Assembly (NCBI RefSeq): GCF_002105155.1
Contig: NW_019028997.1
Location: forward strand, 620,001-684,000
From: Lobosporangium transversale
Taxonomy: Eukaryota
Length of the DNA stretch: 64,000 nucleotides
Reading direction: 5' to 3'
Of the stretch, positions 1-64,000 are shown in pieces. Position 1 is the first letter of the stretch. Each line of letters opens with the position of its first letter. The position numbers and the translations under genes are program-made. A model generated the notes under the pieces. It was given only the letters and a program-made list of their open reading frames with translations, did not search any database and had not been told where the DNA came from.

Positions 1-298
1 AACATCCACTGCCAACTACACTCATGTAAAAAGGTACATTGGTATAAAAAATATCATTACAGAAAAGCATACATCCACTTTTATACATTTCATACAGGAG
101 ACATGTACATTGTACGGCTCTACCTGTAACAACGCACATAAACAGTAGTAGAACCCATTGTTAAAGTGGTCCCTATTCCATATATTATTATTCCTCGGTC
201 GAATGACAATTCATGCATAGCAAAGTGGCGATGCTGGAATCGAGAAATGGGCACATCTTTTCATCTTTTCATCATCCATCGAATAATCACCACCAAAA

Positions 299-1495
299 AC
301 GACACTACATCTGTACTAACAGTTCTGAATGGCTGGCAACAACATCATTGGAAAAGTTTATGTCAGAACCGCCTCTGCCTCTGTAAGCAACGGTAACTCG
401 TCATACAATGTCAATCCGAGAGACATTCGACACATGTTTCCAGATGCAATGCGCTTCAAGCTGGATGGACGTCCCATCTCATTTCTCAAAGACTCTGATG
501 CCTCTGAAAAAAAAAAAAGAAAAGAAAAAAAAAAAAGAGTCTGCGCATGGCATTCTATCCTAACGAGATCCTGGACGTCATTACAGGAGTACGCAGCTCA
601 GCAACAGCAATGTTGCCATCAGTATGTCTTGCTTGAGGGAGTCAGTAAACCCGGCCTCGCAGGATCTTCCTTTAGTATCATCAAATACGACTACTCCATC
701 TTTCAATTCTTCCCTCACTACCCCCAATAATGGACAAACCGAGATGATCAACACTAGTCTTGGAAAGGGTATAGAGCTATTGCTAGAGGTCAAAGACTAG
801 AGCGACGAAAGCCTCAAATTATAATTAGATGCCGAGGTGAAAGACTACCAAATGCTTAAACTGCAATCGGAGGTACTTAGGCTACAGCAGGAGAGTAGGA
901 CGAAGAATAATGAAATACTTAAACTGCAACGTCAAGCCCTCGACAGACTTGACATCCTTCAGAAACATGTTAACGTTATTCGCATCCAGAACTTTGAGCA
1001 AAACGAGTATTCAATCCCTTGACTCTTAAAAATCTTGCCTGTTGATACAGCCAAGTAGAATTAGAACAAGAGGCGTTTGGAAATGCGGTGAAATTGAATG
1101 GCAACACATATGACTTTGTAAATTAACCATCACATTGGAATCCAGAATTACAGCCCAACAACTCTTTGATACGTTGACCAACGCGAGACGTCTTTACGGG
1201 TTGGACAGCACATTCAATTGGAATTAGGCCAAAGCTGATTTTGAAGCGTTTGAGAAAGTACTAAGGAAGTCAAATGCATCAATCCTTTGACTTGAACTTG
1301 GGGGCTTCCAAGGAAGTACTGGAGCTTCATTATATTGAAGCTACTGGAATTTGAATACTTGTAAATTCACTCAAGGCCCAACCTAGCCTTGACCTGCTTG
1401 GATTTGAACGACAAAATAATTGGAGATGAAGAAACTCTTATACTGTCAGAGGCACTCAAGACTAACAGCACTCTGGCCCTTGTAAAACAGTCTAA
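299..1495 (+). pseudogene. Decayed copy of the header/core/RNI-LRR family
   Basis: Family motifs remain readable (VYVRTASASVSNGNSSY..DIRHMFPDAMRFKLDG, QALDRLDILQKHVN..IQNFEQNEYSIP, one LRR IIGDEETLILSEALKTNST). Start codon is ACG at 299; stops at 317, 326 and 1020; frameshifts and large internal deletions. Confidence 0.85.
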
Positions 1496-1615
1496 TGAAA
1501 GTAAGTGTATATGAACTAATTTTGAGGCTTTCCCAGATACAATTGACTGGTTTGAAGTTGGAAATAGTATTTGTATAGCGAATAAATATAGTTTAGTTTC
1601 AATAAATAATGATCC

Positions 1616-1652
1616 GCAGCCAAGCGCTCATTGCGAGGTTGCATTTTGATCC
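1616..1652 (+). other. Degenerate 25S/28S rRNA domain V fragment in LRR-gene 3' flank
   Basis: gcagccaagcgctcattgcgaggttgcattttgatcc matches recalled eukaryotic LSU GCAGCCAAGCGTTCATAGCGACGTTGCTTTTTGATCC at 33/37 positions (hand alignment). Confidence 0.75.
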
Positions 1653-1689
1653 ATTTTCTTCAATCCTTAAACTCAATTCTTCTTCCCGC

Positions 1690-2020
1690 TCTCTTATATA
1701 CCATCCTTACTATCCGTATATGCTCCCCTAATCATCTACAGCAATGCCTTCCATATGTTTTCACAAATGAGTTAGCCTTCCTTTGTCGCGTTTCCAAGCA
1801 TTCTCCAAATGTTTCCCCGACTGAATAGATCTTAGCCTGAAAATTTACTTGTCCAAGTCGCTCTTTATGTGCGGCTCTTCCAAATGAGTTTTGCATGATC
1901 CTCTCCCCCTGAAAGAATATTTCATGGTAAGCTATATAGCTCCATTAACAAGTCTCTCCTGCTCGCCTTGATTGAACAACAAAGAAAAAATAAAAAGGCA
2001 TTGAATACGAAATGGGTCAT
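1690..2020. repeat. Diverged copy of an unclassified dispersed repeat (also about 5620-5960 and 31430-31770)
   Basis: Shared blocks: ctatccgtatatgctcc..aatcatctaca, gtccaagtcgctctttatgtgcg, aagctatatagctccatt. Confidence 0.8.
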
Positions 2021-2764
2021 TGTTTGCCTTCATAGAGGCGAGAAGTCCGAGTCGGCCAACACAAAAGGATCCCCAAGCCATGCAGAGGGGTTTGGTCCTG
2101 CCGTTCAGAGTAAGAATAGCGATGGAATCGTCGTTACAACAGCATGGCCAGGTTAAATGATCATCTTCACCTTTCTCCCTTTGAGCAATCTCTCTCATCG
2201 ACTGAGTAAGAAGGGTGCTTACTAATACTGGAGAAGGATTTCGCTATTGAATGCCGCAGTCAACCGAAAGATCTACAGAATGGCTAGAAAACATTGAGCT
2301 TGAAGGCGCGCGTGGTAGTGGGAGAGCCGCGATTCGAAAGAACATTCCACTCACTCCACCAACTGTCCTTCTGTACACCTCACACCTGCCTAGTATATAT
2401 CACCCGCGACATGGATACAGCTCATAACAAACAGTAAAGGATGCGTCTTGAAGCCAATAATCAGTGTTTTGACCCAGCTGCATCCCTTCGCAAATGTGAT
2501 GGCAAGTAAGTTGGGAGACGTGGTAATACCGGCAGACAGTAACATGCTTGCATCCAAAGTATAAAAGCACGTCAATTATCTGATAGCCTTTCTTCAGTTG
2601 CATATTTTTTATGGTGTTTGCAAATTACTTGAGATACTTGATTGAGCATGGCAGGCCATAGAATTGTTGCATAGTAATTATAAATGACGAGCTACCAACA
2701 ACACCAAAGAAAGCGGAAGGAGGTAGAGCATCATATTGCTACTCTTTGCGTTGGACCAATCAAT

Positions 2765-2952
2765 GCTATCTGCCAACTATCCTCATCCAAGACTTTGAAC
2801 TACACGAGTATCTAATCCCTCGACTCTTCATTGCTCAAGACTAGACCACTTTGGCCACTTTGGACTTGTCCTTCAATTCAATCGGGGATGAAGGAACTCA
2901 TGCGCTGTCAAAGGCACTCAAGGATAACACTGCTTTGACTGTATTGGCCTAA
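2765..2952 (+). pseudogene. Internally deleted remnant of the LRR family
   Basis: ILIQDFELHEYLIPRLFI is joined almost directly to one terminal LRR, LDLSFNSIGDEGTHALSKALKDNTALTVLA*, which resembles the end of the 34398 gene (GDEGAHALSKALKNSTTLTVAV*). Confidence 0.8.
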
Positions 2953-3028
2953 ATGAAAGTGAGATGGCTGATTTAATCATCATATTGATATTTAAGTAGC
3001 CAAGAAATATATAATTCAGTTTAAATAA

Positions 3029-3095
3029 ATGACTGATCTGCAGTAGCCAAGCATTCATTGCGACATTACTTTTTGATCTTTCGACGTTTACTCTT
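3029..3095 (+). other. Degenerate 25S/28S rRNA domain V fragment
   Basis: agccaagcattcattgcgacattactttttgatctttcgacgt resembles LSU AGCCAAGCGTTCATAGCGACGTTGCTTTTTGATCCTTCGATGT. Confidence 0.7.
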
Positions 3096-3439
3096 TTTCC
3101 CCTTGCAGGAGGCTCCTAGCGTGCCAACGTTGATGGTGGCTCATCACTATATCAAATATATTATAAAAGTGCTACCAAAAACAATTGGATGTGATGAGTG
3201 ATCCAATACGCCTGCGAGAAGTGATTAAATCGTGCAGTAGTTCGTATTTCTCCACACGCAACCTACTATTCGACTTTTGAACCTAACTCAAGCCCTGCTT
3301 GTCAACACCCATTTTCACATTCTATTTGCATTTACAGGGGAAATTTTCAGATGGGATACGCTTGCATTATTTATTTATTTATTTATTTTAACAACTACAA
3401 CTAAGGGACACAACTAGGGGACAAAGGCCTTGAGGATTA

Positions 3440-4150
3440 ATGTTGGCTATCTTGGGTATCTCTAGTGTATCAAGTGCGTTAAATATCTTGGATGCCTTGG
3501 GTATCTTTGGTGCCTTGAGTGCCTTGTGTCTTAAGTGCTTCGGGTATTTGGAGGGTATAGTGGGCACCGTGGCTGCATAGGGTTTTCTAGACGCCTTGGG
3601 TATCTTGGGTATCTTGGCGCCTTGGGCATCCTGAACGCCTTAAAGGCCTTTGATTATTATTGTTATTATTATTATTATTGTTGTCGTAGTTACGTATTAT
3701 AATGTACACATTATATTGCTACATAATAATGTTACATATTATAGTGTTACATATTATGATTAAATATTATAATGCTACATATTAAATATTAAATATTAAA
3801 TATTAAATATTAAATTTTTTTTTTTTTTTTTCTTATTTTTTTTGTTTTTTTCGGCTTTTTTTTAGTTTTATATTTTTTTTTGCTTTTTGTATTTTTATAT
3901 TTTTTTTTGTTTGCTTTTTGTTTTTTTTATGCATTTTTTTTTGCTTTTTTAATTCTTTTTAATACTTTTTTTTTGTTTTTGTTTTTTATAATGTTTTTTT
4001 TGGGTCTTTTTTTTTTATGATTTTTTTGGTCTTTTTTGTTTTATAGTTTTTTTTGGTTTTTGTGTTTTATGGATTTTTTTTGGTTTTTGTGTTTTATGGA
4101 TTTTTTTTGGTTTTTCGTGTTTTTTCGATTTTTTTGGGTTTTTCTGGTTT
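3440..4150. repeat. Low-complexity block: about 9-nt gtatcttgg/gccttg repeats, (tattaaa)n, then a T-rich tract with tttttttggtttttgtgttttatgga repeats
   Basis: Directly visible; mirrored at about 33240-33930. Confidence 0.85.
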
Positions 4151-4447
4151 TTATGGGATCGGCATCGACCAAAGCCCTTCGTCGGGCTTGGGGAAGGCCG
4201 GTCCTAGGTTCGGCCAGAAGAGAGGCCAAGAGCCTGGATGCCTGTCAAGGGACGTGGTAGCTCTTATTGTGGTTGTAGTGACTGAAAAAGAAAGCGAAAG
4301 AGAAAAGAAAAGAAAGAAAAAGTTAGCATCACAGTCAGTTAACACAAAGTATGAGAGCTGTGGTCATTATTTTTTTTTCTTATCAAGTAAGAGTGGATAT
4401 GTTTTTTTTATCTTTTTCTTTTGGGAGTGGAGCTTCTTACCTTTCAT
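4151..4447 (-). CDS. Putative spliced 45-aa microprotein (copy 1)
   Basis: Mirror of 32939-33235: upstream TATAAA, ATG AAA G|gtaag ... gctaac ... polypyrimidine cag|, in-frame second exon. Confidence 0.4.
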
Positions 4448-6248
4448 TTTCGTCAAAGTGGTTGAAGGATAAAGAAAAGAAGAAAAAGAGAAAGAGTGGA
4501 CAGATGACACCTTTATAAATGTTCGTTTTTGAAAGCCAAGAGGCAAGTGACATCATCCAACGTTGTTCATCGCTCTATCGATTCAATATTCGATTTAATG
4601 CTGAGATTGTATAGTGAAAGAGACGAAGCAAGGGAGAAGAAGGGTCAAGCAAAAAGAGCCGAGAGAGATTCATGTGATGTGCGCGCGTCCATTGCCCTTA
4701 CATCTCTCACATCTATTGGTCCGTCCTGTTGGTGGCAAAAATTTAGAAATTGAGACAGCGAATAGCAGCAGATGCATGGAGTCTATGCCGCTCATTATCC
4801 GCTTCTGATGTCATCTATACTCCTCTCATACCTCTTGGTACCAGAGCAAGCAAAGACCTCCCATACTCCAAGGGAAGAAACTTATTTAGACAATGAGCAA
4901 CGAGCAACATGTAGTGTGATGTGGTTAAACTAAACAGGACAAAGGTCCATAACATAAGCATAGTGACGGTTGTATTTACACACCCATGCTCACAGGCAGC
5001 CAGCCCTTGATCAAGAATAGAGGCAGAGTATCTTGACAACACCAGCCAAGTTTGTCTTCCTTTCCTTTGAAGAGGCTGACTGCGCAAATCGAAAGCATTA
5101 TAAAGGATTAAATGAAATAAGAATACATTATGAAGAGTACTATTCAAGATAATTCAGTGGAATATGAAAAGATAGTAAGCACAATGCATTTAAATAAATG
5201 TATGCTTACTATCGTCATTTGCAGCTCCACAAGCGATAAGTGTCATCAACAAGTCATAATGTTCTCTTAATGTCCGCCTCCCTTCTCTTCGCATATGGAA
5301 GCATAAGCATGAACAAATAGATATTCAGCTATTGACTCTGGCCTTGTTATATTTTTTAAACAAAGAAGTGAGATAAAATTAAATCATTAAACAAAATAAT
5401 AAAAAAAAAAAAAACAAATAGTAAATAGAAATAAAATAAGAATTAAATTAAGGAAATAAAAAATAAGAAATAAAAAATAAAATAAAAAATAAAATAAAAA
5501 ATAAGAAATAAAAAATAAAAATAAAAATAAAAATAAATATAAAAACAAAATATTGAAAATAAAAATAAATAAAAATAAGAAATAAAAAATAATTTTACTT
5601 CATTTTCTTGAATCTCGCTCTCTTACATACTATCCTCACTATCCGTATATGCTCCTCTAATCATCTACAACATATCTTCCATATGTCTTCACAAATGAGT
5701 TAGCCTCCCTTTTGTCGCGTTTCCAAGCATTCTCCAAATATTATTCCCGATTGAATAGACCTAAGTCTGAAGAATTACTTGTCCAAGTCGCTCTTTATGT
5801 GCGACGCATCCAAATGAGTTTCGAATACTCCCCTCTCTCTGAAAGGATATTTTATGATAAGCTATATAGCTCCATTAATAAGTCTCTCCTGCTCGACTCG
5901 ATTGAACAACAAAGAAAAACTAAAAGCCATTGAGTACGAAGTGGGCCGTTGTTTGTCTGGACAAGACTTGCTCTTCATACACTAACACGCATAACTGAGT
6001 GAGTGTTTTAGTTATTTTTTACTGTTACTTTAATATCTCCACAAGGACTTGCTTCATCACCATGGATTTGGCGCCATGGTATCTTTTTGGTCTTGAAGAG
6101 TTGATAGCTTTGGAGGATATGGCCTATCACTATTATTGTGATATTGGTAAGGATAGTATACCTAGTCATTTACTCAGTTCTGGAAGTGCAAATCAGACAA
6201 GTCAAACCTCTGCTTTTTATAAGTCCTGGTCCGCTTGTATAAAAGTCC

Positions 6249-6668
6249 ACTTTGGACATGAGGAACAGCTCGATTGGGAATGGAGGAGCCCTTGCACTGT
6301 CAGAGGCACTCAAGGTTAACACTACTTTGACCGCTCTAGGCCTGGGAAACAATTCAATTGGGAAAGAAGGAGTTCTTGCACTGTCAGAGACGCTCGCGAC
6401 TAACACTACTTTGACTACCTTGAAACTGGGATACAACTCAATTGGGAATGAAGGAGCTCTTGCACTGTCAGAGGCTCTCAAGATTAACACAACCTTAACT
6501 GGTTTGGACTTGTCCGACAACTCAATTGGGAATGAAGGAGCCCTTGCATTGTCAATGGCACTCAAGACTAATATAGCTTTGACTGCCTTGGATTTGTGGA
6601 GGAACCCAATTGGAAAGGAAGGAGCTCTTGCACTACTAGAGGCGACCATCACAATAGTATTTGAATAG
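6249..6668 (+). pseudogene. Orphan 5'-truncated LRR cassette (about 5 RNI-like repeats plus family C-terminus)
   Basis: LDMRNSSIGNGGALALSEALKVNTT... fused to repeat A at about 6248; no header or core domain upstream. Confidence 0.85.
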
Positions 6669-7159
6669 TGTAGGAAAATAACTTATTCCAAATAATTTGC
6701 TGATCTGCAGTAAAGTGTTCATTGCAACATTGCTTTCTTTAGTAAGAACACTTGCATTCTGTTCCAGTGCTTGCCATCATAGAAATCCTTAAGGGAGCGG
6801 CGACATTAACAAAATAAAATAAAAATGGCCCTCATCAGACGATCGGCTCCAGCCATTGTTAAAGTTTGAAGGGTGCAATGGTACAAAGCTTATTTAATGA
6901 TTGATGACTAAGTGCAAGGCGCTGTACATTGGTATTCTATTGAATCGATCATTCGACCGCACACATTTTAGATGAGAAGCTATTGTAACAAGAGCAGTTT
7001 AGATGAGAACAGTATTGAATGGATAGCGGGCGTTAAATATACTACGGTTGTTTCCAGGCGATCATTAACCCATTCTCATAGCTCTATACCTATGATGCTG
7101 CCAAATAAAACGAACTCTTAGCAGCATTGGTATGTTAGGATTCTCTTGCAAAGAGAGGG

Positions 7160-7225
7160 ACCAGACATCGAAGGATCAAAAGCCACCAATGTTATGAGCG
7201 TTTGCTTCCAGCAGCCACTAACTTA
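7160..7225 (-). other. Degenerate 25S/28S rRNA domain V fragment
   Basis: 7164-7181 is the reverse complement of TTTTGATCCTTCGATGTC, an exact 18-nt match to recalled LSU sequence. Confidence 0.7.
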
Positions 7226-7365
7226 TTTGGTCAAACTAATATTCTTAGCTATCAAGATTACATTGCTAACCAAATCATCAAATAAATCTAATGATGGCTC
7301 ATATTCATCAGTCAACTTCGAATGTGTTACGCCGCCGGCAATTTTGGATGTCAGTAAAGATACCC

Positions 7366-9897
7366 TCACGTAAAACGGATCCGCGCCGCAATAGTCTTGA
7401 GCACCTCAGACAGTGCAAGGGCTTCTTCCTTTCCAATTGAGTTGTCCCTCAAGTCCAATTTAGTCAATGTGGCGTTAGTCTTGAGCGCTTCTGACAGCGC
7501 AAGAACTCCTTCCTTCCCAATTGAGTTGTAATGCAAGTTCAAAGTAGTCAAAGTTGTATTGACCTTGAGTGCCTCTGACAGTGCAAGGGCCCCATCATCC
7601 CCAATTGAGTTGTGCCTCAAGTCCAAAGTAGTCAAGGATGCGTTAGCCTTGAGTGCCTCTGATAATGCAAATGTTCCTTTATTCCCAATTGAGTTGTACC
7701 TCAAGTCCAGAGTTGTCAAGGTAGCGTTAGCTTTGAGTGCCTCTGACAGCGCAAGAGCTCCTTCCTTCCCAATGGCGTTGCTGAACAAGTCCAAAGTAGT
7801 CAAGGATGTGTTGGCCTTGAGTGCCTCTGACAGCGCAAGAGCCCCTTCCTTCCCAATTAAGTTGTGCCTCAAGCGCAAAATACTCAAGGTTGTGTTAGTC
7901 TTAAGTGCATCTGACAGTGCAAGAGCTCCTTTCTTCCCAATTGAGCTGTAACGCAAGTTCAAAGTAGTCAAGGTTGTGTTGATCTTGAGCGCCTCTGACA
8001 GTGCAAGAGCTCCTTCATCCCCAATTGATTTACTACTGAAGTCCAAACAAGTCAAAGTTGTATTCGTCTTCGACAGTAACAGAGCCCCTTCCTTTCCAAG
8101 CGAGCCGTACTCCATGTCCAAAGTAATCAAAGTTGTATTAGTCTTGAGTGCTTCTAACAGTGCAAGAGCTCCTTCCTTCCCAATTCGGTTGCACATCAAA
8201 TCCAGCGTGGTCAAAGTCTTGTTAGTCTTGAGTGCTTCTGATAGTTCCAGAACTTATTCATCCCCAATTGAAAGGCCCTTCAAGTTCAACGTAGTAATAG
8301 CGTTATCGTCCCTGAGTGTATTTGCGAGTGATCGAAAGTCACTAGCATCAATCTCTCGAGGCTTCATCTCAATAGTTAGCTTTTGAAGGTGTGGTGGCCT
8401 GCTGAGTCGTAAACTGGGGGCCTTTATAGTGTTCGGAGGTAAAACAATATGGATCGCCTTCATGCTGCTAAGTTCTATGATGTGAACAAGCATTCCATAT
8501 CTGGGAGCCATTGAAAGTATTTCTTTGGTGGTGCTTTCTTGAAACTCTCCGAGTTCAAGCCGAAGGATCGATACACTTGACTTCTTTAGTGCTTCTTCAA
8601 ATGCTTCAAGATCACTTTTACTCCAATTCCAGTCAAAACTGATATCCAACTCGTAAACACGTCTCGCATCGGTCAGCACATTGAAGAATTCTTCAGCTGT
8701 TGTTTTGGTCTTCAATATGATGGTCACTTTGCCTAGGTGCAAGTCATATTCGCCGCCATTCAGCTCCACTACCTTTTCGAACGCTTTTTGTTCTGCTTCT
8801 CTATATGTTGAGCGATAGTGATCAAAACAGACCCATTTGACATGGCCTGTCTCTGTCGTGATGCTGTACAAGTTGCCAAGTTGTTTGTCTTCATCATTGT
8901 TTTGAAGGAATTTCCCCAGTTGCCGAAGATCGGCTTCTTCAAGTGCCTCACACTCACCGATTTTGTTGATCTTGCTCAAGACTGGGTACTCATTAGGGAG
9001 TGCTTCCATATATTTGATCGAATAGTCGATACCGGCATCGAGATTAGGAGTTGGTACCAGGGAAGCTGTCAAAGGCATCCCCATTTTGAGAGAATGTAAA
9101 AGGATAAGCATGTACTTTCCATACTTGCGAAAGAACTCTGTGCTGTTTCGGATGTCATATCCTTCATGTTTGGCAATATGGATCTGGTTCTGATTGCTTT
9201 TGCTTATCGTTGCAGTGTGCTCTCCACATTCACAAAGGAAATGAAGGCGGAACTTGCTCCTCAGGATATTCCTTGGGTCCCACTTGGTGGTGTCAACAGG
9301 CAGGACTATAAAGAGTCGAGGGATTGGGTACTCATGTAACTCAAAGTTCTGGATAAGGATAGCAAGTCTGTCAAGAACTTGCTGCTGCAGTTTAAGCATT
9401 TCGTCGTCCTTCTTTTTGGCTTCCAGTAACAAGTCAAGCATCTTTTTGGCGTTTTCTTTAGTCTCTAGGATCAAATCCGTAGTCGTTTTAAGGCTGGAGC
9501 TGCTACTATTACTGCTGCTATTATTATTGCAGACCTGTGGTCCATCTGTAATGACATCCAGGATCTTGTCAGGATAGAATGCAATGCATGGGGGTTCGAT
9601 TCTAATAGGACAAAAGTAAAAACAAAACTTAGGATATGCAATTGAGTTCTCTTACTTTTTGTTCCTGAGCAACACATACGATAAATAAATACTTTACCTG
9701 TTGCCATTAGAGTCTTGAAGGAACAGGATGGGATGTTCATCCAGCTTGAATCGCTGTGCATCTGGAAACACATCCTGAATGTCTTGTAAACACACATAGT
9801 ATGATGAGTTGCCATTGCTTGCAGAGATGGAGGCAGTCCTGACACCGACTTCTTCAATGATGCCAGCTTTTCGGAATTGTTGGTACTGTTGAGTCAT
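7366..9897 (-). pseudogene. LRR-family gene with 11 LRRs, interrupted by an in-frame TAA in LRR1
   Basis: Exon 1 9897-9698, intron 9697-9602 (GT..AG), exon 2 from 9601. The TAA at 8256-8254 is in frame with the downstream LRR ORF 8214-7366. It also lacks about 7 aa (LQRHANA) present in paralogs. Confidence 0.85.
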
Positions 9898-11860
9898 GAG
9901 ATAATTCGAGGATAATGATGAAAAGTAGGAATGAAAAGATTCGTTCCATCTATTTTTTATACAATGTTTTTTTTTTTTTATTTTTTTATTTTTGGCTTCG
10001 ACTCTCCATCTCATCCATTTCTTTATTTTATGGAGTGATTCTGGTGTATCATTCATATTTCTTTCCACTCGAGGACTAATATGGCTCCTCATGCCATATT
10101 ATTCTTCAGAACAGCTTCTCCATTGATCCACTGAGCGTACAGTTACTCTCTAACCACTTGGGAAATCGGTCCTCTCATCCACCTTTGACATCGTACACGG
10201 AATGTTGTCGTCTATGACCACCGAGCACTGGAGAGTTTCCCAATCCCTTGCATCTGTTGCAATGTGTACTTTTTCCTATCCCGCATCGGATGGCCACTTT
10301 CGCTTCCTATCAGTCAATGTTGCTCCAAGCTGATTATACTCTGCGTCAATCCTTAAATAAAGTCCTCCTTTCTGGACAGTAACTCCAAGAATATAGCCAT
10401 CCAAACTAGAACGTCGAAAATGCAGGAAATAGTCATCCCTGACCAGATGCTCGACACCCGTTTAGATGCTCTAAACTAGAACTGCGAGTGGCGCATCTAG
10501 TTTAGCTTATGAATTCTGCCTTGCATGCATTTTATTCGTGTGGTGATTAAACGCGTAATTTGGTTCTATAAGGCACGTGACACCCATTTTCTTTTTTTTT
10601 CTCTCTCGTTCTTGGCATGACGCGTAAACATTCCTCTTCACTCACTTCATTCACTCTGCTCAGCAATTGCTTCTGTCTTCAATTCAAACCTGCTTCCCAT
10701 AACATGAGGTTGCTTTACAAGGTTATCAAGACTAGCAAGCGCAATGAAACGAAGTATAGCCACAAGGTAAGGGATTGGTTGTGACTAAGAACAAGCATAG
10801 CGTGTGTACGGATTTCAGAGAAAGGATGCGAGCAGGGTCCTCCGTGGGTACATGAGAAGAGTACAGTCTATGCTAAGGCGCTGGATTGCTTCTCGCTATG
10901 ACCTCGCCTCAGAGCCCGGGACTGAGGTGGTGCTGGATTTGAGCTTGTTGTTCTTGTTTGCTCCGTTGGGTGTCTTCACCTCTCCATGTTGAGCATGGAT
11001 GGTGCAGCAGCTTGAACGACATGTTCTCCGTCAGACTCGTGGGTCCATGAGGGGGTTGTTGTACCACGCAGTTGATAATGTGGTGCAAATAAGTCCCTCC
11101 TCCATATGGCCTCATCCGACTTCTTTGGAGTCCACTTCCCGTTGGACCTATCTGGGAGTCATATTGTAAGCAATTCTGCTCATCATGTTGGTTGCTCTTT
11201 GGGTACATGAGAGACACATAGTCGATGCTAAAAGGTGTGGACTGTCTCTTGCTATGACCTCCCCATGAGTCTTTTTGGCTCTTGGCAGTGCTGCAATCGA
11301 TGCCTGTTGTCTCTTTGAGGCTGATGGCTATGACGAACGTTAGGAATCATCCAATTGCGGTTGTTTTCATCGTTGGATGTCTGGGACCCCTGCCCCTGAG
11401 GAAATGAGCAGATTAATAGCACAAAGGAAGTTGTGCGGTTGTGTTTTGTCTCTTCAGCTCACTAACCAATCCCCAATTATTTTAGTTCTTCTCATTAGAT
11501 ATTGCCTATAACTGAGCAAGATCCCCATTGAGCAGGCAGCTACCGCTGCTCACCAGCCAGGTGCTAAAGCAGGCACAAGTGAGTAAGCAGAGATATTCGC
11601 ACCTTATCGCTCTGTTAGATAGAGGGACAGCAACTGAGATACACAAGGATGATCCAAATGATGACAAGAATGACAATGGAGGTATCTCAGGTTAGTGCAA
11701 TACCATTAAAAGCTCTCTTAATGTGTTCAATGAGCGAAGGAGATACGGACCCCAAGGATGCGTCTTTTGCAGTAGATGCATGTTGTGATAGTGGAAATGC
11801 CAGCAGCTCTAAAGATGGCAGGGTAGATGACTTGTAGCAAATAAATAAATATGTCAATAA
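9300..11860. repeat. Inverted segmental duplication B, left arm (partner about 39205-41760)
   Basis: ORFs 10804-10992, 10909-11217 and 11649-11837 are identical to 40073-40261, 39848-40156 and 39228-39416 (sums 51065). Includes the upstream region, exon 1 and intron of an LRR gene. Confidence 0.95.
10551..10625. promoter_or_regulatory. Promoter-like motif cluster (two ACGCGT, TATAA, CACGTG); duplicated at about 40440-40515
   Basis: ACGCGT at 10551 and 10620, TATAA at 10567, CACGTG at 10574, followed by a pyrimidine-rich leader and ATG at 10704. Confidence 0.35.
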
Positions 11861-14800
11861 ATAAAGAATACAAAGTTAAAAAAAGGACGAAAATGGGTTG
11901 TCCCGAGATGTTAAAGACAAATCATACATGTTCAATTCTTTGTCCATGGCCATTGTTCTAGACGATCCTTTTGGGAAGGCCCTAAGACCTTGAACTTCGT
12001 CAGATTACGTGTCTGTGTCGACGACAATATCCGACCATGGATGAGTATATACCCCTTGGCACTGGGTTCTCCGGCCAGGCATGGTAAGGCCAAAAAAAAA
12101 AAAAAAAAAAAAAAAGAATTCAACGGACCGGACGCAAACAATCCCTCCAGGCGCTCTGGATCGATTACGAACTTGGCCCTTCAAATGAAAGGCTTTTTTT
12201 TTTTTGCCTCTCCCAACGCAAGAAGTGGTCAAGAAGCCGCATTTGCACAGGTTCCATCTTCAACAACAATTGAAAAAGATGCTACTCATACTCGAAAACA
12301 TAGCGAGTACTGTCACTCCAGCTTGCTACGCTTTTGAAGCTGGATAGACCCGACTATCTTGTGAAGGTGTGAAGAATAACCCTCGTTTGTCTTTTTTCTT
12401 ATCCATTTAAGTCGAGTAGAGAGCCTTGCCGACGGAATTACATAGTTTACTACAACGCTCCCATCAATGAGAGAGCTTTCAACAGCCACTTGGGTCACCG
12501 CACATGAAGAGCGAAAGCCGTGAGTAATTCTCCATATTGGACCCGCACGCGGTTAAGAATTTTGTGAAAGGCTAAGTTTGGTAATGAAATACACCTAACA
12601 GAAAGGTCTATGGGAAATATAGTCCAGCCAATGTGAAGAGCCTAAATAAAGATTAAGATAAGTATGTAAGATGTCGCCTGTCCTATAAATAAAGACCCTC
12701 TTTTTGTCATATTGAGCTTTAGTTCGCATTACATGAGTAAGTTTATATACATGTAAAATCGGTCAAAACATTGCAGTGTCTACGGAGATGGCTCCAAAGT
12801 AATGAAAGAGACTAATAAGCTGATGGGTGATCTTGACTCATTTTTTGCGTGTCAATGTAAAAAGAAGTAGGGGGCTGAAGAATAAGCGCGAAAAAGAGCG
12901 CAAAGAAAGATGATAAAAAAAAAAATAAAGATGAAAGGCAAATGTGGAGAGAAAAAAGAGGGACGCGTCTATGTACGTCCCCATAACATCCAATCAAATT
13001 GTTGCAGAAAGCTGACGTGTATTTTACATTGACAAACTAGAGGAAAAAATTTTATTGAGGACGTTGGAAACTGAACCTGAGTAGCTGAGGCAAGCATGAT
13101 CTTTGCCATAGGACAAGCGATGCCACACTAATCGGAAGAGGCACATGTTAAAGGCAACAAGCCCTTGGTGTCCTTAAAAATAGATCAAGTCCAACTTTTT
13201 TTCTTTGGTCGATCCAGTCAGCGTTTGATGATGGTGCTGGGAAAGAGAAGGTTGGCGGGCACAGCGCCATGTAGTGTACTTGGCATTACCTGGGGATATG
13301 GTGCAGTTGAGGATGCAGGCCGACCAAAGCCAGCGGATGAGTCGATAGAGAGCATAGGAGAAGGTGCGCTGCAGATAGCATCACCAGAGGTTTCGTTCTT
13401 GTATGGAGAGGTTAGCCTCCCTAGGACTTTAACCTCTCTTGTCCGTCGTTTGAGTAAAATTAAGAGCGAACAAGCTGAAAGTAAAGGCTCCATAAGGAGC
13501 CAGAGGGAATTGGAAAAAGACACTGATTTATACGGACAAGTCTATAGCCTGACGGTCTGAACCTTATTGTGTCGTGGCTACAGGGGTGCTCGCATGATAG
13601 CAACTGTATGATTCAAATAAGCCGTCTGCAATGGATTTATCTCTTCCAATATTTGAAATTAACATTAGCAGGCACCGCACAAGACCTTTTCGCCCTGCAT
13701 GGCGACCCTGCGTAGCATGATTCAGGAGCCAAAGCCCTATTCGTATTCAACTAAAGTCGGAAAAGGCAATTGTCGTCACATTCTAGCACGGACGCTGGCT
13801 TGAAGGCGCTCAACTATAATCCGACAGATGATATCCTTCTCTTTGAGTGTGTATATTTCCGCGATCATTCGCTGAACAATACATAATGATCTGATTCAAG
13901 TGTTTGCCTATCAAAGGATGTAGAGCCTTGTTGTTGTAAATAGATATTCGTTTAACCTTTAATGCAGTAAACTGCCCACGACTAAATTATCTATCAATCG
14001 TATCTGTTATATTAACATAACAGCACTTATACTGACCCTTGTTTGTAAAAAACAATATCACTTTGCTTCCTGCTATCGATGTTTATCGGCCCTACAGGCC
14101 GATAACCGAGAATGCGATCACAAAAAGTCATTGCCTGACTTTCTTTGCACGCAATCATCTCTGCCTCCATACCCTGATGGGAATGCCTGACAATCCTACA
14201 GTGTAGTATAACGTGGTAAACGAAAGAGCATTGCCCTGCCGGTGTTGCAGCCTTATTACCATGGTGTGGGGCTCAATGAATTGAGATAAGAATCACCGAA
14301 GATGATTCGATTTAGTTCTTAACTGCAGAGTCACTTTGAGCTAAATACTTCTTTGCCCATCAGAGCAATAGAGTAGCTAGCTGAAGAGTGCCCCTGAACT
14401 GCCTACGCAGACATGACTGAGCAGTACCTCCGAACGGAAACCGCTCCCCAAGATTAGGAGTGTGACGAATGGAGGCATGGAAGGACAAAGGCAAGCGGCG
14501 GGAGCATTGCTCAAAGGACTTGGACGTTGTGGGTACAAAGCTGTCGGGGGGACGGCGGGCACCCGCCACAGCCAATGTAGAGAACAACGCTGGGACAGCC
14601 GAGGAGCCTTGTGAGACTGACAAGTGCTGAAGATGTCTCAGACCGTGAAAAGGCAATGGCAACAGGCTGTACTTTTTGTTGATGGAAATGTTAGATCTCA
14701 CAAGTGGGTTTCTGGGGATGATTGTGTCGGAACACTTCCTGAGAGGAGAGCTGTATATATACACGTTCTTTATAATATACAGTCGTATTAATAGTAATGA

Positions 14801-15529
14801 TTAAAAAAACGCCGCCGTCGTCTGCTCTTGTACTAACCGCATGTTGGGGTAATAGAGAAGAATGCAGTGAAAGGTAGGAAAAAGGAGGATCTTATTGGTT
14901 TGGCAAGTCATAGTCTCTTGATAAGGGATTGGAACAAGGTCCATCTTGGAGTCGATTATGATTATTTACCTTGCATGGCAGCCTAATCAAGAGCGGGTAA
15001 GGAAAGAAAATGGCATTGGGTATAGGGCGGAAAGTACAACTCCATCAACAAGTGCGAACAGCTTGCTTTGCTCGAACAAGAGAAGAAAGAAGATGAAAAG
15101 GGTGAATAGGAATGAGCATTTGAAGAAGAAAAGGCAGGAAAACTGGGATTTCAACCGAAATCGGCTGTAGGACATATTTGAACATCGGCTGCTATTTTTC
15201 ATTATAGGTTTATATGTCCTCCACTTAAGCAGCCGGATCCCGCAACTCCTCTACCGCCAGTTTATCGATCACAATCTCCAAAGAAGATATATGAAGCCTA
15301 TGTGTACTATGAAGCTGCACCCATCAACTGCCCCAGATGTTTAGCAGAGCTGTAATTAGAAGTGGAGCCTTTGAGCATGACGCTGTACAAGTCAGTAGAT
15401 TGAGCGAAAGAAACGGTTGATCTTTATTAAACATCGCCAGAGTTGTGATTTCCGAAGAAAAATCACCTAAAATAAAGACTGGTCAAAATAAAAATAATCC
15501 TCATTTTGGCCAGTCTTTATTTCTGGTGT

Positions 15530-17030
15530 ACCATGCATGGTCGAAGGGAGCTGCAGCAAAAAGTACCCACGCTCATCCTTGGAAAATACCGCAAGAAGTG
15601 AGGATGGCTACCCGTACTATCGTCGGCGTAACTATCCTGCACGCCCCTTTGTAAACTCAAAAGGCAACACTGTCGACAGCACTTGGATTGTTCCCCATAA
15701 TTTATGGCTTACAACTAAATATTAACGATGAAGTCTGTGGATCAGTTTCATCAGTCAAGTATATTTACAAATATGTGCACAAGGGTCATGACAGAGCAAC
15801 AGTTGCTATCGTAGCAGCGGATGGAGGAAATGTTAATCTCGATGAGCTCAGCAATTACAGGGGTAGCCGATATGGATCTACTTGCGAGAGCCTATGGCGC
15901 ATGTATGGCTTTGCACTCCATGGGCAATCCCATAATGCTGTTCGACTGCCTGTCCATCTGAAGGATCAGCAGCAGGTGGTCTTCGATCCTGACGCTAATC
16001 TCGAGGATGCCATCTCCTTTGCCCAAGACTCCCAGCCCATGGCATGGTTCAAGCTCAATAGTGCCATTGAGAAAGACATTTTAAGGGCAGAAGTCGCAAA
16101 TGTGACCAATGCAGAGACCGCAGGCAATGTAAAGGCACTAGAATATTATTTGTATCCTGATATACCTTACCTCTACACCTGGGATAAGCGCAGTAAGATG
16201 GAAAGAAAGAGCCAGGGCCAGTAGCACGAAGGTTCTCTCTAGAATCTATTTTGTCCAGCCAAAAGAGCACGAACGGTATTGCCTTCGGCTGCTGCTTATG
16301 CATGTCATAGGAGCAAAGTGTTTTGCTGAGCTCCGCACAGTGCCTGAAGTCAACCGAACCTTTGATACGTCCTACTCAGCTGCTTTTGCTCACGGCTTGC
16401 TCGAGGATGATGAAGAATGCAGTCGTTGCTTAGAAGAAGTATCCACATATCAGCCACCGAGGAGACTGCGTCACCTATTTACTATTATGATGATCAGCTG
16501 CAGTCTCTCTGGCCCACTGGCTTTGTGGAATCTCTATGCAAGGGATCTATCGGAGGACTCCCTTCATACATGTAGAGGGCCCTGGGGGAGGCAACTGCTA
16601 CCATGGAAGATAGTACAGAGGAACAAGCTAAGGGCTCGCCACTTTACGATCTAAATGAAGTGCTGAAGGAACTTGTGTCCTGCCTGGCCAACTTTCCAGA
16701 GATGCCTCAAGGAATTGAAAATGGCCTACAGAAGGAAGATCAGGTTGATGACACGCAGAAGCAATGGGAATTTGAACAAAAGGCGCTCAATGACTTGGTG
16801 TACTTGAACTTGAACTAGGAAATCACCTTCGAACACATCATTAAGGCAACCTAGGATGAGATTCATGAGAGGCTTTTTTCATTGATGGGACAGGCAAAAC
16901 TGTTTCTATACAAGACACTCATTGGTTGCCTCACTGGCCGATATAAGCCAAGCGTGATTGCTGTCATATCATCGGGGATTGCCTCCCTCATCCTTCATAA
17001 CGGCCATACAGCCCACTCCACGTTCAAGAT
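15530..17030 (+). mobile_element. Helitron relic (Rep-Hel linker region and start of PIF1-like helicase), frameshifted and truncated
   Basis: CMVEGSCSKKYP, DGYPYYRRR, WIVPHNLWLTTKY, EVCGSVSSVKYIYKYVHKGHDRA, ESLWRMYGF..RLPVHL, LRLLLMHV..FAELRTV, GLLEDD, LRHLF, SSGIASLILHNGHTAHSTFKI are characteristic Helitron RepHel motifs spread over several frames. Confidence 0.92.
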
Positions 17031-17083
17031 ACAGATATTTATTTTATTAAGATATAAACAATTAAAGGGAAAGAAGGCTTTGT

Positions 17084-18188
17084 TTACATCTTAGAGTTCT
17101 CAAGTCCAACAGCTTCGCACGACCAATTCCACCAAAACTTTTGTTTGGCAGGATCCTTGCTTTCTTCACTTGATTCATCCTCCCCACCTTTGGAGAAGTA
17201 CGCACCATTCTTGCTTCGTTTCTCACCACTCATGGCCTCAAAGACGCATGCACCTCCTTCCTGAACTGTGGAGGCAGCACTGATTCTTGAAAGCACATTA
17301 TCCATCAACATACGCGTTGCCAGTCCAGAGTCACGCTTCAAGTCGGTTGTGGGGATGAAACCTGGGCATACCTAAAAGAATAAAGAAAATAACGAGTAAA
17401 GAATAGGCAAGGGTTCACGTCACCAAAAGATCAAGATTAATTTTTTGTTATCAGATTCATTACCATGACATGGTTAAAAAGGCAATCCGTTTTTTTTTTT
17501 ATATTTTTTTTTTGGAATTCCTTACCGCGTTCACATTAACATCGGGGTCATCTTTAAGGGAAGCAGCCAAAGCATGCATACAAAGTGCCTGACAAAGCTT
17601 ACTGTTGCGGTAGATGAGCATGCCATCAAACTCAACAGAGCCATCAATGTTCTCGATAGTGAGCTCAGGTCCCTTTCCACGACCTACACCGGGTTTGTGC
17701 AGGGTCGAAGAGACAAAGAGGATACAGGATGGTTCCTCTGGCCAGGTCTTGTGGCCGATACGCAATGAGGGCAACAGCAATTGAGTCAAAAGGAATTGAG
17801 AAAGATGATTGACTTGAACGTTGGTTTCAAAGTTATCTCCAGTCATCTTACGGCTAAAGACCATCAGACCAGCATTCAGAATTAAGGTATGAATTCCCTG
17901 TGGGAAGGACTTTGTGATATCCTCTGCGAATTGGCGGACAGAATGGAAGGAAGCTAGTTCCAAGGGACGATGTTCGACTATACTGGTAGAGTCAGCAGGG
18001 ATAAAAGGTACAAGGTTGTTGACACCCTTTTTTGCACGTTGAGGGTCACGACAACCGAGGATAAGATGAACGTTGGGGATAGAGGCAAGGATGAGCTTTG
18101 CACACTCGAATCCAATACCAACGTTACCCCCAGTCATGACAATGACCTTCTTGGGTGGGACTGAAGTCTCTGAAGCGTGAGTAGCCAT
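17084..18188 (-). CDS. Short-chain dehydrogenase/reductase (WWOX/retinol dehydrogenase-like), 2 exons, about 316 aa
   Basis: TGGNVGIG Rossmann motif, LILNAG, QVNHLSQF, catalytic YRNSK. Intron 17525-17372 restores NAVCPGFIPTT. Confidence 0.92.
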
Positions 18189-18581
18189 GAAGCAGTTTTT
18201 GATATTGTAGTGGACTTGTAAGATGGTAGGAAAATGAAGAGAGGAAAAGAGGCGAGGGAAAGTAGAGAAAAAGAATGTGGGAGAGATTCATAAAAAGTGG
18301 GACTGCTCTTTTTTGGATCCAATTGGGGCTTGTCTCATTCTGTGGTATCAACATGTTTGTACACATGTGGATGTGGGGCGCTGCTCTTATTGCGTTGGTG
18401 TTTCCCTTTGTTTCCTTTCCTTGTTCTCCTTTGTTTGCTCCATTCTTTTCTCTTTTCGTCATTTCTTTTTTCTTTTTCAGTAAACCAACACTCCAATCAA
18501 GGATCGTACTTTGGAAACACTTTTATAATTCCTTTCTACTGAAGCCATACCACGCTTGAGCGGAACGACCTATCATTTGTC

Positions 18582-21500
18582 ATGGCTATCGTTACTGAAG
18601 AGGTTCCCTTCGTCCCTACAGAAGTATGCTTTATTTTTATTTTTTATTTTTTTTGCAGGAATGAAATGAACCGAAATTAAATTACAAAATACAATATAAT
18701 ACAATGCAATGCAATGCAATGCAATGCAATGGAATGCAATGTAATGGGTTGCATGAACGCGTTGGAATTGTCCATTCTAAGTGCGCGTTGTCCTTTATTT
18801 GCCTATTTATTTATTTCTTAATTTATTTATCTATTCATTTTTAAATATGATTCGACTAATACCTTCACTAGGACCTTCAATATCGCGAGCTAAAGACGGG
18901 TGTGTTGCTTCAGCTTACAGATGATCCGGTAGAACAGGATGCTATAGCCGGCTCCAGTCTTTTTGTTGTTTCCAACAAGTTTGGTTATTTCGTTGCAGGC
19001 AGCAGCAACTGTACGTGCATTTATTTCATTATTTTATTTATTATTTTTATTTTTATTGGCCTCGCTACTAAATTTTTTTAATCCATTGTTAACTGAATAT
19101 TAGGCCTTGTCTTTGATAAACTCTCGGTACTGAGGAAGGCTTTTGAAGAAGGCACAGGCGGCGATGATCATAACAAATTTGAATCAAGAGCAAAGATTGA
19201 GATCCCCAACAATGCTCTTCGGATCATTCGACTCTCTGCAGATGAACTTACGGTCGTAGTATCATTAGCTGGAGGAATAATTCAGCTCTACAAAGTCGTA
19301 GATCTCTTGGCTCAGGTAAGTTCCAACAGCAATCATCAAAGACTGGGACCTGCTATATATATTTGAAGGTTGTCAAGCATTAACCAACAACTTTGTTATT
19401 CTTGGGCACTACCTTAGTCTAAAAACGCAAGACCATGTATCTCATTTAAATTTCGTCAAGAGATCCTTGATATTCGCCCTAATCCATCACCAGATAAGAA
19501 TGGACTTGCTGCAGTCTTGCTCGCGGATCGAACAATTGAGCTGATTAACACTGATGGGGCACCGACAGTCGTCCTCAAAGCTAAAAAATATACAGCTATG
19601 GCTTGGTCTGCAAAAGGCAAGCAAATCATGTGTGGAACAGACACCGGTGTCCTTCAGCAGATCGATCCTGAAGGTGTCGTAAAAAAGGAGCATCAGCCTA
19701 ATCCTGAAAATGAAGGCAAAATGGGTAAGTCTTGGCTATACTTTACAGATTTACTCAAGGATCCTTGGTTTCATTGCTAACTAGCACTACACACTACTCC
19801 GTCTTTTATCTCAAAAATAGTTGTTGGAATCAACTGGATCGAAACAGCAGTGTTCATCGCTGTTTACTGCGTACCGCCAGCTGATGATAACGATACACCT
19901 GAATACGATGTTTGCGTCATTTCAAAGGAGGTCCCATCCAGTCCAAAATACCAAACATTCGGTGACATTTGTTTCGCAATGCCACAAGAGGGTGCAGGCT
20001 CGGTATATTTTATGACACCCTCTATCAAATCATGGTAAGTACACAATGTTTTCAGCAGACTATTTACTATCGATCTTTGTGTTTAGAATGTTGTAAAGCC
20101 TTTGACAACGCGATCTAACAATCAACGGCGTATTCGAACATATACAGGGGAGGTGAATTTAAAGAACTTATTACTGTAGCATCCTCGCCATCGATGGACG
20201 TTGTAGGGATCGGGAGAGGAAGTGATGGAGACTGGAAGAAATGGGATCTCGATGATACAAAGCGCGCTACTGTCCCTGGGTTTGACAGCATCTGCCTAGG
20301 CCTTGGCTTAGACTTGACATCTACAGCAGCGTTAGAACCTTTGGAGGAAGATGGACCGGCTGTTCAACCATGCCCAATCATTTACATTTACACCCATCTA
20401 GGCGCACTCGCAGCTTTCCATATTCTTAATTTACAAGCAGCGAAAACAGGAGCGGGCTGTCCTGCCATGGTAAAACCGGCTGATCTTCCAGAATCAGCCC
20501 CTAAACCTAAAGCGAGCCCAAGCGCTACTAAAGCTACAGTCGCTGCCCCTATCGCCGCTACAAAAGCTACAGCCGCTATACCTACAGCCGCTGCACCTAC
20601 CGCTTCAGCTGGTGCGTTTGGATCAATATCAAAGACACCAGTGTCTCCCTTCGCAACTACGGCAGCTACAGGATCGCCACTTAGTAAATCCACTATCGCA
20701 ACGCCACCCTTGCAGCAACTTAAACCAGCAGGATTGCAAAAAATGAACTTTGGCGCTCCATCACCGCTTTCCAACCCTCCAACCACCTCTTTCGCCCCTA
20801 ATCCTGCTGTAACCCCAAACCCATCATTTCAACAGGCCAAACCAGCTGCATCCACCACAACCTCTGTCAGGCCTAGCCCATCTCTACAACAAAACAAGGC
20901 TCCAGCCCCGAAGCAGCCAGGCATAATGCAAAAGTTGCTACAAGAAGATAAACCCCTCAAAATCATCCGCAAGAAGAGCCAATCAGAAGAATCGTCTGCA
21001 CCAGCCCCCAAAGTCAGTGCGGCCATGGATGCCTTATCCCGACAACTGGAGAATACATACCTTGCTATGACAGAGGAGCTCAGGACTCTGAGCAGCCACG
21101 TGAAGGAGACGGAGGAGCTTATCAAGGCCCGTGAACTTGTTTTTGAAGAGCTGGATCAATTTATGAGGGTCACAACCAAGCGTATTAAGGCAGCTAGTGA
21201 TGCAAAAGCGTTGGCAGAATCAGTTTACAAGGATTTTGTCCAGTTGAGAGCAGACCTCATTAAAGCGACTACGAAAAAGGATGAAATTGGACGATTGTTG
21301 AGGGCACGACAGGATCCCAACTTGCATGACATGCTCCAATACAACGAGCTGAATCCAGCTCAGCTCAGTCAACAGGCGAGGATGAAGGCATCATTTGAGG
21401 TACATATTGAAATCCGCTTGTAGAAAAATCACAAAACAACCCGTTTATTTTCCTCAAGTTCTAAACACAATCTTGGTTTGCATCTACTGATCATTAGGTT

Positions 21501-24500
21501 GTCGACAAGCGTCTTGTAGAACTGGAAGACTACGTGGAAACGTTGAGTTTGAAGGCCACTAGATTACGTCAGGGCCATGACTTTGAAGGACCTACTCTGG
21601 ATAGTATTCGCCGTGCTATATGGAATATCAGTCATACTCTTCTCCAACGACAGGATGATTTAGACCAACTCTCTCGTGCTCTGGATGATTTTTCGATCTC
21701 AGGGTCCCTGAATCCAACAAGGGATCGTAGTAAGAAGGTATCCGTCAAAGAATCAGCAACACCAAATCCTCGAGCAAGTCTGCGTGGATCAGTAGCGCTC
21801 TCTTCAATGGTTGATCAACGACCAATAACCAAAATAAAGAATGAAATGGCACAAGCCTTGAAGCGTGTGCTCACGCGTGATGCACGTGTTAAGCCAATTT
21901 TTACTAGCCTATCTCAGAACGGTCCTGGAGGAACACTGTCTATGATTCCTAGAACACAAGCTCCAGAATTCATACCAGCTCCTGAACCTCGACGTGCTGA
22001 GGCTAAGAAGCGGCTCTCTGCCGTTATTTCGCCCCCGAGCGAGCAGCAAGCTGTGACTACACCTGCTGCAGATGCCACACTCCCTGCGTTCCCGTCACCT
22101 GGATTCGCATCACCTGGATTCGCATCACCTGGATTCGCATCACCTGGATTCGCAGCAACATCACAGTCATTCCAGTCACCCACTACCGCGATGGACGCGC
22201 CAAAGGCTTTTACTGGTTTTCAGGTGCCAACGCCATTCAAAGCGCCGCAGAACACTCCACCAGCGTTTGGTTTTGCGGAGACTCTTTCTCAGCAACGATA
22301 TGAAGAGAAGGACTATGAAGAAGCATTCAAGGATGGAAATGCTCAAGACGAGCAAGAGCATTATGAGGGAGAAGAAGAAGAAGAAGAAGAAGAAGAAGAA
22401 GAAGACGAAGAGGTAGAGGAAGAAGAGGGAGAAGAAGAAGAAGAGCAGGCTAGATCTAATGAACGTTACACACATTATGTACATGATGGTCAGGAATATG
22501 AACTCGAGGAGGGTTCAGAACCAGAAACATGGGATCTGAGACTGACCAGCGGGATTATGACCGGGATGATGATCAAGAAGAAGAAGAACAAGAGGAGGCC
22601 TCGAAAGAACAGGAGAAGGATGAGCAGAGGCAGGAGGAAGCAAAGAGTGTTCAGGTGCAGCAAAGCATTCAGCTGCCAAGTAAGGCAGAAACAAATCCAG
22701 AAACTGAGAAAAAGGCATGGTCAGCGCCAGGGTTCCAATTCCCAGCAGTTGCCTCTCCCACGTCAGGAACAAGAACCTCGTCTGATGCTGGATATTCGTT
22801 CTTTACTACAAATACAAAACAGCCCAAGGATACGACTCAGGCAGCCAAAGCCCAGCCTGCCTTTGGTACCGTATCTGGCAATAATACGTTTGGTTCTCAA
22901 ACGGCATTCAGCTTTGGTAAAGCTCTTGAGGCGACACCCACTTCCTCTGTTGCAACTACACCTAAAGAAGCCGTCTCATCAAATGGGCAAAGTCAGCCTA
23001 GTATCCCCTTTGCTAAAGTAGAAACTCCTGTTAAAGCTCCAGTTGTGACAACAACCTCTACACTACGTGAACAGCCGGTTGCGGATAGTGACGATGAGCA
23101 GAATAATGAAGGAGAAGAAAAGGAAGAAGAAGAGGATGCCTATTCTGAGGCTGAAATCGACAAGAAAGCATACCGTGGTGATGTCGCCTCAGAAAGGGAA
23201 CAGGATCAAGGCAAAGGGGAGGAGGACGAAGCAGATGAAGTAGGAGGTGTTCTCGGTGATGTTGATGAAAGGCAAAATGAATCGGATGAGGGTGAGCAAG
23301 CCGACGCTAGTGATGCGGGAGATGACAGTGATAAGGAATCAGCATTGACGGCTATTCAGGTGGCTCAAGAAAAGCCTACCTCCAGCACATTTGACAGTCA
23401 GGCACGGTCGTCGGTAACGTCTACGGGATCATTCAGCATTGTGAATAGTGCAAATGCTCTGGAGGAGTCTGACCTTGACTTTGGTAAAGTTGGTTTGGGT
23501 TCCAGTATCAGCACCTCTCAAAAGAGTGACGAGACTACTTCTAAAGCTACACCTTTGTTTGGAGGTTCATCTACTTGTGGATCGGCACCAGCCTTCGGAT
23601 CAGGCCCTGCATTTGGGTCCGCTGCAAGCTCAAAGTCTGGAGGAAAGGGTCTCGATATGCCATTTGTGAAATTGCCTCGCGCTCCTAAAGGCACTAGAGA
23701 CTCTTTGGATTCCAACACGGATGATGACGATGATGAAAACGCCGTAGTTTCGGACAGTGACAGCTCCCCTGTTATCAAGAATAGAGAGGTGAAGCTCTCA
23801 ACATCTGCAGATTTCGGAAAGCCATCAACTGATAACAAGAGCAGTGAGGGAGGTCTCGAATCATTCAGCCTGTCTTTGGGTGGAGATCCGACAGCTTCGA
23901 CTGGAGCCAAGTCATCCCCATGGGGTACGAGCTCAACATCTTCATGGGAGTCAATCAGTAAGTCTTCAGCACCAGTGAGTGGCTGGGGAATGACTAGCAC
24001 GTTGGGCTCAGCATTGCCAACTTCTACTACGACTCCTGCGGTGACATCTTCAGCAACACCAGCTCTCAGCGCGTGGGGCTCAGGAGGCAGTGGTTTTGGT
24101 CTGAGCTCGCAGCTTGGATCAACATCTACTACGGCATCAGGCTTTGGACAAACATCTAAACTCGGTAGTGACACAAGTGTCTTTGGCCAAACGTCTACAT
24201 TAAGCCCTGGTTTTGGGCAAAGCTCACAGATTGGCGGCGGTACAAGCACTTTTGGCCAGGCCTCCACTTTGGGCTCTGGCTTTGGACAGACATCTCCATT
24301 GGGGGCTGCAACAAGCGTAGCACCGGCCTTTGGTCAAACGTCCTCCCTAGGCAGTACTGGTACCAGTGCTGCGCCTGCATTCGGTCAGACTTCTTCGTTG
24401 GGAGGCACAACCACTGCTACACCTGTCTTTGGTCAGGCTTCACAGCTAACAGGTTCAGGGTTTGGACAGACATCGCAATTTGGAACAGGGGCTGCATTTG

Positions 24501-24752
24501 GACAGACGAGTCAACTTGGCTCTGGGACAGCCTTTGGACAGACATCAGCAGTTGGAGCAGGATCAGGATTTGGAAGCGGATCTACCTTTGGACAGTCCTC
24601 TACACTAGGATCTGGAGTGGCATTTGGGCAGACGTCTTTTGGACAGCCTTCGCAACTTGGAGGAGGGTTTGCAAAAGTACAGCCTACATCATTTGCGACA
24701 CAGTCCAACTTTGGGTCGTTTGCAGGGTAAGCAATGATCTTGATTTCGGAAA

Positions 24753-24785
<33 letters not shown>

Positions 24786-25464
24786 AAAAAAGAAAAAAAG
24801 AAAAAGAGAGAGAGAAAGGTCTGATCATTCAAGGTGGCCATGCAATTGCTCTTTTATATATATATTAATTTATTTATTTTATCTGATTGATCCTTAACAA
24901 TAAACAGTTCGGGCACGAATGCGTTCGCGGCTCTTGCCAGTAGCGGTACGAATGTGCTCGATCAACAAGCCAGCCAGGGTAGTGGATTCGGTGACAGCAG
25001 CAGCAATAACACTTTTGGAAGTGGTGGAAACACAGGCAGTATTTTTGGAACAGGGTAAGATTTATTTTATTTAAGAATTATGAAATATGAAATATGAAAT
25101 ATTTTGTCTTGAACATATTATTCAAAGTTGATCTAATGAAAACTCGACTTGGTGGTTTGATTGGTTCATCATTGGTAGTGGAGGATTTGGTAATAGTGGA
25201 GGAGGAGCATCGGTCTTTGGAAGCGGAAGCGGTTTTGAAAGTGGAGGAGGGTTTGGCGGGGCCAGTAACAGTGGTTCAGGATTTTCCTCTTTTGGTACTG
25301 GAGGCGGATTTGGAAGCGCTTCAGGCTTTGGGGCCGGACAAGGTGATGGTGGTTTCGGAGCAGCAGGCAACCAACAAGGCTTTGGAGGACAGGGTACCAC
25401 GCCGGCCTTTGGCACAAGCTCGAACATCAATACCAACAAGTCATCTTTCCAAGGATTCCGATGA
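18582..25464 (+). CDS. NUP159: Nucleoporin Nup159/Nup214 (beta-propeller, coiled coil, FG repeats), multi-exon
   Basis: N-terminal propeller motifs (SLFVVSNKFGYFVAG, AMAWSAKGKQIMCG), central coiled coil, long C-terminal FGQTS/GFG repeats ending SFQGFR*. About 8 GT-AG introns. One apparent 1-nt frameshift near 22530. Confidence 0.88.
18690..18745. repeat. (aatac)/(aatgc)n pentanucleotide microsatellite in NUP159 intron 1
   Basis: Directly visible. Confidence 0.9.
22095..22154 (+). repeat. 15-nt coding tandem repeat x4 (SPGFA)
   Basis: tcacctggattcgca repeated four times. Confidence 0.9.
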
Positions 25465-26064
25465 ACGTTGTTATGGGTTAGTTGCACATAGCTATGTTAC
25501 AGAATATTCATATTAAAAGCTTTGTTTTTTTAATTCTTTTATTTTTTTATTTTATTGATAAGTTCGACGCAACTATATTATACCGAAGAGTTGTTAGTAT
25601 CAGCTGTAAAGCCATCTCTACATGAATTGATACTAGACGAGGCAAGAGCGAAGCCATGGGCTTGCGAATGAATTTTGAAGAATAAATTAAACGCACATGT
25701 GCAAAGTGCAAATAAGTGTGCCATCTGTCCATCGACCGAATATACTCACTCAACTTGTTAATTAACAAGGGTAATGATAATGCTATTACCCTTTTATTAA
25801 AAATATTACAAAAAATTATTTGACAGCCAAAGAAGGATTTCAAAAAGGCGAAGAGATACTTCCTCGATCTGCACCTCTGAACTTAATCTTTCTTTTGAAA
25901 TGGTTGCCACACGCTCTAAACCCTCCACAAGCTTTACACGTTCCACGACTGACCTATTACACCCTCGGATGAATCAACATCGGGTGTGCAACGTATCAAA
26001 GGACGACCCGTGGATGCTGCAGAGGAACTAATACAAAGTCAACAGGCAATAGAAGGGGTAGACC

Positions 26065-26104
<40 letters not shown>

Positions 26105-27166
26105 AGATAAAATAGACGAAAGCAATGAAAAAAAGAAAAAAGGTTCGAGGAAGATGGAAGCAGGGATTCAAAAGATATAGGTGTGGAGAAAGTAGTACAG
26201 TAAATCAAAGCGGTAGACGCAACTTTTTTTAAAGCTTCACATGGTCCAAAATAAATTAAATTAAGGGACAACTGGCCCGCACAAATCCCATGTAAAGTGA
26301 TTGTAGGCAAATCCACAATACAGCACAAGTGCACCATGCCCTCTGAAGAGCTGAAGTCTGTACAGCCAATGTCAGAACATGTATACTATCTAGACAGGTT
26401 CTGAAATACTAAAAGATCTATATGATATACTCCGTTACCATTGTTTATTTATTTATTTATTTGGTCTTTTATTATTTTTCTTTGCTCTAAGAACGGTATT
26501 GTTCGAGCGTATCAAAACTATGATCCTTTCACTTACAAATTTGTGAAGGGAGAGTCGATCTCCCTAATCATTCTTTTCCCAAGCGCTTCGCAGGGCTAAC
26601 GCGGAAACCCGTCGCAGTTCTCACTGCTGCCGTTATGGGTTTAAGCTTATTGGGTCGCATTTGAGATGTACCATATGCGCAAGGCATTTCCCACTAGTAT
26701 TTTCAGGACCATATTTCAAGGAGCTGGTGTGACTGGTTTGCCGGCAACGTACGCTGGCAAAATATCTATGAATGCCAACAGCACTATCCTAGCAATGTGA
26801 GCCTGCGATCAATCGTTTTTTTTTTTTTAATAAATATTTTTTGACCAGAATGGAGGCTGACTCGGCAACATACCTTTAGCAGTAAAGAAATCACTAAGGA
26901 GGTAGGAAATAATAGAGATGGATACTAGCTTGGGCGGGATAAGGTGGAAGTTGGGAAATGCGCAGAGGAGTGGAGGCTATTTAAAGATGAATAAAGTGGC
27001 ATCGTGATGATAGAGCTTGATACATGGATTTTACTGATTTTTTACTGATTGATTTTTGCGGTTGGTTTTTGTTTGGTTTTTAATGGTTGATTTTTATTGA
27101 TTGTGATGGCTGGTTTTCCATAACTATTTAAGGGTTGGAATGTGCACAAAGCGTGAGTTGATCCGC

Positions 27167-27218
<52 letters not shown>
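27167..27218. repeat. (CAA)n microsatellite, about 17 units
   Basis: Directly visible; intergenic. Confidence 0.95.
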
Positions 27219-27750
27219 GCAGCATTGTCCAACTCGAAAGTCCTTCTTTTTTTTTTTTTCTTTTTTTTCGCCTCAAATAGTAAATGTCATCTTGGCTCTA
27301 TAGCCCATGCACATGAGGCCGTACATTATTGACGATGTATGCTTGATCTGTTTATTAGCTTATGTTATTCATGAACCGATATTTATACATTGAGCGCAAT
27401 ATTAAGTGCATAGCAAGCGTTTAATATATTACAGTTGTTTCCAGACGATCATCAACCTATTTTCATGAGTCTATACCCATGATACTACTAAATAAAACGA
27501 ACTCTCAGCAGCATTGGTATGCTAAGATTTCCTTTTAAAGAGAGAGACCAGACAGCGAAGGTTCAAAAGGCACCAATGTTATGAGCGTTTGTTACTATCA
27601 GTCAGCTTATTTGGATCAAACTAACATTCTTAACTATCGACTATATTGATGACCAAACCAATCAAATAAATCTAGCAATGACCCATGTTTATCAGCCAAC
27701 ATCGAGCGTGTTACACCACTGGGAATATTTGGGTGTCGGTTAAGGTACTC

Positions 27751-30485
27751 TCACACATGAATGGCCAAAGTCGCGTTGGTCTTGCGTGCCTCTGACAGCG
27801 CAAGGGCTCCTGCGCGCCTGATTGATTTGTACGGCAAGTCCAAACAAGTCAAGGTTGTGTTAACCTTGAGCGCCTCTGACAGCGCAAGGGCTCCTTCGCT
27901 CTCAAAAAAGTTGCCATCCAAGTCCAAAGTAGTCAGGGTTGTGTTAGCCTTGAGTGCCTCTGACAGTGCAAGGGCTCCTTCATCCCCAATTGAGTTGAAC
28001 CCCAAGTTCAAACAAGTCAAGGTTGTGTTAGCCTTGAGTGCCTCTGACAGTGCAAGGGCTCCTTCGTCCCCAATTGAGTTCCCATCCAAGTTCAGAGTAG
28101 TCAGGGCTGTGTTAGCCTTGAGTGCCTCTGACAATGCAAGGGCTCCTTCGTTCCCAATTAAGTTGGGCTGCAAGTTCAAAGTAGTTAAGGCTGTGTTAGC
28201 CTTGAGTGCCTCTGACAGTACAAGGGCTCCTTCATCCCCAATTTCTTTACTACTGAAGCTCAAAGAAGTCAAGGTTGTGTTCGTCTTCGACAGCAACAGA
28301 ATTCCTTCCTTTCCAAGCGAGTCGTAATCCAAGTCCAAAGTGACCAAAGTTGTATTGGTCTTGAGTACTTCTAACAGTGCAAGAGCTCCTTCCTTCCTAA
28401 TGGAGTTGCCCATCAAATCTAGTGTGATCAAAGTCCTGTTAGCCTTGAGTCCTTCTGATAGTGCCATGACTCCTTCATCTCCAATTAAGTTGTTCCTCAA
28501 GTTCAAAGTAGTCAAACATCTGTTAGCCTTGAGTGCCTCTGACAGTGCCAGAGCTCCTCCAGCCATAACTGAATTATCCCTCAAGTTCAACATGGTTATA
28601 GCCGTATCGGCCTTGAGTATATTTGCGAGTGATTGTAAGCCACTAGTGGTAATAAATCGAGGCTTCATCTCAATAGTTAGCTTTTGAAGGTGTGGTGACC
28701 TGCTGAGCTGTAAACTGGGGGCCTTTATAGTGTTCGGAGGTAAAACAATATGGATCGTCTTCATGCTGCTAAGTTCTGTGATGTGAACAAGCATTCCATA
28801 TCGCGGGGTTGTCGAAAGTAATTTCTCGGTAGTCCTTTCTTGAAACTCTCCGAGTTCAAGTCGAAGGGCCGATACACTTGACTTCTTTAGTGCTTCTTCA
28901 AATCCTTCAAGATCAGCTTTGGTCCAATTCCAGTCAAAGATGATATCCAACTCGTAAACACGTCTTGCATTGGCCAGCGCATTGAAGAATTCTTCAGCTG
29001 TGGTTTTGGATTTCAATGTGATGATCACTTTGCCAAGGTGCAAGTTATATTCGCCGCCATTCAACTCCACTACCTTTTTGAACACTCTCCGTTCTGCTTC
29101 TCCATATGTCCAACGATAGTGATCAAAACAGACCCATTTGACATGGCCTGTCTCTGTCGTGATCCTGTACAAGTTGCCAAGTTGATTGCCTTCGTCGTTG
29201 TTTTCAAGGAACTTCCCCAATTGCCGAAGATCGGCTCCTTCAAGTGCCTCACACTCATCGATTTTGTTGATCTTGCTCAAGACTGGGTACTCATTAGAGA
29301 GCGCCTCCATATATTTGATCGCATAGTCGATACCGGCATCGAGATTTGGAGTTGGTGTCAGAGAAGTTGTCAAGGGCATCCCCATCTTGAGAGAATGTAA
29401 AAGGATGAGCATGTACTTTCCATACTTGCGAAAGAACTCTGTGCTGTTTCGGATGTCATATCCTTCATGTTTGGCAATATGGATCTGGTTCTGATTGCTT
29501 TTGCTTATCGTTGCAGTGTGCTCTCCACATTCACAAAGGAAACGAAGGCGAACCTTACTCCTCAGAATATTCCTTGGGTCCCATTTGGTGGTGTCGACAG
29601 GAAGGACTATGAAGAGTCGAGGGATTGGATACTCAAGTAACTCAAAGTTCTGGACAAGGATAGCACTAGCATGTCTTTGAAGAATGGCAAGTCTGTCGAG
29701 GGCTTGATACGCAGTTTAAGCATCTCGTTGCTCTTCTCCACAGCCTCTTGCTGTAGTTTAAGCATTTTATCATTCTTCTCCTCAGCCTCCCGTTGTAATT
29801 TAATTATTTCGTTGTCCTTTTCCGTAGCCTCCCGTTGCAGCTTAAGCATTTCATCATCCTTCTTTCTGGCTTCCAGTAACAGGTCAATCACCATGTTGCT
29901 CTTTTCTAACATCATCTCCGCAATCGTTTTAAGGCTAGAGTTGATCATCTCAGTTTGTGCGTTGTCGCGAGTAGTAAGGATTGAGTTGAAAGAATGAACC
30001 AAGTTTGATAATGGGTAAAATATCCTGGGAGGCTAGATTGGTTGGTACTCCCAACGCGGACAAACTGATGACGGCCATGCTGTTGCTGCTGGCGCTGGTG
30101 CTACTATTACTGCTGCTATTACAGTTGCAGGCCTGTGGTTCTGCTGTAATGACGTCCAGGATTTTGTCAGGATAGAACGCAATGCGTGGGGGTTCGATTC
30201 TAGTAGGACGAAAGAAAAATCAAAGTTAGGATACGCACTTACTTTTTGTTCCTGAGCAACACAAATGGTAAAATAAAACTCTTACCTGTTACCATTAGAG
30301 TCTTGAAGGAACAGGATGGGATGTCCATCCAACTTGAATCGCTGTGCATCTGGAAACACATCCTGAATGTCTTGCAAACACACATAGTATGACGAGTCGC
30401 CATTGCTTGCCGAGATGGAAGCAATCCTGACACCGACTTCTTCAATGATGTCAGCTTTTCGGAATCGTTGGTATTGTTGGGTCAT
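27751..30485 (-). pseudogene. LRR-family gene with 10 LRRs and two frameshifts in the N-terminal linker/coiled coil
   Basis: Exon 1 30485-30286, intron 30285-30200. One extra C near 30014 (ttacccatt vs ttaccatt in the 60912 copy) and a 1-nt loss near 29708, with a TGA in the shifted frame between them. Core and LRRs are open to 27751. The indels could be sequencing errors. Confidence 0.8.
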
Positions 30486-32938
30486 GGAGATGAGTCGAGG
30501 GATGATGATGAAAAGGAAGAATGAAAAGATTCGTTCATTCTATTTTTTATGCATTTTCTTTTTTTTGCTTCGCCATTTGGTGACGCAGGTGAGAAATATG
30601 GCTGTAACGTACTTTCTTGTTGTTTAGAGCTTGATCTTGCTTGACATACTAGTTGTTTTTCCATCCATGGATACGATCCACTTGTGTCCTTGGCTTAAAG
30701 TAAAGTGCTCCTTGTTGAAGGCAAAGATGCTTTCGAATGATGTTGCATCGATTATGACCAGACATGGTTATACCAACCAACAATGCCCTGCTTACGAAAG
30801 ATAGTTCAGGCTTCGAGCTACCGACTACTATGTTAAGCAATAATGGCAGATAACGGAGCGATGACTATAAAATATCTGTAGTTTGCAATGGTACTCTAGT
30901 CAAGTTGATAAGAGCGGTAGCTCATAGCTTTATATTGACTTCTGATGAAAAGGTGATGATCTGAAATTAGAGTATATGGCCCAGCACAATACGAAAGCTG
31001 ATACTTTGATCATAAATTTGGACCGCTGCTGTCAATATCCAATATCAAAACCGAAAATGCCATATGATTTTTACTTTACATAGCTGCCTCAGGGAGAGAG
31101 CTTGGTCGACAGATGTATTGGAGCATCTGTGCAGCATGGACTTTCATACAAGCGGGTCAAGACTTATAAAAAGCAGAGGTTTGACTTGTCCGATTTGCAC
31201 TTCCAGAGCTGAGTAAATGACTAGGTATACTATCCTTACCAATATCACAATAATGGTGATAGACCATATCCTCCAAAGCTATCAACTCTTCAAGACCAAA
31301 AAGATACCATGGCGCCAAATCCATGGTGATGAAGCAAGTCCTTGTGGAGATATTAAAGTAACAGTAAAAAATAACTAAAACACTCACTCAGTTATGCGTG
31401 TTAGTGTATGAAGAGCAAGTCTTGTCCAGACAAACAACGGCCCACTTCGTACTCAATGGCTTTTAGTTTTTCTTTGTTGTTCAATCGAGTCGAGCAGGAG
31501 AGACTTATTAATGGAGCTATATAGCTTATCATAAAATATCCTTTCAGAGAGAGGGGAGTATTCGAAACTCATTTGGATGCGTCGCACATAAAGAGCGACT
31601 TGGACAAGTAATTCTTCAGACTTAGGTCTATTCAATCGGGAATAATATTTGGAGAATGCTTGGAAACGCGACAAAAGGGAGGCTAACTCATTTGTGAAGA
31701 CATATGGAAGATATGTTGTAGATGATTAGAGGAGCATATACGGATAGTGAGGATAGTATGTAAGAGAGCGAGATTCAAGAAAATGAAGTAAAATTATTTT
31801 TTATTTCTTATTTTTATTTATTTTTATTTTCAATATTTTGTTTTTATATTTATTTTTATTTTTATTTTTATTTTTTATTTCTTATTTTTTATTTTATTTT
31901 TTATTTTATTTTTTATTTCTTATTTTTTATTTCCTTAATTTAATTCTTATTTTATTTCTATTTACTATTTGTTTTTTTTTTTTTTATTATTTTGTTTAAT
32001 GATTTAATTTTATCTCACTTCTTTGTTTAAAAAATATAACAAGGCCAGAGTCAATAGCTGAATATCTATTTGTTCATGCTTATGCTTCCATATGCGAAGA
32101 GAAGGGAGGCGGACATTAAGAGAACATTATGACTTGTTGATGACACTTATCGCTTGTGGAGCTGCAAATGACGATAGTAAGCATACATTTATTTAAATGC
32201 ATTGTGCTTACTATCTTTTCATATTCCACTGAATTATCTTGAATAGTACTCTTCATAATGTATTCTTATTTCATTTAATCCTTTATAATGCTTTCGATTT
32301 GCGCAGTCAGCCTCTTCAAAGGAAAGGAAGACAAACTTGGCTGGTGTTGTCAAGATACTCTGCCTCTATTCTTGATCAAGGGCTGGCTGCCTGTGAGCAT
32401 GGGTGTGTAAATACAACCGTCACTATGCTTATGTTATGGACCTTTGTCCTGTTTAGTTTAACCACATCACACTACATGTTGCTCGTTGCTCATTGTCTAA
32501 ATAAGTTTCTTCCCTTGGAGTATGGGAGGTCTTTGCTTGCTCTGGTACCAAGAGGTATGAGAGGAGTATAGATGACATCAGAAGCGGATAATGAGCGGCA
32601 TAGACTCCATGCATCTGCTGCTATTCGCTGTCTCAATTTCTAAATTTTTGCCACCAACAGGACGGACCAATAGATGTGAGAGATGTAAGGGCAATGGACG
32701 CGCGCACATCACATGAATCTCTCTCGGCTCTTTTTGCTTGACCCTTCTTCTCCCTTGCTTCGTCTCTTTCACTATACAATCTCAGCATTAAATCGAATAT
32801 TGAATCGATAGAGCGATGAACAACGTTGGATGATGTCACTTGCCTCTTGGCTTTCAAAAACGAACATTTATAAAGGTGTCATCTGTCCACTCTTTCTCTT
32901 TTTCTTCTTTTCTTTATCCTTCAACCACTTTGACGAAA

Positions 32939-33235
32939 ATGAAAGGTAAGAAGCTCCACTCCCAAAAGAAAAAGATAAAAAAAACATATCCACTCTTACT
33001 TGATAAGAAAAAAAAATAATGACCACAGCTCTCATACTTTGTGTTAACTGACTGTGATGCTAACTTTTTCTTTCTTTTCTTTTCTCTTTCGCTTTCTTTT
33101 TCAGTCACTACAACCACAATAAGAGCTACCACGTCCCTTGACAGGCATCCAGGCTCTTGGCCTCTCTTCTGGCCGAACCTAGGACCGGCCTTCCCCAAGC
33201 CCGACGAAGGGCTTTGGTCGATGCCGATCCCATAA
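32939..33235 (+). CDS. Putative spliced 45-aa microprotein (copy 2): MKVTTTTIRATTSLDRHPGSWPLFWPNLGPAFPKPDEGLWSMPIP
   Basis: TATAAA near 32869, ATG 32939, intron 32946-33104 (gtaag donor, gctaac branch, long pyrimidine tract, cag). Exons join in frame; TAA ends at 33235. Confidence 0.4.
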
Positions 33236-34275
33236 AAACCAGAAAAACCCAAAAAAATCGAAAAAACACGAAAAACCAAAAAAAATCCATAAAACACAAA
33301 AACCAAAAAAAATCCATAAAACACAAAAACCAAAAAAAACTATAAAACAAAAAAGACCAAAAAAATCATAAAAAAAAAAGACCCAAAAAAAACATTATAA
33401 AAAACAAAAACAAAAAAAAAGTATTAAAAAGAATTAAAAAAGCAAAAAAAAATGCATAAAAAAAACAAAAAGCAAACAAAAAAAAATATAAAAATACAAA
33501 AAGCAAAAAAAAATATAAAACTAAAAAAAAGCCGAAAAAAACAAAAAAAATAAGAAAAAAAAAAAAAAAAATTTAATAACTAATATTTAATATGTAACAT
33601 TATAATATTTACTCATAATATGTAACACTATAATATGTACCAATATAATGTGTACATTATAATAATAACAACTATATTAATCAAGGTGTTTAAGGTGTCT
33701 AAGGTGTTCAGGATGCTCAAGGCGCCAAGGTACCCAAGGCCTGCTAGACACAAGATATCCAAGATACCCTAAGGCGTCTAGAAGGCTCGATACATCCAAC
33801 GGTACCCAATATACCCTCCGAAACACCCGAAGAACTCTGGACACAAGGCACTCAAGACACCAAAGATACCCAAGGCATCCTAGATACTTAACGCACTTGA
33901 TACACTAGAGATAGTCAAAATAGCCAACATTAATCCTCAAGACCCTTATACCCTAGTCGTAGTTGTTAAAATAATAAATAAAAAGAATAAAAATTATAAA
34001 CCATCGTATTTAAATATTCTCCCTATAAGCGCAGACGGAATGCGAAAATGGATGTTAACCAACAGTGCTTTTGCCAGGTTCAAAAACCGAATATGAGGTT
34101 GCGTGTGTGGAGGAAAACGAACGGCTGCGCGATTTAGTTATTTTTTACAGGTGCATTGGATCACTCATCACGCCCAATTGTTTTTGGTGGCATTTTTTTA
34201 AATTTATTTTATACAACGGGGAGCCTCCATCAACGTTAGCACGTTAGAATCCCCTTGCAAGGGGAGAAAGAGTAA

Positions 34276-34334
34276 ACGTCGAAAGATCAAAAGGCAACGT
34301 CGGAATGAATGCTTGGCTACTGCAAGTCAGTTAT
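34276..34334 (-). other. Degenerate 25S/28S rRNA domain V fragment
   Basis: Reverse complement aligns without gaps at 49/59 to recalled LSU ATAACTGGCTTGTGGCAGCCAAGCGTTCATAGCGACGTTGCTTTTTGATCCTTCGATGT. Confidence 0.78.
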
Positions 34335-34397
34335 TTATTTGGACTGAATAATATTCAAACATCATTATGATGCTCAAGTCATCCAACCTGCTATCAT

Positions 34398-37300
34398 TTA
34401 GACTGCTACAGTCAAAGTGGTGCTATTCTTCAGTGCCTTCGATAGCGCATGAGCTCCTTCATCCCCAATTGAGTTGCACCACAAGTTCAAAGTAGTCAGG
34501 GTTGTATTAGCCTTGAGTGCCTTTGACAGTGCAATTGCTCCTTCAGCTCCAATTGAGTTGCATGCCAAGTTCAGAGTAGTCAAAGCTGTGTTAGCCTTGA
34601 GTGCCTCTGACAGTGCAAATGCTCCTTCCTTTCCAATTAAGTTATTGGGTAAGTCCAAAGCGTTCAGGGTTGTGTTAGCCTTGAGTGCCTCTGACAGTGC
34701 AAGTGCTCCTTCATCCCCAATTGAGTTGTCCCGCAAGTTCAAAGTAGTCAGGATAGTGTTAACCTTGAGTGCATCTGACAGTGCAAGCGCTCCTTCCTCC
34801 TCAATTGAGTTGTCCTGCAAGTTCAAAGTAGTCAAGGCTGTGTTAGCCTTGAGTGCCTCTGACAGTGCAAGAGCTCCTTCCTTCTCAATTGAGTTGTGCG
34901 ACAAATTCAAAGCAGCCAGGGTTGTGTTAACCTTGAGTGCCTCTGACAGTGCAAGAGCCCCTTCCTTCTCAATTGAGTTGCCTTCCAAGTTCAGGGTAGT
35001 CAAAGCGATGTTATTCTTGAGTGCCTCTGACAGTGCAAGTGTTCCTTCCTTTCCAATTAAGTTATTGGACAAGTCCAAAGCGTTCAGAGTTGTGTTAGCC
35101 TTGAGCGCCTCTGACAGTGCAAGAGCACCTTCATTCCCAATTGAGTTGCTGAACAAGTCTAAAGTAGTCAGGATAGTGTTAGCCTTAAGTGCCTCTGACA
35201 ATGCAAGAGTTCCTTCGTACCCAATTGAGTTGCCCTGCAGGTCCAAAGCAGTCAAGGCTGTGTTAGCCTTGAGCGCATCTGACAGTGCAAGAGCACCTTC
35301 ATTCCCAATTGAATTGCCTTCCAAGTTCAGGGTAGTCAAAGCGGTGTTATTCTTGAGTGCTTCTGACAGTGCAAGTGCTCCTTCCTTCTCAATTGAGTTG
35401 CGCGACAAGTTCAAAGCAGCCAGGGTTGTGTTAACCTTAAGTGCCTCTGACAGTGCAAAAGCCCCTTCCTTCTCAATTGAGTTGCCTTCCAAGTTCAGAG
35501 TAGCCAAAGTTGTGTTAATCTTGAGTGCCTCTGACAATGCCAGCGCTCCTTCATTCTCAATTAAGTTATTGGACAAGTCCAAAGTAGTCAAGGCTGTGAT
35601 AGCCTTGAGTGCCTCTGATAGTGCAAGAGCTCCTTCATTCCCAATGGAGTTGCTGAACAAGAGCAAAGTATTCAGGGTAATGTTAGCCTTGAGTGCCTCT
35701 GACAGCGCAAGAGTTCCTTCCTTCCCAATTGAGTTGTCTTCCAAGTTCAGAGTAGTCAAGACTGTGTTAACCTTGAGTGCCTCTGACAGTGCAAGTGCTC
35801 CTTCATACCCAATTGAGTTGCCCTGCAGGTCCAAAGTAGTCAAGGCTGTCTTAGCTTTGAGTGCCTCTGACAGCGCAAGAGCTCCTTCCTTCCCAACTGA
35901 GTTGTACCGCAAGTCCAAAGCAGTCAGGGTAATGTTAGCCTTGAGTGCCTCTGGCAGTGCAAGTGCTCCTTCCTTCCCAATTGCATTAAATCTGAAGTTC
36001 AAAGAAGTCAAGGTTGTGTTCGTCTTCGACAGCAACAGAATTCCTTCCTTCCCAAGCGAGTCGTACTCCAAGTCCAAAGTGACCAAAGTTGTATTGGTCT
36101 TGAGCACTTCTAACAGTGCAAGAGCTCCTTCCTTCCCAATGGAGTTGCCCATCAAATCTAGTGTGGTCAAAGTCCTGTTAGCCTTGAGTCCCTCTGATAG
36201 TGCCATGACTCCTTTATCTCCAATTAAGTTGTTCCTCAAGTTCAAAGTAGTCAAACATCTGTTGGCCTTGAGTGCCTCTGACAGTGCCAGAGCTCCTTCA
36301 ACCATAACTGAATTATCCCTCAAGTTCAACATGGTTATAGCAGTATCGGTCTTGAGTATATTTGCGAGTGATTGAAAGTCACTAGTGTTAATCAATCGAG
36401 GCTTCATCTCAATAGTTAGTTTTTGAAGGTGTGGTGGCCTGCTGAGCTGTAAACTGGGGACCTTTATAGTGTTCGGAGGTAAAACAATATGGATCGTCTT
36501 CATGCTGCTAAGTTTTGTGATGTGAACAAGCATTCCATATCGCGAGGATGTCGAAAGTAATTTCTCGGTGGTGCTTTCTTGGAACTCTCCGAGTTCAAGT
36601 CGAAGGGCCGATATACTTGACTTATTTAATACTTCCTCCAAAGCTTCAAGATCAGCTTTGGTCCAATTCCAGTTAAAGATGATATCCAACTCGTAAACAC
36701 GTCTTGCATTGGTCAGCGCATTGAAGAATTCTTCAGCTGTGGTTTTGGATTTCAATGTGATGGTCACTTTGCCAAGGTACGAGTCATATTCACCGCCATT
36801 CAACTCCACTGCTTTTTCGAACGCTTTCTGTTCTGCTTCTCTATATGTCGAGCGATAGTGATCGAGACAAACCCATTTGACATGACCTGCTTCGGTCGTG
36901 ATCCTGTACAAGTTACCAAGTTGATTGCCTTCATCATTTGTTTGAAAGAATGTTCCCAGTTGTCGAAGATCGGCTTCTTCAAGTACCTTATAGTCATCAA
37001 TTGTGGTGATGTTGCTCAAGACCGGATGTACATTGGAAAGCGCTTCCATATATTTGACCGAGTAGTTGATAGCGGCATCGACATTCGGGATTGGTGCCAG
37101 AGAAGCCGTCGGAGACGATGTATCCTTGAGACAGTGTAAAAGGGTGAGCATGTATTTTCCATACTTGCGATAAAACTCCATACTGCTTCGAACTTCATAT
37201 CCATTATGGTTGGCAATATGGATTTGGCTCTGGCTGCTTGTCGTTGCGGAGTGATCCCCACATTCACAGAGGAAATAAAGGCGAAACTTCTTTTTCAAGA

Positions 37301-37932
37301 TATTCCTTGGATTCCACTCGGTCTGCTGGATAGGTAAAATAATAAAAAGTCGCGGGATTGGACACTCGTGTAGCTCAAGGCTCTGGACGAGGATGGCGTT
37401 AACATGCTTTTGAAGGATAGCAAGTCTGTCGAGGGCTTGACGTTGGAGTTCTTTAGGTATCTCATTACTCTTCTCCTTAGTCTCCTGTTGTTGTGGTTCC
37501 TCCAAGGAAGACAAGTTAGTGACAATATTACTATTGCTGGACTGCGACGTTCCCGTAATGATGTCCAGGATCTTGTGAGGATAGAAAGCAATGCGTGGAG
37601 GTTCGATTCTAATAGAATAAGAAAAGAAAGACATGAATGTCCAATCGAGTTCACTTATTTGGTTCTTTTTTCTTTCCAAGGCAATTGACAAGGCACCTTG
37701 ATAAAGTAAATATTATACTATACCTGTTGCCATTAGAGTCTTCAAGGAATGGGATGGGATCTCCATCGGATTTGAAATGTATTGCCTCTGGAAACATGTC
37801 TCGAATGTCCGTCAAATCCACATAGAATGTCAAGTCGCCATTGCTTCGAGAGGTGGAATCAATTCTGACACAAACTTGTTCAATCGTTCCAGTGCCAGCC
37901 TGTCGGAACTGTTGGTAATGAATTTGTGTCAT
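34398..37932 (-). CDS. Intact LRR-family protein, about 1139 aa, about 23 RNI-like LRRs
   Basis: Exon 1 37932-37724, intron 37723-37609, exon 2 37608-34398 (3420 nt, in frame). Header, CECGDH/WVCLDHY core and 28-aa LxxLxLxxNxIGxEGALALSEALKxNxx repeats. Confidence 0.92.
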
Positions 37933-38499
37933 TTTTCTTTTTTTCTTTTTTTTTGGTGATTATTCGATGAATGATGACAAGCTGAAGGGTTTTCTCATTT
38001 TCATTTTCTGAGCAATGGAGTCGCCGACCATCTTTTTTTTTTTGTCTGGCTTTACCGCTTGAGTACAAAAGTACAAGGATACAGGTCTGTCGAATGCATT
38101 CATCTGCTGTGCCTAATAAATTAGAAAAGCTATCCACATGCACATGCAGTCTTTGATTGGCTCTCAAATGATGACTACAGACACAATTAAGTGCGCCTTG
38201 GGCTGTTGATACAGTACGGACCACATAATGGCGCCGTATCATTCTCTCTTCTTGCAAATTTCCTGAAATACCACCCACCCTGACAACTGAACTAAGGTGC
38301 TTTCCTCATCCTTGTGCTTGTCCTCCCGGTCACCTTTGAGCTCTTCAACAATGTTATCTTTGTCACTGGCAGAGGGTACTTTGTGAAATATTCCTCAATC
38401 GATGGTCTACTGTAGTTGAAAGGAGTATCTGTTCCGTATAAACGCTAATGGAGGAGTTAATCCTCATGTGGGAACTAACGGAAGGCGTAGCTGGAGGGA

Positions 38500-39200
38500 G
38501 ATCATACGGAGAGTATGGACAGTGTATAGGAGAGCGAGAAAATGAATTAAGTCCAAGGGTTCCAGGAAATGAAGTAAGGAATTTTTTTATTTTTATTTTA
38601 CATTTTTTATTTTTATTTTACATTTTTTATTTTTATTTTACATTTTTTATTTTTATTCCATATTTTATTTTTTATTCCATATTTTTTATTTCGTATTTTT
38701 ATTTGTTTTTTATTTATTTTATATTTATTTTGTTTAAAAAATATAGCAAGGCCAGAGTCAATAGCTGAATATCTACTTGTTCATGCTTATGCTTATGCTT
38801 CCATATGCGAAGAGAAGAAAGGCGGACATTAAGAGAACATTATGACTTGTTGATGACACTTATCGCTTGTGGAGCTGCAAATGACGAGAGTAAGCATACA
38901 TTTATTTAAATGCATTGTGCTTACTATCTTTTCATATTCCACTGAATTATCTTGAATAGTACTCTTCATAATGTACTCTTACTTCATTTAATCGCAGTCA
39001 GCCTCTTCAAAGGAAAGGAGGGAAAGACAAACTTGGCTGGTGTTGTCAAGATACTCTGCCTCTATTCTTGATCAAGGGCTGGCTGCCTGTGAGCATGGGT
39101 GTGCAAATGCGGTGCCACTGTGCTTATGTTATGGGCCTTTGTCCTATTTACTTTAGCCACATCACACTACATGTTACTTGTTGCTCATTGTCCAAATAAA
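38500..39200. repeat. Third copy of the dispersed repeat (same orientation as about 31730-32505, inverted to about 4880-5650)
   Basis: Long near-identical blocks such as caaggccagagtcaatagctgaatatcta and ggcggacattaagagaacattatgacttgttgatgacac. Confidence 0.92.
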
Positions 39201-39204
39201 TGTT

Positions 39205-41760
39205 TATTGACATATTTATTTTATTTGCTACAAGTCATCTACCCTGCCATCTTTAGAGCTGCTGGCATTTCCACTATCACAACATGCATCTACTGCAAAA
39301 GACGCATCCTTGGGGTCCGTATCTCCTTCGCTCATTGAACACATTAAGAGAGCTTTTAATGGTATTGCACTAACCTGAGATACCTCCATTGTCATTCTTG
39401 TCATCATTTGGATCATCCTTGTGTATCTCAGTTGCTGTCCCTCTATCTAACAGAGCGATAAGGTGCGAATATCTCTGCTTACTCACTTGTGCCTGCTTTA
39501 GCACCTGGCTGGTGAGCAGCGGTAGCTGCCTGCTCAATGGGGATCTTGCTCAGTTATAGGCAATATCTAATGAGAAGAACTAAAATAATTGGGGATTGGT
39601 TAGTGAGCTGAAGAGACAAAACACAACCGCACAACTTCCTTTGTGCTATTAATCTGCTCATTTCCTCAGGGGCAGGGGTCCCAGACATCCAACGATGAAA
39701 ACAACCGCAATTGGATGATTCCTAACGTTCGTCATAGCCATCAGCCTCAAAGAGACAACAGGCATCGATTGCAGCACTGCCAAGAGCCAAAAAGACTCAT
39801 GGGGAGGTCATAGCAAGAGACAGTCCACACCTTTTAGCATCGACTATGTGTCTCTCATGTACCCAAAGAGCAACCAACATGATGAGCAGAATTGCTTACA
39901 ATATGACTCCCAGATAGGTCCAACGGGAAGTGGACTCCAAAGAAGTCGGATGAGGCCATATGGAGGAGGGACTTATTTGCACCACATTATCAACTGCGTG
40001 GTACAACAACCCCCTCATGGACCCACGAGTCTGACGGAGAACATGTCGTTCAAGCTGCTGCACCATCCATGCTCAACATGGAGAGGTGAAGACACCCAAC
40101 GGAGCAAACAAGAACAACAAGCTCAAATCCAGCACCACCTCAGTCCCGGGCTCTGAGGCGAGGTCATAGCGAGAAGCAATCCAGCGCCTTAGCATAGACT
40201 GTACTCTTCTCATGTACCCACGGAGGACCCTGCTCGCATCCTTTCTCTGAAATCCGTACACACGCTATGCTTGTTCTTAGTCACAACCAATCCCTTACCT
40301 TGTGGCTATACTTCGTTTCATTGCGCTTGCTAGTCTTGATAACCTTGTAAAGCAACCTCATGTTATGGGAAGCAGGTTTGAATTGAAGACAGAAGCAATT
40401 GCTGAGCAGAGTGAATGAAGTGAGTGAAGAGGAATGTTTACGCGTCATGCCAAGAACGAGAGAGAAAAAAAAAGAAAATGGGTGTCACGTGCCTTATAGA
40501 ACCAAATTACGCGTTTAATCACCACACGAATAAAATGCATGCAAGGCAGAATTCATAAGTAGATGCGCCACTCGCAGTTCTAATTTAGAGCATCTAAACG
40601 GGTGTCGAGCATCTGGTCAGGGATGACTATTTCCTGCATTTTCGACGTTCTAGTTTGGATGGCTATATTCTTGGAGTTACTGTCCAGAAAGGAGGACTTT
40701 ATTTAAGGATTGACGCAGAGTATAATCAGCTTGGAGCAACATTGACTGATAGGAAGCGAAAGTGGCCATCCGATGCGGGATAGGAAAAAGTACACATTGC
40801 AACAGATGCAAGGGATTGGGAAACTCTCCAGTGCTCGGTGGTCATAGACGACAACATTCCGTGTACGATGTCAAAGGTGGATGAGAGGACCGATTTCCCA
40901 AGTGGTTAGAGAGTAACTGTACGCTCAGTGGATCAATGGAGAAGCTGTTCTGAAGAATAATATGGCATGAGGAGCCATATTAGTCCCCGAGTGGAAATGA
41001 TACACCAGAATCATTCCATAAAATAAAGAAAAGGATGAGATGGAGAGTCGAAGCCAAAAATAAAAAAATAAAAAAAAAAAAACATTGTATAAAAAATAGA
41101 TGGAACGAATCTTTTCATTCCTACTTTTCATCATTATCCTCGAATTATCTCATGACTCAACAGTACCAACAATTCCGAAAAGCTGGCATCATTGAAGAAG
41201 TCGGTGTCAGGACTGCCTCCATCTCTGCAAGCAATGGCAACTCATCATACTATGTGTGTTTACAAGACATTCAGGATGTGTTTCCAGATGCACAGCGATT
41301 CAAGCTGGATGAACATCCCATCCTGTTCCTTCAAGACTCTAATGGCAACAGGTAAAGTATTTATTTATCGTATGTGTTGCTCAGGAACAAAAAGTAAGAG
41401 AACTCAATTGCATATCCTAAGTTTTGTTTTACTTTTATCCTATTAGAATCAAACCCCCATGCATTGCATTCTATCCTGACACGATCCTGGATGTCATTAC
41501 AGATGGACCACAGGTCTGCAATAGTAATAGCAGCAGTAATAGTAGCAGCTCCAGTCTTAAAACGACTACGGATTTGATGCTAGAGACTAAAGAAAACGAC
41601 AAAAAGATGCTTGACTTGTTACTGGAGGCCAAAAAGAAGGACGAAGAAATGCTTAAACTGCAGCAGCAAGCTCTCGACAGACTTGCCACCCTTCAAAGAC
41701 ATGCCAATGCTATCCTTATCCAGAACTTTGAGTTACATGAGTATCCAATCCCTCGACTCT
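39205..41760. repeat. Inverted segmental duplication B, right arm
   Basis: Reverse complement of about 9300-11860. Confidence 0.95.
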
Positions 41761-43445
41761 TCATAATCCTGCCTGTCGACACCACCAAGTGGGACCCAAG
41801 GAATGTCCTGGGGAGCAAGGTCCGCCCTCATTTCCTTTGTGAATGTGGAGAACACACTGCAACGATAAGCAAGAGCAATCAAAACCAGATTCATATTGCT
41901 AAACATGAAGGATATGACATCCGAAACAGCACAGAGTTCTTTCGCAAGTATGGAAAATACATGCTCATCCTCTTACACTCTCTCAAAATGAAATCGCCCT
42001 TGACGGCTTCTTTGGCATCAATCCCGAAACTCGATGTCTGTATCAACTCTTCGATCAAATATATAGAAGCACTCTCTAATAAGTACTCAGTCTTGAGCAA
42101 GATTAACAAAATCGACGAGTGTGAGGCACTTGAAGGAGCTGATCTTTGGCAACTGGAAAAATCCCTTGAAAATAACGATGAAGGCAAGCAACTTGGTAAC
42201 TTGTACAGGATCACAACGAAGACAGGCCATGTCAAATGGGTCTGTCTGGATCACTATTGTTGGACATATATAGAAGCAGAACAGCAAGTGCTCGAAAAAG
42301 CAGTAGAGCTGAATGGTGGCGAATATGACTTGCACCTTGGCAAAGTGATCATCAGATTGAAGTCCAAAGCAACAGCTGAAGAGCTCTTTGATACGCTGGC
42401 CAACGCAAGGTGTGTTTACGAGTTGGATATCGCCTTTGATTGGAATTGAACCAAAGCTGATCTGGAAGCATTCGAAGAAGCACTAAAGACGTCAAGTGTA
42501 TCGATCCTTCGACTTGAACTCGGAGATTTTCAAGAAAGCATTAGCTGGAAAATACTTTCGACATCCTCGCCATATGAAACACTTGCTCGCATGATAGAAC
42601 TTAGCAGCATGAAGACAATTCAGATTGTTCTCCCTCCGAAGACTATAAAAGTCCCCAGTTTACGATTCAATAGGCCATCACACCTTCAAAATCTAACCAT
42701 TGAGATGCAACCTCGGATTGGCTTTAATGACTTTCGAGTACTCGCAAGTACACTCAAGGCCGATACGGCTATAAACACGTTGAACTTGAGGGGTAAATCA
42801 ATTGGAGATGAAGGACTTCTGGCACTGTCAGAGGCACCCAAGGCCAACACATGTTTGGCTACTTTGAACCTGCGGAACAATTGGGAATGAAGGAGTAATG
42901 GCACTATCAGAGGCACTCAAGACTAACGGGGCTTTGACCACGCTGAATTTGATGAGCAATTCAGTCGGGCATGAAGGAGCTCATGCACTGTTAGAGGCGC
43001 TCAAGGTTAACACTACCTTGACCATTTTGGATTTGGAGTACGATTCACTTGGAAAGGAAGGGGTTCTGTTGCTGTCTAAGACAAACACGACTTTAGCTGA
43101 TTTGGACTTTACCTCCAAGTCAATTGGGATGAAGGGGCTAATGCAATTGCAGAGGCGCTCAAGACTAATACAACCATGCTTGCTTTGGACTTGGGGCTCA
43201 ATTCAATTGAGAGTGAAGGAGCTCCTGCACTCTCAGAGGCACTCAAGGCTAACACTACCTTGATTTCTTTATGCTTGTGGAAGAACCCAATTGGGAAGGA
43301 AGGAGCTCTTGCATTGTCAAAGGCATTCAGAGGTAACACTTCCTTGGCTACTTTGGACTTGAGAGAGAACTCAATTGGTGGTGAAGGAGCTCTTGCGTTG
43401 TCAGAGGCACTCGAAGTTAATGCGGGTCTGGTCATTCATACGTGA
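41152..43445 (+). pseudogene. LRR-family pseudogene with 8 LRRs
   Basis: Exon 1 41152-41351, intron 41352-41446. TGA at 42447 where paralogs have TGG; frameshifts near 42880 and 43127. Confidence 0.88.
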
Positions 43446-43599
43446 GGAAACCTTTGCCGGCATTTAAAGATTTTCGGTGGTGTAACGCGACTGATTTTGG
43501 CTTATAAATATGAGCCATTATTAGGTCTATTTGGGTGAATTTATTATAGATAATATCTTAATAGCTAAGAAGAGATGTTTATTCTAAATAAGTAAATGA

Positions 43600-43655
43600 C
43601 TGATGGTAGCGAGCGTTCATACTGTCATTGCTTTTTGGTCCCACTATGTCTTCTC
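43600..43655 (+). other. Degenerate 25S/28S rRNA domain V fragment
   Basis: agcgttcatactgtcattgctttttggtcccactatgtc resembles AGCGTTCATAGCGACGTTGCTTTTTGATCCTTCGATGTC. Confidence 0.6.
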
Positions 43656-44694
43656 TCTTTGCAATGAAATTCTAGTGTATCAATGCTGTTTTAGGAGCTC
43701 ATTTTGTTTAATGCTATTGCCTTAAAGGAGCCATGAAAATAGATTAATGGCTAATTACAGTAGTATGTAAATGCTGTTTGTATTAAATATTTTACTCACC
43801 TAAACAACCCTTACAATTGGTTTGCATCTGAAATGTGCTGCGATAACAGCTTTATCATGGTTCATCCATTTCCTTGCGCCTTTTGAACTCTGTTCGTTTT
43901 CTCGTTCTCTTACTATTCATCTCATCCGTAGCCTCTCCCATAATCGGATTCCAGCTATGCACTCTTTTCAGTTTTTCACTTTTTTTTTTTTTTTTTTTTT
44001 TTTTTTTGTGTAGCATCCCCCAAGTGTCTCACTGATGCTTTCTAGATTACATGGATTCATTTCTTGGGAATCACTATTTCGAGCTATCCATCCAAGCGAG
44101 ACGCATCCGAATGAGTTACAAAGGCCCTTCATTCTCTCCGGCTGAGAGCATTTTTGCCAAGCCATGTTGGCTTCATTGATAGCTTTCCCCCATTCGACTT
44201 GAATGAACAGAAGGGAAAAGAGAAAACTAAAAGGATTGCTACAAACGAAGTGGACTGCCGCGTATTTCTGAAGAAGAACCACTCCTCACTTCTTCGCCAA
44301 GGAGGCATACACATGTATTTTCTCTATACCTTAAAAGAGTAACAAGCTTGAGCGGCCTTGGATACCCTGCTGTTTAATTAATAGCGGCCTCAATAGGACA
44401 CCAGTATTCAGTGTCTTGAATTTTAGTCGCCAAAATAAACCAGTTGGACCATTACACCTTTCAAAAAACATATATATATATGCGCTGTTTAATAGCCATA
44501 CTGGCCCATTAAAACTATATTTGAATGAAGAGTTGTTGGCATGAATCACTTCAGCAAAGAGAGAGATTGTTCGCAATTTCATTACTTCTTTATTTATTTC
44601 TTTTTTTTGCTCAAAAGTCATTATATTCATATGCAAAGGGTTAATCACTGGGTTTTTGGATCATTTTTCTGTGTAGATTTTGAGCAATAGCCTG

Positions 44695-44727
<33 letters not shown>

Positions 44728-44771
44728 CAAACACGAAAAAAAAAAAAAAAGGAAAGAAAACAATAAGGAAA

Positions 44772-45386
44772 TCAGATTGTGAAAGCTTTAGTTAAGCAAG
44801 GATTCCCTTCCAGCCGAGAATAAGAGAGCCGTGATGACTGTTTCGATGGTGGACGTGATGCCCCTGGCTGTGGTGCCGGTACCGATGTCAATGGTGGAAA
44901 GGACTCTCTTGGTGATAGAGGCGCTGTAGGCGAGAGCGGGCGATCGTTCCCCGGCCACTTGTTTTCCTTGTCGTCAAAGGTATTCATTCTTTCCCTTATT
45001 AGGTCTTTCTCTTCATCATCAGCTTCTGGTTTCACTTTTCTTTCCTCACCATCGTCTGGGTATTGCTGTTTTTGTTTCTGTGATGAAGATGAGGATAAAG
45101 GAGCCAACGATTTTTTAGGTTGTGGCCCTATTGTGGTTGTAACCTTAGTTGTACTTTTCACCTTGACGGTGGTAGAAGTTGTATGATCATCTTCGGTTAT
45201 GATGGATGTTGCGATACTACTAATCATGAAGGTCGTAGTATTAGTAGAATCAAAGAATGATGATTGAGGATCCACAAGGTCTTCTTCCTCTGAAGGAAGA
45301 GGAGAAGGCGACGAAGGCATCATATATGCGCAACAACATTCAGAGTCATCAAGATTGCAGATTGGACAGCTCATTGTGTAGATCAT
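44772..45386 (-). CDS. Hypothetical, largely disordered protein with a Cys-rich N-terminus and a KEN-like motif
   Basis: 204-aa intronless ORF with protein-like composition in AT-rich flanks; CPICNLDDSECCC, DKEN, several SP sites. Confidence 0.55.
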   Translation of the reverse strand: MIYTMSCPICNLDDSECCCAYMMPSSPSPLPSEEEDLVDPQSSFFDSTNTTTFMISSIATSIITEDDHTTSTTVKVKSTTKVTTTIGPQPKKSLAPLSSSSSQKQKQQYPDDGEERKVKPEADDEEKDLIRERMNTFDDKENKWPGNDRPLSPTAPLSPRESFPPLTSVPAPQPGASRPPSKQSSRLSYSRLEGNPCLTKAFTI

Positions 45387-47398
45387 GATGTGACAACAGG
45401 AAATAAACTATTTGCGCCGTGAAGTGAAGAAAAAAAAAAAATAAAGAAAATAAAAGAAGGCTCGTATAATCTGTGTATTTTGAGTATAGCTGGAGCAACT
45501 TCAGATGAAGAAAAAAAAAAAAAAAATAAAGTGGGAAGAGTTAAGGGATTTATATGACTTTTTTTTATTTTGGACGCCCAAAATATTTAATTTGAATTTT
45601 TGAAAATTCAATTTCTTAAATTTTAAATTTTTAAATTTTTATATTTCCAAAATTAAAAAAAAAAGAGACGCGTCAGCCTTGCTGTGGCTGGCGTTATATT
45701 TTTTTATTTTCCCTAGACATACAACTTTGTACTAATATATATATAATATGTATAGTATATATACATTAGGCATAGGAAAAGAGGGGATAGTCAACCATGG
45801 GACTATTAACGTTGTTGACTAACTGAACAGACGTCCAAGAAAAAACCAAGCAAACAAAGAAGGTTTGCAGTGCACTGTTACAATCTTATGTAATCAGTGA
45901 GAGCAAACAAATAAGCAAAAGAAGAAATGCATGCTTTTGTCCTTGAAAATCTTAAAAACATATTTTGCATCTCCCACGTGGAAACGATTTCCACAACTGT
46001 AAGGTCGATCCCTGGCTTAACTTAGTTATGCATAAGTGATTTGAGAGAATAAAAGTACTTTTAATATGAACAGGAAAATAAAAAAGTTATGTGCACCAAT
46101 GGTTGAAGAGACCCATTGAAGTCTGGCTATTCGTAGGCATACGCTTGAGGCTCATGGGCGACGTTTGAAGGAGCTCATCAGTTATATCATGCATCAAGAG
46201 TTGAAGCAACTCATTATTGAGATGTGGCTATACTATGTATTTATTGGTATATGCCATTCATGTTTATATGTGAGTTGCTTCCTCAGTAGGTTTGGCAATT
46301 ATCAAGTAGACTTTCAATGGTCTTTTAAGAACAATTAGTGTCCATGAAGATGCATCGATGGTCCCAAAGTCTGCAAAAAATCGTACTAGAGTCCATTAAA
46401 TGGGTACCGAGAAAAGACATTTTAAATTACGTCTTCGGTTAATCTCCTCTATGACTTGTGATTATTAATATGTTAACACGTAAATAAGCCAACCGCGTTC
46501 ATTTCTTCACCATCACTCTTCCATTACAGCACATATCTCACCTTGGCAATCAGTATCATTTTCCTTTGCCACTATCCTTTCCTCCATTCTGCTTGGTTTA
46601 AAGCTTTTCAAATGGTCGGAGCTGTGCATGCAAGTACAAATGTTGATTGTTACTCCTATCCTTGTACGCTTCAGAGCTCATTTGGCGGGAAGAGGTGCCT
46701 GCTGAGCTCACTTAGGATGTGCTGAGCTCATTTGGCGGGCGCATTCAATCATCATCTATGAAGAATCATTTGTCACTAGGAACAGTTGATTGCTCAAGGA
46801 CTATACAATGCATTTGCTTGGAAATTGGAAATGACTTTGTAAATCATTGGGCTAACAACATAGTTTCTTCATGCTCTCTCTTTTTCCACTTTCTCGATTT
46901 ACTAATCTGTACTTTATTATCTCGATAATAAAGGTCAATAGCTCGAGTGAAGTTACTCTAAACCCTCACTCCCAAGTGACTCAAGGTATTTCTTTGGCCA
47001 GTTCACTAGCAAAAGGGTTACAGGGGATTATTATTATTGTTGTTGACATACTAGTCCATAAAAAGAAGAGTATTTCCTTCTAATAACTTTACTTTGAGCT
47101 TTAATTATTTAGGTGCTAATGGAGTAGCCATCAGCTAAAGCTAAGCTAGGTTTTGTTTAGTGTAGCTGGACAAAGAGGTAGTTAAAGCCTTATTGTTCAA
47201 CAAAGAGGGGAATGTCAAAAATGTACTTTTTGCTCAACAGTCACAAATATTTGAAAAAAAAAAAAAAAAAAAAAAACTTTATTTTTGCTACATACTTTCA
47301 GATTGTGATGATAGTGAACAAGATCAAGGAAGATTAAACCTGATTGATGAACAAAAAACTTTTGAAGGTAAGAGGAGCAAAAGGGGTTTTTTCTTTTC

Positions 47399-48715
47399 TT
47401 AAGCAACAAAAGGGAACATGGCCTTGCGTCCACGAGGATAATCAGGGAACTCCTTGCGATAACCCTTATGCTTCTTCACTGCCCAGATATACATCTGACC
47501 AACAGCCACCACCAAGAACAAATGAGCAGACCAGGAAAGGGTCAACACTGACACTGCCAACCATGCCAGAGTCTCAAAGAAATAGTTTGGGCACGAGACC
47601 AAATCAAAGCCATAGCCACGAGGGATCTTGCGGACACGAGTGCCTGGGGGACGAAGGTTACGAAGGGTGACATGGGTCTTGAGGTTGGAAAGTTCAGCAA
47701 AGGCGTAGAGGGCAATGCATCCATAGATCACAGTTCGACTTCTCTCGCCCAAAACAGTGCCGGCTGCATTCCAGGGACCGTAGACCCAGTAAGCGAGATT
47801 CAATCCGGACAACAGGTGGTAATGAGCACTGTTCTTGAACACGTTACGGAATGGCATTGTACCGTGGGAGAAACGATGGACGAACACGGTCTCGTACTCT
47901 CTCTTCAAGAAGTGGAGCATTACCATCCAGAATGTCACGCTGCAAGAAGAAGGATAAAATAGGAAAAAAAAAAAAGTATTGCAATGTTAATATTGATTCT
48001 TGACGTGATTATTATCCTGTCTCTTTCTTTCTTTTTTTTTTTTTTTTGGCTTGTTCCTGGTTCCAGGAGATTCCATGATAAACGAAAAAGAAAAAAAAAA
48101 AAAAAAAAGACGGTAACATGCCACTTTAAAATGGAGATAGGTTCATAGAATGGGGAAAAAAAAACCCTCCCTTTATAGAAAACATACGTTTGCATCATCG
48201 AGTGCTCAAATGTCCTGCTGTAGAACAAAGAGGGCAGATAATAGATCAGAGGATGGATCAGCAAAGGACCGCCGTATTCGATCAAGAAGACAGTACGCCA
48301 GCTAATTTGAGGTCCTACATTTTTATCGTGTTTTGCACATGAAAAAATAAAAAAATAAAAAAAAAAAAGTGTGAGCAAAATAATTCCCGGACAAACAAAA
48401 AAGAGAAAAAGAGAAGAGAGAGAAGAGAGAGAAGAGAGGAAATGGATCATGTATGGATGCATGGATGTATATACCAAGGTCTTTAAACGTGACCGAGTCA
48501 CCATCCTTGAGACCATACTCTGACAAGGTCTTGCCCTGTTCAAGAGCAGTCTTTTCAACCGTCAGACGTTGGCGGTCCACGTAGAGCTGAGGAAACTTTT
48601 CAGCGATGGCGGCCTGGACATCCTCTACACGAACAGTAGCAGGGGTGCCATCGAGGACGAGGGTGATGGGGAACTTGCGTGACTTTGGAGACCTGGGGTT
48701 GATGACCAACTGCAT
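47399..48715 (-). CDS. TSC13: Very-long-chain enoyl-CoA reductase (Tsc13/TECR), 3 exons
   Basis: Ubiquitin-like N-terminus, KDLGPQISWRTVFLIEYGGP, HFLKREYETVFVHRFSHGTMP, VSCPNYFFE. Introns 48474-48315 and 48187-47940. Confidence 0.96.
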
Positions 48716-49006
48716 GATGGAATGCTTGAATGCTTTGAGGAAAGAAGGTTGGGGCGTTGGGGTGGGGAAGAAGAAAAAATAAAAATAATAAAAATAATGC
48801 GCGTGTAAAGCCAATGTGGCTGAAGTAATTATATCATTTCTCACAATGATGCATTCCTTTGATTGACTTGACTGGCATATCACATTTTTTTCCCAGGCGA
48901 AGCACACATAAAAATTTTTTTTAATAAAACTCATTACTCTCTCTCTCTCTGAAAAGAGTGCTTTGCAGATCAACTCTGCTCTCGCTCTCATTCCATCCCA
49001 TCACAA

Positions 49007-52000
49007 ATGGTGCTACATCAACGAACCAAGCAGGCATTCCAGTCCAAGGACCTCTCTGTCCCCTATGCTCCTTGCTGGTCTCTCTTGCTCGAGCCTTTCG
49101 CCCTTGCCCTTAGTGTGGATCAAAAACAGCAACAGCAACAGCAACAGCAACCACTTGTGCAGGCATGGATCGACTTTGTTCAATCATCCAAGCATGAACA
49201 AGAGGCTTTTGGTCGTACAACCTCACAGCAACAAGCTGCAGCATTCAAGAAACTAGGTAACTAATTGAACATTCAATTGGCTGATTCTGTTGTAATAAAT
49301 ACATTTTTTTATTCATCTATTTATTCGTTCCTACCTTCTAATCTCATTATCCAAACAATTTTCACTTCATTCTTTGATCCATGGAATACACTATCTACAT
49401 CAGAGCAGGCTGTCAAGGCACAGAAGGAGAAAAACCCTCAACTTCTGGAACAACATGATTTTCAAAAAGCATTTTCTCAATTCATTTCTCTTTATTATTT
49501 CTCTTCTGCAAAATTGGCCTCACGGAAACAGATCTTTGCATTGATCCAGACATTACAACCTTATTTTCAGCCTGATGAATCCGATCCCAACGGAACCATT
49601 GTCACAGCCCTCCGATCGGTGATTATGAATAGTATCTTTGCTCTGGAACCAATACTAACAACAGCAGCAGCAACAGCAACAGCAACACAATCACAATCAC
49701 AATCACAATCACAACCACTAGGGGTAAAGCCCCAGATTCAGATCGAGATGGCATGGCATCAGCGAACCCTCTGTTTGTACACAACTCTCGATTATACTAT
49801 GGGAAGGACTGCTCTCCATGCCGACATGGACATTATTCTCGATCAACTTTCTCAACTATTGCAAGCTCGTGTCATCACCACAAATGTTCAGGTATTTTTT
49901 TTCTTTCTTTCTTTCTTTCTTTTTTTTTTTTTTATATCTTCCTTCTCTACAATTGGCGGACAAAATTCCACTCAATTGAAAACACCCCTCTTTTTCTTCC
50001 TTTCTCTCATACACAGGTTGGACGGGATCATATTCCAGCCGAATACACTGAGGCCATGCTAGACCTGGAATTCATCCTCAAGCTCATCCTCGCCATTATC
50101 TCGCGTCTAATCGTCACCTCAAACGGCTCTTTACCATCTTCACCATCAGCAGCGTCCTCTACTTCTACTCTTTCTACTTCTCCTACTTCCAATTCCAATC
50201 GGTTTGAAATATCATCCACACATAATCCACCCCAGTACATTCTTCGGATCCTAAAAGACGCCATCACAGTCTCTTCCTCTCCTGTCTACCATCGCGATCT
50301 CTCCTCCATTTCTGGAATGATCTTTGCAAATCTGATCGACTTGACCTCTCCAACCATTCAAGAGGTCACAAGGCGAACCGTCCAACTTGTCTTTGGAGAA
50401 ACATCAGGCATGGACACTGTTGACTTGACATCCTTACCACAGATCCCTCGAAACATGGTCGAAATGGACTTTGGATGGAACACCTACCTGGGCGAGAAAT
50501 GTGGACCAGGAGAGGAAGACGCTGGCATGTATATGTTGGGCATCGTCCGTGGATTATTAACAAACATCCGTCAGGAAGCTCTCGTCATGCCCATTCAACC
50601 TGTCTCAACCTGGTATGCTCCACCTGTGTTCCATGATCTTCAAAAAAGAGGACAACAGGATCGACCGAAGGCAGCGGAACAAGAGAGTGGTCTTGTGCTT
50701 CATCAAGTTCTCTTCCATGCAATCGCTTATTTGTGTGCTACCTCTAGAGATATCTCCAGTAAAACCTTTGCGTTCGAAACCATGGGACATTGGCTTCAAC
50801 AAACCAAACTTCATCTAAGTGAAAAATCCCTTGCGTCTGCTCAGATGAAGGAGGCACTAGCCAACTGTATTGATGAGCAGGCTCAGGAGAAATTATCGAC
50901 CTATGTTCTAGATTATTGGGAGGATCCAGTCGATACAGTCCAACATAAAGTCAAGAATATTCTAGAGTTACTCCTTGATATTGTCTATCTCAAATCCAGA
51001 TTACGATCAGAGTCAACGACCCCCGATTTTGTCATTCAACTGCTGGGACGTATCCTCATGGCCGATGGTCATCGCAAGTCAAAGTATCCTATCCTGGCCA
51101 TCTTGGTTGGAAGGGTATCGATGGCTGAAGTCATTGCGCTTCGTCAGGACGCTTTAGCACAGGCCATCTTGGCACTAGATCAGCTTGCAACAGCACCAGG
51201 AGCTGCTGTGGCGATCAATGCAATGATCGGGAAATCCTGGAAAGAGTGTCTGGAGCTGGATTCCCTTCATGCCAACGTGTTGATCCCAGTGACAACAACC
51301 AAAAAAAATGCAAAGAATAATACAAGCGAATATGTAGAGAAATCAACTCAGGACTCAGAGGCACTTCAGCAGGTTCGAAAGACGGCAATACAACCCTGGA
51401 TTGACTTTTGGCTTAAGCCTATAGCTCAAGCACTCACAACAGAGAACGACCTAATTCGCAAACATTTAGGCCACTTCATCTTCTCACCCCTGTTCTCTAC
51501 CTGTCCTGAAGCATTCTGGACATTACTGGAGGTGCTCAATGACCAGAGTGGGACCTACTCTAGCTATATCTCTGATGCACAGTATCGCTTCAATGCTATC
51601 GTCCTTGCCATCAAGATCGGTCGTTCACTAGACTTGGTAGACTCCAGTAATTATGTTGACGACAGCAACAACGTTTCTTCATCCTCATCAGCTGATCTCA
51701 CAAAATCATCCAAAATTCCAATTTCAATCCTCCATGATGCCATGTACCATGCCTCTGGTGATATCCGACTGGATGTATTAGGCATTCTCTGTGAATCCAG
51801 ACGCTCTACCACCCCTGTCTCCTCCATCGAGTATCGGCTTTTGAAACAGTTCCTCCCGCTCAACCTGAATTCAGTGATTCCTGATTTTCGACAAAAACTC
51901 TACACTCACTTGGCTAAATTCCTGACCCGTGTCCGTGGAAACTGTTTTGTTTTGGCGAGAGAGATCGCTCGTCTTTATACCCCTGTCGGTAAAAAGAACC

Positions 52001-55000
52001 TGACACAGGAACAAGTGGATAGGATGATCAATGAACGGGAAGCTAAAGTGGCGGAAACAAAGGAATTTCTAGAATGGCTGCTGGATCTCTTGTTCTCAAC
52101 TGTGTACCCTGGAGCGTCCTTCCAGCGGGTCTCTACGAGTTTGAGGATATTGGGCGTCATGATCAAGACGTTCGGGATCGAGAGCACACCTTTACCTTCC
52201 GGTTCTAAACCGGATGAGGTCTCCAATTTCCCATTCCAACTTCCTATCGCGACAGAGGAGCGTACAAAGATCCTATTGGGCTGTCTTTTGAATCCATTCG
52301 ATCATTGTCGTGAGCAGGCCCTTGATATCCTCATGACATTCAAGGCCCCTTATGCAGGATATGAATCTAAAGAATCCGTAGATAGCCTAGTACGCTGGGG
52401 TCTGGACTGGCTCAAGAGCACTAGAGCTGGTGAGAGTGATTCTGGTGGATTAGTGATGAAAACCATCTTTGTAAAGTATGCGATTGAACTTGGATGGGAC
52501 ATCAAACTGCCTTATGGTGATGTGGGCGAAGTCTCTAATGTGAACTTTGCAAAAGAAACAGGAAACCCAGCAGGTATTGTAAAACATCTGTATTTTTCTT
52601 TTTTTTTTTTTTTTTTTTTTTTTTTCCATTCATCGAAATGATATCCGATTCATACATTAATACATTAGCTAGCCTCTTCTACCCTGCTAACTTCTTGTTC
52701 CTTTTGACATCTTTTATTTTATACAACTGTAATTGATCTAGTCGATTTTACAATTCGTTTACAAAATCTACTCCGCATTCAACTTGAGAAGGCGCGCTTA
52801 AACCAATTGAATGCGGCACATCACCATCCTTTACATGGCAGTTTGATAGGCCTCCGCTATCTCTTTTCTTCGATCGACTATGCATCTCCATTGGTTACAA
52901 ATCATCGCCCCTTATGGCAGACCGTTCATGCGGATATGATGGATCTTGTAGAAAGTGTCTGTGGTACTGTCATGGGTGTCTTGTCGAACCCTTCACCGGA
53001 GGGCAACATCCCCGCCACGTTTACAGAAATGGAAGAATCGATCGACGCAGTGATTAGCGCCTCTGGAGGGGATGAAATGGAACAAAGTGGTGGTCCCAAC
53101 CATCAAGTCATCCTCAGTTACTGTTGGAGAGCTATTAAAGAGTCTTCCTCCTTGATGGAACTTGTATTGTCCAAGGCCACCATCATCAGCAGTGCACTCA
53201 AGACCGATGGCGTTTTACAACCCGTGGTACTCGACCGAGCAGGTGGGCTCTTCCGTCGACTGTTGACCACCATTCGCCATCCAGGAGCCTTCTCTTCTGT
53301 CTTCCCTGCCTATATCTCACTCTGCACTCGACTTTTGAACTCTGAGGATGCTACTCTAGCTGCATTACCTAGAGCATGGTTGGAAGAGAACCTAGATGCG
53401 ATTTTGAGTGATTCCATTTCTGTGACTCGAAGGTCTGCCGGCTTACCTCTCTGCATCCTCGCTCTTGTGAATGCAGAACTCTCAGATAGTCGACGTACTT
53501 TGTTACCGATGGTCATGCGACGTGTCATGGCCATTGCTTTGAAGCCTGTGAGCCCAGACGCTAACCAACAGGTGGACCTTCCACAGATTCATGCCATGAA
53601 TGTGCTTCGACGACTCTTTATGGATGCGAAGCTCAGTACTTCGGTCCTGCCGTATGTCGGACAAGGTCTTGAGCTCTCCATCCGTGCGTTCTCTTCCCCA
53701 TCATGGGCTGTACGCAACTGTGGTGTGATGTTGTTCTCCACATTACTTCATCGCGTCTTTGGAGCGAAACGAGTCCGTGACGAGCACTTGGCGATCAATG
53801 GTATCACGAGCCGTGAGTTGTTTGCTCGTCTGGAAGACTTGCGTGGGTTCCTTCAAGGTCAATTGGAGGTTGCAGTCAGTCAACTGTTGAATGCAGAATC
53901 GCCGTCATCATCGTCGTCCTCTACAGACCGTGTCCATCCAGGATTGTATCCTGTCTTGACACTCTTGTCGAGGCTACAACCCAGTTTACATCCAGATCCA
54001 GCAGATGCTGTAGATGGAGGCATGTCTGTGTTTGTTACTCTGGTTCGTCGTTGTGCTGCCAGTGCGATTTGGAAGACACGTGAGATGGCTGCTCGTGCTT
54101 TGATCCCCTTGATCGCCTCTCGAGACTTGATGGATCTTGTGTTGGATATCCTGCAAGGATGCTTGAGACCTACTATTTCCCAAAATGAGACACATGGGTT
54201 GCTTGTTCAAGTCCAGTTTCTTTTACGTGGGCATCTCTTGGGCGAAGGAGTTGCCGATCGAGTGGTCCGTCGGTCGTTTGTCACTCGATTCGCAGAGATG
54301 TTTGGTCCAGTGTCAGAACATGTTCTCAAAACAGGTTGTTCTATCAATCAGTGGATGATCCTTTCAATCTGCACAGAATTTATCTTTGGTCAGGACTGGA
54401 TCGGACAAGATAACACGGTCGAAACAGAGGCAGGAGAGGGTAAGGGCGAAAAGGACATGCAGATGGAGGTGGAGAGTGAGAGTCAATATGAAGAGATGAC
54501 CCGTTTGAGTCACAGTCACTTCACATCTATTCGTGAGTTCATTTTCAACTATGCAATCATTGGACTTGTGGAGGGGCAACAGAGTTATCGTACTCAAATT
54601 GGAGGGCATCTGGTCCGGCGTCTTTTAGCAAGAGTCTTTATTTCTGCCACAGTTGTTCTTGGAGACAATACTATGATGTCTAAGGAGCAGGCAACGGAGA
54701 CAGTGGTGATGCTACTGAGGGATGAAGATTATGAAATCAGACTCGAGACTTTGGAGACACTTCTTCATTACCACCAGCAGCAGCAGCAACAGCATCAGCA
54801 GTCAAATGGCAATACCAATAGAGTTGGAGGTAGTATTGACATGGAAACCCATCTGGATACACATGCGATCCATGACACTTTGATCCATATTCTGTTCGAG
54901 GGAGAAGATAATCTGGAATGTCTTCGATTGGAGGTAGCCTTCATATCGATCCTTGGCACTGATAGACCTTTCCCCAAGGGTAGCCAGGTTGAGATTGTCG

Positions 55001-56542
55001 AGTTCTGGAATCGGCTCTTGATGCGGATTGATGATCGAGCTACTGGGGGTGTGGCCGTTGTGGAAGCGATCTTGCCTGCTATTGGAAAAGTCTTTGCTCA
55101 GGTAAGGAAAAAAAAAATTATATGATATTCTCTTGAAATGGTCAGAAATGACGTGCTTCTAACATCGAAACCAAAAAAAAAAAAAAAAAAAAAAATTGTA
55201 TAAACCGTACTACTTGCTTTTAGATCTGGAGTGATATCAGTGTTGAGGAGTCCTTGAGGATTGATTGCTTGAATCGCTGGGCTGACTCGATTCACAAGTT
55301 TGCAAACGAAGAACAGGTATGAAAAGGACGCTTCTTACTCTTTATTATTGAAAAAAAAAAAAAAAAAAAAAAAAAAAGACTCGCCTGTTTGTGCTGAACA
55401 TGTTTTGTTTTTCCTTTTGGTCCGTCTATAGACACTCCAACTTCGAGAAGCAGCTTTGGAATCGATTGCTTTCTTTACCAACGACTTGTTGGATCCAAAG
55501 CAGGCTCCACCATCTGTGGACGTAACACGCGCATACCTCAAACTTTTTGAGGCGCTGATTTGGCAGTTGCAGGATGATGAACAAGAGGTTCGAGACGAGG
55601 CCACCTTGATTGTCTCTCGTGCAAGTCGCCTACCCTATGCTGTCTCTTCCGAAAAGGCCTTGACATTAGTGTACGATCATCAACTTTGCTTGTTCGCAGG
55701 CCTTGGTGTTAATGAGATACAACTCCAACTTCTTGTTGATTCCTTAATCTCTAGTCTTATGGGCACTAACAAGCCAGGTAAACGCTCTTCTGTCTTAATT
55801 TTTTTTTTCTTTTTTCTTTTTTCTTTTTTCTTTTTTCTTGACTTTTATTACCGTATTCTAATGCATATCCCTCCCTCCCTCCTTTTTTTTTTTTTTTTTC
55901 CTTTTTGTTCCACATCTTCCAGCTCGAGTCGTCATTGAATCTTTGCAGCCAAGCAAAACGCTATTCAATAAGGAATCACCCAATTTATATCGCGAACCAT
56001 TAATATCGATCCAATTGACTCTACGATCTTTAAAGTCAATCTTGTCATCACGGCCTTCCTTTTCTGATCTCCCAGTTTCGATTCAAAAGAGATTTGAGGC
56101 CTTCCAAAAGCATTGTCTTCAGGATACAAAAGAAGTTCAACAGGCGATCGAAAAATGGAGCGCTTCAAAGTTGGACGAAAGGAATAATAATAATGATGGT
56201 GATGGTGATGGTAATAATAGTAATGATAATAGTGGTGGTGCCAACGATGACAGCGATGACGGTGTCGATGACGGTAGCGGTGAGAAACATGTTGATCGAT
56301 CCCCATGGGGCGTCAGTGGTCGTAAACCTATCTTTGAAGTGCTTTACAAATTGGCAGGAGGGGCCAGTTTATTGAACCCAGCTGTTGTTCATTCTGATAA
56401 GAGTAATTTGTCAAACACTGACAGGGATACTTTTCTGGAGATCATCCATGACCCTTCCAAGATACATCCTGTTATCGTCCACACAAGCCAACGCCAACAT
56501 GACACATGTAATTACAATAGACAGCTGTTTTTGATAGAATAG
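49007..56542 (+). CDS. TRM732: THADA/Trm732 armadillo-repeat protein (DUF2428; partner of tRNA 2'-O-methyltransferase Trm7), multi-exon
   Basis: YWEDPVDTVQH, LSYCWRAIKESS, IRHPGAFS, TRRSAGLP, PQIHAMNVLR, WAVRNCGVMLF, LYPVLTLLSRL. About 6 introns (49257-49403 and 49892-50016 checked). Confidence 0.92.
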
Positions 56543-56691
56543 AGAACGAAAGCAGTAAATTAAAAGATTAAATAATTTCAGGCACATTCATTTATTTCGG
56601 CTTCGGCAAACAAAAAGATTATCTGTCAATTCTTCAAGGCAAAAAAAAAAAAAAAGCAATATTCTTTATACATATTTTTTTTTCTCCCTGT

Positions 56692-58201
56692 CTATCGACG
56701 ACTGTTATGATGGTTACAATATCGCCTGTGTACTGATTGCTCAGTACTGGATTCTGTGTTATATCCCGGGAAAATGGTTGGCCAACAGACAGGATGGAGC
56801 TGCGGATAATGTTCTGCAACTGCATTCAGGATACCTTTGTACAGAACATCGTTCCCCATTCTTTTCAAATGAAGGCCATCCATAATATAATCCTCCAATT
56901 GGGTGGATTCATGCAACATACAAGTGCCCTCAACTTGACATTGAATATCGGACCAAAGATTGACTACAGGCACCTTCAACTCTTGTCCGACTTCAACACA
57001 AGCATCTGCATATTCCTTTGTGACGTTGTTTGATCGATCCAATCGTTTGTTGGCTGCAGTGACTGAGGCTTCCCACATGACATCATGAACAGGTGCTGGG
57101 GTGACCAAAACAACTTGAGTGTGAGGAGAATAATTTGGAGAATCTGGGAATCGGATGGAGGAGATGATGGACCGAAGATTTTCCTTGTAGGCGCCCAAGG
57201 CCACATGTTGACGCGTATGTGGGAATGATGCATCATCCGTTCCAAGGGCAACCACAACAAGTTTTACAGGCTCAACACCACCGGCAGCTGATTTGGACTC
57301 TTGATGTAGAAGATCTGGGAATATTGATTTGATCCAATGCGTATTGTATCCTAACCGCATACACACCATTCATACACACCATGCATACAAAAAAAATAAA
57401 AAATAAAAAAAAGGGAGACGCGTCAGCCTGATTTAATAAAAAGTCTCTAATCGTGTATGCAAAATATAATCTTTGGGTTACTATACCTGGGAAGCCCCGA
57501 AGGATTACATCAGCACGTCCAGCCCATTCATCAGCCAATGAGCCTATCCATCCATGAGTAGCATGAGTATATCCGTATTTTGAAATCGAGTCTGCAAGAA
57601 CAACAATCTTTCCAAAGAGTAAACAATCATCTTGATCTGCGATAGGTTCAAACCCTTTCTGTGTCTGACCCTGGTTTGATTGTGGTTGTTGTTGTTGTTG
57701 TTGCACGGATGAAAGTGGACAAAGTGGGATTACCATTGGTCGAAGCTCTCCTTGATCAGGAGGACCCATAAAAGTACTTTGGAACTCACGCGTCGGACCC
57801 ACTTGAGGAGAATCGAGTAAGCCAGCAATGATTTTGAAATAAAAAAAGGATGCGGTGACCACCAAGGAGACGAAGGCAACAGCAGAGTTGAAGGTGTAAG
57901 CGTTCACATACGTTGGTGTAAAAGGAGCGTCGCGAGGCAAGCGTCCAGTTCCTTCGTAAGCACGTCCATTGTAATAGACTTTGTTGTCAGTGACGGTGTC
58001 AACTCCAGAGGCCGTTGTCGTTGATGTCGTTGTCGATGTTACTGTTGTTGTTGCTGTTGTTCCACTAAGAGTCTTGCTTGTTTCAGCATTGGCATTTGTA
58101 TCGGAATTAGTTGAAGGAGTGTTGTCGTTGTTGTCTTGGTTAGGATTGTCTTGAGGGATGCGACGACGCAATCCAGAGTCAGCAGCCTGTTGAGACTGCA
58201 T
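56692..58201 (-). CDS. SGNH/GDSL hydrolase, IAH1-like, with an N-terminal extension and predicted TM helix
   Basis: LADSISKYG, RGFPGYNT (across intron 57486-57351), LGTDDA, DGLH. Hydrophobic AVAFVSLVVTASFFYFKIIAGLL. Confidence 0.88.
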
Positions 58202-58607
58202 TGCAAAAGTGAAGCAGGGTTTAAAATAAAAAGAGTGAAAGTAATGGAGTGGGGTCCAAAGGACGAAATGAAGCTTATGAAGGTAATGGAGGTAATGTCA
58301 TGGGTAATGAGTAAAAAAGAGCAATCAAACAAAGAGAGAGAAGGAGAGATGGAGAGAGAAGGAGGAGGCATAATAAATATGAAAGACTATTAAACTTGTT
58401 TAGTCTCCTTTTCTTTTCTTCACTTTACTCCTTTGTTCCTGTATAATAATTAATCAAAACAGTAACGGTTTCTCTCCTTCTCCTTCTCTCTCTCTCTCTC
58501 TCTCTTGCCCAGACTCTGACTTCTTTCATTCTTCTTCTTCTTCTTCTTCTTCCCCATCCCTTGTACATATACATATACATATCCATATCCATATACCTAT
58601 TCTAATC

Positions 58608-60280
58608 ATGTCCAAATCTTCCTATTCCATGCCCCCGGGTGAAGAAAGACATTACAATGTCCCAACTTCAAGACCTAATTCCATGCAACAGAAACTAGCC
58701 CTCATGCAACAACAACAACAACAGTACAATGTCAAACCCATCACCATTCGTCCAAACTCAATGTCTCTTCCTTTTGCTGGTCTCTCTCATCAACAAACAC
58801 AATCCAAACTCTCTCAATGGCTTCATTTTGGCCAACAAAAGTTCCTCAAACTCAAACGTCTACACAGGATACGAACCAGACGTGGTCTCGAACGGAATTG
58901 GTATCAAGTCAGCACCGCTCTCTTCTTGATCCTCTCTCTCCTTCTTCTCACTCACCTTCTTGGATCCATCATCGGTTTTGGCTTCAGTTTTGGCTCCCTA
59001 CCCTTGTTCTCGGGATCGAGAGATCGATTAGGTCCCAGGATGAAGGAGACACTTCAGGCATTAGAGGAACTTCAATACATGACCAATTCTGGTGTCATTG
59101 TCACACTTGACAAAAATAAACTTTATTCCGGTGTCAGAAGAGCTAGACTCTACCAGGGGTCAAGGATCCGAAGGCAGATCATGGATTTCCAAAAGGATCC
59201 TGTCATCAAAGTCGTCGATAATGATTGCCTGGATGAAGCCTTGAAGCTGAAACGACTGGGCTTTAAACCAATTGTCCTCGATATGGCCAATCGTGAATTT
59301 CCAGGTGGAGGTAAAAATGCATGTACTCTGTTCTGTATTCATTTTCATTTTCATTTTCATTTTACTGGTTGATACATTGCATTTTCATTTTCGAAAATGC
59401 TCACGTAAAATAACCTTGTTCTCTTTTCTCTCTTTCTTTCTCTTTCTCTCTCTCCTTTTTCCGCATCTAGATTACAGAGCTGATGGCACCACACAAGAAG
59501 CAGGACTCTTTCGTAGGACAAACCTTCATCAGTGTTTGGACACAGAGCCAAGGCGGTCTGAATTTTATCCGTTGCCAAGTCAAGGAGCTGTTTACTGTCC
59601 CAACATGGTCGTCCTCAGGAGATCAATCAAGGATAATGAAGCATTTATGGAGCGTCCAGAATGGATGAGTTTCCTGGTATGCAGTTTTTTTTTTCTCTTT
59701 TTTTTTCGTACATTCCTTACTTTCTAGCGCATTGACTCTTTTTTATTTATTTATTTTGAATTTTTTCTAGGCCATGGCACCACTCAGGAACCCTCCACTT
59801 GTTCCAAATGAAGCAAATGAAATGGTCTTGGGAGAAAGAGCCGTCATTATCACAAAGAAAAAGATCCAGAATATGTTTCGCATCGCCCTCGATAATGGTA
59901 TATGTTGATCCACCTTCTTTCTCTATCACTTGAACAGCTGAACTGAACCAGAATGGTTATGGACTAAGCTGAATTTCTCTGAATTCTTTACTTTAAATAC
60001 ATACAATATAGGACATGATGCTATTGTATTATCTGCATTTGGATGTGGGCGTTTACATAATCCACCTGAATCAGTAGCAATGATATTCAAGGAGGTGATC
60101 AAAACCAATTACATGGGTGGTGCGAAACAAGGGCGGACATTTGGTACGATCGTCTTTGCTATCACTTCATACAAAAGCCTGGATAGCGATGTAAGTGATA
60201 CCTACAACTACGACACCTTTAAGCGTGTTATGGAGGCTCCAGATGAGATCCCACCAACGTCCAAAGAGATGGAGCTTTAA
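58608..60280 (+). CDS. TIGR02452/DUF2263-like macrodomain (bacterial-type PARG family) with an N-terminal TM segment, 4 exons
   Basis: VLDMANREFPGG|DYRADGTTQEAGLFRRTNL, AVYCPNMVVLR, VLSAFGCGRLHNPPESVAMIFKEVI, IVFAI. Introns 59311-59470, 59677-59770, 59898-60011. Confidence 0.85.
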
Positions 60281-60911
60281 TCAAAAGATATACGCATACA
60301 ATAATATATATATAATAATATAATACAAATAAAAACCCCATATTTTTTTATTTTTTTTACATCTCAATACATGTTCATTGAACTAAAAGAGAAAGGAGCA
60401 TTAAAGTGGACTTGCTCTGACTGATTGACGTTTTATCTCTGTTTTAATCCTAATAAAATTAAACTTTTTTCAGATCAAGTTCCTTTCTATGGATTAGATA
60501 TGGATGCAATTTTTTACATGTAAGATCTTCCTACACACTGCAAATAATACACAGAAGGTTCTGGCCTACGATGTGGCGTTGTACCTGCAATGTATTTTAA
60601 TATACTTATTACACTAATGGACTTTAACAACTTTGTTTTCTCACTCTCTAACTGTCCTCTTCCATCTGTACTCTCTCCCATCATCCCTAGATATCTCCTC
60701 CACATGTCTTCACTCTAGAATAAAGCTCCTTTTGCTTACATACACTTACCAATTGCATGGGTCCGGACAACAATCATATTTTTCCCACTCTTGTGTCGTC
60801 ACCAAATGGCGAAGCTGAAAAAAAAAAAAAAAAAAAAAAAAGAAAGAAAGAAAGAAATAAGAACATCTTTCATCTTGTCCTCATCAATCGAATAATCGAG
60901 CACCCACCACA

Positions 60912-63865
60912 ATGACACACAATCAATACCAGCGATTCCGAAGGAGCGACAACGACAGCATTGAAGAAGTTTGTGTCAGGTCTGCTTCCATCTCTGCAGC
61001 CAATGGCAACCCGTCATACTATGTGAGTTTGAGAGACATTCAAGACGTGTTTCCAGATGCAATGAGATTCAAGTCGGATGGACATCCTATTCCGTTCCTT
61101 GAAGACCTTGATGGCAACAGGTATATTATTCTATCGTAGTGCCTAATGCGCGTTATCAAATACTCTGAATAAGAACATGGGAGGGCTCAATTAGGTATGG
61201 GTTCATTCTTTGGTCCAATTAGAATCGAGCCCTCACGCATTGCATTCTATCCTAACAAGATCCTGGATGTCATTACAGAAGGACCACAGGTCTGCAATAG
61301 TAATAGCAGCAGTAATAGTAGCACCAGCAGTACTAGCAGCGACAGCATGGCCGTCATCAATTTGCCTGCGTTGAAAATGCCAACCAACCTAACCTCTCAG
61401 GATATTTTACCATTATCAAACTTGGTTCATTCTTTCAACTCAATCCTTACTACTCGCGACAAAGCGCAAACTGAGATGGTCAACTCTAGCCTTAAAGCGA
61501 TTGCGGAGTCGATGCTAGAGGCCAAAGAAAAGAGCAACATGGTGATTGACCTGTTACTGGAAGCCAAAAAGAAGGACGATGAAATGCTTAAACTGAGTAA
61601 CGAAATACTTAAACTGCAAAGGGAGGCGAAGGAGAAGGACGAAGAAATGCTTAAACTGCAGCAGCAAGCTCTCGACAGACTTGCCATTCTTCAAAGACAT
61701 GCTAGTGCTATCCTTGTCCAGAACTTTGAGTTACATGAGTATCCAATCCCTCGACTCTTCATAGTCCTGCCTGTCGACACCACCAAGTGGGACCCACGGA
61801 ATCTCCTGAGGAGCAAGGTCCGCCTTCATTTCCTTTGTGAATGTGGAGAGCACACTGCAACGATAAGCAAAAGCAACCAGATCCATATTGCCAAACACGA
61901 AGGATATGACATCCTAAACAGCACAGAGTTCTTTCACAAGTATGGAAAGTACATGCTCATCCTTTTACACTCCCTCAAAATGAAATCGCCCTTGACGGCT
62001 TCTTTGGCATCAATTCCGAAACTCGATGCTGGTATCGATTACTCAATCAAATATATGAAAGCACTCTCTAATGAATACTCAGTCTTGAGCAAGATCAACG
62101 AAATCGATGACTTTGAGGTACTTGAAGGGGCTGATCTTCGGCAACTGAGGAAATTCCTTGAAAACAACGATGAAAGCAAACAACTTGGCAACTTGTACAG
62201 GATCACGACAGAGACAGGCCATGTCAAATGGGTCTGTCTGGATCACTATCGTTGGACATATAGAGAAGCAGAACAAAAAGCGTTCAAAAAGGTAGTGGAG
62301 CTAAATGGTGGCGAATATGACTTGCACCTTGGTAAAGTGACAATTACACTAGAGTCCAAAACAACAGCTGAAGAATTCTTCGATGCGCTGGCCAATGCAA
62401 GACGTGTTTATGAGTTGGATATCATCTTTGACTGGGATTGGACCAAAGCTGATCTGGAAGCATTCGAAGAAGCACTAAAGACGTCAAGTGTATCGATACT
62501 TCGACTTGAACTCGGAGATTTTCAAGAAAGCATTAGCTGGAAAATACTTTCGACATCCTCGCCATATGAAACACTTGCTCGCATGATAGAACTTAGCAGC
62601 ATGAAGACAATCCATATTGTTCTCCCTCCGAAGACTATAAAAGTCCCCAGTTTACGATTCAATAGGCCATCACACCTTCGAAATCTAACCATTGAGATGC
62701 AGCCTCGGATTGGCTTTAATGACTTTCGAGTACTCGCAAGTGCACTCAAGGCCGATACGGCTATAACCACGTTGAACTTGAGGGGTAAATCAATTGGAGA
62801 TGAAGGAGCTCTTGCACTATCAGAGGCACTCAAGACTAACAGGACATTGACTACTTTGGATTTGGGGTCCAACCGTATTCGAAAGGAGGGAGCCCTTGCA
62901 CTGTCAGAAGCACTCAAGGCCAACACAACCTTGACCACTCTGAACATGAGAAAGAACCCAATTGGGAATGAAGGAGCTCTTGCACTGTCAGAGGCACTCA
63001 AGACTAACACAACTTTGACTGCTTTGTACTTGAGAGACAACTCAATTGGGAATGAAGGAGCTCTTGCACTGTCAGAGTCACTCAAGGCTAACGCAACCTT
63101 GACTAACCTGGACTTGTACAGCAACTCAATTGAGAAGGAAGGAGCACTTGCACTGTCAGAGGCACTTAAGACCAATACATCCTTGACTGGTTTGGGCTTG
63201 AACAGCAACTCAATTGGGGATGAAGGAGCTCTCGCACTGTCAGAGGCACTTAAGACTAACACTACCTTGACTACACTGGATTTGATGGGCAACCGAATTG
63301 AGAGGAAAGGAGCTCTTGCACTGTCAGAGGCGCTCAAGACCAACACCACCTTGATCACTTTGGATTTGGAGTACGATTCACTTGGAAAGGAAGGGGCTCT
63401 GTTGCTGTCAAAGATAAATACGACTTTGGATACTTTGGACTTTGAATCCCAATCACTTGGAGTTGAAGGTGCTTATGCAATCGCAGAGGCGCTCAAGGCT
63501 AACACAACCTTGACTGCTTTGAGCTTGGAAGTCAACTCAATTGGGAGTGAAGGAGCTCTTGCACTGTCAGAGACACTCAAGGTTAACACTACCTTGATTG
63601 GTTTGGGCTTGGGCTACAACTCAATTGGGGATGAAGGAGCTCTTGCACTGTCAGAGGCACTCAAGACAAACACCGGTCTGACCGGTTTGAACTTGTACAA
63701 TAACTCAATTGGGAAAGAAGGAGCTCTGGCACTGTCAGAGGCACGCAAGGGGCTAACGCAACCTTGACTAACCTGGACTTGACGTACAACCCAATTGGGA
63801 ATGAAGGAACTCTTGCACTGTCAAAGGCACCCAAGGCTAACGCGACTCTAGTTGTTTATATGTGA
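60912..63865 (+). CDS. Near-intact LRR-family protein with 13 LRRs; +2 G frameshift before the last repeat
   Basis: Exon 1 60912-61120, intron 61121-61222, exon 2 open to 63767. aaggggctaac near 63750 (paralogs aaggctaac) shifts out the last LRR, which ends LVVYM* at 63865. Confidence 0.88.
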
Positions 63866-64000
63866 GAGTGTCTTAGACGACAGTTAATTATTTCTGGCGC
63901 TGTAACACGTCCGGTATTGGCTAATAAATATGAACCTTTATTAGTTCTATTTGGTTGAATTGGTCACCGATATTATCTTGGTAGCTAAAAAGAGATGTTT

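Follow-up and report, generated by a model that had tools for sequence, protein, structure and literature searches.

The window, a 64-kb stretch of Lobosporangium transversale DNA, contains eight sites of one LRR protein family, namely three relics and five long copies (A-E). Annotated proteins of this species, a member of the Mortierellaceae, agree with the window letter for letter. All eight copies or relics listed in an earlier note were found again on re-examination, and the long copies are not chance matches (pairwise tblastn 811-982 bits). The LRR counts given there, 11, 10, 23, 8 and 13 in copies A, B, C, D and E, hold, as does the common intron, a phase-2 GT-AG intron which follows the GNR codons in five of five long copies and measures 96, 86, 115, 95 and 102 nt in A to E, respectively.

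Copy C (34398..37932, minus strand; 1,139 aa) is the intact gene. Exon 1 (37932-37724), in which the header begins, and exon 2 (37608-34398) are separated by the intron at 37723-37609 and encode a header (37932 to about 37557), a short coiled coil (from about 37493), a Roco-tail-like core (36855..37358) with PRLF, CEC, a helical hairpin and WVC (model pLDDT 79), an irregular, LRR-like cap and an LRR array (36338-34398) of 23 repeats, each of 28 aa except one of 25 aa. Contigs of run X5, probably RNA, match what is probably the spliced form of the intron joint, where the RNA status of the run is guessed and the spliced contig may derive from a paralog; transcription of the family is probable. 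Run X7, which has no control, gave one short contig and bears on neither presence nor absence. No hydrophobic leader was seen in the hydropathy profile of its exon 1, the peak 19-residue hydropathy being 0.22 there as against 1.19 in exon 2 (hydropathy alone, no dedicated predictor), and copy C does not display the signal peptide and transmembrane helix of a cell-surface LRR receptor.

The earlier note counted one fully intact copy. Copy C is indeed the only one without a lesion, but copy E (60912..63865, plus strand; intron 61121-61222) may still be functional, because a frameshift near 63750 removes just its last repeat, leaving 917 open codons with 12 LRRs in frame and the 13th out of frame; its truncated end is identical in proteins P0001 and P0355. 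As read from the assembly letters alone, which holds for copy E as well, copy A (7366..9897, minus strand; intron 9697-9602; 11 LRRs) has an in-frame stop at 8256-8254, behind the first LRR, copy B (27751..30485, minus strand; intron 30285-30200; 10 LRRs) has two frameshifts upstream of the core, near 30015 and 29712, and copy D (41152..43445, plus strand; intron 41352-41446; 8 LRRs) has a stop at 42447-42449 and frameshifts near 42880 and 43125. The relics all lie on the plus strand: an old one at 299..1500 with a decayed header and coiled coil, a mostly deleted core, one LRR and many stops, one at 2761..2952 in which the core start is fused directly to the final LRR, and one at 6243..6668 that retains about five LRRs and has lost header and core.

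Core and header

The absence of a Walker A motif reported earlier was borne out by a six-frame scan of the window with [GA]xxxxGK[ST], in which neither of the two matches falls within a copy; the string GxxxxGK[ST] occurs in 3 of 346 core-bearing relatives. Pfam identifies no NACHT or NB-ARC domain, and the family is thus, as had been proposed, not a canonical NLR.

Profile comparison shows that the fungal Cys/His core and the unnamed domain behind COR-B of bacterial LRR-Roc-COR (Roco) GTPases are homologs, a new relationship that is absent from the earlier note. Aligned with hhalign, fungal core and bacterial Roco tail match at 97.8% (E 8.7e-13, 205 columns). An HMM built from fungal cores only scores up to 35 bits on the bacterial tails (reversed sequences at most 3.2), and with a bacteria-only HMM 256 of 354 fungal proteins reach at least 25 bits, the best of them 74.6, as against a maximum of 11.6 for reversed sequences. 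The bacterial set (loci L001-L122) comes from Cyanobacteria, Chloroflexota, Acidobacteriota and Planctomycetota and, since it was reached via a short motif, is biased to one clade; a direct search of prokaryote genomes and plasmids with the fungal alignment gave no match. Roc and both COR parts were recognised in 7 of 10 scanned bacterial matches, with LRR, Roc, COR-A and COR-B all N-terminal of the matched tail. Both families share a domain of ~170-190 aa preceded by a coiled coil, in which PRLF, L-x-C-E-[CH], G-x-Y, a hydrophobic hairpin, LRxL and WV[CH] follow one another in one order, and both have LRRs; in Roco GTPases this tail is an accessory part and does not define the class. Conversely, the fungal family lacks Roc and COR (an HMM from 46 bacterial proteins hit none of the 354 fungal proteins and, across the window and 69 loci, none of 7,723 frames), carries its 28-residue, RI-like LRRs C-terminal rather than N-terminal of the domain and adds a header predicted to be ubiquitin-like.

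The core evolves under purifying selection, with omega 0.19-0.32 in 10 of 10 copy pairs, broken copies included. Of 334 fungal cores, 318 retain CEC; CEH takes its place in three of the 31 aligned L. transversale proteins and in all 53 bacterial tails. The peak hydropathy of the hairpin has a median of 1.65 in the 334 fungal cores and 1.52 in the 53 bacterial tails. The group to which the window copies belong has a less hydrophobic hairpin that is shorter by about 20 residues, and within the window the peak is weak, 0.54 in copy C and 1.0-1.45 in the other copies; the long hairpin was found in only one of 31 aligned L. transversale proteins, P0164, which is partial and has an altered CEC. In the core tree the bacterial branch is very long and the deep nodes are weakly supported, and we infer no direction of transfer. 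Foldseek matched the core model to no PDB entry at E 0.001 or better and to no viral structure, the best hit of a structural search (VIA, Z 5.3) fell on a part outside the core, the bacterial tail profile reached only E 0.07 against PDB sequences, and ESM Atlas yielded nothing usable for core or tail; such blank searches are no demonstration of a new fold.

The header, whose nature the earlier note overlooked, is predicted to be ubiquitin-like. The model built for the header of P0010, a relative (pLDDT 87), retrieved beta-grasp domains in nearly all of its top 50 structural rows, with the TDP-43 N-terminal domain as best match (Z 8.0, rmsd 2.1, 70 residues), next to the Rad23 UBL (Z 5.5), the Dsk2 UBL (Z 5.4) and the parkin Ubl (Z 5.0); even the best of these Z values is borderline, and likeness of fold proves no function. 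Headers are swappable, as in Crinklers (CRN/CR, PF20147): a true Crinkler header is fused to the family core in P0123 (Pfam, E 7e-21) and in P0140 (precomputed family labels), so that Crinkler and usual headers are interchangeable on one core. The usual header is a separate sequence family; the family header HMM hits neither P0123 nor P0140, Pfam gives no Crinkler match in the window exon-1 frame, and the fungal body consists of Roco tail and LRRs whereas Crinkler bodies are NTPases, nucleases or kinases.

Repeat arrays, duplication and turnover

Each long copy ends in a superstructure-forming array of 8-23 RI-like LRRs, the closest solved LRRs being RI-like as well and including a bacterial GALA protein (E 3e-31). 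Variability peaks at columns 7 and 8 of the 28 (LxxLxL-XX-N), which hold 14 and 13 different residues, respectively, at 3.2 bits each in 54 repeats. Omega reaches 8.75 at these columns and is at most 1.5 at every other column; with a free local rate it is 2.4-2.9 (p 0.02 and 0.002), a modest support for columns that were chosen post hoc from the same data. In 42 neutral simulations, 28 of them with recombination, omega never exceeded 2.37. The variable binding faces suggested earlier thus take the form of diversifying selection at two residues per LRR; raised local mutation may be an alternative source of the signal. As to the comparison of LRR number between strains proposed in the earlier note, nine protein pairs from two public L. 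transversale protein sets are nearly identical, the differences amounting to 0-3 internal substitutions and a single 28-aa repeat, without sign of strain polymorphism in these pairs, and the two sets may be clonal.

Two inverted duplicates connect the copies. The first (2857..6249 versus 31137-34493) covers the end of copy C and the spacer towards copy B, at 92.8% identity overall and 99.0% across a 1,726-nt part. The second (8138..11861 versus 39203-42926) covers copies A and D with 2 kb upstream, at 98.9% across 9500-11861 but only some 80% within the core. Identities change in a mosaic fashion along the genes, being 97-100% in the header of A and D, 91-96% from the core end to LRR 3 in B and C, and 97-98% downstream of the core in D and E; the window copies are mosaics of one another through sequence exchange. 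The birth-and-death turnover and variable repeat number put forward before are supported. In each region, the 25 longest inverted repeats correspond to the gene copies themselves.

The family extends beyond L. transversale over the Mortierellaceae and comprises 1,931 clusters at 50% identity; in a single public protein set, 32 annotated members spread over at least 14 contigs give a lower bound for the genome-wide count.

Candidate functions

We show an architecture of predicted ubiquitin-like header, coiled coil, Roco-tail homolog and C-terminal LRR array, combining Roco-tail homology with a lack of Roc-COR and of NACHT/NB-ARC, a selected repeat face, a conserved core and reshuffling. To our mind there is an even chance that these proteins are cytosolic non-self sensors without a nucleotide switch of their own. 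The LRR face would bind a changing foreign ligand, for instance from endobacteria, viruses or competing fungi, and binding would gather several molecules via header and coiled coil, which would take over the dimerising role of COR. Once clustered, the Roco-tail domain would be the output, its hydrophobic hairpin likely engaging a membrane. The weakly hydrophobic hairpins count against a membrane output in the window copies themselves, which, because these hairpins are shorter and less hydrophobic, are perhaps sensors whose output is weak and which depend on a long-hairpin partner; P0164 may be taken as thin support for such a partner. Repeat duplication, point changes at the two positions and paralog exchange could generate new specificities, after which most copies would decay.

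A more specific form of the sensor reading, which we regard as rather doubtful, is an NTPase-free immune class of the Mortierellaceae, in which a freed Roco output, switched by LRRs and a polymerising header, kills or signals via a membrane-inserting hairpin. Members with short hairpins and hypervariable LRRs would then be the sensors and those with long hairpins the executors, and the function of the bacterial Roco tail would be identified as well. No known cell-death or signalling effector family was identified in the family proteins.

The signatures of selection and turnover fit degradation adaptors and secreted effectors too. It is unlikely, but worth weighing, that the proteins act in defence without signalling, either as degradation adaptors with variable targets or as direct restriction factors: LRRs would capture foreign proteins, the header would pass them to the proteasome or Cdc48, and the Cys/His core would be a metal-binding scaffold. 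The likeness of the header to the UBLs of Rad23 and Dsk2 and the Ubl of parkin, the conserved CEC with a CEC/CEH exchange typical for metal ligands, the occurrence of three headers together with Sel1 repeats on P0327, which lacks the core, and the RI-like LRRs with GALA among the nearest are all in line with such a role. However, Pfam detects no F-box or ligase family, the top header match is the self-associating TDP-43 domain and not a proteasome shuttle, and adaptors leave both the core shared with bacterial Roco proteins and its conserved hydrophobic hairpin unexplained.

We think it quite improbable that the family consists of exported Crinkler-like effectors, in which the beta-grasp header would deliver the protein into a competitor, prey or plant, the LRRs would bind variable targets in the recipient and the core would be the active part. 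The Crinkler header of P0123 and P0140 points to export, and effector families too show birth-and-death evolution and diversifying selection, as found here. Yet among the Pfam-labelled members of a set of 188 proteins just two show Crinkler, the window header is not recognised as one, and neither a nuclease or kinase nor any further known toxin domain lies downstream of the header. PMC5289972 describes Crinkler headers as ubiquitin-like and devoid of a true signal peptide, in keeping with export, but also states that some such headers need not translocate.

That transposons or unstable repeats have spread the genes as a selfish or neutral expansion, without host function, is very improbable. 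In favour of it, seven of the eight window copies are broken or truncated, recent duplications include flanking DNA, and a PIF1 helicase relic at 16855-17091 (E 8e-11) is probably a Helitron; against it, the nearest duplicated block is 5 kb away from this relic, 75 intergenic frames are without a transposase family, the core is under purifying selection even between broken copies, selection centres on two surface positions, and the intron acceptor is retained in 26 of 26 locatable frames of a distant relative set. Within what the analysis covered, the untranscribed transposon cargo that the earlier note set against its own proposal found no support.

Related systems and genomic neighbours

The evolutionary pattern behind the sensor reading recurs in fungal NLR sensors and brown-algal Roco candidates. 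According to PMC3341825 and PMC11378527, the ROCO candidate immune receptors of Ectocarpus resemble the fungal family in their clusters, pseudogenes, variable LRR number and positive selection on the concave LRR face. They retain the GTPase that the fungal family lacks and encode one repeat per exon, whereas all repeats lie in a single exon here; an unnamed post-COR domain is noted there, was twice replaced by a membrane anchor (PMC3341825) and could be a counterpart of the fungal core. Fungal NLRs of HET-E/NWD type share the C-terminal array of highly similar repeats, repeat exchange within and between genes, diversifying surface residues and birth and death (PMC10197012 and PMC13449251). The LRR family differs from them in having no NACHT/NB-ARC, HET, HeLo or other known effector family, and in its LRRs, a repeat type that is missing from fungal NLRs according to PMC5658179.

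The Mortierellaceae are a lineage known to host endobacteria. Here the family numbers about 1,900 clusters, its LRR arrays evolve under diversifying selection, and as internal sensors of foreign molecules its proteins would represent a receptor type undescribed for fungi in the literature searched. The full texts searched, which covered few subscription journals, do not describe the family. An account of early-fungal family expansions (PMC8778642) has no LRR passage, and a survey that finds fungi without LRR pattern receptors concerns extracellular LRR receptors (PMC2939053). NLR surveys demand a nucleotide-binding domain (PMC12258605), by which the LRR family is invisible to them. The Roco-tail domain is unnamed and has neither a Pfam family nor a clear solved fold; its output, if confirmed, would provide a receptor class for early-diverging fungi and an output for bacterial LRRK2-like proteins.

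No conserved partner gene was found beside 80 bacterial and 69 fungal loci. Next to the bacterial loci only a P-loop protein and a frame that we take to be GxxExxY-like recur, each in 6 of the 80. Among the 69 fungal loci, an ARM-NACHT gene adjoins the family once.

The core and the Roco tail

For the Cys/His core of the family, no family name was returned by Pfam or NCBIfam. A similar C-terminal domain in cyanobacterial Roco GTPases was the starting point of a comparison with 122 bacterial loci retrieved via a short motif. In the bacterial proteins the Pfam order is LRR, Roc, COR-A and COR-B, followed by a tail matching the core. An HMM built from fungal sequences only scored these tails at up to 35 bits over nearly the whole domain (reversed sequences at most 3.2), the reciprocal bacteria-only HMM reached 25 bits in 256 of the 354 proteins from fungi (best 74.6; reversed at most 11.6), and profile-profile comparison of fungal core and bacterial tail gave 97.8% with an E of 8.7e-13 over 205 columns. 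The choice of motif does not explain this match, since it overlaps the fungal sequence in WV only and the N-terminal part of the domain scores alone in some proteins. Judged by sequence, the fungal core is a Roco tail; neither Roc nor COR was found in the 354 fungal proteins or in 7,723 frames.

Modelling of the core (pLDDT 79) gave a small sheet into which a helical hairpin is inserted; the sheet bears CEC and WVC, and the model has no clear match among solved structures. Of 334 cores, 318 retain CEC; three L. transversale proteins have CEH instead, like 53 of 53 bacterial tails, and we infer that these residues bind metal. Bacteria and most fungal members have a long, hydrophobic hairpin, whereas that of the group to which the window belongs (41 of 203 measurable proteins) is about 20 residues shorter. 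Of the 157 proteins with tails of at least 300 aa, 23 of the 24 with a short hairpin carry a regular LRR array, versus 5 of the 133 with a long one. This association counts as one or few events rather than 157, because relatives share traits and sampling started from the window's own sequence.

In Hormoscilla, a 269-aa frame (L002:4971-5777, minus strand) fuses DUF6887 to the tail and directly follows a gene that has COR-B and this tail as well, so that the Roco tail exists without a GTPase in bacteria too. Short frames holding only the last 30-120 tail residues, some adjoining a full Roco gene, occur in bacterial loci L012, L066, L071 and about 20 others and are either frameshifted genes or partial duplicates.

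A search with the core yielded 710 proteins between 587 and 1,871 aa long and a further 68 below that size, and every named match among the matches listed (120 of the 710, and the 68) came from Mortierellaceae. A profile search gave 1,931 clusters at 50% identity at E <=0.001, the best 150 of them listed, and 1,053 at 1e-30. In one metagenome, possibly a mix of species, the best 69 loci among 223 matching stretches contain 84 distinct cores, often in tandem; among its 92 core frames the intron acceptor has the same position in 26 of the 26 where it was located by pattern. Five relatives (P0004, P0005, P0017, P0056 and P0061) have two cores in their annotation, in several cases along with a second internal header, and are either true doublets or tandem genes that the annotation has merged.

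Copies in the window and their probable transcription

Six-frame reading, tblastn and self-comparison bore out the eight copies or relics counted earlier. The previously claimed LRR numbers of 8, 10, 11, 13 and 23 were recovered in the five long copies: A (9897-7366, minus) has 11 LRRs and one in-frame stop, B (30485-27751, minus) 10 and two frameshifts, C (37932-34398, minus) 23 in an intact gene of 1,139 aa, D (41152-43445, plus) 8 with one stop and two frameshifts, and E (60912-63865, plus) 13. That only one copy is fully intact holds in that C is undamaged, with the nuance that E lacks only its last repeat. All five share, as had been noticed, a phase-2 GT-AG intron at the identical codon. 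The lesions are probably real, because the same broken junctions and ends recur elsewhere: those of A in P0002 (1 difference in 781 aa) and of B in P0328, both other protein models on the same annotated contig, and the truncated end of E in P0001, a record from a different contig. The annotated L. transversale proteins P0016 and P0356 match the window letter for letter, the lesions bypassed by extra predicted introns.

Transcription was read from a single run, X5, whose RNA status is a guess. Its contigs are identical to copy C in seven parts of the gene, one joint skips exactly the 115-nt intron of this copy with correct ends, and cover ends near both ends of the gene, where DNA runs X1 and X4 carry on; on its short side the joint spans 21 letters, and a loose end at this place looks like a paralog. 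By this one run, the family reads as transcribed and spliced, and copy C itself probably is.

The copies are interspersed with housekeeping genes (Nup159/214-like, short-chain dehydrogenase, Trm732/THADA, steroid reductase-like and GDSL hydrolases); at 56692-58297 (minus), two GDSL/SGNH hydrolase-like frames lie side by side, one of which has a long extra stretch at its N-terminus. About 630 nt of non-coding sequence (38583-39199 and 4882-5515; 86% identity) recur upstream of B, C and the relic at 6243, possibly as a shared regulatory element. The duplicated upstream block of A and D contains a 145-codon open frame, identical at 10909-11346 and 39719-40156 and matching no Pfam family. A decayed Helitron-like element (15421-17094, plus) includes a PIF1 helicase fragment (16855-17091; Pfam E 8e-11), the frames upstream of which resemble Helitron Rep/helicase.

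Variation and selection in the LRR array

Columns 7-8 of the 28-residue repeat (LxxLxL-XX-N) lie at the strand-to-loop edge, a ligand-binding position in LRR proteins. Of some 70 repeats, the 54 that are full-length and in frame were compared, leaving aside terminal, frameshifted and 25-residue ones; 14 residue types occur at column 7 and 13 at column 8. For these two columns, picked post hoc after inspection, a codon model gave an omega of 8.75 (8.74 with copy C only), with at most 1.5 at every other column and at most 2.37 in 42 neutral simulations of the shared-rate test, with and without recombination. Diversifying selection at columns 7-8 is supported, yet faster local mutation may contribute, because omega drops to 2.4-2.9 (p 0.02 and 0.002) when their codons are allowed their own rate, and a rate increase alone describes the data almost as well as selection under a shared rate. 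The core is under purifying selection (omega 0.19-0.32 in 10 of 10 copy pairs); exon 1 gave 0.16-0.77 in the nine pairs that differ.

Sliding identities reveal patchwork ancestry among the copies, repeats recur in blocks inside C (e.g. pairs at a distance of six repeats with 95% and 90% identity), and two blocks including flanks are inverted duplicates, 99% identical. A 25-residue 'YDSL' repeat (e.g. 36086-36012) is present in every long copy; since it takes the ninth place in E and an early one in the other four, the arrays expanded on both sides of it. Nine protein pairs compared between two public sets are nearly identical, with 0-3 internal substitutions and a single 28-residue repeat as their differences, which weighs against ongoing between-strain change, though the sets may be clonal.

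Candidate function and its alternatives

The family is real; its function is a candidate one. The defining features of NLRs are absent, in line with the earlier statement that this is not a canonical NLR, as are those of Crinklers and of Roco proteins. We see about an even chance that these are non-self sensors without a nucleotide switch, a reading suggested by the diversifying LRR face, the conserved output-like domain, candidate oligomerisation parts and a cytosolic protein. The LRR face would bind ligand, the candidate oligomerisation parts would drive clustering in place of COR, which mediates dimers according to passages of PMC6337361, and the output-like domain, which in a Roco GTPase holds the effector position, would engage the membrane. 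That the window copies have a weak hairpin (peak hydropathy 0.54 in C) speaks against their being lone pores, and a single long-hairpin protein, a partial one, is known from L. transversale.

The header model of a relative, P0010 (pLDDT 87), matches beta-grasp domains, with the TDP-43 N-terminal domain at Z 8.0, the TBK1 ULD at 6.4 and many ubiquitin-like domains at 5-6, and returned no Foldseek row at E 0.001 or better. The header is modular: in two relatives a Crinkler header precedes the same core, and the family header occurs three times on a Sel1-repeat protein without the core. Exon 1 of copy C contains no hydrophobic leader. That the proteins act as degradation adaptors is unlikely, albeit the strongest of the alternatives. 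An exported Crinkler-like effector is slightly less probable still. Selfish expansion of the copies we consider very improbable.

Returning to non-self sensing, evolution is alike in fungal NLRs with conserved repeats, as far as excerpts of PMC10197012 and PMC13449251 describe them, and in brown-algal Roco candidates. Excerpts of PMC3341825 report in brown-algal Roco proteins an unnamed post-COR domain, twice swapped for a membrane anchor; it may be the same domain as the Roco tail. A description of the family was not found in the literature searched, which covers subscription journals poorly; its members would be diversifying repeat receptors that incorporate a Roco part, and the family is well suited to direct test. 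In one of the 69 metagenome loci (L187:9727-12021, plus), a gene with ARM-like repeats and a NACHT domain, with the look of an N-NACHT-type NLR, lies 2.5 kb after a family member.

What the first reader, a model, noticed from the sequence alone, without database searches (positions are those of the whole stretch)
1616..43655. A degenerate 25S/28S rRNA peptidyl-transferase-region fragment follows each LRR-family gene
Seen: about 30-160 nt after the gene end, always on the gene's sense strand, a related sequence occurs at 1616-1652(+), 3029-3095(+), about 6698-6736(+), 7160-7225(-), about 27550-27610(-), 34276-34334(-) and 43600-43655(+). The eighth would fall just past the window end. Against the conserved eukaryotic LSU domain V/helix 89 sequence recalled from memory, hand alignments give 33/37, 49/59 ungapped and an exact 18-mer. 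Weaker similarity to the downstream GTGAGCTGGGTTTAGACCGTCGTGAGACA may continue at about 7040-7090 and 27430-27480. The 3029 copy changes a C-G stem pair to T-A. Inference: the family ancestor captured an rDNA/rRNA piece that travels with the gene. It may be a neutral fossil, a retained 3'UTR hairpin, a link to rRNA-derived small-RNA silencing, or a trace of an rRNA-derived or rDNA-targeting mobile unit.
Basis: partly seen in the sequence, partly recalled or inferred. Interest (0 to 1): 0.8.

Follow-up and report, generated by a model that had tools for sequence, protein, structure and literature searches.

The report
rDNA scrap copied with LRR genes
A roughly 70-base piece of large-subunit ribosomal DNA sits just behind each copy of a fungal leucine-rich-repeat gene family; it was likely captured once and then copied along with the genes as a slowly decaying fossil, though it may have been co-opted to help end their mRNAs.

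Summary
Confirmed: all 7 LRR-family 3' flanks that lie inside this Lobosporangium transversale window carry a sense-strand piece of eukaryotic 25S/28S rDNA (about Rfam RF02543 2826-2895, helix 89). An LSU profile finds 6 of 7 at E<=0.021 and the seventh at E 3.2; a profile of the copies hits LSU at about 2e-16. Copies are 64-85% identical to LSU, and their majority letter matches it at 57 of 69 columns. The proposed downstream continuation is not significant. Non-rDNA flanks on both sides are shared and the genes keep their intron, so one capture followed by DNA duplication is the best reading. The hairpin shows no covariation, only one copy keeps an 18-nt exact match, and the piece diverges faster than the genes' fourfold sites. 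It persists in broken copies. Against pure neutrality: it is somewhat better kept than its flanks (p about 0.02-0.04, not within the larger subgroup), and an AATAA directly upstream is invariant (p 0.013). A co-opted poly(A) module stays open (about 0.2). No transcript-end data were obtained. The scan held no look-alike stretch; it noted rRNA inserts of the same general kind in other genomes.

The parts
1616..1654 (+). LSU helix-89 piece, copy c1; cut short at its 3' side by a junction to other duplicated DNA
   Evidence: 33/39 to LSU; E 1.4e-6; junction at 1652
3029..3106 (+). LSU piece, copy c2
   Evidence: 51/69; E 6e-8
6698..6738 (+). LSU piece, copy c3; most decayed and cut short, followed by a decayed LRR stretch
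   Evidence: 27/42; E 3.2 to the LSU profile but E 3e-4 to the c2/c6 core profile; LRR remnant
7148..7224 (-). LSU piece, copy c4; holds the 18-nt exact match at 7164-7181
   Evidence: 48/68; E 2.6e-5
27541..27609 (-). LSU piece, copy c5
   Evidence: 43/65; E 0.021
34257..34338 (-). LSU piece, copy c6; closest full-length copy to LSU
   Evidence: 55/69; E 8e-12
43590..43671 (+). LSU piece, copy c7
   Evidence: 48/68; E 0.0047
34335..34340 (-). AAATAA (here AATAAA) abutting the 5' end of the piece; counterparts at 1604-1609, 3023-3028, 6690-6695, 7223-7228, 27607-27612, 43586-43591; candidate poly(A) signal, inferred
   Evidence: AATAA invariant in 7 of 7 copies, run test p 0.013; the c3 position is read
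243..1496 (+). family gene g1, pseudogene (many stops and frameshifts)
2771..2952 (+). g2, short 3' fragment of a family gene
6243..6668 (+). g3, LRR-only fragment
7366..9900 (-). g4; in-frame stop at 8254-8256; identical over 420 residues to L. transversale BCR41DRAFT_396509
27751..30480 (-). g5; frame break or extra intron near 29.7 kb, not resolved
34398..37935 (-). g6; one intron, uninterrupted 1104-codon second exon: N-terminal domain plus RNI-like LRR_6 array
41150..43446 (+). g7; premature stop and frameshifts
60950..64000 (+). g8 and the start of its 3' flank; the flank is homologous to those of g4, g5 and g7 up to the window end

Best explanation
A 70-100-base piece of 25S/28S rDNA lies in sense orientation 30-155 bases behind the stop of each family copy; it was likely inserted once behind an ancestral LRR gene, then likely spread by DNA duplication of gene plus flank, and now likely decays with little or no selection. 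Shown: LSU origin, sharp limits, shared non-rDNA flanks, retained intron, decay pattern. Inferred: a single insertion shortly before the copies split (most likely a patch at a DNA break, or a reverse-transcribed rRNA fragment; the two cannot be told apart now), and lack of function.
For: Limits: anchored extension against LSU reaches 4 nt upstream and 13-41 nt downstream, the latter marginal; flank consensus against LSU p 0.11-0.74. Single event: between subgroups A (c2, c6) and B (c4, c5, c7) the 70 nt beyond the core still align (z 7.3; upstream z 1.9), and upstream flanks align by eye in all 8. Ancestor near LSU: majority letter matches at 57 of 69 columns; LSU joins the core tree on a 0.04 branch. 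DNA-level copying: intron kept in 5 of 5 full-length genes; shared blocks of 3.4 and 4.3 kb with differing ends. Decay: 71 of 115 differences from LSU are G>A, C>T or T>C. In subgroup B the core is no better kept than its flanks (85 vs 81/82%, 68 vs 70/61%, 70 vs 67/61%; p 0.46-0.88). Core tree length is 0.75 against 0.50 for fourfold sites of the same four genes. It is kept in pseudogenes and fragments. A second, unrelated LSU relic at 13522-13912 shows that such scraps arise in this genome. Precedent: rDNA gave 2 of 8 insertions at a repaired break in wild-type yeast (PMC10802722, passages); dispersed rDNA strings are common junk in human DNA (PMC5381670, abstract).
Against: Across five long copies the core changes more slowly than its flanks: 0.69 vs about 0.90 parsimony steps per column (one-sided p 0.042), tree length 0.75 vs 1.10 and 1.17. 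c2 vs c6: 90% in the core vs 77% in flanks (p 0.018); three pairs pooled p 0.07. Between A and B the core is the only window with strong profile hits. The central 41 columns match LSU at 40 while the 3' tail carries indels. AATAA is invariant. Caveats both ways: the core was delimited by its likeness to LSU, AT-rich flanks align worse, and fourfold sites may be constrained or gene-converted.
Confidence: 0.62

Rival explanations
1. The captured rDNA was co-opted into the family's 3'-end processing region. The abutting AATAA(A) would be the poly(A) signal, cleavage would fall about 25 nt later near the invariant TCAT in the helix-89 loop, and the U-rich 3' strand of the helix would act as the downstream element. 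Selection would act on sequence, not on rRNA fold.
For: AATAA invariant in 7 of 7 (p 0.013). TCAT and several downstream T are invariant. Invariant columns: 10 of 43 in the core part vs 5 of 59 upstream. Both truncated copies keep the motif plus about 40 nt. Core slower than flanks. The spacing fits the metazoan-type signal (recalled; not established for Mortierellaceae, nothing relevant listed).
Against: The hexamer is AATAAA in only 3 of 7 copies (AATAAG 3, AATAAT 1). AATAAA occurs 1.5 times per kb per strand in the window. A and T are mutation sinks here. No excess conservation in subgroup B. The core is faster than fourfold sites. A conserved signal does not need the rDNA piece.
Confidence: 0.22
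2. The mRNAs keep a helix-89-like hairpin that binds a protein, for example a ribosome-biogenesis factor.
For: One two-sided change (C-G to T-A in c2). c1 and c2 fold into the expected hairpin.
Against: All five covariation measures are within shuffles (161-410 of 500 reach them); 14 of 60 cells are unpaired. Folding z from -1.5 to +1.0 in 7 of 7; subgroup B breaks the apical pairs.
Confidence: 0.04
3. The piece makes the LRR mRNAs targets of antisense rRNA-derived small RNAs.
For: The sense orientation would suit antisense rRNA siRNAs, which are known in C. elegans and Arabidopsis (search listing). The 18-nt run in c4 has p 0.011 on its own.
Against: Longest exact matches are 6-11 nt in the other 6 of 7 copies (p 0.43-0.95); one of seven tests at 0.011 is weak, and c4's run was the bait used to fetch references. 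The copies drift away from LSU rather than tracking it.
Confidence: 0.04
4. The piece is the trace of a mobile unit (an rDNA-targeting retroelement or a SINE28-like element) that moved the LRR gene or inserted repeatedly.
For: An A-rich stretch abuts the 5' end. LINE remnants are reported elsewhere in this genome (unchecked note). A Helitron-like remnant lies near 15.5-16.4 kb (recalled motifs).
Against: No solo copies: the flank profile hits only the 8 family loci below E 1. Introns are kept. Duplicated blocks end at different places. Only low-complexity or short inverted repeats surround 4 of 4 genes tested. No RT or transposase family in 24 ORFs scanned. The piece is internal to LSU, not its 3' end.
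Confidence: 0.05

Closest known systems
Dispersed, degrading rDNA fragments ('rDNA-like signal', Robicheau et al. 2017, PMC5381670; abstract seen)
   Same: Short rDNA strings outside the arrays, decaying towards random sequence.
   Different: Here one string was multiplied as a passenger of a gene-family expansion, at a fixed place behind the stop codon, in a Mortierellaceae fungus.
rDNA fragments captured at repaired double-strand breaks in yeast (PMC10802722, preprint; passages seen)
   Same: A short internal rDNA piece with sharp ends in unrelated DNA.
   Different: Those are fresh laboratory events; this one is old and fixed, and its junctions are too decayed to show the mechanism.
Tailless 28S retropseudogenes (Noll et al. 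2015, PMC5322556; passages seen) and SINE28 (Longo et al. 2015, PMC4994717; abstract seen)
   Same: LSU-derived genomic copies; the tailless class includes 5'-truncated internal 28S pieces.
   Different: No target-site duplication seen and no solo copies. SINE28 comes from the LSU 3' end and is a Pol III mobile element; this piece is helix 89. The separate 13.5-kb relic does reach the LSU 3' end.
R1/R2, R4 and Pokey elements that insert in 28S and can carry rDNA (review PMC10946416; passages seen)
   Same: A defined 28S stretch joined to foreign DNA.
   Different: The foreign DNA is an intron-containing LRR gene with no RT or transposase, spread by segmental duplication.

Membership tests
dispersed rDNA-derived fragment | significant likeness to an rRNA gene | tested here: met
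   (6 of 7 at E<=0.021; copies' profile vs LSU about 2e-16)
dispersed rDNA-derived fragment | outside an rDNA array, partial | tested here: met
   no other rRNA parts next to it; limits
dispersed rDNA-derived fragment | decay without rRNA-type constraint | tested here: met
   64-85% identity, transitions dominate; no covariation
dispersed rDNA-derived fragment | no selected function at all | tested here: inconclusive
   faster than fourfold sites but slower than flanks, p 0.02-0.04 in two tests, not in subgroup B
dispersed rDNA-derived fragment | derived from the host's own nuclear rDNA | not testable with these tools
   no host genome or rDNA held; eukaryotic cytoplasmic type; no blastn match in E. 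coli genomes; mitochondrial rnl not compared
SINE28 / tailless retropseudogene | target-site duplication | tested here: inconclusive
   looked for by eye in the and 69 alignments; none common to both subgroups; junctions old
SINE28 / tailless retropseudogene | independent copies at unrelated sites | tested here: not met
   within the window only family loci are hit; rest of the genome not available
SINE28 / tailless retropseudogene | SINE28: LSU 3'-end origin | tested here: not met
   piece maps to about RF02543 2826-2895 of 3401
rDNA-targeting mobile element | RT or transposase gene, or common termini | tested here: not met
structured cis-regulatory RNA | conserved fold with covariation | tested here: not met
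   (8 rows, low power)
cleavage/polyadenylation module | conserved A-rich signal upstream of a U-rich tract | tested here: inconclusive
   AATAA 7 of 7, p 0.013; full hexamer 3 of 7
cleavage/polyadenylation module | mRNA 3' ends map 10-30 nt past the signal | not testable with these tools
   only assembled contigs were available, which cannot show an RNA end

The most novel reading that the evidence does not exclude
A piece of the ribosome's peptidyl-transferase region was exapted as the cleavage and polyadenylation region of an expanding fungal LRR gene family, with the helix-89 loop as the cut site and its U-rich strand as the downstream element.
Probability: 0.2. Interest if true: 0.65.

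Novelty: new member of a known kind. Interest (0 to 1): 0.27.

Why it matters
As a fossil it is ordinary in kind but useful. Because the donor rRNA is nearly invariant, the piece gives each copy a known ancestral sequence, so it dates and orders a burst of LRR gene duplication and shows the genome's mutation bias. It would also mark the subfamily genome-wide. If it proved to set the mRNA 3' end, it would be a rare case of rRNA sequence exapted as a Pol II processing element. No such case, and nothing on these genes, appeared in the paper searches run.

Tried and rejected
Whole genome: none held, so no genome-wide count. Rfam scans of the window and of 6600-7400 did not report the seven pieces. 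A longer rDNA relic around the core: suggestive collinear local alignments failed shuffle tests; the best single result was p 0.027 for the +42 to +95 stretch against 1 of 5 references. A rearranged second LSU piece in the c5 downstream flank: p 0.11. Extension of the 13.5-kb relic up to helix 89: p 0.24-0.98. Bacterial origin: no blastn match in E. coli genomes. Relatives: the first metagenome scan found none. The second returned 68 loci, the best of 258 matches, all from one assembly; 0 of 68 hit the LSU profiles and none hit the flank profile below E 0.47. But they are only 32-44% identical to the query, 54 of 68 have 300 nt or more past the last match, and only 4 of those 54 show the LRR array. 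This shows only that the piece is not ancestral to the whole domain family. Translated flanks against 120 listed homologues (of 1340) gave no sign of the piece in gene models. Expression: no RNA holder listed. One run guessed to be RNA covered 25 of 30 bins of 34040-38500, with none at 34040-34337 or 38063-38500; an uncovered part of a contig set is no evidence on where the mRNA ends. Only this one stretch was laid, so the other copies are untested. A small hairpin just past the core looked covarying by eye but pairs in different registers in c4 and c6; dropped. A first run test for invariant columns (p 0.0013) wrongly included columns where two copies have no homologous DNA; the corrected value is 0.013. 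Earlier findings: no look-alike sequence, nothing near.
Full report
Setting. The window is fungal. Gene g4 is identical over 420 residues to Lobosporangium transversale BCR41DRAFT_396509, and the 120 listed homologues (of 1340) are all Mortierellaceae. It holds eight copies of a family with an N-terminal domain and an RNI-like LRR_6 array. Most are damaged: g1 is a pseudogene, g2 and g3 are fragments, g4 has an in-frame stop, g7 a premature stop and frameshifts, and g8's frame ends about 100 nt before the homologous stop. g6 has an uninterrupted second exon. No whole genome was held.

Observation. Rfam's scan missed the short pieces, so I fetched real LSU sequences (55 loci), kept 45 as LSU-like and confirmed 6 of 6 tested with RF02543. 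blastn hit 6 of 7 sites. A helix-89 profile from 31 references hit six at E 8e-12 to 0.021 and the seventh at 3.2; that seventh copy is tied in through the c2/c6 core profile at E 3e-4. A profile of the seven flanks hits LSU at about 2e-16 and picks up g8's flank up to the window end. The c4 match is not independent, as its 18-mer was the bait. Identities to reference L051 are 33/39, 51/69, 27/42, 48/68, 43/65, 55/69 and 48/68. The piece spans about RF02543 2826-2895 (read); the helix number 89 is recalled.

Extent. Flanks do not match LSU beyond chance: subgroup B consensus p 0.03-0.80 upstream (one of six references below 0.05) and 0.11-0.53 downstream, p 0.11-0.74 against whole references. 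Anchored extension reaches 4 nt upstream and 13-41 nt downstream (0-4 of 40 shuffles as high). So about 70 nt are firm and up to about 100 possible.

History. The copies' majority letter equals LSU at 57 of 69 columns and at 40 of the central 41, and LSU joins the core tree on a short branch: the ancestor's piece was nearly intact when the copies split. Subgroups A (c2, c6) and B (c4, c5, c7, with c8's flank) also share DNA beyond the core (+45 to +115: z 7.3; -100 to -30: z 1.9; nothing beyond +115), which points to one insertion. The five long genes keep their intron and the duplicated blocks have unrelated ends, so copying was at DNA level. None of 68 loci of distant family members from one metagenome assembly carries the piece. 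This is a weak test, as only 4 of 54 with enough downstream DNA show the LRR array.

Function. Structure: on 8 rows and 8 pairs, 76.7% of cells pair against 76.4% in shuffles, there is one two-sided change, and no measure exceeds shuffles; folding z-scores run from -1.5 to +1.0. Small RNA: longest exact matches are 11, 10, 7, 18, 6, 9 and 10 nt. Mobile unit: no solo copies, common ends, meaningful inverted repeats or RT/transposase families. Rate: within B the core equals its flanks (p 0.46-0.88), and 71 of 115 differences from LSU are G>A, C>T or T>C. Core tree length (0.75) exceeds that of fourfold sites (0.50, 72 sites) and third positions (0.52). Against this, c2/c6 keep the core at 90% vs 77% (p 0.018), and five copies give 0.69 vs about 0.90 steps per column (p 0.042) with flank tree lengths of 1.10 and 1.17. 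These borderline values are inflated by choosing the core for its likeness and by poorer alignment of AT-rich flanks, but they are not nothing. An AATAA directly upstream is invariant in 7 of 7 (p 0.013), though the full hexamer is in only 3 of 7. No data on transcript ends were obtained.

Verdict. Best reading (0.62): one short rDNA capture behind an ancestral LRR gene, carried by segmental duplication and decaying close to neutrally. The capture route is inferred from precedent: break repair in yeast (PMC10802722, passages) or reverse transcription of rRNA (PMC5322556, passages). A second LSU relic at 13522-13912 shows such events recur here. Main rival (0.22): co-option into the poly(A) region. 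Hairpin, small-RNA and mobile-unit readings each get about 0.05.

Comparison and novelty. It is a member of the known class of dispersed rDNA fragments (PMC5381670, abstract). It fails membership of SINE28 (PMC4994717, abstract) and of rDNA-targeting elements (PMC10946416, passages). Searches for this family or this arrangement listed nothing relevant (searches returned 0 papers; some searches listed unrelated ones); subscription papers are mostly not searched and no supplements were read. Earlier scan notes held no look-alike stretch. Notes on rRNA inserts in other genomes gave the lead to tailless retropseudogenes and were not checked. Interest 0.27.

Noticed in passing
window 13522-13912 (-): A second, longer decayed LSU relic covering RF02543 3005-3399, ending at the mature 25S 3' end; 64-70% to the four best of six references; single copy in the window, no poly(A) tail seen.
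   Followed up: partly
window 15502-16400 (+): Broken reading frame with motifs that resemble Helitron Rep/helicase proteins (recalled, not from a call); Pfam found nothing in the two overlapping ORFs.
   Followed up: partly
L008, L017, L042 at the start of helix 89: Three reference LSU loci lose likeness just upstream of the AACUG stretch, as a group I intron at L2449 would cause (site name recalled). The captured piece begins within about 4 nt of the same spot.
   Followed up: no
window 2834-6249 vs 31137-34517: Mosaic inverted duplication: 100% identical over about 2.1 kb (3901-6000) but 76-90% next to the gene end, suggesting recent conversion or recombination.
   Followed up: partly
window 7640-11861 vs 39203-43423: g4 and g7 share a 4.3-kb block with a near-identical intron and upstream region, while g7's coding part is closest to g8: chimeric paralogues.
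   Followed up: partly
window 34398-37935, 60950-63870: The family's N-terminal domain (precomputed PF27087; no hit in the local Pfam copy) has 1340 homologues, the 120 listed all from Mortierellaceae. It may be an immune-receptor-like birth-and-death family; no paper was found.
   Followed up: no
window 17084-18287, 20119-24900, 49633-55125, 58404-59372: Ordinary genes interleaved with the cluster: short-chain dehydrogenase, NUP159/214-like, TRM732/THADA, and a microbial-type PARG domain.
   Followed up: no
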